The notes beneath the pieces are model-generated. The model saw only the letters and a program-made list of their open reading frames with translations, was not told where the DNA came from and did not search any database. A DNA stretch of 64,000 nt from assembly GCF_044704955.1 (NCBI RefSeq), contig NC_091986.1, positions 90,706,001 through 90,770,000 on the forward strand, in the 5' to 3' direction. The DNA comes from Pristiophorus japonicus (Eukaryota). Made by a program: the position numbers and the translations under genes. Positions 1 through 64,000 of the stretch are shown here, one piece after another (the first letter of the stretch is position 1; each line of letters opens with the position of its first letter).

Positions 1-400
1 TTTTAACACACTTTGCCCCTTTTGAATCTTGCTGTTATGTGGCCCTTTTTGCTTTTTGTCTTGGATTTCTCTGCCCTCCACTTTTACTATTCTCCTTTCT
101 ATCTTTTGCCAATTCATTCCTCATACCTTCGTAGTTTCCTTTGTTTAGATTTAGGACCCTAGTTTCGCATTGGACTACTTCACTTTCCATCTTAATAAGA
201 AATTCAATCATATCATGGTCACTCTTCCCTAAATGACCCCGCACAACAAGACTGTTAATTAACCCCTTCTCATTACACAATACCCAATCTAGGATAGCCT
301 GTTCCCTAGTAGGCTCCTCAACATGCTGGTCTAAAAAAACATTTCTTACACACTCCAGGAATTCATCTGCCACAGTATTATTACTAATTTGGTTTAGCAG
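1..400 (-). mobile_element. CR1 LINE fragment (ORF2 endonuclease region)
   Basis: ORF 35..373 reads EEPTREQAILDWVLCN...LGKSDH, matching the CR1 endonuclease C-terminus seen in other copies in this window. Confidence 0.85.
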
Positions 401-494
401 TTAATATAATGAGCCCCATGAATGTGATTTTTTTTTTAACTACCCAATTTTTATAAAGTTCTCTTGCTTATTTCAAATCTAGGGCCCTGTGTAC

Positions 495-1345
495 AACAAC
501 AATAATAACTTGTATTTATATAGTTCCTTTAATGTAGTAAAATGTCCCAAGCTGAAGTGAGTTAAACCTACAGGAAGTTGAGTGCCCACTGAGCTGAAAG
601 ATCTAAACCTTTGCACTGGGGTGAAATCATTAAACAAAATGTGACACTGAGCCACATAAGGAGATGTTAGGACAGATGAGCAAAAGCTTGGTCAAAGAGG
701 TCGGCTTTAAGGAGCGTCTTAAAGGAGGAATGAGAGGCTGAGATATATAGGGAGGAAATTAGAGTTAGGACCTTAGCAGCTGAAGGCACGACCACCGATA
801 TTGGAGCTGCTCAAGGGGCCAGAATTGGAGGAGAGCAGATATCTCTGGGTGGCGGGGGGGGGGGGGGGTGGTGTGGCGGGGAGATGGTAGGGCTGGAGGA
901 GATTACAGAGCTAGGGAGGGGCGAGGCCCTAGAGGGATTTGAAAACCAGGATGAGAATTTTAAAATCGAGACATTGCTTAACCAGGAGCCATTGTAAGTC
1001 AGCGAGCACAGGGGTAATGGGCGAGCAGGACTTGGTACAAATTATGACATGGGCAGCAGAGATTTGGATAACCTCAAGTTTATGGAGGGTAGAATGTGGG
1101 AGGCTGATCAGGAGTGCGTTGGAATAGTCAAATCTAGAGGTGACCAAGGCATGCATGAGAGTTTCAGTAGCAGATGAGCTGAGGCAAAGGTGGAGTCAGG
1201 CAATGTTACGGAGGTGGAAATAGGCGGTCTTCGTGATGGCGTGGATATGTGATTGGAAGCTCATCTCTGGGTTAGATATGACAGCAAGGTTGCGAACAGT
1301 CTAGTTCAGCCTCAGACAGTTGCCAGGGACGGTGGTGGAGTCATA
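495..1345 (-). mobile_element. L2 LINE 3' fragment
   Basis: ORF 929..1156 HALVTSRFDYSNALL...ITPVLADLQWL is the typical L2 ORF2 C-terminus; L2-type 3' tail near 495-550. Confidence 0.8.
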
Positions 1346-1709
1346 TTTATTTATCTCACACTCACAGCTGTAAAAACAAATGTAAACATTTCAATCATCA
1401 ACAGAAGACATACTAATTAGAGTTATTTGTTTGATTCAGTTTTTAATTCATTTGTTTTTTTAATTAGAAAAAGCTCAGATTAGGATTAAAAAATGTGCTA
1501 ATTATTGTGACATTGCAGTCTTACTAGCACTGTATTTTTGTTCCTGCTGCATTTTTGCCACTCTTTTTACATGAACAACTTTCATTGTGTCTTGCAACCG
1601 AGCTAGAGCTGGAATTGTGAGCAGTGCAAATGAAGAATAATTCTATCATTTTTAACTCTGCTCTTATGTCAAATTATATTTGTTGCTTAATCACTTTTTT
1701 GCCAATTTT

Positions 1710-2080
1710 GTTCTCCTGAAGGCACTTATCTTACTGTAATATAGTTCCACTGGTTCCAGGAACCTACCAATACCTTGTCCAATTGGCCATTATTAATGTA
1801 TAAGCCTTGAGGGCGAGTGTCAGCAGGTTATTCAACCATAGAAAGGATCATAGCTCTGCTCATTTCTGTTCTCATCTGATAGCCACGCATGCCTACTTCC
1901 ATGAAAGCCACTAGAGAGGAGTCACGACTGGGAGCTAATTTTCATTTTGTTTTTGTTTCTCCTTCCTGACCCAAAACCAATAAGACTATATTGTCTCTAC
2001 CACTACCCAGGTTAAGATCAGCTTGAAACAGGAGATCAGCTGTGTAGCAGTGTTGAGGAATCTGACCATACCTTACTTCA
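1710..2080 (-). mobile_element. Degenerate tRNA-head SINE (same family as 49060-49385)
   Basis: Reverse-complement similarity by eye to the copies at 24400-24740, 30180-30335/33070-33190 and 49060-49385; boundaries approximate. Confidence 0.55.
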
Positions 2081-2309
2081 CAGGCAATCCTTTCTTCCTC
2101 TTGCTGTTCCTCCTTTACCAAATACAATGGTTAGCATTACACTTAAACTTGTCCGCAGGCTTTCTATGGGCTTTTGCACTGGAACCTGCAGTGATTAGAA
2201 ATCTAAAACAGATGATCTGGGACCTGTGTGAACAGAGCAAGCAACTATGCATCTCCTTAACCAATCAGATTGAAAAATCATGTGATTACATTGGATATAC
2301 GGCAAAGAA

Positions 2310-2800
2310 ACAGGCAATTAGGCCCAACTAGTCCATTCCAACATTTATGCTCCACTTGAGAGCCCCCTCCTGTCTTTCCTCATCTATCTCTTTCAGCATA
2401 ACCCTCTATCCATTTCTTCTTCATAGCCTCTTCATCTAACCTCCCCTTAAATGCATCTCTACTATTTGCCTCAACTGTGGTCGCGAGTTCCACATTCTCA
2501 TCGCACTGGGTAAAGACATTTCTTCTGAATTCTCTATTTAATTTGTTGGTGACTATCTTATATTGATGGCTTCTAGTTATGCTTTTTCCCTCAAGTGGAA
2601 ACACTTGCTCTGTATCTACTCTAGCAAAACCTTTCATAATTTTAAAGACCTCTATTAGGTCCCCCTCTCTGCCTTTTTACAAGCAAAAAAAAACCCCATC
2701 CTGTTCATCCTTTCCTGATAGGTATACCCTCACATTTCTGGTATCATCCTTGTAAATCTTCTCTGCACCCTCTCCAGTGCCTCTATATCCGTTCTATAAT
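2310..2800 (-). mobile_element. Old CR1 LINE 3' fragment
   Basis: ORF 2380..2637 MKGFARVDTEQVFPL...FRRNVFTQ matches the CR1 ORF2 C-terminus. Confidence 0.8.
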
Positions 2801-3150
2801 ATATCCTTACTGAGGCACGCAGAGTCTGAACCAAGAAGTGTAAGTTAGGATTGTTGATGCTATGCCAAATCATTTACAGAATGCAAAATAAAGAGAGGGA
2901 AAGAAAAATGGTGTTAAGAGAGAGAGATAAAAGAATAAGTTCCAAAAAATATAATATTTAAATCTCCAGCAATAATTAAAATCTGAAGGAATGAGACTCC
3001 ACATTGTAAAAGTTAATTTTCAGTGCCAGAGAGGTAATTTCTAAGTAATTAAGGCTTATCAAGCCTTTAAAAATTCACTTGGACTGCAATGGACAAGTCC
3101 TAACTTTTTCTGGCATGTTTAGTGGGTATCTATCATGCAAGTATTCCAAC

Positions 3151-3596
3151 GCTGGACAGGCTACATAGTTCGCATGCCAGACACGAGACTCCCAAAGCAA
3201 GCGCTCTACTCGGAGCTCCTTCACGGCAAACAAACCAAAGGTGGGCAGCGGAAATGTTACAAGGACACCCTCAAAGCCTCCCTGATAAAGTGCAACATCC
3301 CCACTGACACCTGGGAGTCCCTGGCCAAAGACCGCCCTCAGTGGAGGAAGTGCATCTGGGAGGGCGCTGAGCATCTTGAGTCTCATCGCCGAGAGCATGC
3401 AGAAATCAAGCGCAGGCAGCGGAAAGAGCGTGCGGCAAACCAATCCCACCCACCCCTTCCCTCAACGACTATCTGTCCCACCTGTGACAGAGACTGTGGT
3501 TCTTGTATTAGACTGTTCAGCCACCTAAGGACTCATTTTAAGAGTGGAAGCAAGTCTTCCTCGATTTCGAGGGACTGCCTATGATGATGATGATGA
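3151..3596 (+). mobile_element. 5'-truncated RTE-clade LINE with (TGA)n tail
   Basis: RLPKQALYSEL...GGQRKCYKDTLKASL plus a C-terminal CxxC...HxxxH finger; tail ATGATGATGATGATGA at 3581-3596. Confidence 0.9.
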
Positions 3597-4149
3597 CCCC
3601 AACTTCATGCTGTTTCAAGTATTGCAATCCTAAGAGTCTTGGCAAAGTAGCGATGCTTCTGGAGGAGCAGGACAATTGAGACAACAACTTCCTGATTTCC
3701 ACATTTAACTATGCATGTGCGATCGCCAGAGGTTGCGGCCGGATTTACACTTTAATAACGGTGAGGCTGATCGCTTTACTGTTATTTTACCGCAAAATCC
3801 AGCTATTATTAACAGTCCCCATGGTGCAGCTAAATCTAGAAAGTGAATAGAAAATTTGAAACAACTGATCTAAAAAGTCTGAGGGAGTACTGCATTCACA
3901 CTTTAACACCAATTTTGTTGGTGTCGAAACAAGTAGAACCCACACTCCAGACAATTGGCACTGGTGTAAAGCTTTATATCAATAGCAGTTATTACGCTTG
4001 ATTTCTAAAATCATTACCATGAATTTTATGGGAGTGGTTTTGTGCTATTTTTAAATTTTGCATCAGACATCCTTCCAACTTCTTTTCCAGGATACTGGCA
4101 ATTTGTAGCAAGTTATAAGCAGGTTTGTACTGCGAAGCAATGGTTATTT

Positions 4150-4272
4150 GGAACTCAGTTGAGTCAACCCAAACTCATTGCTTACAAATGGCAGGGAGTG
4201 AGGAGATTTTTGTTTTCCTCAGTCTGGGCTGGGTTCAAACTCCAGTCCCAGAGATGAAAAGATAGTGACCAA
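4150..4272 (-). mobile_element. LF-SINE-like 5' fragment
   Basis: Minus strand reads TCTTTTCATCTCTGGGACTGGAGTTTGAACCCAGCCCAG...AATGAGTTTGGG...GAGTTCC, resembling the LF-SINE tRNA head and 5' body as recalled. Confidence 0.5.
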
Positions 4273-5779
4273 GAAATTAGAGTAGGCCGGAATCCTGCCA
4301 GCGCCGGCAAGGCCCACGACTGCTTGCAAAAAGAGCACAGGCAACTCTTTTTGTGCTGCCTGCTAATTTACATGAGCAGGGCAGAGAATCTGTGGTGCAA
4401 CATGCTTATTTCGCTGCTAACCTCCGCAGGAGGCTGAAGGTCACGTCGGAAAGCTTGGTGAGGTATTTTTGGGCAATATGCTGTGTCAGAGCACTTGGTG
4501 ATGGCTCTTGGGTTTTGCTTTCGAGTCCGTTGATGGCCCTTGTAGGGTTGGAGCATTGTGCAGTTGTAGCAGGTGATGAGACATTTGTTTATCCATGGCT
4601 CCCCTCTTCCTTGCATGGGCATTTCTGTGGGTGTTGAGTGGGGTCCACAAATGACTGCCAGACTGACTGGTACTCCCACCTTCACTGGCTGCCATAGCTG
4701 CGTAGATCTTTGACCCAGATGTTTGCTGTGTGGAGGTTTGTGCTCCACCATGGTGCTGAGGGGGGATATCTCACCTTGCAGCTAGCAGTGACCGTGCACT
4801 AGCCTGCATATCGCATAGGGGATTCACTCCCTGGTGAGTGGCTCTTAAAGCACAGCCTCAGATCTGGAGGGACTCCTGGAAAGATAACGTAAGACTGCAG
4901 CACAGATGTCCTTAAACCATGAGAAATCAGTTGAAATAAATTTTAAGAAAGCAGAACATGAACTCTTGGTTAGGAGTTTATTGGTGTAAATGGTGCAGAA
5001 AAGAGCTCAATTAAATTTTTTTACACAGCAGACTTTTGAAGAACTCTTGGTGAAAATATGCTGTCAAGCCTTTTAAAAGCAGACTTCCAAACTTTGCATA
5101 TCATTTTATCAATTCCGAAACCAGAAAACCCCAAAATATAAAATTTAAAGAAATGCAACTTTGATTTTCTTCCTGAGATTATTACAACTGTAGTTCAGCT
5201 CAACTTATTTTAAAAGTACCATCTATACTGTTTGAGCAGGCAGGAGATTTGATGCATCTCAGTTGAAACAGTTTTCACTCCCAGTAGCTCTCCATAGTTA
5301 AGTTATCCCAGCAGCTGTTTACAGTATTGGTTCCAGTTCACTGCTGCTTCCTCCCGCTTCTCCGTGCTGTCAAGGGCAGCATGCATGGGTGTGCTTTGGA
5401 GAGGGCGGTAAGAGGAGCGGTGAGCTCCAAAATGGATGAGCGGGCATCAATTCGGTGTTGGACACTGATTGACGGCAAGTTCCAACTAAATAAAATACTT
5501 TCCGCAAGCAATGGCAGCGCTGCCAACCTGTCGAAAATAGCAACTGCTGTGCGATTTGTTGGCAGGGGGTGGAAGTGAGGCAGCCGCCATTTTTTCCCCA
5601 AAACTGGCCTTAACGGCCAGCGCAAACAATTTCTGGACCAGTGTGCTCATCAGGATCTTAGCGCTGAATGTAATTGGGTATTGAAAGGTAAAGGGCTGTG
5701 ATTTAGTCATTGGAAGTTTATGGAATGATGTGTGGTTCATTACAATCAACGTAACAAGTTAAGCCAGTTTTGTAAACTA

Positions 5780-6020
5780 TGCTACAACAACAGCAACTTG
5801 CCTTTAATGTAGAAAATCATCCCAAGGTATTTCAGTGAGGCAAAAAGAAAATGGATACCGAGCCAAAAAAGACAAGATTAAGAGGTGTGACCAAAAGCTT
5901 GGTCAAAGAGATAGTTTTTATAGAGGGGAGCGGTGAAGGGGTTTAGGGAGGCTGCCAATGGTGGGACAAAAGAGTGAGGATACGAGGCTGGAGTCAGGAA
6001 TGGAGAGTTGAGGTGGGGAT
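5780..6020 (-). mobile_element. Degenerate L2 3' end
   Basis: Similar to 495-720 (e.g. CAAAAGCTTGGTCAAAGAG). Confidence 0.6.
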
Positions 6021-7353
6021 GTGGGTAGGTTGTGTAAACAGAATACCCTGTGAATATATGAGTCAACTGGGAAAGATTTTGATTTACATTGCTCCTCTTA
6101 ACTCTCTCAATACTGTGATTATAAAGTCACCCACTCATAAATCCTTTTTACATATTGCCCTCTTTATATCTCATACATGAACTTTTTATTAAGTTAGTAT
6201 ACAAAGAATACATTGGACATGAATTTGCGGTTGGCAGTGCAGCTGAAGAGTATGCTGCCGGTGTCGCAAGGACATCTGTTCCTCCTCATGCAATGCTCCC
6301 TGCGGGAACTTCCATTCAAACGCTGCAGAGTTCCATACAGCGTACTCCACACGGAGCCCAGAAGCGCACCATTGTGCATATGCAAACCTGGGATCACTTG
6401 GGGCAGTGGTTCTTTTACTTCCTAACTCTTGGCCAATTGCCAATCCAATATTCCTGAAGTAAAATTCTAGGTAAACTCTGCGGGAATACCGGGGGATCTT
6501 TCTTTGTTCTCCTTGATACAGATATACATGACTCTATTGTTCTCTCATAGCAACAAACGATTATAACAAACCTTTTAAAACAAACTATTGCAAAAGTTTC
6601 ATTGGGTCAATTTTTGCTATTACAAACTTCACATTATAACAATCAGTGCAGACCACTCATTTAAATAAACTGTTATTACAAACTGTTATGTAAAATACTG
6701 TGCATTGTAAAACAATCTGACACAAAGGCTGCCATAATAATAAATTCTATAACTGCAATCTTCTCATGGTAACAATTTTTTATTGCAAATTTTTCATTAG
6801 AACAAAGTATGTTTATTCAAAATTCACAAACATCAGTTGTTACAAACCTCTTATAACACATCCTGGCAATACAAGTCTCTCATTACTTTATGTTCTGATT
6901 ATTAACTTCTCATCTTAAAGGAAAGGTTTATTCCGTGTGCTTACAAACACTTCATTATGATAACCTCTTAAAACAAATCTCCCATTATAACATTGTCTTG
7001 TTACAGATCTTTTTATTACAATTTTCTCATCCAATCCTCTTATGCTGTGCAACAGGGTTCCTGCACCTGTTTGCACAAGACTTAAACATTTTCAGACGAA
7101 TTATCTCGCAGTATATGGGAAATTAGCCCAACTTTTCGTCAGCACGTTAATTTGTCTGAGGAGATGAAAGACACAGCGAAGCCCACGTGTAGTCGGAACT
7201 TGACAGATTGCGAGTTCCGGAAATCCCGATCTTGCGGTCAGTTTCAAAGGCTGTATGACGACATACTCTGACAGTATGCCGTCATTCTGACTGCAAATTC
7301 AGGGCCATTATTTCCCCAATCACATCTTTTGATATTAATATCTTAAGGACAGT

Positions 7354-7633
7354 TATTGTGTCTGTAAGCATTCTAGTAATGACTCCACGAGATAAGGTAT
7401 TGCACTTGAACTGTTGTGACCTTAGTCCATTTATTGCAGCTCCTGAATGAGGGTACAGTAAGGTGAGCTCCCTTTTATACTTGGTTACCTGCGGTGTACA
7501 GGTGACCCCTAGGTCTCCACCAGTTGCACCCTCTGGTGGTACAGGTGTAGTGTATACAGTGTGAAGATACATTCAGTGGTCTTGTGTAACTGTACATCGA
7601 GTGTACAGGGTATATACTTTTACATACACAACA
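7354..7633 (-). mobile_element. Solo LTR (280 bp) with 5-bp TSD
   Basis: ACAGT direct repeats at 7349-7353 and 7634-7638; inverted termini T(A/G)TTGTGT(C/A)TGTA; minus-strand TATAAAAG and AATAAA in LTR order. Confidence 0.8.
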
Positions 7634-7704
7634 ACAGTGATAATATATATACAAGAATATTGAGACATTCATTCTTAAATCTTTTCTTTCTTGTCCTATT
7701 CCAG

Positions 7705-7800
7705 GTATTGCATCAGTCGTCCACAGTACAAGACGTCATGTGGAATTTCCTCTTTAGTTTCATGCTGGAATTATTTGTTTAGTACCTGTGGAACAGGAAG
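7705..7800 (+). CDS. BIVM: BIVM coding exon (first visible): (W)[31 protein letters not shown](S)
   Basis: Polypyrimidine tract + CAG acceptor, GTATGG donor, phase 2/2; peptide nearly identical to vertebrate BIVM as recalled. Confidence 0.95.
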
Positions 7801-8210
7801 GTATGGTGACTTTTTCCAACATGAAGCATCAGTATCTTTGTTCTCTTAATTTTGAAATGGCCATTCTATTTGTTTTATGTACAGCATTCTGTGAAATGGC
7901 AATTTCTATCACAGTGTCTTATTATTTGTTACAATATTAAAATAATATTTTCTTGTGTGGTAGAATGAGTGTTCTACTTTTGATATTCTACTTTACCTGA
8001 TTCATTTTAAAGAATTGCAACTTGGGCAAAGTGGTGCAAAGGTGAATTGCATTGCGGAATAGTGGTACATGAGTTCACAGCTGCTACTTCATGCACTGTT
8101 TTCAGAGAGCAAAATACTGTAGATGTTGGAAATCTGAAATCAAAACTGAAAGGCTGAAAATATTTTGTAGGTCCGGCAGCATCTTTGGAGAGGAAAAGGT
8201 AGAGGTAACA

Positions 8211-8720
8211 GGGCTGAATTCGCGGCCCCTATGGGCATATACGAAGTGCACACGCGCCCGAAGAGGCCCCTCCGCAAGTTTAGGCATGCACAATGTACAA
8301 ATCTGACAGAAATGGGCATTCGCTGGCGGAGACTTGGGCTATTTGTCCAACCTCTGCCCAGTGAATGCCCGTGAAATTCTTACACCTGGTAAAAGCAGGC
8401 ATATGGCCTGCTTTCAGCATAAGACTTTTAAAGGACAGAAAAATAAAAAATGTTCAATAATTTAAACATTTAATAACCTGTGAAATAAGGTAAGTTTATT
8501 TTTAGACCCTTTAACATTTTTTTTAACATATTTAATTACATTTTTGTTTTAAATAATTAAATTCCATTTTGATTCATTTTAAATGTCATGTTTATGTATT
8601 TTTGGGTGTATTCCCATTCATGCTTACCGTGATTCCGTACATTCGGATTTCACTACAAGTATGAATGGGAATATCCGTACTTTGATTGGTTGGGCCGGCC
8701 CACATGATGCCAGAGATGCT
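8211..8720 (+). mobile_element. Harbinger-type MITE, family A (divergent copy, truncated by the CR1 that follows)
   Basis: Starts GGGCTGAATT; shares TAAGTTTATTTT, an AT-rich core, a hairpin (8610-8672) and GATTGG with the copies at 18753 and 52164. Confidence 0.6.
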
Positions 8721-8769
8721 TCTGAAACGTCTGCAGTGGGTAAGTTTAGTTAGTAGTCTAATAAATAGA

Positions 8770-11700
8770 ACATGGCAGGCCACCTCAGTCCTGTCGAATG
8801 CACATCCTGTGCCATGTGGGAAATTCAAGATGCTTCTCGTGTTCTGGACAACCACATGTGCAGGAGGTGCCGTCAGCTGGAGGAGCTCGAGCTCCGGGTT
8901 TTGGAGCTTGAGCAGCAGCTGGCATCACTCTAATACATCTGCGATGCAGAGAGCTACATGGATGGCACGTTTCAGGAGGTGGTCACCCCGCAGTTTAAGA
9001 GTGTGCAGGCAGAGAGGGAATGGGTGACTGCCAAACAGACAAGAGTAGTGCAGGTGTCCCCTGAGTGCATCTTGCTCTATAACCGGAATTGGTGAGGGCA
9101 ACGGTTCCTCTGGGGAGTACAGCCAGAGCCAAGGCGACGGCACCATTGGTGGCTTAGTTGTACGGAGTGGGGGTGGGGGGGTGGGGTGGGGGGAGGACAA
9201 AGATCAGGAAAGCAATGGTGAAAGCGGATTAAATAGTTAGGGGAACAGATAGGCATTTCTGCGGCCGCAGACATGACTCCAGGATGATATGTTGCCTCCC
9301 TGGTGACAGGACCAGTTATGTTGCTGAGTGGCTGCAGGACATTTTGCGGGGGGAAAGGTGAACAGCCAGAAGTTGTGATCCATAGCGGTACCAATGGCAT
9401 AGGTAGAAAGAGGGATGAGATCCTGCAGGCAGATTTTAGGGAGCTAGGGAAAAGATTAATAAGCAGCACCTCAAAGGTAGTAATCTCCAGATTCTTCCTG
9501 GTGCTACACGCTAGTGGGTACAGAAATAGAAGGATAGAGCAGATGAATGGATGGCTGGTGCTGGAGGAAGGGCTTTAGATTCCTGAGACAATCTGAGCTT
9601 GCTACATACTGGCTACAAATCTGGACGGGTTGCAGCGCAACAGGGCATGGACCAATATCTTCGTGGTGGAGATGGGGGGACTGCTAGTGCTGTTGGGGAG
9701 GATTTAAACTAGCTTGGCAGGGGGATTGGAACCCGAGCATCGATTCAGAACGGAGAGAAGCAAAGCTGGAAATGGAAGGCAGAAAATTAATAAGTGAGTT
9801 TGGAAGGCAGAGGAAACAAAGGCTAGAAAGTAGATAACAAAAGAGTTTGGCAGTGCTTAATGGTATAAACTTCAGTGCAAGGAATATAATGAATAAGGTA
9901 GATGAGCTGAGGCCACAGATAGACACATGGAAGTATGATATCATAACTCTTACTGAAACATGGCTGTAAGAATGGTAAGAGTTACTCCTTAACATTCCTG
10001 GTTAGAGGGTTTTCAGATGAGATAGAGAGGGTGGTAAAAAGGGAGGGTGTCGCAATATTGGTTAACGAAACAATTACAGCTGGGTGTGGGGGGGGGGGAA
10101 TAATATGTTAGAAGGATCATCAAATGAGGCTGTATGGGACGAATTGAAGAACAAAAAAGGATCAATCACACTGCTAGGAGTGTACTATAGACTTCCAAAT
10201 AATCAGAGGGAGATAGAAGAGCAAATATGTAGGAACATTTCTGAGCAGTGCAAAAACAACAGGGTAGTTAGAGTGGGGGATTTTAACAACCTTAATATTA
10301 ACTGGGATAGAATTAGTGTCAAAGGTATAGAGGGTGCAGAATTCTTAAAATGCATTCAGGAGAACCTTTGTAGCCAGTATCTAGCAAGCCCAACAAGAGA
10401 GGGGGTGGTTCTGGACTTGGTTTTAGGGAATGAAGCTGGGCAGGTGGAAGGTGTATCAGTAGGAGAGCATTTTGGCAGTAGTGATTCTAATTCAGTTAGA
10501 TTTAGCATTTATGGAAAAGGACAAAGATTGACCAGGAGTAAAAGTTCTCAACTGGGGAAAGGCCTATTTTACTAAGCTGAGATGTGATTTAGCAAAAGTT
10601 GACTGGAAACAGCTACTTGAAAGTAAATCAGTGTCAGAGTAATGGGATGCAGTCAAGGAGGAGATAGTGAGGGTTCAGAGCAAATATGTTCCCTCAAAGA
10701 AAAAGGGTGGGATTCCCAAATCTAGAGCCCCATAGATGTCAAGGTGTATACAGGGTAGGATAAGACAAAAAATGGAGACTTATGTCAGATACCAAGAGCT
10801 AAATACTGCAGTTAGCCAAGAGGAGTATAGGAAGCATATAGGTGAAATTAAGAAGGAAATTAGGAAAGCAAAGAGAGGGCATCAATAAATATTGGCAAGT
10901 AAAGTCAAGGAAAACCTAAAGATGTTTTATCACTACAAGAAGAGTTGTGCCGATTAGAGACCAAAAAGGTAACCTTTGTGTTGAGGTGGAAGAAGTGGGT
11001 ATGGTTCTTAGTGAATACTTTGCACTTGTCTTCACAAAAGAGAGGGATGATGCAGACATTGTAGTTGATGAGATACACATAGTCAGAAAGGAAATATTGA
11101 GGGGTTTATTATCATTGAAATTAGATAAATCGTCAGGCCTGGATGAAATGTATTCCAGGCTGTTAAGAGAAGCAAGGGAGGAAATAGCGGAAGCTTTTCT
11201 AATTCTTTCTGGCTACAGGTGTGGTGCCAGAGGACTGAAGGACTGCTAATGTTGTTGCTTTGTTTAAAAAAGGAGAAAGGGATAGACCGAATCATTACAG
11301 TCCAGTCAGCCTAAACTTGGTGATGGGCAAATTATTGGAAAAAAATCTGAAGGAATATAAATCGGCATTTAGAAAGGCATGGATTAATCGAGAACAGTCA
11401 GACTGGATTTGTTAAGAGAAGTTCGTGCCTGACTAACTTGCTTGAATTTTTTAAGGAGGTGACAAGGAGGGTCGATGAGGATAGTGCATTTGATGTAGTC
11501 TATATGGATTTTAACAAGGCTTTTGGCTAAAGTCTCACATGGTACATTGGTCAGAAAAGTAAAATCCCTTGCAATCCAAGTGAAAGTGTCAAGTTAGATC
11601 CAAAATTGGCTCGGTGGCAGAAAGCAAAGGATAACGAGTGTTTTTATGACTGGAAGACTGTTCCAGTGGGGTTCCACACGGCTCCGTACTGGGTTCAACA

Positions 11701-14700
11701 GGGCTCCGTACTAGATCCTTTGCTTTTGTGGTATATATTAATGATTTAAACTTCAATGTAGAGGGAATGATTAGAAGTTTGTAGATGATACAAAAATTGG
11801 CTGTGTGGTTGATAGTGAGGAAGAAAGTTGCAGACTGCAGGAAGATATCAATGGGACTGATCAGGTGGGCAGAAAAGTGGCAAATGGAATTCATTCTGGA
11901 GAAGTGTGAGGTAATGCATTTGGGGAGGGCTAATAAGGCAAGAGAATATACAATGATTGGTAGGATACTGAGGTAGGAACAGAGGGACCTTGGAGTGCAT
12001 GTTCACAGATCCCTGAAGATAACAGGACAGGTAGATAAGATGGTTAAATAAGGCATATGGGATACTTTCCTTTATTAGCTGAGGCACAGAATACAAGAGC
12101 AGGGAGGTTATGCTTGAACTGCATAAAACACCAGTTAGGCCACAGCTGGAGTACTGCGTACAGTTCTGTCACCACATTACAGAAAAGATGTAATTGCACT
12201 AGAGAGGATACAGAAGGGATTTACGATGATGTTGCCAGGACTGGAGAATTTTGGCTATGAGGAAAGATTGGGTAGGCTGGAGTTGTTTTCTTTGGAACAG
12301 GGGAGGCTGAGGGGAGACTTAATTGAGATGTCTAAAATTATGAGGAGCGTAGATAGAGTGGCTAGGAAGAAACATAGAAACATAGAAAATAGGTGCAGGA
12401 GTAGGCCATTCGGCCCTTCAAGTCTGCACCACCATTCAATATGATCATGGCTGATCATGCAACTTCAGTACCCCATTCCTGCTTTCTCTCCACACCCTTT
12501 GATCCCTTTAGCCATAAGAGCCATGTCTAACTCCCTTTTGAATATATCTAACGAACTGGCTTAACAACTTTCTGTGGTAGAGAATTCCACAGGTTCACAA
12601 TTCTCTGGGTGAAGAATTTTCTCCTCATCTTGGTCCTAAATGGCTTACCCTTTATCCTTAGACTGTGACCCCTGGTTCTGGACTTCCCCAACATCGGGAA
12701 CATTCTTCCTGCATCTAACCTGTCCAATCCCGTCAGAATTTTATATGTTTCTATGAGAACCCTTCTCATTCTTCTAAATTCCAGTGAATATAAGCCTAGT
12801 CGATCCAGTCTTTCTTCATATGTCAGTCCTGCTATCCCGGGAATCAGTCTGGTGAACCTTCGCTGCACTCCCTCAATAGCAAGAATGTCCTTCCTCCGAT
12901 TAGGAGACCAAAACTGCACACAATATTCAAGGTGTGGCCTCACCAAGGCCCTGTACAACTGCAGTAAGACCTCCAAGCTCCTATACTCAAATCTTCTTGA
13001 TGTGAAGGCCAACATGCCATTTGCCTTCTTCACCGCCTGCTGTACCTGCATGCCAGCTTTCAATGACTGATGTACCATGACACCCAGGTCTCGTTGCACC
13101 TCCCCTTTTCCTAATCTGTCACCATTCAGATAATATTCTGCCTTCATGTATTTGCCCACTCGCCTAACCTGTCCAAGTCACCCTGCATGCAGCCTCTTAG
13201 AATCCTCCTCACAGCTCACAATGCCACCCAGCTTAGTGTCATCTGCAAACTTGGAGATATTACATTCAATTCCTTCGTCCAAATCATTAATGTATATTGT
13301 AAATAGCTGGGGGCCCAGCACTGAACCTTGCGGTACCCCACTAGTCACTGTCTGCCAGTCTGAAAAGGACCTGTTTATTCCTACTCTTTGCTTCCTGTCT
13401 GGCAACCAGTTCTATATCCACGTCAATACATTACCCCCAATACCATGTGCTTTAATTTTGCACACCGATCTGTTGTGTGGGACCTTGTCAAAAGCCTTTT
13501 CAAAGTCCAAATACACCACATCCACTGGTTCTCCCTTGTGCACTCTACTAGTTACATCCTCAAAAAATTCTAGAAGATTTGTCAAGCATGATTTCCCTTT
13601 CATAAATCCACTTGGACCGATCCTGTCACTGCTTTCCAAATGCGCTGCTATTACATCTTTAATAATTGATTCCAACATTTTCCCCACTACCGATGTCAGG
13701 CTAACTGGTCTATAATTCCCTTGTTTTCTCTCTCCTTTTTTTAAAAGTGGGGTTACATTAGCTACTCTCCAATCCATAGGAACTGATCCAGAGTCTATAG
13801 AATATTGGAAAATGACCACCAATGCATCCACTATTTTTAGGGCCACTTCCTTAAGTACTCTGGGATGCAGACTATCAGGCCCTGGGAATTTATCAGCCTT
13901 CAATCCCATCAATTTCCCTAACATAATTTCCTGACTAATAAGGATTTTCCTCAGTTCCTCCTCCTCGCTAGACCCCGGTCCCCTAGTATTTCCGGAAGGT
14001 TATTTGTGTCTTCCTTAGTGAAGACAGAACCAAAGTATTTGTTAAATTGGTCTGCCATTTCTTTGTTCCCCATTATAAATTCACCTGATTCTGACTGCAA
14101 GGGACCTACATTTGTCTTCACTAATCGTTTTCTCTTCATATACCTATAGAAGCTTTTGCAGTCAGTTTTTATGTTCCCTGCAAGCTTACTCTCATACTCT
14201 TATTTTCCCCCTCCTGATTAATCCCTTTGTCCTCCTCCGCTGAATTCTAAATTTCTCCCAGTTCTCAGGTTTGCTGCTTTTTCTGGCCAATTTATATGCC
14301 TCTTCCTTGGATTTAACACTGTCCCTAATTTCCCTTGTTAGCCATGGTTGAGCCAACTTCCCCATTTTATTTTTATGCCAGACAGGGAAGTACAATTGCT
14401 GAAGTTCATCTATGTGATCTTTAAATGTCTGCCATTGCCTATCCACCGTCAACCCATTTAGTATAATTCGCCAGTCTATCCTAGCCAATTCACGTCTCAT
14501 ACCATCGAAGTTACCTTTCTTTAAGTTCAGGACCCTAGTCTCTGAATTAACTGTGCCACTCTCCAGCTTAATGAAGAATTCTACCATATTATGGTCACTC
14601 TTCCCCAAGGGGCCTCGCACAGCAAGATTGCTAATTAATCCTCTCTCATTACACAATACCCAGTCTAGATGGCCAGCTCTCTAGTTGGTTTCTTGACATA

Positions 14701-15370
14701 TTGGTCAAGAAAACCATCCCTTATATACGCCAGGCAATCCTTCTCCATCGTATTGCTACCAGTTTGATTAGCTCAATCTATATGTAGATTAAAGTCACCC
14801 ATGATAACTGCTGTACCTTTAATGCACGCATCCCTAATTTCCTGTTTGATGCCATCCTCAATCTCACTATTACTGTTTGGTGGTCTGTACACAACTCCCA
14901 CGAGCGTTTTCTGCCCTTTGGTGTTCCGCAGCTCTACCCATACAGATTCCACATCATCCAAGTTAATGTCCTTCCTTACTATTGCGTTAATCTCTTTAAC
15001 AAGTAACGCTACCCCACCTCCTTTTCCTTTCTGTCTATCCTTCCTGAATATTGAATACCCCTGGATGTTGAATTCCCAGCCTTGGTCACCCTGGAGCCAT
15101 ATCTCCGTAATCCCAATTACATCATATCTGTTAACAGCTATCTGCGCAGTTAATTCATCTATCATATCACGAATGCTCCTCACATTGAGACACAGAGCTT
15201 TCAGGCTTGTTTTTTTAACACTCTTTGTCCTTTTAGAATTATGTTGTAATGCCTTAGCAGAGAGGTCAATAACCAGGGGCATAGATTTAAAGTAATTGGT
15301 AAGATTAGAGGAGAGTTGAGAATTTTTTACACCCAGAGGGTGTTTGGGATCTGGAATTCACTGCTTGAAC
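8770..15370 (+). mobile_element. Near full-length degenerate CR1 LINE (ORF1 esterase + ORF2), split by an antisense CR1 at 12370-15250
   Basis: ORF1 SGNH/GDSL-like VVIHSGTNGIG (9303..9578); EN motif VGDFN (10084..10575); RT fragments to 12370; sequence resumes at about 15252 (SITRGIDLK). Confidence 0.85.
12370..15250 (-). mobile_element. CR1 LINE (ORF2 EN+RT, frameshifted)
   Basis: ORFs 14773..15282, 14192..14656, 13412..13924, 13178..13405 (SKFADDTKL) and 12548..13159; (CATAGAAA)n tail at 12370. Confidence 0.95.
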
Positions 15371-15374
15371 CCTA

Positions 15375-15680
15375 TTTAAGGAGGGAGACAGAAAGCAGGA
15401 AACTATAGCTCAGTTAGCCTGACATCTGTCATTGGGAAAATGATGGAGTCCCTTATTAAGGAACCAGTAGCAGGACATTTAGAAAATCATAATACAGTCA
15501 AGCAGAGTCAGCAGGGTTTTATGAAAGGGAAATCATGTTTGGCAAATTTGCTGGAGTTATTTGAGGATGTAACAAGCAGGGTGGATAAAGGGGAACCAGT
15601 AGATGGCGTGTATTTGGATTTCCAGAAGTCATTCGATAAGGTGCCACATAAAAGGTTACTGCACAACGGGGTTGAGGGTA
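15375..15680 (+). mobile_element. CR1 RT fragment
   Basis: GFMKGKSCLANLLE...YLDFQKSFDKVPH. Confidence 0.85.
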
Positions 15681-15682
15681 AT

Positions 15683-15955
15683 GGCCTGGAAATCCCGGCG
15701 CATAGCCTACTTTTACAGGCGTAAGAGTTTTAAAACATACAAAAGTATAATTTAATTAAATTTTAAAAACATATTTTATTGTTAAAAATCCTGCCCACTA
15801 AGATAAGTTTATTTTTAACCCGAATTACAAAACTTTTTTTTTAAAATCGGAAAAAGATATTTTTTTTCTAAGGCATTTATTAACTTTAATTTAAATTAAT
15901 TTTAATTATGTGAGGCGTGTTTTTTTTAATTATGGTGTTTCGTGTGTTTGAGTTC
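15683..15955 (+). mobile_element. Harbinger MITE family A, internally deleted and truncated
   Basis: GGCCTGGAAATCCCGG terminus followed by ATAGCCTACTTTTACAGGCG, as at 52409-52430. Confidence 0.7.
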
Positions 15956-16457
15956 CTCTCCAAATGGCCAGTTTAAGAGTGGCATTCTCAAAAGTGCAGA
16001 ATGCAGAAGAAAAACAAAATGGGTGTAGGGAGGAAAATAATCATTGGAGATTTCTTAATAGATGTTTTTGAGAAAATAATTTAAATAAAAACATTAAATA
16101 CATTCTAAACACCTTCTTTGAAAACAATTCCAAAAGGTTCAGGTGAAATACATTTTTTAAATGTGCTGTTAATTTAATTTCCTGTTTCATTCCAATGTGA
16201 CAAATTAAGATTTTATAAAATTGAAAGCAATTCTTAAAAAGGTAGATTATTAGGATTCCTGATAATGATCAGCTTTGAAAATAAACCCAGCCAATATCCC
16301 ACAGCATACTTACTTCTTATTGCTATTTTAAATAGAAATAAATCTGTTTTATTGTTGGATTAAAAACATCACATTCCAAAAGGATAGGCAATTGTGATCT
16401 CTAAAACAAGCTGTTGCTGTTTAAGAAAATGTAGAGATTTATTGTGATGTTTTCCAG

Positions 16458-16562
16458 TCTTCCTCCAATTACCCAGGAGGAAGCTTTACATATCTTGGGT
16501 TTCAACCAGCCCTATGAAGACATCAGATTTGGACCCTTCACGGGAAATGCAACACTAATGAG
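16458..16562 (+). CDS. BIVM: BIVM coding exon: (S)[34 protein letters not shown](R)
   Basis: TTTTCCAG acceptor, GTAAGC donor, phase 2/2; BIVM peptide. Confidence 0.95.
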
Positions 16563-17310
16563 GTAAGCCATAAAAAGATCAGAACTTTATTACATTAGGA
16601 TTGTAGCAAAAAAAATGCCTTGCACTACAGGACAAACATTTTTCACTATCTTTTTACTGGTTCTGCTCCCTCCCATCTGCCACACCACAGTTCCTTTTTA
16701 TGGCACTTCCAGTTTTGTTTCTTGCAAGATGATCCAGCTGTCATGCTGCATGTTTGGCAGTGCATTTATGAAAAATATTAATTTTAAGTTTTAACAATTT
16801 TAAAAACAAGCTTATCTGACTGATAACTGTATTGCTCATACACTATATGATGCCTTTTCCAGTTTTCTTTCCGTAGAGTTGTTTCCACCCTGATGGCTGT
16901 TTGTTTGATATTTACACATCAACTTGAAAGGGTGGCAAGATACCACTTTGATTATCTTACTTTAATATTCAGGAATATGAAACAGTTCATAACTGCCAAA
17001 TACAATACCTTGAGTGAATACGCATAGGTACTCAGGCCAATGTATATTAATACATGCATTGTCCTAGTTTCCTTTTCATTTCAGATTTGTTTTAAGTTTA
17101 ATATGTTGTTAATGTGTTGTGGCTTGTTTGCAGAAAATGTGTAATGCACAAATGACATTTTCTTCCAAGGTGGGGAAAGGCCCATTGATGGAATTCATAG
17201 GTTTCAACTACTCAAATAAATTGAAGCTGCAACTAAAATTGTCTGAAGAAAAGAGACACTGGTTCTTGGAAAAGACCAATGTTAGAATTCGACATGGTTG
17301 GGAGTAGCGT

Positions 17311-18725
17311 AACATAGAAACATAGAAAATAGGTGCAGGAGTAGGCCATTCAGCCCTTCTAGCCTGCACCGCCATTCAATGAGTTCATGGCTGAACATGC
17401 AACTTCAGTACCCCATTCCTGCTTTCTCACCATACCCCTTGATTCCCCGAGTAGTAAGGACTCCATCTAACTCCTTTTTGAATATATTTAGTGAATTGGC
17501 CTCAACAACTTTCTGTGGTAGAGAATTCCACAGGTTCACAATTCTCTGGGTGAAGAAATTCCTCCTCATCTCGGTCCTAATTGGCTTACCCCTTATCCTT
17601 AGACTGTGTCCCCTGGTTCTGGACTTCCCCAACATTGGGAACATTCTTCCTGCATCTAACCTGTCTAACCCCATCAGAATTTTAAACGTTTCTATGAGGT
17701 CCCCTCTCATTTTTCTGAACTCCAGTGAATACAAGCCCAGTTGATCCAGTCTTTCTTGATATGTCAGTCCCGCCATCCCAGGAATCAGTCTGGTGAACCT
17801 TCGCTGCACTCCCTCAATAGCAAGAATGTCCTTCCTCAGGTTAGGAGACCAAAACTGTACACAATACTCCAGGTGTGGCCTCACCAAGGCCCTGTACAAC
17901 TGTAGCCACACCTCCCTGCCCCTGTACTCAAATCCCCTCGCTATGAAGGCCAACATGCCATTTGCTTTCTTAACCGCCTGCTGTACCTGCATGCCAACCT
18001 TCAATGACCGATGTACCATGACACCCAGGTCTCGTTGCACCTCCCCTTTTCCTAATCTGTCCCCATTCAGATAATAGTCTGTCTCTCTGTTTTTACCACC
18101 AAAGTGGATAACCTCACATTTATCCACATTATACTTCATCTGCCATGCATTTGCCCACTCACCTAACCTATCCAAGTCGCTCTGCAGCCTCATAGCATCC
18201 TCCTCGCAGCTCTCACTGCCACCCAACTTAGTGTCATCCGCAAATTTGGAGATACTACATTTAATCCCCTCGTCTAAATCATTAATATACAGTGTAAACA
18301 GCTGGGGCCCCAGCACAGAACCTTGCGGTACCCCACTAGTCACTGCCTGATATTTTGAAAAGTCCCCATTTGCTCCTACTCTTTGCTTCCTGTCTGACAA
18401 CCAGTTCTCAATCCACGTCAGCACACTACCCCCAATCCCATGTGCTTTAACTTTGCACATTAATCTCTTGTGTGGGACCTTGTCGAAAGCCTTCTGAAAG
18501 TCCAAATATACCACATCAACTGGTTCTCCCTTGTCCACTCTACTGGAAACATCCTGAAAAAATTCCAGAAGATTTGTCAAGCATGATTTCCCTTTCACAA
18601 ATCTATGCTGACTTGGACCTATCATATCACCTCTTTCCAAATGCACTGCTATGACATCCTTAATAATTGATTCCATCATTTTACCCACTACCGATGTCAG
18701 GCTGACCGGTCTATAATTCCCTGTT
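17311..18725 (-). mobile_element. 5'-truncated young CR1 LINE (open RT ORF, 427 aa)
   Basis: ORF 17405..18688 with [10 protein letters not shown] and KFADD; (CATAGAAA)n tail. Confidence 0.95.
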
Positions 18726-19394
18726 ATCTCCTGTTATCATTAAGGACATAATGGCCCAGAAATTCTGCTTTCTCCTTCCCGCGGGCGTTCGACTAGATTT
18801 TAGAGAAAAAATATGCACCTACCTGAAGCTGCTGCCCCCGCTTGACTTTCCGATCTACAGGCCTCCTCTTGCTGTGCATCGCAGCTTGTGCACATCGGGA
18901 CCTACGCAGGCCTGGCTGGCGCTGGAGTCACCTGGCTCTGGGCAGCCAATCAGGTATAGTATATTCTCATTCGTAGTAATAGGAGTTTCGTAAGTCCGAA
19001 ACTCCTATGATTATGAATGAGAAGCCCCACCCCCCCAATTAAAAAAATAGAAAATGTACACTACATATTTACGATTCATTTAAATTAAAGTTATTAATGT
19101 CTTATAAAAAAAGAATATTTTCCCGATTTTAAAAAAAAAAGTTTTTTTAATTATGCCTTAAAATAAACTTATCATTGTGGGGAGGGTTTTTAAACAATAA
19201 AATATGTTTCCGTAACTTTATTTTTATATGTTTTGGTGTGCTTTAAAAAACTTGTGCCTGTACAAGTAAGCTATGCACCTGCTTTTTCAGGTGCAAGATT
19301 TTTGAGGACATTTGTTTGCGTAAATATCGCAAATTTGCAGTTACAAATGTCCTCGCTCCCGATATGCGTGAGATCTGTCAAGCCAGAAACTTGA

Positions 19395-22300
19395 TGTAAT
19401 GTCTGTAAGCTTGTAATGTTTGTAGCTCCACACTGTGGATGTGGACGTATTGTGTACTGCAAGTGCAGGGTTAATAATAAGCAGAACCAGGCAAATTTCC
19501 GGAGGTTTCTGAGAGAGCTGCCTGCTATGTTAGGAACTGTGTGTGCTGTGCTCTGTGAATATATCACATTTGGCGGCAAGATGGGATTTTTCGGATGATT
19601 TAAAGCTTAAATTTTGTTGGGGAAGGATTCAGCCAGCCGACAGAGAGACTTTGGAAGTTTCTGTCTTTGGAAAAAGCTTCAAAATCTGAGGTAAAATACA
19701 GCACACGGGTGTGAACGGCTAGAGATTAAAATGGCAGTTGTAATCAGACATTTGGGAGAATATAGACACGACTGGGAACGTTTTAAAGCATATGTGGATC
19801 GGCTAGAAATGTATTCCAGACAATGCAGTCCAGAACCGGGCTGTGTTGGAACGTAAGAAAGCGATCTTCTTATCGGAGGCAGGTCCGACATGGTACGAAA
19901 ACCTTGTAAATCTGCTTGTGCCTGACGAGCCAAAGGACACAACGCTTAGAGATTTTAACGAAGCTGGATAACCCCAAACCGTTAGAAATTGTTGAAAGCT
20001 ATTGTTTCGGGATTCGGAATCAAAAGACCGATGGAAGTATCAGTGATTACATCGTAGCATTAAAATAGCTATCGATGCACTGTAATTTTGGAAACTTTCA
20101 AAACCGAGCATTACGGGATCGTTTTGTTTATGAGGTGAAAAATGATGCGATCAGAGGGAAGTTATTGACGACGGATGACTTGACTTTTGAGATTGCTTGT
20201 CAGACAGCGAGGTTTATGGGCATGGCCGAACAATATTCCCGAGAATTAAATAATAATTACGGTCGTCAGTCAACCGAGGTAAATCACCTGCAGGTTCAAA
20301 GTAAAAGACGGTGGGGGCCCAAGGTCTCAGAAACTGAAAATTCTAACAGAGCGTCGAAGTCTTGCTATGGATGCCTGGGACAACACATAGCTCAAAGTTG
20401 TCCATACGTGAAGGCAGTGTTTCTTCTGCAGAAAGACTGGGCATCTTGCGAAGGCATGCCGACTGAAGGGTAAACCAGCTTTTAAAGCTATGAGTCCAGC
20501 GTTCAAAGCTATAAGTAGAAATCCCAAGAGACTATATAGCATGGAAGAAAAACAACAGGACGAGGAGATGTTAGAGTTACACGTCATCAGGAGCATGAGG
20601 TTAATGGACAGCGATTTGGAAAGCATCAAAATCCACATAAATGTTGTGGGATTCAAGATACCAATGGAAATTGGCATGGGTGCATCCGTGAGTGTAGTAC
20701 CGGAGTCACTATATCGCGACAAATTGCGTGGTTTCCAGCTGGAGAAATCCAAGCTAGAGCTGTGAGGCTACTCGGGAGAGAAAATTCCTGTGGTAGGCCG
20801 TATCACCGAATTATAAAGATCAATTTCAGAACTTGCCTCTAATATTAGTGAAAGGAGACAAGTCTGCCTTTCTAGGAAGAAATTGGTTGAGCTCACTGAA
20901 GCTGGATTGGAGTAAGATTTTCTGTGTGGAAGCGAGATTTTCATCAACGGATGAGGTTATCAAGAAGTATCCGAAGGTGTTCTGCGAAACGGGCAGTCAG
21001 ATCCAAGGCTTCAAGGCGAGTGTCAGGGTACAGAAGGACGCTAGATCGGTTTACTAAAAGCCACGTTCCATATCATATGCACTCAAGGAGAAAGCTGAGC
21101 AAGAACTCAAAAGACTAGAGACTGAGAACATTATTTATAAGATAGAGCGATGTAATTGGGCTACACCCATTGTTGTGGTACCTAAGTCCGATGGTAAGGT
21201 AAGATTGTGTGGTGATTATAAAGTAACCGTAAACCAGGTTCTAGAGGGTAATGTCCTCAATACATTGCCGAATATAGAAGATTTGTTCACAACACTGACA
21301 GGTGGTCAGATTTTCTCAAAACTGGATCTAAAAATGCTTAATTACAGCTTGAACGAGATGAGGAGTCCAAGTCATGTTTGACTATAAATACTCATCTAGG
21401 CCTATATCAATTTAATAGGCTACCGTTTGGAGTGTCTTCTGTCCCTGCCATATTCCATGGGGTGATGAACCAGATTTTGCAAGGTATTGAAGGGGTAGTA
21501 TGTTATTTGGATGACATACTAATTTCAGCACCAAATAGGCAAATTCATAATAACATATTGAATGAAGTCCTCAAACGGCTAGAGAAGCACAGAGTACGAG
21601 TGTCTGCTCATAAGTGTGAGTTATTTAAAAACTCAGTGGAGTACTTAGGGTAGAGAGTAGACAAAGATGGCTTACATCCAACCATGGAAAAATTGGATGC
21701 AATTAGAAATGCACCCACTCCCAGGAATGTCACTGAACTTCGTTCATTCTTGGGTCCTTTGAACTATTATGGGAAGTTCCTACCAAATTTGGCTACAATA
21801 TTACATCCACTGAATGAACTTTTGAAAAAACAGGTCCATTGGAAGTGGTCAAAAGAATGCGATACAGCATTCAAGGAGTGTAAAAGCAAATTGGTAGAGA
21901 GCACCATGCTATTCACTATGACATATCTAAGGAGATTAAGCTAGCATGTGATGCCTCTCCGTATGGAGTTGGGGCAGTGATCTCTCATGTATCACAGTGT
22001 GGAGGAGAGACCAATTGCTTTTGCCTCACGCACTCTCAGTGCCAGTGAGAGTAATTATGCACAAATTGAAAGGGAAGCTTTGGCATTAATTTTTGGGGTC
22101 AAGAAGTTTCACAGACTTGTATAGTCATAAGTTTACCATCGTTATAGACCATAAGCCCCTAACAACTATCCTCCATCCAAAGTCCCCAGTTCCAACATTA
22201 GCTGCAGCCCGAATGCAGAGATGGACTTTGATTTTGTCAGCATATACATATGATATTGAATACAGACAATCAGCTGATCGCAGTAATGCTGATGCAATGT

Positions 22301-24068
22301 CTAGATTGCCTTCCCCATCACAAGTTACACCCGATAGGGAAGTGTTTTATTTTTCATACATTGATGAACTGCCAGTCACAGCTGAAGAGATTGGTAGAGC
22401 AACCAAACGTGACCCAGTGATGTCAAAGGTGTATGAGTATATTGTAAATGGATGGCCAAACCAGGTAACAGACAAAGATCCACATCCATTCTTCATTCGT
22501 AGGAATGAATTATCAGTCGATAAAGATTGTATCATGTGGGGTGCAATACCAAATAACTTCAGGTCCAAGTTATTAGGAGACCTCCATGACCAGCACCTGG
22601 GAATGTGCTTGACCAAGAGTTTTGCATGCAGTTATTTATGGTGGCCAGGTCTTGATAAAGATATAGAGTACATCGTGAGTCAGTGTACGACATGTCAATC
22701 AGTAAGCAAGCAACCACAACCAGTACCATTACAGCCATGGAAATGGCCTCCCAGGGTGTGCCAAAGGCTACATATTGATTTTGCTGAGTTAGAAGGACAA
22801 CAATTGTTCATTGTGATTGATAGCCATTCGAAGTGGGTTGAGGTGTTTCCAATGTGGAAAATAACAACAAGTAAAACATTGGACATTTTACAAAAATTAT
22901 TTTCTTCATTTGGCCTCCTTGAAGAAATTGTTTCGGATAATGGACCACAATTTCGTTCAGAAGAATTTGCACAATTCACAAGAAAAAATGGTGTGAAACA
23001 TACCAAGGTTCCACCATACCATCCTGCTTCGAATGGTGCAGCAGAGCGCACTGTACAAATTGTAAAACGTGCCCTCATAAAACAAATGTTAGATCCAAAT
23101 CCAAGGAAACGACAGTTGTCATTGGATGTCAAATTGGCTAATTTTTTGATTACATATCGAAATACTCCTCATACAACTACTGGTAAAACACCAGCAGAGT
23201 TGTTTCTCAAATGACAGCCACGAACCAGATTCTCGTTGTTAAAGCCAAATTTGGCACAGTCTGTAGAAGAGACACAATTAAGACAGAAAGAGAATCATGA
23301 TAGAGGTAGAGTAAAAGAGAGAAGTGTGAAATTAAACCAGAAAGTGAGAGTGAAGAACTATCATCATAAATGATTAAAGTGGTTACCCAGAAGAGTGGTG
23401 AAGATATGTGGTCCTCGCACATATTTGGCAAAGGTGTTTGATAATGGACAGGTTAGGTTTGTTCATATTGATCATATTTTACCTACAGACATGGAAGGAG
23501 TTGAAGGTGGGAATGATTCAATTATTTCTGACTCATCACATAGTTTTGATGCACCAGTAACAAATCCTAAATCCAATGTACTGGAATCAAACCCAGGAGA
23601 GAATCAGAATGAAAGTCTGAGTCCGAGTCAGGAAAACAAACAGCCTGAAGTTAGAGTGAGTTCAAATGAAAATCAAGGAAATTCCGTGGAGGAAAACGTT
23701 CCTGAGGATGAGCCTCGAATGAGTTTAGATTCAACACCATGTTCGAGAGCGAAGGTATCCTCTTTGAAACAGAAAACAAGTGGTAAAGTTAAATTTGTAA
23801 ATATGGAAAAAAAATGTTTATATCCTGTGTTATGTATAAACATGATAGTTATGTATGATGTTTGTTATGATGGCTTCTTCATTAAGGAGGGAGAAGTGTA
23901 ATGTCTGTAAGCTTGTAATGTTTGTAGCTCCACACTGGATGTGGACATATTGTGTACTGCAAGTGCAGGGTTAATAATAAACAGAACCAGGCAGATTGCC
24001 GGAGGCTTCCGAGAGAGTTGCCTGCCATGTTAGGAGCTGTGTGTGCTGTGCTCTGTGAATATGTCACA
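19395..24068 (+). mobile_element. Full-length degenerate Ty3/Gypsy LTR retrotransposon (Mag-like)
   Basis: LTRs 19395-19568 and 23897-24068 (TG...CA); TSD CTTGA; PBS TGGCGGCAAGATGGGA (tRNA-Ser-like); PPT AAGGAGGGAGAAG; domain order gag (Zn knuckles), PR, RT (YLDD), RNase H, integrase (SDNGPQF), with many stops and frameshifts. Confidence 0.95.
22093..23214 (+). pseudogene. Gypsy pol RNase H-end/integrase ORF remnant
   Basis: DHKPL; HHCC zinc finger (LHDQHLG...CTTC); HIDFA; VSDNGPQF; SNGAAER. Confidence 0.9.
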
Positions 24069-24399
24069 CTTGACAGATCGGAATAGCCGGTTTTCAGCAC
24101 ATGCGCATTGCGCGATGAAAATCGGCTTTTCCGATGCCTTCCCGGGTCCGTAGAAACTTCGTACGGGCCCGGGGATGTCGGAATTTCAGGCTAAATATAA
24201 TTGAGGAGGTCAGATATTATGTAATCTAAACTCATATGCAAAGCTGGGATTAAATTGCAACCTTATACTTGCTCCCTACCATCCATATATTTTAAATATA
24301 AATATATATTCCATTTGTGTGTAAGATATATGCAAAATATACATTTTGGTCTTAATGATATGAAAATAATGCTTATGACCATTTTTTTGTCTTCCTTCC

Positions 24400-24740
24400 T
24401 AATTTTCCACTCCTCTCCTGAAGACATTTAAAGCCCTCAGATACTCACCCATGTAGGCATTTTCCATGTGTGAGGTTGTCAGTGAGTATCAGTAAGTTAC
24501 TTTACCAAGGGGGCAAAACAGTTGAATCTGATATGCCCACAATGGTACTTCCAGCAGAGTTACTGGATAATGATTAGAAATAGGATCCTGTGGATGATTT
24601 TTTTTTCCACACCCTCACCTCCAACCTGGTGGGGTACAAGACCAGGTCATTACCATCATGGCTTCCTGTGCTGTATTATTCTATGTTCTATGCATGCTGA
24701 AATCACCTAACAGCACAGATTGCGGATTGAATTTGGGGAC
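24400..24740 (-). mobile_element. Degenerate tRNA-head SINE
   Basis: Similar to 1710-2080 and to the reverse complement of 49060-49385. Confidence 0.5.
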
Positions 24741-24819
24741 CATACTACTAGATAAATTGACTGAGGAGCTTATGGCATTTAAAAGTAGAGCTGAAATTGC
24801 ATTGAATACTAGTGTATGC

Positions 24820-26170
24820 CCAGAAGACGTCGGAAGACAGCAGGAGGTCGGAGGACAGCGGGGGCCCGGAGGTCGGAGGGCTCTACCAGAGGGAACGGCT
24901 AACCTGGGAGAGAGTAATCTTTTTAATAGGGACTAGGGCATCAAAGATGGTGGTGAGGGGTGTGGTTGAGCAGGTCGGTGGCTGCAGAAATGTCATTGTT
25001 AAAAGACGGCCAAAGTTTTGAGTTGATAAGTGTAGTTGTAAGAGAGTTTGGAGAGAGATTTTCCAGGGGCGGATGCAGAAGGAAGTAGGTTTGGTTTGGG
25101 GAAGGGGATGTGGATCGAGAGCAATACAAGGAAATGGTCAGAGATGGCTTTATCTTTAATTGACACGGTTGGAATAGCAAGGCCACGAGAGATTGCAAGG
25201 TCAAGGGGGTGGCTGTGAATATGGGTTGAGGAATTTACATGGATGGAGAGGTTAAGGGAAGACAGGGGGGTAATGAACTCAGAGGAGCGAGAGCATGATG
25301 AATTGAGATGGAGGTTGAAGTCACCGAGGATGAGAAGCCGCTCAGTGCATAGGCTGAGGGAGGAAAGCACTGAGGATATATCCACGATAAAATTTTTATC
25401 ATACTTGGGTGGATGGTAGCGAATGAGAATTTTGAATGAGATGTGAGAGGGGTGGAATAAGGTGAGATGTTCAAAAGATGAGAAAGTGCTGGAGGAGTAG
25501 GGGGACAGACCAAGGTGTGATTTGGTGATGAGCGCTATATCGCCACTATGGCGGTCTGGCGGGGCAAGTGGTGGAAGTTATAAGCAGATGGAGAGGCTTC
25601 GATTAAAGTTAAAGTGTCATTATCCCTCAGCCAAGTTACCGTTAGTGCCATGATGTGGATGCATCATGGATGGCAAGGGCCTTGTTTGCAAGTGAACAGA
25701 CATTCTACAAGGAGATTTTGAGGATCCGTGATGGCTGATCTACTGCCAGCATACACATGGTCATTGCTTGGAGGGGTGAGTTGGACGGGGTGAGATTTGC
25801 AAGGTTAGGCCTCCCAGGGCAAGCTGGGCAGTAAGGTCGGCGAGAGAGTAGGATGGGACAGTTGAGGTTGCTGCTTGTGAGGAGACAGTGACGAGTGCCA
25901 CGATGGGCCCTTCGGAGAATGCCAAGAGAGGCACACAGGGAAGCTACAAGTTTGTCTAAAAGGGAGTCAAGTCTGGGACGGCGGCAAGAGAGTAGGAAGG
26001 TTGTAGATTAATGTTGGTGTGGGGATTTTGGATGACAGAGTATACGAGAGAGGAGAAATGAGAGGCAGCATATCGATATTAGATACTGACCAGGGAGGAA
26101 AGAGAGAAAAAGCAGGAGAAGGAGGTGTAAATAGAAATCAATGGCTCGGGTCAGAAGTGGCAGCCAAAAT
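24820..26170 (-). mobile_element. L2 LINE 5' portion (endonuclease)
   Basis: ORF 24999..25385 LLILGDFNLHLN...THIHSHPLDL...ISDHFLV contains L2 AP-endonuclease motifs. Confidence 0.8.
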
Positions 26171-26469
26171 GCGCACACAAATAGACACAGGCGAAAAATT
26201 AAAAAAGAAATTCAATTTACATGGTAAATACTACAACAAGGCTTGTACAATAGTGGAATCAAGATTAATTATATTAAAACAAAATTAAATAATATGTAGA
26301 ATAATTATTAATGAAATTGAAATCAGAAAATCAGTGATTGATAGGTAAGGATATCAAAGAATATGGAGCAAAGCTGAGTAAATGGAGTTGAGGTACAGAT
26401 CAGCCACACGCTAATTGAATGGCAGAATAGACTCGAGGGGCTAAATGGCCTACTCCTGTTCCTATGTCT

Positions 26470-27260
26470 GAAATCAAGTCGATGATGAGTCTAAACTTCA
26501 TTCAACTGAACATCAAGAAGATTGAAGCAATTATTTTCAACCCACCTTGCTACTCCTCTATTTCCCTTCACATGCATCCAAAACTTTGCCACCCTATTTG
26601 ACACACAGTTGAACTTCACGCACTGGATTCTATACATCACCAAGACTGCTTACTTCTATCTCCACAACATTGTCTGCCTCCATTCCTACTTCATTTCCAA
26701 TGCCACTGAAACCTTTATCCACATGATTGTAACCTAAATATGCTCCTTGCCAGTGCCAGAGTCCTATCTTTCACCTTCAATAAATTCCAACTTGTTCAAA
26801 ACTCGCCCTATATCTTGTCCTACAGTAAGTCCTGCTTGTGCATCACCCTCTCCTCATTGGCCTACATTGACTCTAAACTGCCTTCAAATCTCTGTACACT
26901 GACCCTATATCTGTAACTTCCTTCAGCTTTGTATCCCTTCCCTACATTTCAGAACTCCAACTTTGGCTTTTGTGCGTCCCCACATCCTTTACTCTACACT
27001 TGCAGTGGAGCCATCAGCCACCGTGACCCTACTCTATGGAATTCTATCCCTAAATCCCTCTTTCTCTCTACTTCTCTTTTAACAACCTTCTCAAAACCTA
27101 AATTTCAGTAAAAGCCGTCAGTCACCTTTCCTCGTTCTTCCACCACAACTCTGCATTCTTTCTTTTATCCCTTTTATCTATTTTAATTTTTTTATCCCCT
27201 ATAAAGCGCCTTCAGACATACTCTACCTTAAAAATACTCTAAGTGTAGGTTGATGTTTCT
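26470..27260 (+). mobile_element. Old L2 3' fragment (preceded by a CR1 3' tail at about 26330-26468)
   Basis: ITKTAYFYLHNI...ETFIHMIVT and PTLWNSIP are L2 ORF2 C-terminal motifs. Confidence 0.7.
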
Positions 27261-27469
27261 ACCATCTTAAATCACAATTTAGCAAATAAATTGCTGATTG
27301 CAGCAGATTTAATTTTAATATTTTTTTATTATGTGAATTCTTCTTCACGGCAAAGATTAAGAGATGACCAACACTTTCTGTTTCTGTTATTATGTCAATG
27401 CCAGAGTGTGTTTCATCAGCAATCAACTGTTCTTTTCTTTAGTAAATTTCCTGTGATCAGCCGCTAGCG

Positions 27470-28440
27470 TTAAACAACTGTTTACAATATACATAGAGGG
27501 GACAGAGTGTAGTGTAACAAAATTTGCAGATGACACAAAGATTAGTGGGAAAGCGGGTTGTGTAGAGGACACCGAGAGGCTGCAAAGATATTTAGATAGG
27601 TTAAGCGAATGGGCTAAGGTTTGGCAGATGGAATACAATGTCAGAAAATGTGAGGTCATCCACCTTGGGAAAAAAAACAGTAAAAGGGAATATTATTTGA
27701 ATGGGGAGAAATTACAACATGCTGCGGTGCAGAGGGACCTGGGGGTCCTTGTGCATGAATCCCAAAAAGTTAGTTTGCAGGTGCAGCAGGTAATCAGGAA
27801 GGCGAATGGAATGTTGGCCTTCATTGCGAGAGGGATGGAGTACAATAGCAGGGAGGTCCTGCTGCAACTGTACAGGGTATTGGTGAGGCCGCACCTGGAG
27901 TACTGCGTGCAGTTTTGGTCACCTTACTTAAGGAAGGATATACTAGCTTTGGAGGGGGTACAGAGACGATTCACTAGGCTGATTCCGGAGATGAGGGGGT
28001 TACCTTATGATGATAGATTGAGTAGACTCATTGGAGTTCAGAAGGATGAGGGGTGATCTTATGGAAACATTTAAAATAATGAAAGGGATAGACAAGATAG
28101 AGGCAGAGAGGTTGTTTCCACTGGTTGGGGAGACTAGAACTAGGGGGCACAGCCTCAAAATATGGGGGAGCCAATTTAAAACCGAGTTGAGAAGGAATTT
28201 CTTCTCCCAGAGGGTTGTGAATCTGGAATTCTCTGCCCAAGGAAGCAGTTGAGGCTAGCTCATTGAATGTATTCAAATCACAGATAGATAGATTTTTAAC
28301 CAATAAGGGAATTAAGAGTTATGGGGAGCGGGCGGGTAAGTGGAGCTGAGTCCACGGCCAGATCAGCCATGATCTTGTTGAGTGGCGGAGCAGGCTCGAG
28401 GGGCTAGATGACCTACTCCTGTTCCTAATTCTTATAAATC
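27470..28440 (+). mobile_element. 5'-truncated CR1 LINE
   Basis: ORFs 27628..28056 and 28031..28252 ([13 protein letters not shown]); 3' UTR and tail. Confidence 0.9.
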
Positions 28441-29623
28441 TTATAAAGCATGAGAGCTAAGTCACCAGAACAGCAAGTCTATAATATATATTCTTTTAGT
28501 TATTTAATGTCAACATTCAATTTTTGACACACAGGCGCTTATAATCAATCCTCTACTACCAAAAGTTCCGCCATTCATTTCCCTGTCTCTTACTACTATC
28601 AAATTTGAGTATCCTTAGTTTGCACTCTAAATGGTCAAATGAGATAAGAATTGCAACTTAGGAAAGTAAGGTATACTGTGTTACTAGATTGCAATATGGT
28701 ATCATTAGGTTTATTTCATGCTGTGACCATGATTTTCATTGATGTGTTTGTGTGTGTGTATTTTTTTTCTGAGACTAGCTAGATAACTTTGTTAGATGGG
28801 GAGCTGTGAACAGCAGCATTTTTATAGGTAGTTGGATGCTTATTGTTTAGCTGATCTAAATTTCAGTGGCTGTGGAAACCATTTCTGGAGTGCTTTTTAC
28901 AATGAAATAAACTTGAACTGGTGGACAATTCTTCTCTTCCTCTGGAGAACTTGTCATATTTCTGTTCTGTTTCCCTCAAGATTTGGTGTATGTACTGTTG
29001 AGAAGAGGGAGGGAGGAAGGATGGACATGAGATAAAGAGACTACTTTGTTGTATGTTTACAGGTGACAAATGTAGTCACTTAATTCGGTAATTTTGGTAA
29101 ATTGAACATTAAAATAAATTCTTAGTTCTAAAAATTAAGTACAGTATATTCATCTCTCCGCCAACACCTTCAAAAATATCTTAACTAATCATTCATTTCA
29201 TTGGTGATTGTGTGCACATATTGGCTGCTGCTCTTGCTTACGTAAAAATAATGACTTCACTTCAAGAGTAATTTAAGATATTTCTCAGAGCTGTGCTAAA
29301 GCAGTGTAAAGGCAAATATATTTAGTTATTCTGAGGAATCTCCTTATTTAATAAATGCTCTGACAAAATAGTTGTAATTGGAGAAGTTATTGTCAGACCC
29401 ACAAAATGTGCATAACCAAAATCCTGGTTTCTCATTTTGTTGGAATATGTCCCACAGCAATATACAGAACCAAAATAGACCATTGCGGTCCATCTGGCTA
29501 GTTCCAGATAAATGTTACCACAATGTCATTAGTCAAAAAATTCTTATAGACTAAAATTAAACCAGATTCATTTAAATTTGAATGATTACTTAAATCTTAC
29601 TTTTCCTCTCTGTCTTTTCACAG

Positions 29624-29718
29624 ATGGTTCAGGCAGCTTAATGAGAATTTTCATATGAGAGGCTGTTCCTATGTTCTGTACAAACCCCACGGGAAAAATA
29701 GAACAGCTGGAGAAACTG
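29624..29718 (+). CDS. BIVM: BIVM coding exon: (R)[31 protein letters not shown](A)
   Basis: Pyrimidine tract + CAG acceptor, GTATAT donor, phase 2/1; BIVM peptide. Confidence 0.95.
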
Positions 29719-30179
29719 GTATATGAAACACACTATTCCTGTATTAAAACATTAGTTAGTCTGTGAGTGACTGCTTGACTATCTTTAAGTTTTAAAATGT
29801 GTATATATTTATGTTACGCAAAATCTGTAAAATTGATCACTTTTTTTAGTTGGAGGTGATTTTTCATCAAAGCAAGGGATATTGATCTGGCAAATGCAAC
29901 ATTTTTCACTTTCTACCCTGTGTGAGTCTGAGGTGAGGCATAGTATGGGTTTGATGTGGATTTAAATTCATTCTATATTGTTCTAACAATTTATCTTGAT
30001 AACACTGCACAGAAGACAATTCACGGCTGTACCAGCATGTTATTTTCAACACCAGCTGTCTTTGTGCCCTTGGAGTCACACTACCATTTGGTGTTTGTGA
30101 ATTGTGAGCAATTTTGTACTGTTGACTCCTGCCACCTAGGGGCTGTCTTAACATTATTCACACTTTCTTCTTGCCAATT

Positions 30180-33100
30180 TATCTTCTCTCTTCTGAATGT
30201 GTTGAGCTCTGCTGGGTACAGTTCCATGCGCACCATTCAGTGTCTTGCCTAACTGCCGATTATTCATATGTGAGCTTTGACAGTGTGGGGGATGTCACAG
30301 CCAAGCATGATCTTGCTCTCACACAAGTGCACTTGGAAACATAGAAACATAGAAAATAGGTGCAGGATAGGCCATTCGGCCCTTCGAGCTTGCACCGCCA
30401 TTCAATGAGTTCATGGCTGAAAATGCAACTTCAGTACCCCATTCCTGCTTTCTCACCATACCCCTTGATCCCCCTTGTAGTAAGGACTACATCTAACTCC
30501 TTTTTGAATATATTTAGTGAATTGGCATCAACAACTTTCTGTGGTAGAGAATTCCACAGGTTCACCACTCTCTGGGTGAAGAAGTTTCTCCTCATCTCGG
30601 TCCTAAATGGTTTACCCCTTATCCTTAGATTGTGACCCCTGGTTCTGGACTTCCCCAACATTGGGAACATTCTTCCTGCATCTAACCTGTCTAAACCCAT
30701 CAGAATTTTAAACGTTTCTATGAGATCCCCCCTCATTCTTCTGAACTCCAGTGAATACAAGCCCAGTTGATCCAGTCTTTCTTGATATGTCAGTCCCGCC
30801 ATCCCGGGAATCAGTCTGGTGAACCTTCGCTGCGCTCCCTCAATAGCAAGAATGTCCTTCCTCAAGTTAGGAGACCAAAACTGTACACAATACTCCAGGT
30901 GTAGCCTCACCAGGGCCCTGTACAACTGTAGTAACACCTCCCTGCCCCTGTACTCAAATCCCCTCGCTATGAAGGCCAACATGCCATTTGCTTTCTTAAC
31001 CACCTGCTGTACCTGCATGCCAACCTTCAATGACTGATGTACCATGACACCCAGGTCTCGTTGCACCTCCCCTTTTCCTAATCTGTCACCATTCAGATAA
31101 TAGTCTGTCTCTCTGTTTTTACCACCAAAGTGGATAACCTCACATTTATCCACATTATACTTCATCTGCCATGCATTTGCCCACTCACCTAACCTATCCA
31201 AGTCACTCTGCAACCTCATAGCATCCTCCTCGCAGCTCTCACTGCCACCCAACTTAGTGTCATCCACAAATTTGGAGATACTACATTTAATCCCCTCATC
31301 TAAATCATTAATGTACAATGTAAACAGCTGGGGCCCCAGCACAGAACCTTGCGGTACCCCACTAGTCACTGCCTGCCATTCTGAAAAGTACCCATTTACT
31401 CCTACTCTTTGCTTCCTGTCTGCCAACCAGTTCTCAATCCACGTCAGCACACTACCCCCAATCCCATGTGCTTTTAACTCTTGTGTGGGACCTTGTCGAA
31501 AGCCTTCTGAAAGTCCAAATACACCACATCAACTGGTTCTCCCTTGTCCACTCTACTGGAAACATCCTCAAAAAATTCCAGAAGATTTATCAAGCATGAT
31601 TTCCCTTTCACAAATCCATGCTGACTTGGACCTATCATGTCACCTCTTTCCAAATGCGCTGCTATGACATCCTTAATAATTGATTCCATCATTTTACCCA
31701 CTACTGATGTCAGGCTGACCGGTCTATAATTCCCTGTTTTCTCTCTCCCTCCTTTTTTAAAAAGTGGGGTTACATTGGCTAACCTCCACTCCATAGGAAC
31801 TGATCCAGAATCTAATGAATGTTGAAAATTGACTGACAATGCATCCGCTACTTCCAAGGCCACCTCCTTAAGTACTCTGGGATGCAGTCCATCAGGACCT
31901 GGGAATTTATCGGCCTTCAATCCCATCAATTTCCCCAACACAATTTCCCGACTAATAAGGATTTCCCTCAGTTCCTCCTTCTTACTAGACCCTCTGACCC
32001 CTTTTATATCCGGAAGGTTGTTTGTGTCCTCCTTCGTGAATACCGAACCAAAGTACTTGTTCAATTGGTCTGCCATTTCTTTGTTCCCCGTTATGACTTT
32101 CCCTGATTCTGACTGCAGGGGACCTACATTTGTCTTTACTAACCTTTTTCTCTTTACATATCTATAGAAACTTTTGCAGTCCGTCTTAATGTTCCCTGCA
32201 AACTTCCTCTCGTACTCCATTTTCCCTGCCCTAATCAAACCCTTTGTCCTCCTCTGCTGAGTTCTAAATTTCTCCCAGTCCCCGGGTTCACTACTATTTC
32301 TGGCCAATTTGTATGCCACTTCCTTGGCTTTAATACTATTCCTGATTTCCCTTGATAGCCACGGTTGAGCCACCTTCCCTTTTTTATTTTTACGCCAGAC
32401 AGGGATGTACAATTGTTGTAGTTCGTCCATGCGGTCTCTAAATGTCTGCCATTGCCCATCCACAGTCAACCTCTTAAGTATCATTCGCCAATCTATCCTA
32501 GCCAATTCACGCCTCATACCTTCAAAGTTACCCTTCTTTAAGTTCTGGACCATGGTCTCTGAATTAACTGTTTCATTCTCCATCCTAATGTAGAATTCCA
32601 CCATATTATGGTCACTCTTCCCCAAGGGGCCTCGCACAACGAGATTGCTAATGAATCCTCTCTCATTACACAACACCCAGTCTAAGATGGCCTCCCCCCT
32701 AGTTGGTTCCTCGACATATTGATTTAGAAAACCGTCCCTTATGCACTCCAGGAAATCCTCCTCCACCGTATTGCTTCCAGTTTGGTTAGCCCAATCTATA
32801 TGCATATTACAGTCACCCATGATAACTGTACCTTTATTGCATGCACGCCTAATTTCCTGTTTGATGCCCTCCCCAACATCACTACTACTGTTTGGAGGTC
32901 TGTACACAACTCCCACTAACGCTTTTTGCCCTTTGGTGTTCTGCAGCTCTACCCATATAGATTCCACATCATCCAAGCTAATGTCCTTCCTAACTATTGC
33001 ATTAATCTACACTTTAACCAGCAATGCTACCCCATCTCCTTTTCCTTTTATTCTATCCTTCCTGAATGTTAGTTATTGGGGATCAGGAGTGGGAACTCGG

Positions 33101-33190
33101 ACTTTTTTTTTGCCTCTCCTTCCCCAAGCCAGGATGCTGGGGGGAAATCCTTTGCATCACCCCAGCTGACCTGATATTTGCAAATTTTAG
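30180..33190 (-). mobile_element. tRNA-head SINE split into 30180-30335 and 33070-33190 by a CR1
   Basis: The two halves join into the same SINE family as 1710-2080. Confidence 0.5.
30336..33068 (-). mobile_element. CR1 LINE ORF2 (EN+RT; 500-aa and 339-aa ORFs separated by a small deletion)
   Basis: ORFs 31474..32976 and 30431..31450; tail at 30336. Confidence 0.95.
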
Positions 33191-33323
33191 ATATGACCAG
33201 TTTTGAAGACTGACAAAAATCTATTAATCATCATCATAGGCAGTCCCTCGACATTGAGGAAGACTTGCTTCCACTCTAAAAGTGAGTTCTCGGGTGGCTG
33301 TACAGTCCAATGCGGGAATTATA

Positions 33324-34605
33324 GGACTAGGCTTTCCACTTCACATCGCCCATATATGGCCCATATATGGCCCAAAACGGACCTCTATCGCCCATTTTGA
33401 GCAAAAAGTGGAAACTAGGCCCAAAATATCACCCGAAAAACAGGTGCCTAATTCGTAGATCAAGAGTACATCAAAATTATTGAATTATAATTGCATAACA
33501 TTACATGCGTAACTATGATATTTTTAGTATGTATTTAGTAATATTTGACACATTGAACAGTTCCCATTACTCACGAGACTCAAGGGTGGGCTTGGCCACA
33601 CCACGGGTCGTGACCGAACAGCTTTCAGGCCCCACCAAGGCCACCGCAAGATTCTCGGATTGAGTTAACACGTGCACCGTTGCGGAGCCACCGCTTGTCC
33701 TCCTTTGCTCTGCACGGTTGATAATTAGCTTCTTCTGTAAATGATAAGATAACATTGCACGGCATAAGCTAATGGACTTGACAGTAAACATTTAAGACTG
33801 ACAGATTAAAATGTTGAATTATTAATTAACATTGCAGTGCATATGAATAATTTTTAATACTATAAGATTCAACTTGGGGTGAATAAATTTATTTATAATT
33901 TAAATATTTCATATTATAAATAAATGACTGAAGATTCTAATTAAAATTTATAAACATCAAGTAAAGAATTCATATGTATGATTTTAAATATGACTTTTAA
34001 ATATGATTTTAAATATGGAATATAAAATGCAACTTACTCTGGATGCTGCCAGCAGGCTTGTTCCATCTCTTGCGGCAATGGTCAGCAATCCGCAACTCAT
34101 TAGATGCCGATATCACAACTTCGGCAATCTCGACCCATATTCTGCGATATGCATGGAGTGGAGGTTTCCCATGCCCACCCGTGTCAAGTCCTCCCACCTA
34201 GTAATTACTACATTTACAAGGGCCTCGCTGACCTCCTCGCTAAAGGCTTTGGCCCTTCTCCTTTCACTCTCCCTTTCCTTTTCCAGCTGCATCGACATTG
34301 TTTTAAGATATTAGATTAGTCAGAATTGTAAGATTTCTCAGTTTCTATCCACAGAGCAAACAAACAATCCTCTCTCCTCTCTCCGACCCGCCCTGTGCTT
34401 CTGAGTATGTGTGATGACCCCTGACCTCTTCAAACACGGCAAAAAAAACCCCAAAAAATCCCACATATGCGCACAATAGCGTTGCTAGGGAAGCTTTTTT
34501 TTTTCTATGACTTCCGTTTGACTTCCATTTTCTTTGGGTGATCGTGAGATCGCTGGAACATGGCCTATTTTTGGGGCCTTAGCCACCTAGTGGAAAGTCT
34601 AGCCC
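33324..34605 (-). mobile_element. Non-autonomous Harbinger derivative carrying only a Myb/SANT gene remnant
   Basis: TIRs GG(A/G)CTAG(G/A)CTTTCCACT; the host RTE rejoins across it with a TA duplication; minus-strand RAKAFSEEVSEALVNVVITRW...IWVEIAE...CRKRWN, then an exon KKLIINRAEQRRTSGG. Confidence 0.8.
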
Positions 34606-36327
34606 TAGTCTCTAACAGGTGGGGCAGACGGTGGTTGAAGGAAAGGGTGGGTGGGGAGCCTGGTTTTCCGCACACTCCTTCCGCTGTCTGCGCTTGGTTT
34701 CTGCATTCGCTCGGTGACAAGACTCGAGGTGCTCAGCGCCCTCCCGGATGCTCTTCCTCCACTTTGGGTGGTCTTGGGCCAGAGATTCCCAGGTGCCAGT
34801 GAGGATGTTACACTTTTATCAAGGAGGCTCTGAGGGTGTTCTTGAAGCATTTCCTCTGCCCACCTGGGGCTCGCTTGCTGTGTAGGAGTTCCGAGTAGAG
34901 CACTTAGGGAGTCTCGTGTTGGGCATGCAGACAATGTGGCCCGCCCAACGGAGCTGGTCAAGTGTGGTCAGTGCTTCAATGCTGGGGATGTTGGCCTGAG
35001 CGAGAACACTGACGATGGTGTGTCTATCCTCCCAGTGGATTTGCAGGATCTTGTGGAGGCAGCGCTGGTGGTACTTCTCCAGCGCTTTGAGGTGCCTGCT
35101 GAATATAATCCACGTCTCCAAGCCATATAGGAGGGCAGGTATCACTACTGCCCTGTAGACTATAAGCTTGGTGCCAGATTTGAGGTCCTGGTCTTCAAAC
35201 ATTCATCCTCAGGGGACCGAAGGCTGCACTGGCACACTGGAGGCAGTGTTGGACCTCGTCATCAATGTCAATCCTTGCTGATAGTAGACTCGTAAGGTAT
35301 GGAAAATGGTCCATGTTGTCCAAGGCTGAGCCATGGATTTTGATGACCAGGGGGCAGTGCTGTGTGGCGGGGTCAGGTTGGTGGAGGACCTTTGTCTTAC
35401 GGTTGTTTAGCATAAGGCTCATGCTTTCGTACGCCTCGGTGAAGTTGTTGATGATGGCTTGGAGTTCGGCCTCTGCGTGTGCACAGACGCAAGCATCGCC
35501 CGCATACTGTAGTTCGATGACAGAGGATGGGTCGACCTTGGATCTAGCCTGGAGGCGACGAAGGTTGAACAGGTTCCCATTGGTTCTATAGTTTAGTTTC
35601 ACTCCAGCGGGGAGCTTGTTGATAGTGAGATGGAGCATTACAGCAAGGAAGATCGGGAAGAGCGTTGATGCGATGACACAGCCCTGCTTGACCCCAGTCT
35701 GGACGTGGATTGGGTCTATGGTGGATCCGTTGGTCAGAATCATGGCTTGTATGTTGTGGTGGAGCAGGCGGAGGATGGTGACAAACTTTTGGGAGCAGCT
35801 GAAAAGTGGAGGATGCTCCATAGTCCCTTACGGTTGACAGTGTCAAAGGTTTTTGTAAGGTCAAAGAAGGCTATGTACAAGGATTGGTGCTGTTCCCTGC
35901 ATTTCTCTTGTAGTTGTCGCACGGCGAAGATCATGTCTGTTGTACCTCTTAGTGGACGGAATCCGTATTGTGACTCTGGGAGGAGCTCTTCAGCCACAGG
36001 GAGAAGACAGTTGAGGAGGATTCTTGCGATGACTTTCCCAGTGGCCGACAGCAGGGAGATTCCTCTGTAGTTGCCGCAGTCGGACTTGTCCCCTTTTTTG
36101 AAGATGGTGACGATTACGGCATCTGGATCTCCTGGCATGCTCTCCTCCTTTCAGATAAGAGAGATGAGGTCATGCATTCATGCCAATAATGCTTCTCCGC
36201 CATACTTTAGTGCCTCAGCGGGGCGGATCTGCTCCTGATGCCTTGTTGTTCTTGAGCTGACTGATGACCTTTTCTACCTCGTGCAGGGCTAGGGTTTTGC
36301 TGAGATGGTAGTGGGTAGCATGCTGCG

Positions 36328-37218
36328 GGAGGATGCTATGAGGCTGCGGAGTGACTTGGATAGGTTAGGTGAGTGGGCAAATGAATGGCAGATGAAGTAT
36401 AATGTGGATAAATGTGAGGTTATCCACTTTGGTGGTAAAAACAGAGAGACAGACTATTATCTGAATGGTGACAGATTAGGAAAAGGGAAGGTGCAACGAG
36501 ACCTGGGTGTCATGGTACATCAGTCATTGAAGGTTGGCATGCAGGTACAGCAGGCGGTTAAGAAAGCAAATGGCATGTTGGCCTTCATAGCGAGGGGATT
36601 TGAGTACAGGGGCAGAGAGGTGTTGCTACAGTTGTACAGGGCCTTGGTGAGGCCATACCTGGAGTATTGTGTACAGTTTTGGTCTCCTAACTTGAGGAAG
36701 GACATTCTTGCTATTGAGGGAGCGCAGCGAAGATTCACCAGACTGATTCCCGGGATGGTGGGACTGACATATCAAGAAAGACTGGATCAACTGGGCTTGT
36801 ATTCACTGGAGTTCAGAAGAATGAGAGGGGACCTCATAGATACGTTTAAAATTCTGATGGGTTTAGACAGGTTAGATGCAGGAAGAATGTTCCCAATGTT
36901 GGGGAAGTCCAGAACCAGGGGTCACAGTCTAAGGATAAGGGGTAAGCCATTTAGGACCGAGATGAGGAGAAACTTCTTCACCCAGAGAGTGGTGAACCTG
37001 TGGAATTCTCTACCACAGAAAGTAGTTGAGGCCAATTCACTAAATATATTCAAAAGGGAGTTAGATGAAGTCCTTACTACTCGGGGGATCAAGGGGTATG
37101 GCGAGAAAGCAGGAAGGGGGTACTGAAGTTTCATGTTCAGCCATGAACTCATTGAATGGCGGTGCAGGCTAGAAGGGCAGAATGGCCTGCTCCTGCACCT
37201 ATTTTCTATGTTTCTATG
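36328..37218 (+). mobile_element. 5'-truncated CR1 inserted in the RTE
   Basis: ORF 36305..37126; tail TATTTTCTATGTTTCTATG. Confidence 0.95.
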
Positions 37219-38018
37219 CAATCAAGGACACTCGTGTCGAAGGCAGAGTCTCGGTTGAGGAGATATTCGAAGTGCACCTTCCAGCGGGCCTTGACTGCCT
37301 CAGTGTCCTTAATGAGTGCCTCTCCATTCTTGGCCAGCAGTGGGTTGGGGCCTTGGGTGCTTGGGCCGTAGGTGGCCTTGACTGCGGTGAAGAATCCTCA
37401 CACATCATGGTTGTCGGCCAGCTGCTGGATCTCCTGTGCTTTCTCCACCCACCATCTAATCTTTAAGTTGCGGGTTTTTTGCTGGACCTTGGCCTTCAGC
37501 CGCCTGTAGAACTGCTTTTCTCCTCCCGAGTTGGGTTGCTGCTTTAAATTCAGAAATGCCTTGCGCTTGTGGCTTATTCGCTCTGGATATCCTGGTCGTT
37601 CTCGTCAAACCAGTCTTGGTGTTTCCTGGTTGAATGACTGAGCGTCTCTTCGCAGGTGCTGGTTATTGAAGCCTTGAGGGCAGACCAAGAGCTCTGGGCT
37701 GCAGGTTGGTAGTGAGGTGCTGGCTGTATAGGGCTTTCTTAACTGGGTCTTTGAATGCCCCGCCGTTGATTTTTCTACGGCATTGTTTATGTTGTCGCCG
37801 CTGCTTTGGGCTATATTGACAATGACGGAGCGGATTAGGTAGTGGTCTGTCCAGCAGTTGTCATCTCCTGTCATGGTGCGGGTGATGCGCATGTCCTTGC
37901 GGTCCCTCGCTCGGACGATGACATATTCGAGCATGATAATGGTAAATGCTCAATTTGTGGCATGATGAATATGGGATCATGTAATGTAGTTGGATTTTAA
38001 TTTATATTTATGTTGCAG

Positions 38019-38151
38019 CTGAAGGAGCTTTAATGAAGTTAACTCAAGGACTGAAAGATGAGTCTATGGCCTTTATCTACCATTGCCAGAACCATTACTT
38101 CTGTCCTATTGGTTTTGAGGCGACCCCTTTAAAGGCATCCAAGGCATTTCG
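38019..38151 (+). CDS. BIVM: BIVM coding exon: (A)[43 protein letters not shown](R)
   Basis: TTGCAG acceptor, GTGAGT donor, phase 1/2; BIVM peptide. Confidence 0.95.
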
Positions 38152-38699
38152 GTGAGTATGTATAACTCTATAACTGCACTGCTTCTCCCTGGATAACTAT
38201 CAACGCTGATATTTAAATATAGATTTCAATGTTGGACTAGCAGAAAGAAAGCTCTAATTCGATTTAATTTTCATCATTAGAACTGGCGCAACAGTATAGC
38301 AATTCTGTCAAGAAAAAGTTAAATACCTGTATTGGCTTTTTCAATTGAAAAATTAATTGCAAGTAAGCTTCTCTAAAGGCAGATGTTTATAGAAAGCTCT
38401 AAAAACAGATTAGAAACATATTACTGTTAAAATAGACAAGTTTTAAAATATTGAGGGAATTGAATATGTAATAACTTAAATAGGTACCATGAATAATATA
38501 AAGAGGCATAGTTTTCAATTAATGGACTAATCAGCAAAAGATAAATGAACAAATTTGCAGGTATTGTGATTGTACAGAGAGTATCCTACTACTACAGTAC
38601 TAACATGTTAGACACCTGCAGTATGTGGAGGATGTTGTAGTGAAGAAGGTGGTTAGATTACTTTTTTGTATAATCTTTTTAAGCAACTAATTCCCATTT

Positions 38700-39150
38700 A
38701 AAATACATTATGGGCTCTGCTTCAATAACGGTTTGTGGCAGAGAATTCCACATTCTAACTTCTGTAAAGAAATGTTCCCACACCCCTCATTCTTTTTGTG
38801 CTTATCTCAAATTTGTGCCCTCTTGCTATAGCCTCTGCAACCAATGGAAATAATCTATCCTTATCTATCTTATCATAACTAAATCTTGAAGACCTTTTAT
38901 TAACCTTGTCACCAGTAGAGCTTCTCAATTCTCTCTTCAGAATTGTAACCTCTCATTCCTAGTAAAAACCTACTGAACCTTGCTGCACCTTTTCCGTTGC
39001 AATAATCGGATGCCCAAAACTCTGTACAGTTTATCAGTGGCCTAGCTAGGGTGTTGTACAAGTTCAGCATTACCCTCTTGCTTTTATTCTATGCCTCTAT
39101 ATGTAAAGCAAAGAATTATGTTTGCCTTGTTAAGGCCTTATCTATGTGCA
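38700..39150 (-). mobile_element. Old CR1 3' fragment
   Basis: TGTGGCAGAGAATTCCACA (LWNSLP on the minus strand) with degenerate flanks. Confidence 0.6.
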
Positions 39151-39359
39151 TTGCTGCTCTTTTGCTCCATTCAAAATCTTACTATTTAAGGTGTATTTCC
39201 TTTCTTGATCTCAAAAAAAATGTTTTCACACTTTGTTTCTAAATCGAATGGTAACAGTCAATTGTACACCTGTATTACTAGCCGAGCAGAAAGAGGAAAA
39301 AAAGCATATTGCCTTTCCAATTATGTACTGTGTTTGTGTCTTTTTTCCTTTGATAACAG

Positions 39360-39443
39360 AGGAAAACTCCCCCTTGATGAAATGGAATTTTGGATTTTAA
39401 TAGGTGAACCAAGTAAGAAACATCCAGCCATTCACTGCAAAAA
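39360..39443 (+). CDS. BIVM: BIVM coding exon: (R)[27 protein letters not shown](K)
   Basis: Pyrimidine tract + CAG acceptor, GTAAGT donor, phase 2/2; BIVM peptide. Confidence 0.95.
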
Positions 39444-39969
39444 GTAAGTTTGACATTTAAACATTATGTTGCTCACCATGGGTACAATTTTGGCCATGAC
39501 TTGCATCAATTTTTTTGGAGTAAGTTGTTTTTTGCCCCCCCCAAAAAAATTTGCTCCAGCATAAGTCAGTTAGGTATGATTTTTTTTTTAGGTCCTTTTT
39601 TTTTTCAAAAGGGGGCGTTCCCAGACACGCCAGTTTTGACCATGTATGCCACTTTGGCCAGCAAAGACTTGCTCCAAATTGACTTAGGTCAGCATATGTG
39701 GCCAGCTCTGAAAAACCTTGCGGGCAGTGAACAAAAAGCAGCGCACATTCGGCAGGGACAGGGGAGGGAAGGGAACTGGAGAGGACGTCAACAATCAAGC
39801 ACCAAACACTGCAAGGAAAAGCTCAAACAATTAAAATACTAATAAAAATGAAGTAAATCCTACCTTAATCTTTGAAGTCGGCCTGGGAAGGCAGTAGGCC
39901 GGCCAGTGCGTGAGGCCAATCGGCCTGGGATAGGGGAGGGAAGACGCGTACCGGGAGTCCAGAGCGACC

Positions 39970-40240
39970 GGAGAAATGCTAGCTGCTAACCGCGATGTCA
40001 CCGGGGGTGGGGGTGCGGGGGGGGAGGGCGGGGTGGGGTGCTACGCAGAGCGACTGGAGAAATGCGAGCTGCTGGCCGCGATGTCACAGTGGAGGGGGGG
40101 GGCGCTACGCAGAGCAACCGAACGCAGCATCGGTGGGTGTGAGAAATGCAAGCTGCTGGCCGTGATGTCACCGGGGTGGGGTGGGGTGGGGAGGGTAGAG
40201 AGAGAGAGAAATGCTGCCCGTGATGTCACCGAGGCTGGGG
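39970..40240. repeat. About 4 degenerate GC-rich tandem units (GAGAAATGC.AGCTGCT..CCG.GATGTCAC...) upstream of the transposase
   Basis: Motif recurs at about 39971, 40057, 40141 and 40206. Confidence 0.7.
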
Positions 40241-40423
40241 GTGGGGGGGTAGGGGGAAGGAGAGGAGGCAGGCAGGTCACAAGACCCGGGGGTGGGGGGG
40301 TGACAGGGGGGGGTGGAGGAGAGGACAAAGGACCTTTGGGTGTGGTCCATCTGGAGAGAGAGAGAACTGCAAACCTGTGCTGTGCTGCCTGCTTTGACCT
40401 TCTTTGAAAGTTTAACTTTAAGT

Positions 40424-41610
40424 ATGGGGGCAGTACTCACAATGCCATACCTTTTGCGAGAGTTCTGCATCATTGTGCTACGTAGGAGACAATTGATTAG
40501 AGCTCATCACATCAGGAGCATCAGAACCCGTAGGCTGCTGGGCAGGAGGGCTTACCCAGCTCGGCAATTTCGAGTGAGGCATTCTTACCTGCACCTGAGT
40601 GATGCAAAGTGTGTCAGAGGCTGTGTTTCCGCAAAGAAGTTGTCCGTAAGATCTGTGACTTGCTGAGACCAGACCTACAGCCGAGAAGCAGCAGGTGGAC
40701 TGCTTTGTCAGTTGAAGTGAAGGTTACAGCTGCACTTTCCTTCTATGCCTAGGGATCGTTTGAATCTACAACTGGAGATGTGTGTGCCATCTCTCAACAG
40801 GCAATACATGTCTCTAGTCGCCAGGTCACGGCTGCACTGTATGCACAGAGGAAAGACTTCATCAAGTTCCCAATGACCGCCCAAGCAATGTATGAGCGGG
40901 CTGTGGTGTTCTCAAGGATCACTGGCTTCCCAAAGGTACAGGGCTGCACTGCGAGCACCTTTGGAGGATACTGAGATGTACAGGAATAGAAAAGGCTTCC
41001 ACTCCATTAATGTGCTGCTCATGTGTGACGACATGCATCGCATCATGTCAGTCGATGCACGATACCTTGGCAGCACCCATGATGTGTTCATCCTACGCGA
41101 CAGCTTTATATCTGAAATGTTTGAGCAGCAGCCATAAGGGAAGAACTGGCTACTGGGAGACAAAGGGTACGGCCTCACCACCTGGCTCATGACTCCCCTA
41201 TGCGTAACCCGGACGGAAGCTGACCATCAACACAACAAGTTGCACATTGCGACGCGTAGCATCATAGAGAGGACCATTGGCATCTTGAAACCGCGTTTCT
41301 GATGCCTGGACCATTCCGGAGGCTACTTGCAATACGCCCCTGAGATTCTCGGTCAATTCACTGTTGTGTGCTGCATAACTTAGCCATCATGAGGCAGCAG
41401 CAGCTGGTATTGGAGGAAGGCCCACCTGAAGAGAGAGTGGCTCATGATGATGGTGTGGAAGATGTAGGTGGCAGAAGGAGGATGAGGAAACCATGCAAGT
41501 ACCTGAGGCCGGAGCAGGACGTTGGAGGAGGGCGGGCCACTGTGCCCTCTTAACGATTGCTCGAGCCTTGCGCCAGCAGCTCATTTGTGAACGCTTTAAT
41601 GATGACTGAG
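40424..41610 (+). pseudogene. Harbinger (HARBI1-like) DDE transposase pseudogene
   Basis: KVTAALSFYALGSF; GFPKVQG; YRNRKGFHSINV; GSTHD; LLGDKGY; IERTIGILK; frameshifts, stops, and loss of the IDCTH segment. Confidence 0.9.
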
Positions 41611-41952
41611 GGCCCAGCGATAACTATTCCGCATGGACATGTTTATTTTTTGGAGCTGTTCCTAATCTTGTGTTGTGTTAATGGAACATGATTCAGTTTT
41701 AATGTAAAATATATTTTATTCAAAACTTTGCAACGTACTTAACTTTAGTGTAATAAAAATATTCTTGTATTAAACTTTACTCTAAGATCACTTAAATGTT
41801 AAGATCACTTATAAACTTGTAATGTTACATAACTTACAAGAAAAATCCAATGTGAGAACATTTAAACTTTAAGTTCACTTATAAATGTGTAAAGTTACTT
41901 AATTTACAAAAAACATCCAGGATAGTGTTAAATCCAAGGAAGATGCATATAA

Positions 41953-44444
41953 TCATTAAAGATGAAATAGCAGCACATTTGGAAAGCAATGACAGGATCA
42001 GACCAAGTCAGCATGGATTTATGAAAGGGAAATCATGCTTGACGAATCTTCTAGAATTTTTTGAGGATGTAACTAGCAGAGTGGACAAGGGAGAACCAGT
42101 AGATGTGTATTTGGACTTTCAAAAGGCTTTTGACAAGGTCCCGCACAAGAGATTGGTGTGCAAAATCAAACCACATGGTATTGGGGATAAGACACTGACG
42201 TGAATAAGGAACTGGTTGGCAGACAAGAAGCAGAGAGTCGGGATAAACGGGTCCTTTTCAGAATGGCAGGCAGTGACTAGTGGGGTGCCGCAGGGCTCAG
42301 TGCTGGGACCCCAGCTCTTTACAATGTACATTAACGATTTAGATGAAGGAATTGAGTGTAATATCTCCAAGTTTGCGGATGACACTAAACTGGATGGGGG
42401 TGTGAACTGTGAAGAGGACGCAAAGAGGCTGCAGGGTGACTTGGACAGATTAGATGAGTGGGCAAATACATGGCAAATGCAGTATAATGTGGATAAATGC
42501 GAGGTTATCCATTTTGGGGGCAAAAACACGAAGGCAGAATATTATCTGAATGATGGCAGATTAGGAAAAGAGGAGGTGCAACGAGCCCTGGATGTCATGG
42601 TTCATCAGTCACTGAAAGTTGGCATGCAGGTACAGCAGGCGGTAAAGAAGGCAAATGGTATGTTGGCCTTCATAGCTAGGGGATTTGAATATAGAAGCAG
42701 GGAGGTCTTAATGCAGCTGTACAGGGCCTTAGTGAGGCTTCACCTGGAATATTGTGTGCGGTTTTGGTCTCCTAATCTGAGGAAGGACGTTGTTGCTATT
42801 GAGGGAGTGCAGCGAAGGTTCACCAGACTGAATCCAGGGATGGCTGGGCTGTCATATGAGGAGAGACTGGATCAACTGGGCCTTTATTCACTGGAGTTTA
42901 GAAGGATGAAAGGGGATCTCATAGAAACGTATAAGATTCTGACGGGACTGGACAGGATAGATGCGGGAAGAATGTTCCCGATGTTGGGGAAGTCCAGAAC
43001 CAGGGGACATAATCTTAGGATAAGGGGTAGGCTGTTTAGGACTAAGATGAGAAACTTCTTCACTCAGAGAGTTGTTAACCTGTGGAATTCCCTGCCGCAG
43101 AGAGTTGTTGATGCCAGTTCACTGGATATATTCAAGAGGGAGTTAGATATGGCCCTTATGGTTAAGGGGATCAAGGGGTATGTAGAGAAAGCAGGAAAGG
43201 GGTACTGAAGGAATGATCAGCCATGATCTTATTGAATGGTGGTGCAGACTCGAAGGGCCGAATGGCCTACTCCTGCACCTATTTTCTATGGCTCCAAGTT
43301 TCCACACGCGGCAAAACGGGCGCCCCTCCGTGCTGGGTGCCCGTTTTTCGCGCCGAAAACGGCGCCTGAAAAAAAACGTGCTATTCTCGAGCGCTTTGCA
43401 GCTCGATGTCTGCTTGGTGTGGCGCACAGGGGGCGGAGCCTACCACTCGCGCCAATTTTGTAAGTAGGAGGAGGCGGGTACAATTTAAATTAGTTTTTTT
43501 CGTGCCGGCAACTCTGCGCGTGTGCGTTGGAGCGTTCGCGCACGCGCAGTGTGAAGGAAACATTGGCACTCGGCCATTTTAAAAAGTGCTGCAGAAAAAG
43601 TAAAAATTTGTTTATTGAACCCTTGCAAAGGCTTGCATTTTAATTTTCTTGATATTTCTGTGTGTGAGGGTGAGGGAGTGCATTCTGTAATTAAAGATAG
43701 ACTGTGATAAACGGGACACATGCACTTGTTTGAGACTATTCAAATTCTTTGTAGCTGTTCAATTTTTAAAATGTTTTAATAAAACCACATTGCCCTTCCA
43801 TGATCAGCACTGAGGCTTCTTGCAGCTTTCTCCCCCTGCCGTCCGTCGGGCCCGACGGCAAACGGCTGCCTCAAGTAATGAGGCTTCCTGCAGCATTCTC
43901 CCTCCCTCCCCCTGCCGTCGGTCGGTCCCGACGGCAAACCGCTGCCTGAAAGGCCTGCCTGAAGCACTTTCACACAGGTAGGAACATGGTTTATTTAATC
44001 TTTTCTTTGCTTATAAATTTTTATTCAGGTTGAATTTATTTGTATAATATTTGTATAAGTATAACTAAGGATTTATTGTAGAATTTAATGACTTCCCTTC
44101 CCCCCCCCTCCCCCCCACCTCGTTCCCGACGCCTAATTTGTAACCTGCGCCTGATTTTTTAATGTGTAGACAAGGTTTTTTCAAGCCTACAAAAATCTTC
44201 ACTTGCTCCATTCTAAGTTAGTTTGGAGTACGTTTTCACTGTGGAAACTTTCAAATCAGGCGTCAGTGGCCGGACACGCCCCCTTTTGAAAAAAAAATTC
44301 TGTTCAAAAGTGAAACTGTTCTACCTGACTAGAACTGCAGAAAACTTAAATGTGGAGAATTCCGATTTCTAAGATACTCCGTTCTCCACCAGTTGCTCCT
44401 AAAAATCAGGAGCAAATCATGTGGAAACTTGGGGCCAATGTTTC
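41953..44444 (+). mobile_element. CR1 (inner copy) nested in the outer CR1; its tail is interrupted by a MITE
   Basis: ORFs 41925..42203 and 42216..43208; TATAA duplicated at 41948-41952 and 44445-44449. Confidence 0.9.
43290..44436. mobile_element. Harbinger MITE family B (1147 bp)
   Basis: TIRs GGC(T/C)CCAAGTTTCCACA; inserted in a CR1 tail; closely similar to 55885-56955. Confidence 0.9.
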
Positions 44445-47032
44445 TATAAATTGGCCAGAAAAACCAGCAAACCAGAGCACTGCGAGAATTTTGTAATACA
44501 GCAGAGGAGGACAAAGGAGGGGGAAAATAGAGTATGAGAGGAAGCTTGCTGGAAAAATAAAAACTGACTGCAAAAGCTTCTATAGATAAGTGAAAAGAAA
44601 AGGATTAGTGAAAACAAACGTAGGTCCCTTGCAGTCAGATTCAGGTGAATGTATAATGGGGAACAAAGAAATGGCGGACTAGTTAAACAAGTACTTTGGT
44701 TCTGTCTTCACGAAGGAAGACACAAATAACCTTCCAGAAATACTAGGGGACCGAGGGCCTAGTGAGAAGGAGGAACTGAAGGAAATCCTCATTAGCCGGG
44801 AAATTGTGTTGGGGAAATTGATGGGATTGAAGGCCAATAAATCCCCGGGGCCTGATAGTCTGCATCCCAGAGTACTTAAGGAAGTAGCCCAAGAAATAGT
44901 GGATGCATTGGCGATTATTTTCCAACAGAGTCTTGACTCTGGATCGGTTCCTATGGACTGGAGGGTAGCTAATGTAACACCACTTTTTAAGAAAGGAGGG
45001 AGAGAGAAAACGTGTAATTATAGACTGGTTAGCCTGACATCAGTAGTGGGGAAAATGTTGGAATCAATTATTAAAGGTGAAATAGCAGCACATTTGGAAA
45101 GCAGTGACAGGATCGGCCCAAGTCAGCATGGATTTATGAAGGGAAATCCCGCTTGACAAATCTTCCAGAATTTTTTTGAGGATGTAACTGGTAGAGTGGA
45201 CAAGGGAGAACCAGTGGATGTGGTGTATTTGGACTTTCAAAAGGCTTTTGACAAGGTCCCACACAAGAAATTGGTGTGCAAAATTAAAGCACATGGTATT
45301 GGGGGTAATGTACTGACGTGGATAGAGAACTGGTTGGCAGACAGGAAGCAGAGAGTCAGGATAAACGGGTCCTTTTTAGAATGGCAGGCAGTGACTAGTG
45401 AGGTGCCGCAGGGCTCAGTGCTGGGACCCAAGCTATTTACAATATACATTAATAATTTGGATGAGAGAATTGAGTGTAATATCTCCATGTTTGCAGATGA
45501 CACGAAGCTGGGTGGCAGTGTGAGCTGTGAGGAGTACGCTAAAAGGCTGCAGGGTGACTTGGACAGGTTAGGTGAGTGGGCAAACGCGTGGCAGATGCAG
45601 TATAATGTGGATAAATATGAGGTTATCCACTTTGGTGGCAAAAACACAAAGGTAGAATATTATCTGAATGGCGACAGATTAGGAAAAGGGGAGGTGCAGC
45701 GAGACCTGGGTGTCATGGTACATCAGTCATTGAAAGTTGGCATGCAGGTTCAGCAGGCGGTGAAGAATGCAAGTGGTATTTTGGCCTTCATAGCAAGGGG
45801 ATTTGAGTATAGGAGCAGGGAGGTCTTACTGCAGTTGTACAGGGCCTTACTGAGGTATCACCTGGAATATTGTGTTCAGTTTTGGTCTCCTAATCTGAAA
45901 AAGGACATTCTTGCTATTGAGGGAGTGCAGCGAAGGTTCACCAGACTGATTCCTGGGATGGCAGGACTGACATATGAGGAGAGACTGGATCGACTGGGCC
46001 TGTATTCACTGGAGTTTAGAAGGATGAGAGGAGATCTCATAGAAACATATAAAATTCTGACGGGACTGGACAGGTTAGATGCAGGAAGAATGTTCCTGAT
46101 TTTGGGGAAGTCCAGAACCAGGGGACATAGTCTAAGGATAAGGGGTAAGCCATTTAGGACTGAGATGAGGAGAAACTTCTTCACCCAGAGAGTTGTTAAC
46201 CTGTGGAATTCTCTACCGCAGAGAGTTGTGGATGCCAGTTCATTGGATATATTTAAGGGGGAGTTAGATATGGCCCTTACGGCTAAGGGGATCAAGGGGT
46301 ATGGAGAGAAAGCAGGAAAGGGGTACTGAGGGAATGATCAGCCATGATCTTATTGAATGGTGGTGCAGGCTCGAAGGGCCGAATGGCCTACTCCTGCACC
46401 TATTTTCTATGTTTCTATCCAATGTGAGAACAGTTAGTGAAGTGACATAAACAACAAAAACAACAACAGCAAAGAAAGGCTGCACCCATCTCTCATCCCC
46501 CTTAGTCGAAAGCCGCCCACTGTGCTTGGTCTTGGGCTCCACGACCCCTGCCCGCAGGCGGTGGCGCAATGTTTCTGGGGTACACACCAAGATTCTTCTT
46601 TCTAACATCTCGGCCACTGGGCACCTCTTGAGGTTGGGTGGGTGTCAACGTCGCGTGACAAGTTGGAGGGACCAGGCGGCAAGCTGGAGGCCGCGGCCTT
46701 GGCCTGTTCAGAGCTTGGTGCGGGAATTGGAGTGGGAGTGGCAGTTGATTCCGTCAATGGGCACGAGGTCTGGGTGTGTTCCCTTATTGCAGCAGCTAAC
46801 TCAGACATTCCCTCCCTCATGGCCTGTGTCATTTCAACTGTCGTCCTTTCCACTACCTCTGACATTCCATCTCTTATGGCCACCATTTCCTCACTGATGT
46901 TAGCGGACGTGGTTCCCATTTCTCATGCCATTACTGTTACTTCTCCCGACATTCCCACTACCTCCTCAATCAGCCCAGTTATGGTGTCCAGGAGTGATCG
47001 GGTAAGCTCAACGTTCTCCCCACCCAATTCCA

Positions 47033-48549
47033 TCATCTGAACCACATCTGTTGCATCCTGCATCCCAGGAGAGCGTGGTCCATGTCTCCTTCCCCTCCCC
47101 CTGGATCTGGCTCGCGGCATCCCACTGGGAGGTGCACTCTGGGACTTGGGACCCTGGGTGTTCCCTGCTGGTTTGCACCAGCACCACCACCACCACTGCT
47201 GGGACCTGTAACTTCGGAAGGTGGGGCCGCAGGTATGCAATGCTGCGGCACAACACCACCACCACTGGGACCTGCAACCTCGACGGTGGAGGCATGGGTG
47301 TGCAATGCTGTGGCACAACACCACCACCACTGGAACCTGCAACCTCGACGGTGGGGCCACGGGTGTGCAATGCTGTGGCACAACACCACCACCACTGGAA
47401 CCTGCAACCTCGACGGTGGGGCCACGGGTGTGCAATGCTGTGGCACAACACCACCACCACTGGAACCTGCAATCTCGACGGTGGGGGCATGGGTGTGCAA
47501 TACTGTGGCACAACACCACCACCACTGGAACCTGCAATCTCGACGGTGGGGGCATGGGTGTGCAATACTGTGGCACAACACCACCACCACTGAGACCTGC
47601 AATCTCGACGGTGGGGCCACGGGTGTGCAATGCTGTGGCACAACACCACCACCACTGGAACCTGCAATCTCGGACGGTGGGAAACCATAGAATGTCGAAC
47701 CACTAATCACGGAAGAGCCTGGCAAGTGAGATATGTTGACCTCCTCAAGATTCAGTAGAAGACTCCTGTCATCGAACCCCTCCCGCATCCACTCAAAGTG
47801 CCCCTCACGCCCATGTTGTTGTGGAGGGTTACTCTCCTCTTCAGGCTCGTCCACGTCTGAATCTTGATTTGGATCATCAAGAAGATTGTCCTCAAGTTCT
47901 GCAACATATAACAGAACAGTGAAATGGTCAGCAGCAGAGGAGGGGGCAGGATGGGTGGCATGGTAGACTCACACATAGCAGGCCAGGCAGCAGGTTGATT
48001 TGAAGGGCGACGATGATTTTTCATGACTTACCCACTTCCTCATCTGTGGGCCCAGCTTGAGCAATACTGATGGTTTTTCTCCAGGCAGGACCCACCAAAG
48101 CAGCGACCCTCTCTTCCAAGGGTGTCAGTGGGTGCAGATTTGCTGGTCCTCCTCCTGTTCTAGTTGTTTCCCTTTTGTTGTGAGACAGTTTCTTCTGCAA
48201 AGATTAAAATGCAACTTTTTAGAGAGCGTGTCTTTCTGCTGGGTGGGACATATACAGATGGTCACATTTACAATTGAAATTACATTGAATAAATGGAAAT
48301 ATTACTTACACTAACTACTTGACCAAGGTCCTGCCACTTCGTTTTACACTGCCTTCCAGATCTTTTGTTGATCACCAATCCGCAGAATTCTTCTGCAACT
48401 TCATTCCAGCATTTCTTCATCTCTTTGGGTGGCACTTTTGTGTGACCTCTGCTGGTATCCAGGTGCTGCCATCTGTTCTCAATGACAGTAACCAGTGACT
48501 CGACTTCGTCAGGCAAGAAATTCTTTGTTCTTGGTGTACGTTGCTGCAT
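47033..48549 (-). CDS. Harbinger Myb/SANT-like DNA-binding protein, spliced (exons 48549-48310, 48194-48032, 47898-47033; about 422 aa open; native C-terminus frameshifted)
   Basis: RTKNFLPDEVESLV...RW...CWNEVAE...QCKTKWQDL trihelix/MADF-type domain; GTAAGT donors and CAG acceptors with matching phases; KRETTRTGGGP linker; further coding-like sequence to about 46600 in a shifted frame with a stop at 46923. Confidence 0.75.
47207..47680. repeat. Minisatellite: one 66-bp unit, six 65-bp units and a partial unit
   Basis: Unit starts at 47207, 47273, 47338, 47403, 47468, 47533, 47598 and 47663. Confidence 0.95.
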
Positions 48550-49059
48550 TATTGCTGCAACTGCTCGGAGACACTAACAGCACTTTTGCAATGCTCTGAG
48601 ACACTTTTCCACTGCACTTAATCAAACTATGATTTTTAAAAAGACACAGTCCTCTGAGACACTTAACAGCACTTTTGCAATGATCCCAAACACTTTTCCA
48701 GGCATGCAACAGTTAATTTCAGCAAACAACACAGACAAGACATTGCTGCTTGCATTCAGCACTTAATTCACTTCAGAGCTCGCCTTCCAGCACGTAATGA
48801 ATAGCAGCTGCAATGCACTTTAAAAATGGGTGAGTGCCAAGTTTCGGCGCTATTGCGATGCGCGCACATCGGGCCGACACCACTGCGCATCCGCACTTCA
48901 GAATGCACGCCATGTTGGAACTCCAGGGACTCAGAAGAGCGGACAGGATGGGGCGACTTTTTTCCGGCACCATTTCCAGCGCGCAAAGTCGCCGCACTTA
49001 AGGTAAGTGCGCCGAAAAAAGGGATTGGGCAAAATTGAGACCCATATAAATAGACGACA

Positions 49060-49385
49060 CTCTGAGGTCCCCCTGATGGTTCAGCTGGGTAAAAGGATGA
49101 GTACCTGAGCCGTACAAAACAGAAAGCTCCAAAGTTTGATCACAAGTCTACGCTGAGCTAACTATCTCAGCTGGGTAAAAGGGTCCTGTTCCTGATCACT
49201 ATCCAGTAACTGTGTGTGAACAAGCATCAGATGAGGAGAGGATTGGGCTAAATTCTGGTGAGCCCTGTGGTTGAAGAGCCAGCTAAGATTCTGTCTCGGC
49301 TCACAGAAAAAAAATGGTCACTTGAAAAAGAGTGCACCTGTGGAATTACCCCAACACGGAGTCAACGCCTTAAGGGAAAAAAACT
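49060..49385 (+). mobile_element. tRNA-head SINE
   Basis: A-box-like TGGTTCAGCTGG and B-box-like GTTTGATC; body shared with three minus-strand copies; A-rich end. Confidence 0.6.
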
Positions 49386-49534
49386 GATAAAAATTAGGTC
49401 ATAATTTTAATTTTAAGTACTATATTAATTTAGTCTGTTAGCACATTAATAAGGAAGTGGAGGGGCTGGTGGAGACAGCAGAACACTTTTTTAAAAAAAA
49501 AGCAAGGTAGCACAATTTCAATATTATGCAGTCC

Positions 49535-50550
49535 TCAGGGCTCAGCACTAGGTCCCTTACTTTTTGTGGTATATATCAATGATTTAGACTTCAATGTAGA
49601 GGGCATGATTGAGAAGTTTGCAGATGATACAAAAATTGGCTGTGTGGTTGATAGTGATGAAAAAAGCTGCAGACTGCAGGAAGATATCAAAGGACTGGTC
49701 AGGTGGGCAGAAAAGCAGCAAATGGAATTCAATCCAGAGAAGTGTGAGGTAATGCATTTGGGGAGGACTAACAAGGCAAGAGAATACACAATAAATGGTA
49801 AGATACTGAGAAATGTAGAGGAACAGAGGGACCTTGGAGTGCATATGACCACACATTCCTGAAGGTAGCAGGACAGGTATAAAAGGTGGTTAAGAAGGCA
49901 TATGGGATACTTTCCTCTATTGGCCGAGGCATAAATTATAAGAGCAGGGAGGTTATGCTTGAACTATATAAAACACTAGTTTGGCCGCAGCCTAGAGTAC
50001 TGCATACAATTCTGGTCACCACATTACAGGAACGATATGATTGCACTAGAGAGGGCACAGATGAGAATTACGAGGATTTTGCCAGGACTGGAGAATTTTA
50101 GCTATGAGGTAAGATTGCGTAGGCTGCATTGTTTTTCTTTGCAACGGAGGAGGATGAGGGGAAACTTAATTGAGGTGTCTAAAATTATGAGGGGCCTAGA
50201 TAGAGTGGATAGGAAGGATCTATTTCCCTCAGCAGAGAGGTCAATAACCAGGGGGCATAGATTTAAAGTAATTGGTGGAAAGATTAGAGGGGAGTTGAAG
50301 AGAACTTTCTTCACCCAGAGGGTGTTGGGGGAGTGGGTGGGTCTGGAACTCACCCGTTGAAAGGGTGGTAGAGGCAGAAACTCTCATCGCGTTTAAAAAG
50401 TACTTGGATATGCACTTGAGGTGCTGTAACCTACAGGCCAACAGATCAAGAGCCGGATAGTGGCAAGATAACTCTTTTTTTGGCCGTCACAGGCACAATG
50501 GGCCAAATGGCCTCCTTCTGTGCCGTAAACTTCTATGATTCTATGATTTA
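49535..50550 (+). mobile_element. 5'-truncated CR1
   Basis: KFADDTKIG; LELYKTLV; tail TTCTATGATTCTATGATT. Confidence 0.9.
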
Positions 50551-52163
50551 GCCCTGCAGCTGACATTTTTAATTCCATTTTGAGTATCTGCCTCAGAAAA
50601 GTGATGTGCTAACCACAATGGCAATCAATGTGACCTCAATAATATTCAGTTCACTGACAGGCATCTCTATGTAGATGTTGGAGTAACCTGCTACCACGCA
50701 GAAAAAGCTGGCTGGTTTGTGCATCAGTGTCATACGTAGAGTGAGTACAGAGTCAACATGCTCAACTATCTGATCTCTGATTTCATAAGGCGGTGCAGTT
50801 GAAAATATATTTTCAGCTGGTATAAAGTAGAACGCGCAGCAAGTATCTCAGTTTTAATGCACTTAGCCCGTATATGATGTGGATGTTTGGTGAGTGAGTT
50901 GAAGTTCTGGCTGAAAGACTGGTGTGGGAGGCAAGGGTTTTGTTTCATGGACAACTGTCACCAGTATTGGGGAAAGAAGGAGCTGTTTCGTTGGGACGGG
51001 CTCCGCTTAAACCGGGCTGGAACCAGTGTCCTGGCAAATCCAATAACTAGGGCAATAAGCTAATGAAGGTGGGGTGGGAGGATTCAGGAAAGAGTAAACT
51101 TAAAAGCAGCAAGAGAAATGTCACGGCTCTAGAGCAGAGCAAAAGTTTAGGTAAAAATAAGCAGAGTGGGTCAGGAAGAGACAAAGAGAGTAACAAAGGT
51201 TTAGAGTATCTCTGACAAAGGTGACACCAGGGAAAAATAGAAAAAAGTCAAAGCTAATGGCACTATATCTGAATGCGCAAAGCATTTGCAACAAAATAGA
51301 AGAATTAATAGCTCGGATGGAAATTAATAGGTTTGATCTAATAGTCATTACAGAGACATGGTTACAAAGTGACACGGTTGGGAACTAAATATTCTAGGAT
51401 ACTTAATGTTTAGAAGAGATAGGCAAAATGGAAAATGAGGAGGGGTAGCCCTGATGATAAAGAATAGGATAAAGACAGGAGAGAGAAAAGATCTTAGCTC
51501 AGAAAATCAAGAAGTAGAACCAGCTAAGTAACAGCAAGAGGTAGAAAATATTGGTGGAAGTTCTTTCTAGGTCCCCAAACAGTAATTGTAATGGCGGGCA
51601 GAGTATAAATCAGGAAATTAGAGATGCATGTAACAAGGGTAATACAGTAATCATGGGAGACTTTAATCTACATATAGACTGGGCAAACCAAATTTGCAGC
51701 AATAGTGTGGGGGACGAGGTGATGGAATGCATACAAGATAGCTTTCTGGATCAGTATGATGAGAAACCAACTAGGGAACAGGCTATTTTAGATCTAGTAT
51801 TGTACAATAAGAAAGGGTTCATTATTAACCTTGTAGTATAGGGGCCTTTAGGTAAGAGTGACCATAATACAATAGAATTTTATATTGAGTTTGAAAGTGA
51901 TTTAGTTAAATCTGAAACTAGGATCTTAAATCTAAACAAAGCAAACTTCGTAGGTAATTGGTACGAATTGGCTAAGGTAGATTGGAAAACTACATTAAAA
52001 GATATGACGGTAGACAAGCAATGGCTGACATTTAAAGAATTAATACATAATTTACAACAAATATACATTCCTTTAAGGAACAAAAAAAACAAAGGAAAAG
52101 TGGTTCAACCGTGATTAACGAGAAGTTAAAGATAATATTAGATCAAAGGAAGTGGCTTAAAAT

Positions 52164-53278
52164 GGCCGAGAAATCCCAGCCTCCCCGAGTCCATACTGAG
52201 TGTCTACAGACCCGGGAAGGCATCGCAAAAGCCGGTTTTCAGCGCGCAATGCGCATGTGCTGAAAACAGGCTTTTCCGACTTGTCAAGTTTCTGGCTCGA
52301 TCCAACGCATATCGGGAGTGAGGATACTTGCAGGGCAAGATTTCCGATATTTACGAATATCTTGCCCTGCAAATGTCCTTTAAAATCTTGCATCTGAAAA
52401 AGCAGGTGTATAGCCTACTTTTACAGGCGCAAGTGTTTAAAAATACATACAAACATTTTAAAATAAAGTTATAAAAACATATTTTATTGTTTAAAAACCC
52501 TCCCCACTTTAGTAAGTTTATTTTAAGGCTTAATTAAAAAAACTTTTTTAAAAAGTTGGGAAAATATATTTTTTTATAACAACTTTAATTTAAATGAATG
52601 TTAAATATGTAGTTTATTTTCTATTTTTTTATTGTGTTTTGGGTGTTTGGGTGGGGTGGGGTGGGGTTCTCATTCATAGTAATATGAGTTCCGAACTTAC
52701 TGAACACCTATTACTATGAATGAGAATCTACACTACACCTGATTGGCTGCTATCTCCAGATCCCGGCCTGCGCACGTCCGCCCCGTGCACGCACTGCGAC
52801 GCGCAGTCGCGAGTGACCTCGGGCTCGGAAGTTCCAATGGGCGCAGTAGCAACAGGTAAGTGCGCATCTTTTTTCTCTTTTTCTGTCGTTTGCTCATGGG
52901 AAGAGCTCGACCGGAATTTCAGGGCCATTAATAACTTTAATCTTAATTAATCTTAAATATGTAGTGTATTTTTTCTATTTTTTATTTAGTGTTTTGGTGT
53001 TTGGGGGCTGTTTCTCAATCATAATAATGGGAACTCCTACTTAAGGAGTTCCCATTATTATGAATGAGAAAATATTGGACATTGATTGCCTGCCCAGAGC
53101 CATGTGACTGCAGCCCCAACTTACGGACGTCCTGACGTGCACATGCTCTGACGTGCAGTGAGTGGAGGCCTCAGGACTGGGATCTCGCGTGGGCGCAGCA
53201 GGAACAGGTAAGTGCGCATCTTTTTTCCATTTTTCAGTCATTCGCCCGCGGGAAGACCTTGACCGGGATTTCTAGGCC
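52164..53278 (+). mobile_element. Harbinger MITE family A, composite (complete unit 52164-52926 plus a second 3' half 52927-53278)
   Basis: TIRs GGCCGAGAAATCCC / GGAATTTCAGGGCC / GGGATTTCTAGGCC; AAT duplication around the whole; host CR1 rejoins. Confidence 0.9.
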
Positions 53279-53523
53279 AATGTTGCCAAAAAGTGTAGTG
53301 AGCCTGAGGATTGGGAGGATTTTAGAAATCAGCAAACGAGGACCAAGAATTGAAAAGCAAAGAGAAAAAAAGAACAAGATACATAAAAACAGATTGTAAA
53401 CGTTTCTATAGGTATGTAAATAGGAAGAGATTAGTGAAAGTAAATGTGGGTCCATTAGAGGCAGAGACAGGAAAAATTATAATGGTCAACAAGGAAATGG
53501 CAGAGGCATTAAACAAACACTTT

Positions 53524-55200
53524 GGGCTGGAAATTCAACAGGTTTCTGCCCATTTACTGCCATTTTTGGGTGAATAAAGTAATTTACCGCCGTTTTATCG
53601 CGGTTTATGGGCTGTAAACGCGATGCACTAAATGTATCGACGCAGCGGAAAATTTGCCAGTGGTTATCCGCCAATGGTTAAAAAAAAATATGGCTGACCC
53701 TTTTTTTTAACCATTTTTATGATAATCTTTGTGCATGGACTTCCAATAGAGTGGAGATAATAACTTTAAAATGGCCTTCAAACTCAAAGTATTGTGCAGA
53801 AGGATAATCAAAGTATTACGTGCTATGTTGGATAATAGCAGTAATTGGTCAGATTGCAGACCTTCAAATGGGTCATCTAGTCTGGTTAATGCATTCCATG
53901 GTGTAAGCTGGATATCACCATTTTTACCGCTGGCCAAAAAACCCGCAGCGAAAAATCAAGTCTTGCCTGCTCGGACCCATGACGCACCCAGCGCTAATGA
54001 CGCCATTTTGAAAAACGGAGCGGAAGTTCAGTGCATAAAAGGATTTTGAGAGAAGACTGCATTTTACACAGGAGCTTTATGTGAGTTCATAGTTCGTTTT
54101 TAAGGCTTTTTGAGCACATTGGAGGACATTTGAGGATATTTAAAAGAATGGGGCCTATAATATCTGCTAATAATGCTTGCTACTTTTTCTATGTATCATC
54201 AGAATAGAGCTAGAAGAAGGTTTATTCAAGAGCATTATGGGCGTAATCAAAGAGCTTGCAGACTTATGGGGAGGAGGCCTTACTCCCCTCGAGTTTTCAG
54301 GGGACAACGCTCATACCTGCACCTGTCTAAGGCACAGTGCATTAGAAGCCTGCTCTTTCAAAAAGAGGTCGTCACAGAGATATGCCAGCTCATAAAGGCA
54401 GACCTACAGCCTACAAGCAGGAGGAGGGCAGCTCTGCCCGTCGAGGTGAAGGTGACTGCGACACTTGCCTTCTATGCCTCCGGCTCCTTTCAGACATCAA
54501 CAGGGGACATATGCTTCATCTCATAATACGCTACACATCGCTGCATTTGCCAGGTGACTACTGCACTGTACGCACGCTGGATGGACTTTATAATCTTCTC
54601 AACAGGGAGGCACAGAATGACTGGGTTTTGCACGAATTGCTGGCTTCCCCAAGGTTCAGGGTACCATTGACTGTACACACATCGCCCTGCGAGCACCTTT
54701 TAGAGAATCCAGAAGTTTACTGAAACTGAAAGGGATTCCACTCCGTGAACGTACAGATCGTCTGCAACCATACGCAGCGCATCATGGCAGTAAATGCGCA
54801 GTTTCCAGGGAGCATCCATGATGCTTTCATCTTGCATGAGAGCAGTGTCTCTGACCTGTTTGAGCGTCAGCCACAAGGCCGCAGCTGGATACTGCGGGAC
54901 AAAGGTTACGGCCTCACCACCTGCCCTCATGACTCTCCTTCGGACCCTCAGACAGAAGCTGAGCATCGCTACAATAACAGCCACGCGCAATATCATCGAA
55001 AAGACAATTGGAGTACTCAAGCGGCGCTTCCAATGCCTGGACCACTCTAGAGGCAGCCTGCAATACTCCCCTGAGCAGGTCACTAAGTTCACTGTGGTGC
55101 GCTGCATGCTATACAACGTAGCCATCATGAGGGGGCAGGAATTGCCACTGGGGACTGCAGGACCACCTGAGGAAGAGGAGGATGAGGAGACTGGTGATGA
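53524..55200 (+). mobile_element. Second Harbinger element, left end plus transposase pseudogene (about 54148-55200), right end lost
   Basis: Starts GGGCTGGAAATT; VKVTATLAFYASGSFQ; GTIDCTH; GSIHD; DKGY; IEKTIGVLKRRF; acidic tail; frameshifts. Confidence 0.9.
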
Positions 55201-55340
55201 TTATAGGCAGTCCCTCAGAATCGAGGAAGACTTGCTTCCACTCTTAAAATGAGTTCTTAGGTGGCTGAACAGTCCAATACGAGAACCATACTCCCTGGGA
55301 CAGATAGTCGTTGAGGAAAAGGGTGGGTGGGACAGGTTTA
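55201..55340 (-). mobile_element. RTE 3' terminal fragment
   Basis: Reverse complement of 3455-3582. Confidence 0.85.
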
Positions 55341-58118
55341 CATAGAAAATAGGTGCAGGAGTAGGCTATTCGGCCCTTCGAGCCTGCACCACCATTCAAT
55401 ATGATCATGGTTGATCACGCAACTTTAGTACCCCATTCCTGCTTTCTCTCCATACCCCTTGATCCCTTTAGCCCTAAGGGTCACATCTAACTTCCTTTTG
55501 AATATATCTAATGAACTGGCCTCAACAATTTTCTGTGGTAGAGAATTCCACAGGTTCACAATTCCTGAGTGAAGAAGTTTCTCCTCATCTCGGTCCTAAA
55601 TGGCTTATCCCTTATCCTTAGACTGTGACCCCTGGTTCTGAACTTCCCCAACATCGGGAACATTCATCCTGCATCTAACCTGTCCAATCCCGTCAGAATT
55701 TTATATGTTTCTATGAGATCTCCTCTCATTCTTCTAAATTCCAGTGAATATAAGCCTAGTCGATCCAGTCTTTCTTCATATGTCAGTCCTGCCATCCCGG
55801 GAATCAGTCTGATGAACCTTCGCTGCACTCCCTCAATAGCAAGAACGTCCCTCCTCAGATTAGGAGACCAAAACTGAACACAATGGGCCCAAGTTTCCAC
55901 AGGATAAAAAACGGGCGCCCCTCTGAGCTGGGCGCCCGTTTTTTGCGCCTAAAACGGCGGCAGAAAAAAAACACGCTATTCTCGAGCGCTTTGCAGCTCC
56001 TTGTCTGTTTGGCGCGGCGCCCAGGGGGACGGAGCCTACACTCGCGCCGATTTTGTAAGTGGGAGGTGGCGGGTACTATTTAAATTAGTTTTTTTCCTGC
56101 CGGCAATGCTGCGCGTGCGCGTTGGAGCGTTCGCGCATGCTCAGTGTGGAAAAAAAACATTGGCACTCGGCCATTTTTGTTGTTCTTTGTAGCTGTTTAA
56201 TTTTTGAACATTTTTTAATAAAATCACATTGCCATCAGCACATCAGCACTGAGGCTACCCTTCTCACTGTCTCCTTCCCCTCCCTCCCCTCCGCGGCAAC
56301 AAACGGCTGTCTCCTTCCCCTCCCTCCCCTCCACAGCAACAACCCGCTGTCTCTTTCCCCTCCTTCCCCTCCACAACAACAACCCGCTGTCTCCTTCCTC
56401 TCCCTCCCCTCCGCGGCAACAAACCGCTTTCTCCGCCCCCCCCCCCCCCCTCCCGCTCAGTGGCAACGAACGGCTGCAGAATTCTCCCTGGCTGAAGCAC
56501 TTTCACACAGGTAGGAAGATGGTTTATTTAATCTTTTCTTTGCTTATAAATGTTTATTCAGGTTGGATTTATTTGTATAATATTTGTAGAAGTATAAATA
56601 AGGATTTATTGTAGAATTTAATGAGTTCCCTTCCCCACCTCGTTCTGGACGCCTAATTTGTAACCTGCGCCTGATTTTTTAATGTGTAGAACAGGTTTTT
56701 TCAGTTCTACAAAAATCTTCACTTGCTCCATTCTACTTTAGTTTGGAGTACGTTTTCACTGTGGAAACTTTCAAATCAGGCGTCAGTGGCCGGACACGCC
56801 CCCTTTTGAAGAAAAAATTCTGTTCCAAAGTAGAACTGTTCTACCTGACTAGAACTGCAGAAAAAAAAATGTGGAGAATTGCGATTTCTAAGATAGTCCG
56901 TTCTCCACCAGTTGCTCCTAAAAATCAGGCGCAAATCATGTGGAAACTTGGGCCCATAATTCCAGGTGAGGTCTCACTAAGGCCCTGTATAACTGCAGTA
57001 AGACCTCCCTGCTCCTATACTCAAATCCTCTCACTATGAAGACCAACATGCCATTTGCCTTCTTCACCGCCTGCTGTACCTGCATGCCAACTTTCAGTGA
57101 TTGATATACCATAACACCCAGGTCTCGTTGCACCTCCCCTTTTCCTAATCTGTCACCATTCAGATAATATTCTGCCTTCGTGTTTTTGCCACCAAAGTGG
57201 ATAACTTCACATGTATCTACATTATACTGCATCTGCCATGCATTTGCCCACTCACCTAACCTGTCCAAGTCACCCTGCAGCCTCTTAGCATCTTCCTCAC
57301 AGCTCACACTGCCACCCAGCTTGATGTCATCTGCAAACTTGGAGATATTGCATTCAATTCCTTTGTCGAAATCATTAATGTATATTGTAAATAGCTGGGG
57401 TCCCAGCACTGAACTTTGCGGGACCCCACTAGTCACTGCCTGCCATTCTGAAAAGGACCAGTTTATTCCTACTCTTTGCTTCCTGTCTGGCAACCAGTTC
57501 TCTATCCACGTCAATACATTACCCCCAATACCATGTGCTTTAATTTTGCACACTAATCTCTTGTGTGGGACCTTGTCAATAGCCTTTTGAAACTCCAAAT
57601 ACACCACATCCACTGGTTCTCCCTTGTCCACTCTACTAGTTACATCCTCAAAAAATTCTAGAAGATTTGTCAAACATGACTTCCCTTTCATAAATCTATG
57701 CTGACTTGGACCGATCCTGTCACTGCTTTCCAAATGCGCTGCTATTACATCTTTAATAATTGATTCCAACATTTTCCCCACTACCGATGTCAGGCCAACC
57801 GGTTTATAATTCCGTTTTCTCTCTTTCCCCCCCCCCCCTCCTTTTTTAAAAAGTGGGGTTAAATTAGCTACCCTCCAATCCATAGGAACTGATCCCGAGT
57901 CTATAGAATGTTGGAAAATGACCACCAATGCATCCACTATTTCTAGGGCCATTTCCTTAAGTACTCTGGGATGCAGACTATCAGGCTCCGGGGATTTATC
58001 GGCCTTCAATCCCATCAATTTCCCTAACATAATTTCCTGACTAATAAGGATTTCCTTCAGTTCCTCCTCCTCGCTAGACCCTCGGTCCCCTAGTATTTCC
58101 AGAGGTTATTTGTGTCTT
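55341..58118 (-). mobile_element. CR1 LINE (RT), interrupted by MITE B
   Basis: ORFs 56936..58030 and 55664..55900 rejoin as RPHLE|YCVQFW; tail at 55341. Confidence 0.95.
55885..56955. mobile_element. Harbinger MITE family B (1071 bp)
   Basis: Perfect TIR GGGCCCAAGTTTCCACA; internal 39-bp tandem repeat at about 56265-56430. Confidence 0.9.
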
Positions 58119-59449
58119 GGGGTGGGGGGTGGTGGGGGGGGAAGAGAAAAAAATGGGAAACTTTCAGCCAGTTCGTCTGACATTAGTAGTAGGCAAAATG
58201 CTAGAATCTATTATTAGGGATGTGGTAACAGGGTACTTAGAAAATCGCAGTATGATTAGGCAGAGTCAACATGGTTTTATGAAAGGGAAATAGTTTTTGA
58301 GTTTTTTAAAGATGTAACTAGTAGGATAGATAAGGGGGAACTAGTGGATGTCGTATATTTATATTTTCAAAAAGCATTTGATAAGGTGCCACACAACAGG
58401 TTATTACAAAATTAGGACTCGTGGGATTGGAGGTAATATATTATCATGGACTGAGGATTGGTTAATGGACAGAAAACACAGAGTAGGAATAAACGGGACT
58501 TTTTAAGGTTGGCAGGCTGTAACTGGCGGGGTACCACAAGGATCAGTGCTTGGGCCTCAGCTATTTACAATCTATATTAATGACAGATGAAAGGACTGAA
58601 TGTAATATATCCAAGTTTGCTGATGATACAAAGTTAGTGGGGAAAGTAAGCTGTGAGGAGGACGCATAGAGGCTGCAGAGAGATATAGCCAAGTTGACTG
58701 GGCAGGAACATGGCAAATGGAATACAATGTGGGGAAGTGTGAAATTATCCACTTTGGTTGGAAAAGCAAAAAGCAGAATATTTTTTGAATGTTGAAAGAC
58801 TGGGAAATGTTTTCAGAGAGACTTGGGTGTCATTGTACATGAATCACAGAACGTTAACATGCATGTACAGCAAGTAATTAAGAAACCAAATGGTATGTTA
58901 GCTATTGTAACATGGGATTAGAGTATAATTGTAAAGAAAACTTACCACAATTATACAGGGCATTGGTGAGGCCACACCTGGAGTACTGTGTACACTTCTG
59001 GTCTCCTTACCTAAGGAAAAACATACCTGTCTTGGAGCGAGTGCAACTAGACTGGTTCCTGGGATTGCCCAGGACAGATTGAGTAGACTAGGCCTATATT
59101 TGGCTTGACAGGGTTAATGCTGAGAAAATGTTTCCCCTGGCTGAGGAATCCAGAACACGGGGTCACAGTCTCAGAATAAGGGGCAGGCCCTTTAGGACTG
59201 AGATGAGAAATTTCTTCACTCAAAGGGTTGTGAATCTTTGGAATTCTCTACCCCAGAGCGCTGTGGATGCTCAGTCGTTGAGTATATTCAAGTCAGAGGT
59301 CGATAAATATTTGGGATCTAAGGGAATTAAGAGATATGGAGATAGTGTGGGAAGGTAGAATTGAGGAAGATCAGCCATGATCTTGTTGAATGGTGGAGCA
59401 GGCTCAAAGGGCCCACTCCAGCTCCTATTTCTTATGTTATTATGTAATA

Positions 59450-59990
59450 CTACCCTCGTTTGTGTAATCTTTCCTTGTAATTTAACCTTTGGTGTCTAGG
59501 TATCATTCTGGTAAATCTATGCTGCGCTCCCTCCAGGCCAATATATCCTTCCTAAGGTGTGGTGTCCAGAATTGCTCACAGTACTCCAGGTGTGGTCTAA
59601 CCATGGCTTTGTATAGCTGTAGCATAACTTCTACCCCCTCGTATTCTAGTCCTCTAGATATAAAGGCCAGCATTCCATTAGCCATTTTGATTATTTTCTG
59701 CACTTGTCCACGACATTCTAATGATCTATGTACATGGACCCCAAGTTTTTTTGAACCTCCACAGCTTCTCGCTTTTCACCATTTAGAAAGTACTCTGTAC
59801 TCTCCTTTTTAGGTGCAAAGTCGATGACCTCACATTTGCCTTCATTGAAATCCATTTGCCACAGTTTTGCCCATTCGCTTTAGCTGTTGATATCTCTTTG
59901 TAATTTTATGTTTCCATCTACACTATCTTTGTGTCATCGTCAAACTTGGATATGTGGCTTTCTATTCCACTATCTAAGTCATTAATAAAT
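59450..59990 (-). mobile_element. Old CR1 RT fragment
   Basis: ORF 59503..59703 [13 protein letters not shown]. Confidence 0.85.
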
Positions 59991-60339
59991 ATGCGACTAA
60001 ACAGTATTATACTTTCAGAAGAGACTAGGAGGGATTAAAAGTCTTACTGGATTTAAAAATAGAGACATTATTCGTGTTAGCCAATGACAAATAGATGAGA
60101 ACATGCATTGCTATTTTACTTCTCAAACTAAAATGGTTCTACAATTATTGGTTTAACTTATGCATCTCCTGAGGGAGGATAATAACTAAAGTAAATGTCC
60201 AAGATGGTTTGTGAAATTTCTCCCTGACCTCAAAGGTAATCAAGTAAACCTACAGGATATTTATTGAGCTTTGAAAACATGTTGTTCAGCTATGCTAGTT
60301 GCTTTCAACCTTTCATCACTGAGAAAAAAAATACACCTC

Positions 60340-60512
60340 ATCTGTTCATTATCACATTGCTGTTTGTTGGATCTTGGTGTGTGTAAATTTGCTGCTGGGT
60401 TTCCTATATTATAACAGTGACTACACGTCAAAAGTACTTCATTGGCTGTAAAACGCTTTGGGACATCCTGAGGTTATGAAGGTTGGTATATAAATGCAAG
60501 TCTTTTTCTTTC
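60340..60512 (+). mobile_element. SacSINE1/DeuSINE-like 3' tail
   Basis: CATTATCACATTGCTGTTTG...AAAAGTACTTCATTGGCTGTAAAACGCTTTGGGAC...TATATAAATGCAAGTC, matching the recalled consensus; a weaker copy lies at about 29190-29320. Confidence 0.65.
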
Positions 60513-60833
60513 TAAAGGAATTGTATACCCAAATTCTCCTAAAAAGACTGGAACCATTGCATAGCTAATTCTCTGTATAATTGTCTCTATAGGACATCCA
60601 ATTCAAATAAATCCAGTTATTTAATTGAATGTTTTAAGCTATGCTTTATCATTAACTTGTGTTGATTTTGTGATTGGAAATCTGAAAGTATTTCAATTGC
60701 TGTGCTGAGATAATCTGAAGTGTGGTTGGTTTCTTACAAAAAGGATATAGATTTTCTTTGCAGTTATTGCAAATGATCAGAGTTGTAATAATTATGTATC
60801 CACTAAAACAATGACTATTATTTCTAACTTTAG

Positions 60834-60930
60834 GTGGGCAGACATAGTGACAGACCTCAACACTCAGAATCCTGAATACCTTGATATTCGAAATCCTGAA
60901 AAGGGGATACAATACAGAAAAACCAAAAAG
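60834..60930 (+). CDS. BIVM: BIVM coding exon: (K)[32 protein letters not shown]
   Basis: TTTAG acceptor, GTATCA donor, phase 2/0; BIVM peptide. Confidence 0.95.
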
Positions 60931-62343
60931 GTATCAAAGATATTAGATATCAGCACACAATTTTTTAGGAATGTATCTGTAGTGTGATGAATGATAACTT
61001 AATTAAATAATCTTAGTTTGTACTTGTGCTGTGAATTATAAGGTTATTAACGTGCATCTCTGTAAGAGATGGTTATGATATGTTTGATTTTGAGTTAACC
61101 TTTCACGTTTTGCTGTTCCTGGAAACTGTAAGGGCCAGTTTTAAAATCCCCCTCTATTCATAGTGAGTTTGTTTAAATTTTGCTCCAAGGTTATTTTCTA
61201 AGTTTTCCATTAACATGAAAATTAATATACTGTGGGTCAAATTTTAGGTTCAGTTTGTCCCAGAATTTCGGGAAAGAGCTGAGTCCTGCAGGCAGTGTCA
61301 GATTTAGGAGTAATAGATTATATGCAAAATAAAATTTACCAAATAGTTGCTGGAAAGCCATGAGCTGATCTTTGTGAAATAGGAAAGCATGACCTGGGAT
61401 AGTTTATGTCCGAGTGTGTGCGACTGGTACCTGTGGAACTTACTGTAGTAAAACTTGAATCTACTGTACAGATCTAGTATAGTTTGCAGTGATAGCTTTT
61501 TCCCTCTTCAACAACATATTGTTGAGGTTTCCTCTTTTGTCCATTGACACACCAGTTAAATCTCAGTCTCTCTTACTGATTTTGTGGCAAGGATATATAT
61601 GCACAAGGATGACCAGGGATAACTCCAATATACTGCTGGAATCCAGCTGTTTAGTTACAAATGAAGATATTTAGTAAAATTATATGCAAAGGTTATAACC
61701 AATGATCACGATAATTCAGATGGGGTAAACATTAAGCGAAGCCAGCTTTTAACAAACCAACACATTATTTCAACTTATCAAACATCTGGGTTAACATCTG
61801 TTTTTGAGTAATCCTTGACCCATTTACCAGTTCTTCCAAATGGAAGAGCATTTATAGAAATAAACAACTTTTGTGAGGTGGAGAAATAAAATGGAGTAAA
61901 AAATAGTTACACTTTAAACTTGAAACATTGTTGTGTGTAAGATTTATATTTGAGTACCAAACAATGGAACTTGGCCTCCACACTTTTTTCTCTAGCAGGA
62001 ATCTTGCTTGCCTAGCGTGAGTAGAAACATCAGTATGTCCCTGTTGGCATTTCCTTCCTTCCAAGATGGAACACAATTCCTTTTATGCAACATGAAGACG
62101 ACTAGTAAAACTCACTCCATCTAGGCAAGCAAATTTCAATAATTTACAACCTTGTATTTGGGAACTGAGCACTGCTACTACTTAAGCTGCTGGATCAGTT
62201 TGGTGTGAATGTTTTAACATTAGTCATAATTAGTGCATCACTGCAGGGTGAGCTATACATTTAGCTTAACTGTATTAAAAAGCAATTATAATGGATCATT
62301 CTAAACATTGCCTTAATTATGGTTTGATTTGGTCTCTAATTAG

Positions 62344-62649
62344 GTCGGTGGAAACTTGCATTGCATAATAGCTTTCCAAAAACTGAACTGGCAAAAATTA
62401 AGCACTTGGATGATGAACATTGGAAATTTCAGATGTGAAACACGTTCAAAGGTATCAGAATGCAAGGCCAGTAACTCTGCCATTGGTCTGGAAAAGGTTT
62501 TAAATGATCATCATGAGCCGTCAATGAATGACAAGAATAACAGTGATAGATTTCAGCAAGCATCTGAGTGGAAACAAATCTCAAGTCCATACGAATACAG
62601 AGATGGTGGATCTCCTGAAAGTGAGACTGATGAAGAAAGTATTGAATGA
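62344..62649 (+). CDS. BIVM: BIVM terminal coding exon: VGGNLHCIIAFQKLNWQ...ESETDEESIE*
   Basis: TAG acceptor, phase 0; VGGNLHCIIAFQ matches BIVM; stop TGA at 62647-62649. Confidence 0.93.
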   Translation, partial: VGGNLHCIIAFQKLNWQKLSTWMMNIGNFRCETRSKVSECKASNSAIGLEKVLNDHHEPSMNDKNNSDRFQQASEWKQISSPYEYRDGGSPESETDEESIE

Positions 62650-63086
62650 ATTTAACAGTGTACAGTAGAATGTACTTTTGGTATGGACAGTTAAGACATA
62701 AAATGACGTGGGCATGTTTTAGATTCAGTACTTAAGTAGGCATTACAAGTGTAAAGTGTGGTCAGCAGAAATTTTGAGAAAAATTACGTCGGTCTCAGCA
62801 GTGAAGCATATAAATTGTTTTTCCAATGATGATGTTATAGGTGTTACAAAACGTAAAGTTGAAAACCTATGTTATAATATAATATGTAATACATAGGCCA
62901 GTCTGTTGTGTACAGTACTGTTGCATAAGTGTAGGGATTAAAATCAAAGAAGCACACTGAGGAATTGTTAAAGACAAATTCAGTTTTATTTCCATTTTTC
63001 AGTAGATTTTTTAAAGTAAGAAGTTCCAGGAACCAATGTAACGAAAAATAGAATAATCTCTTTTTAAGAGATTACATTTTAAAATT

Positions 63087-63092
63087 AATAAA
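63087..63092 (+). terminator. Candidate BIVM polyadenylation signal AATAAA
   Basis: First canonical hexamer seen after the stop codon, in AT-rich UTR-like sequence. Confidence 0.45.
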
Positions 63093-63914
63093 GTGCTCTT
63101 CTAATTTATTCATGCTGTGGATTGATACACACATTAAATATAATTGGTCACACAGAGGAAACACTGGTGTGGAGAATATTTTGAGTACAGTTCAATGCAC
63201 AGTGGGGAAAACTGCCTTATAGATTGGCTATTTAACTGGTGTGAAGTTAAAGGAAAGCATTCGTTTTTCAGCAATGTTATTGTCCCTTTACTTGAGTAAA
63301 GTTCAGCAGGAACAGATTTACAGTAAAATAACATCTGATTAGAACATGCAAGTTAAAACACCTCTCATGTGGTTTTCACCCTTTTAAATGGAAGCTCTCT
63401 CCATGTACTGCAACATACTCTATACATTTTATGGTCAGAATAGTATAGTATCCCTGTGACTGTCCCTTCCTCGAGGCAGAATAATTGCAATAATGCAGCT
63501 CTTTATTTCAACCATCCATACACACTAATCTCTGTTCAATCAAGACAAAACATCTAGTCAGAACAGACTTACTATATTACAACCCAGCTGGAGATTTCTA
63601 AATGATAATGCAAAGGTCGCTCCAAAAAGAAGCCCTACTGTTTATGTCTAGCATGATCCTTGTAAGATTAGCTCGAGATGGAACAGTAGCATCTGGCAAA
63701 AGATTATTATTCCACATCTGACGTTTTCTGCCAAGGTGGTAGTCATTTTACTAAGTTTTTGAAATCGCACATTTAAGAGTATGTGTCCATGGGTCAAGAA
63801 GGCCAGGATCTTCCACGTATGTTCCTCAGCCCACAATTTCTCCCATTCATTTTTTGAATTGACAGATTGTGGTGTGGGGTGGGTAGGGCAAGACAACAGA
63901 ATTCCCTTCGCAAT

Positions 63915-63985
63915 GCCAGTCTCTCAGTATTGCACTGCAATGTGAGCCTAGATTATGTGCTCATGGTCTGGAGTGGGTTGAGTAG
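63915..63985 (-). mobile_element. SacSINE1-like head fragment
   Basis: Minus strand CCCACTCCAGACCATGAGCACATAATCTAGGCTCACA...GTGCAATACTGAGAGA. Confidence 0.55.
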
Positions 63986-64000
63986 AGCATAAATGCTGGC

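Follow-up and report, generated by a model that had tools for sequence, protein, structure and literature searches.

The locus analysed here raises the question of whether BIVM is an enzyme, and if so, of which family and acting on which substrate. A first-pass annotation of the shark DNA had read a papain-like set of catalytic residues in the BIVM protein, and had added that surveys of protein folds might already have spotted it. One such survey had. PMC10318531 (Ozhelvaci and Steczkiewicz 2023) newly assigns seven human proteins to the papain-like group, BIVM among them. It places BIVM in cluster I and marks it as active, with a conserved triad in that paper's own model, an oxyanion residue and function unknown. 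Supplement 3 describes a positively charged BIVM pocket and a possible enzyme, and the paper reports a distant relationship to BtrH_N, an acyltransferase domain. The central papain-like inference was thus already known, and the finding itself adds little, because the fold, the triad and the oxyanion residue were published in 2023. The available text of PMC10318531 gives no residue numbers, ciliary link, Gln-x4-Cys spacing or second His/Cys cluster for BIVM. Human BIVM (Q86UB2; PF28452) is the orthologue of shark BIVM, with no substantive difference between the two. An activity, a substrate or a knockout phenotype was not found in the BIVM literature, though proteomic and screening supplements may hold BIVM data. 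New here is the joining of the ciliary profile and basal-body stain of BIVM to the protease call, a combination that we did not find in print in the available sections of the literature on BIVM and cilia. A second, near-invariant His/Cys cluster is also added here.

The shark BIVM locus and its spliced peptide

The window, which is the whole stretch of 64,000 nucleotides that was analysed, contains most of the Pristiophorus japonicus BIVM gene. Seven exons splice in frame into a 304-aa peptide with no internal stop, ending with a TGA at 62647-62649. AG acceptors border all seven exons, and GT is found at all six internal donors. The features are as follows.

7705..7800, + strand: BIVM coding exon with the oxyanion Gln (7724-7726), the predicted nucleophile Cys (7739-7741) and a conserved Cys (7709-7711)
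16458..16562, + strand: BIVM coding exon LPPITQEE...FTGN, a helical insertion downstream of the catalytic helix
29624..29718, + strand: BIVM coding exon containing WFRQ, which is helix rather than strand in the model, and a conserved Lys (29682-29684)
38019..38151, + strand: BIVM coding exon with Y-H-C-x-N-H-Y and the predicted catalytic His (38093-38095)
38081-38083 and 38084-38086, + strand, within exon 38019..38151: second conserved His and adjoining Cys, from alignment A1
39360..39443, + strand: BIVM coding exon with Glu 39406-39408, the third residue of the predicted triad
60834..60930, + strand: BIVM coding exon with an invariant Asp (60853-60855) and a conserved Arg (60889-60891)
62344..62649, + strand: last BIVM exon, with the G-N-x-H-C strand (His 62359-62361, Cys 62362-62364) and the stop codon

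Splicing reproduced the Gln, Cys, His and Glu of the first-pass annotation, together with the HCIIAF strand starting at 62359, each at the codons assigned there. The C-terminal tail encoded by the last exon is weakly conserved and modelled with low confidence. The 304-aa peptide and database protein P0011, which is labelled Pristiophorus japonicus, share 100% identity across 303 aa, and 14 other top matches of cartilaginous-fish type have 81-95% identity. To support the exon junctions at the nucleotide level we used four public runs from three studies, two presumed to be RNA only by guess and two of unknown kind. In contigs from all four runs, exons 6 and 7 are joined at GT..AG, exon 6 is preceded by exon-5 letters, which shows junction 5-6, and the sequence continues past the stop codon into 3' UTR. 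For the remaining four junctions, the support is the protein identity. The first ~209 residues of BIVM lie outside the window, on two coding exons ~29.6 kb and ~8 kb upstream. ERCC5 exons begin ~109 kb downstream of the BIVM stop, so the BIVM/ERCC5 synteny is present, and all six matches of a BIVM query against its own genome fall within the BIVM locus. PF28452 is carried by all 120 listed of the 307 proteins matched by a query with one exon; these are precomputed labels, the local Pfam copy having no family for the BIVM domain.

Predicted fold and conservation of the active-site residues

Fold prediction was performed on the coelacanth orthologue P0105 instead of the shark window peptide. In the AlphaFold model, 231 of the 333 residues reach a pLDDT of 90 or more, whereas the tail has low confidence; the model contains a core helix and a four- to five-stranded antiparallel sheet. 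Core helix 46-59 begins with Cys46, strand 158-169 begins with His158 and is preceded by a two-residue turn, and Glu193 directly follows strand 185-192. These are the canonical places of a papain-like enzyme, namely Cys at a helix start, His on strand 2 and a polar residue after strand 3 (section 6 of PMC10318531). The first-pass annotation had proposed a structural check with Foldseek, which we ran on P0105: the matches were papain-fold enzymes, with Nostoc phytochelatin synthase (PCS) Alr0975 at the top (E 1.8e-4). In VIA, P0105 again matched PCS (Z 15.1, rmsd 3.4, 166 aligned), followed by 22oc (Z 14.5), staphopain (12.7), PeiR (12.1), and C39-like proteins and UfSP (11-11.6). From their titles and general knowledge, we take the 50 listed VIA entries to be papain-fold proteins. 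The model of a divergent 262-aa homologue, P0272 (pLDDT 90.9), also matched PCS (Z 14.9, rmsd 3.7, 170 aligned), here tied with 22oc, and PCS thus heads the VIA matches of either model. Searching solved structures by sequence, with P0105 or alignment A1 as the query, gave no matches at E up to 10. Two high-confidence models, the fold searches, the profile comparison with PCS (see below) and conservation all agree with the earlier papain-like reading, and we conclude that BIVM is predicted to have a papain-like fold with near certainty. An immunoglobulin V domain would be a beta-sandwich with a Trp strand and a disulfide-bearing Tyr-x-Cys strand; this reading was rejected, since the P0105 model assigns WFRQ to helix 96-109 and YHC to the papain sheet. 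WFRQ and YHC are presumably the motifs behind the name of BIVM.

Conservation was measured in alignment A1, which has 110 rows (11 vertebrate entries and 99 representatives picked for coverage). The full set of Gln, Cys, His and Asp or Glu is kept in 92 of the 96 rows that span all four positions, and these rows reach ciliates and kinetoplastids. The four exceptions comprise two Cys-to-Ser changes, one Gln-to-Tyr change and one triple loss. Counted over non-gap rows, the oxyanion Gln is present in 95/97, the nucleophile Cys in 96/99, the upstream Cys (7709-7711) in 89/97 and the catalytic His in 108/109, while the acid position holds Asp (56) or Glu (54) in every one of the 110 rows. Among representatives clustered at 50% identity, 559 matches were obtained; among the best 150 of these, 86 cover the core, and Gln is kept in 85, Cys in 83, His in 83 and Asp or Glu in 84. 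Two vertebrate-dominated searches yielded 183 proteins, 146 with the full core, of which 143 keep the set and the other three lack exon 5. Primate, rodent, marsupial and monotreme entries carry identical motifs. A later homologue search returned 18 proteins, all PF28452, with molluscs and a nemertean among them.

We looked up 30 distant representatives, and the ten that bear an organism name belong to Cyclidium, Paramecium, Leptomonas, Apiculatamorpha, Carpediemonas, Kipferlia, Pharyngomonas, Andalucia, Planoprotostelium and Seison. All ten are ciliated or flagellated organisms. Because homologues reach flagellated protists, ciliates and kinetoplastids, the family is pan-eukaryotic. The first-pass annotation had described BIVM as conserved from cartilaginous fish to mammals; the conservation across orthologues that it expected is borne out, and the range that it gave was too narrow, extending as it does to flagellated protists. 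No prokaryotic homologue was found among 22 pattern matches with gene context, and no viral homologue among 21, with one pattern tried in each case. A loose ordered motif pattern, composed after viewing the sequence, matched none of 200,000 shuffles; conservation, rather than the shuffle result, is the real test of the motif set.

The alignment also revealed a second cluster of near-invariant residues. In P0105 numbering, these are His154 (108/109), Cys155 (102/109), His243 (102/109) and Cys244 (103/108). The G-N-x-H-C motif is kept behind insertions of ~100-280 residues in six long, kinetoplastid-like sequences. Other near-invariant residues are Lys121 (108/110) and Arg224 (105/108), and Asn96 (of FTGN) and Asp212 are each found in 107/107 rows. 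If the strands follow their usual order, the paired His-Cys residues would adjoin each other beside the catalytic His, where the cluster may be a metal site or may form part of the primed-side pocket. The earlier His (38081) precedes the predicted catalytic His by four residues and is just as well conserved. We considered it as the catalytic His and rejected it, because it lies on strand 1 and is kept by P0304, the single case in which Gln, Cys and the later His are lost together. P0304 also lacks Cys155, His243 and Cys244.

Comparison with other papain-like families

The first-pass annotation had called the catalytic motif set of BIVM C39- or PCS-type. In a profile comparison with 42 PCS sequences, BIVM matched at 63% (E 6.9e-5), with Cys aligned on Cys and Glu on Asp. 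The automatic alignment did not place His on His, and the catalytic His of BIVM is a predicted assignment made from strand position and motif register. BIVM and PCS (C83, PF05023; Nostoc Alr0975) have in common the order of a Cys helix, a hydrophobic strand with an acid, a W-x5/6-D-like helix and a final strand, as well as an Arg or Lys three residues past the acid. They share only 12-15% identity, however, and differ in several defining respects. The spacing from Gln to Cys is x4 in 93/93 BIVM rows and x5 in 40 of the 41 PCS rows with both residues. From His to the acid there are most often 35 residues in BIVM, in contrast to 18 in 42/42 PCS sequences and 16-18 in C39_2 and BtrH_N. The arginine loop that precedes the catalytic His of PCS (AtPCS1 Arg152, at His-10), in which Arg152 is essential according to PMC3855540, is absent from BIVM. 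Where the PCS consensus reads NYLRKALGQEGGGH and DVARYKYPP, BIVM reads YHCQNH and DPSRKHP, and the Lys/Arg-Tyr at Asp+5/+6 of PCS is missing. The likeness to GHFSPIG noted in the first pass is a partial one: the His lines up, as does the Gly-aromatic after it, whereas the Pro of the "PIG" motif is at His+4 in BIVM and His+3 in PCS, one residue off.

Pfam searches of BIVM-family proteins (3 + 33) found no match to PF05023, for which control PCS sequences score 102-286 bits, and no ABC transporter domain of the kind fused to C39 (PF03412). Neither PF03412 nor PF13529 exceeded the cut-off in these proteins; the best PF13529 score, in 1 of 33, was E 0.021 and 15.8 bits against a cut-off of 24. A search of the shark's own genome for PCS gave no match, but neither did its control. 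An hhalign comparison with 26 C39_2 sequences gave 33% over only 17 columns around the Cys helix, and comparison with BtrH_N (PF14399), using a shallow template of eight sequences, gave no match (probability 0.3%). The C39/C39_2 peptidases and the pseudomurein endoisopeptidase PeiR share a core with BIVM (Z 11.0-12.7), although the BIVM domain is larger, with extra helices and hairpins. Membership of BIVM in PCS or C39 was therefore rejected, as BIVM fails the defining PCS tests and has no C39 Pfam match. We conclude that BIVM works like C39 and PCS enzymes but is its own family. The earlier C39/PCS-type label holds as a mechanistic analogy and not as family membership, given the Pfam results, the spacing and the arginine loop. 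In "hydrolase or transpeptidase", the transpeptidase part has nothing beyond the fold match in its favour.

Outside its own family, the nearest language-model neighbours of BIVM are the C78 (UFSP) and ACTMAP clusters, with scores of 0.90-0.95. ACTMAP was uncharacterised until 2022 and was then found to be the actin maturation protease. We know of no ciliary profile for it. ACTMAP (C19orf54) and BIVM have in common the short Gln-x4-Cys spacing, which in the shark genome reads Q-D-G-P-Q-C across an intron in ACTMAP, and both are eukaryotic, single-domain, papain-like proteins of cluster I. ACTMAP is a separate family nonetheless, since BIVM has no match to PF21646 and ACTMAP has a long loop before its His. 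Its nucleophile, Cys132, is proven and its substrate is cytoskeletal (PMC13367750). ZUP1 and UFSP1-2 (C78, PF07910) have the fold (Z 10.0-11.9) and language-model features in common with BIVM. The Asp-Pro-His box, which supplies the catalytic His in UFSP-type C78 (PMC10318531, section 6), is present as DPH in shark UFSP1 and absent from BIVM, which has G-[DE]-[PTV]-S there. Profile comparison of BIVM with shark UFSP1, a single template, gave no match (probability 0.2%), and the BIVM-family proteins examined with Pfam (3 + 33) had no match to PF07910.

Candidate function and competing explanations

We predict that BIVM is very probably catalytically active. Our candidate explanation, which we regard as evenly balanced against all others, is that BIVM would work as a Cys-His-Glu hydrolase with a Gln oxyanion hole, cleaving a peptide or isopeptide linkage of a single acidic protein of the centriole or cilium. 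By analogy with the superfamily, the His, oriented by Glu, would activate the Cys, which would attack the amide; Gln would stabilise the oxyanion and water would resolve the thioester. BIVM is among 274 predicted ciliary genes identified by phylogenetic profile, and an antibody to BIVM stained the cilium base or basal body in mouse mIMCD3 cells, though not in HK2 and RPE1 cells (PMC5850483). This published profile and the one stain suggest a ciliary site of action, and we modestly favour a ciliary or centriolar protein as the substrate. That the substrate would be acidic is suggested by the positively charged pocket and the conserved Lys and Arg; the idea leans on the surface map in PMC10318531, because only ~5 basic versus 4 acidic well-conserved charged positions are found in the core. 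The functional analogy that we favour would be ACTMAP, as a dedicated cytoskeletal maturation protease with Gln-x4-Cys. A bolder form, which we consider speculative and rather improbable, would make BIVM an ancient cilium-linked processing protease and the centriolar counterpart of ACTMAP, trimming the acidic tail of tubulin or of a centriole protein, with the second His-Cys/His-Cys cluster as a regulatory site for substrate or metal. A tubulin-tail-trimming BIVM could possibly be one missing eraser of the tubulin code.

Four other explanations have to be weighed against a ciliary hydrolase. BIVM could be an isopeptidase that acts on ubiquitin or on one of the ubiquitin-like modifiers, as are ZUP1, UFSP and ATG4. 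The fold matches to UfSP (Z 11.4-11.9) and ZUP1 (Z 10.0-10.1), and the place of the C78 clusters as nearest language-model neighbours outside the family, are consistent with this, and the interactors reported for BIVM, mostly nuclear proteins and E3 ligases, include TRAF3, TRIM26 and TRIM41 (PMC10318531). However, UfSP and ZUP1 lie 3-5 Z units under PCS and 22oc, shark UFSP1 gave no profile match, and BIVM has GEPS in place of the UFSP box. A basic pocket would also be a poor fit for the basic ubiquitin tail, and Pfam found no ubiquitin-binding domain in the BIVM-family proteins checked (3 + 33). We consider an isopeptidase role unlikely. We give slightly less weight again to a catalytically active papain fold whose substrate would be nuclear or cytosolic rather than ciliary, or to an acyltransferase or deamidase instead of a peptidase. 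The presence of the basal-body stain in one of three cell lines (PMC5850483), the nuclear interactors and the BtrH_N homology reported in PMC10318531 would fit such an enzyme, whereas the phylogenetic profile follows cilia and the shallow BtrH_N template gave no match.

An activity like that of PCS, removing the C-terminal glycine from glutathione-type molecules, with transpeptidation, or from glycylated tubulin, we rank lower still. Both models resemble PCS most closely in structure, PCS also gave the strongest of three profile comparisons, and BIVM and PCS alike place an Arg or Lys three residues past the acid. As late as 2024, PMC11244163 described tubulin deglycylases as yet to be identified, and BIVM has a ciliary profile (PMC5850483). 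The least probable explanation is a non-catalytic or metal-binding scaffold, in which Cys and His would be kept for zinc binding or structure. Conservation of His154, Cys155, His243 and Cys244 at 94-99%, and the missing catalytic Cys in three representatives, are consistent with a scaffold. Against it, the Gln, Cys, His and acid occupy canonical positions and are kept together in nearly all rows that span them, and the exchange of Asp and Glu fits a catalytic carboxylate.

What the finding still offers is a precise, residue-level target for mutagenesis in an orphan human enzyme, probably a ciliary one, whose predicted protease site is intact. Were BIVM to process tubulin or a protein of the centriole, ciliary biology would gain an enzyme, and unsolved ciliopathies a candidate. 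PMC10167099 describes a weak genetic association between BIVM and bronchopulmonary dysplasia, from a comparison of 34 with 32 infants.

The BIVM-ERCC5 join

Of the 120 database matches listed for an exon query, nine are models from cartilaginous fish in which BIVM is fused to ERCC5, its downstream neighbor. The region concerned lies in two parts:

62640-62649 (window)
about 48-117 kb past the window end (G000:C10)

In the fused model P0011, the Pristiophorus japonicus entry, the join is placed just 5' of the BIVM stop codon, and no GT donor is present there, just before the stop. Contigs from four public sequencing runs cross the stop codon and continue into the 3' UTR. Because the join lacks a GT donor and the contigs of all four runs read through the stop into the 3' UTR, the fused P0011 model appears to be an artifact of annotation. 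Rare read-through may still occur; for human, a BIVM-ERCC5 read-through is listed in PMC6862657.

Exon 5, divergent homologues and fold match

The predicted catalytic Glu of BIVM is encoded by a short exon:

39360-39443 (+): exon 5 (84 nt; its two ends share one phase)

This exon is absent in frame from 3 of the 146 database BIVM proteins (Polypterus and two Carassius entries). An isoform lacking it, if real, would be inactive. In P0001 and P0002 there are instead insertions on the 5' side of this exon. In three homologues the predicted catalytic Cys is replaced, by Ser in P0226 and P0285 and by Gly in P0304; the last of these also lacks the Gln and the catalytic-position His, and it retains little of the second His/Cys cluster. 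The three may be pseudo-enzyme paralogues. Low-complexity insertions of roughly 100-280 residues precede the last core strand in the long homologues P0249, P0255, P0259, P0261 (Leptomonas), P0269 and P0273.

At the level of fold, PDB entry 22oc (Z 14.5 and 14.4 against two BIVM models) tied with phytochelatin synthase as the best structural match. It is titled 'P210 CD lyase', with release in March 2026.

Repeats in the BIVM introns

Examination of open frames showed that the BIVM introns in the window are packed with transposable-element-like fragments, for example:

20069-23898 (+): element-like fragment
27457-28249 (+): element-like fragment
31477-33006 (-): element-like fragment
40171-41226 (-): element-like fragment
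44683-46326 (+): element-like fragment
54346-55047 (+): element-like fragment

Among the intronic fragments are what we take to be CR1/L2-type LINE endonuclease and reverse transcriptase, presumably a broken Gypsy-like LTR element, and pieces that we assume derive from a Harbinger-like transposase. A region of tandem repeats, with open frames on both strands, occupies 46926-47706, and beside it lies a Harbinger-like Myb/SANT fragment (48283-48573, minus strand).
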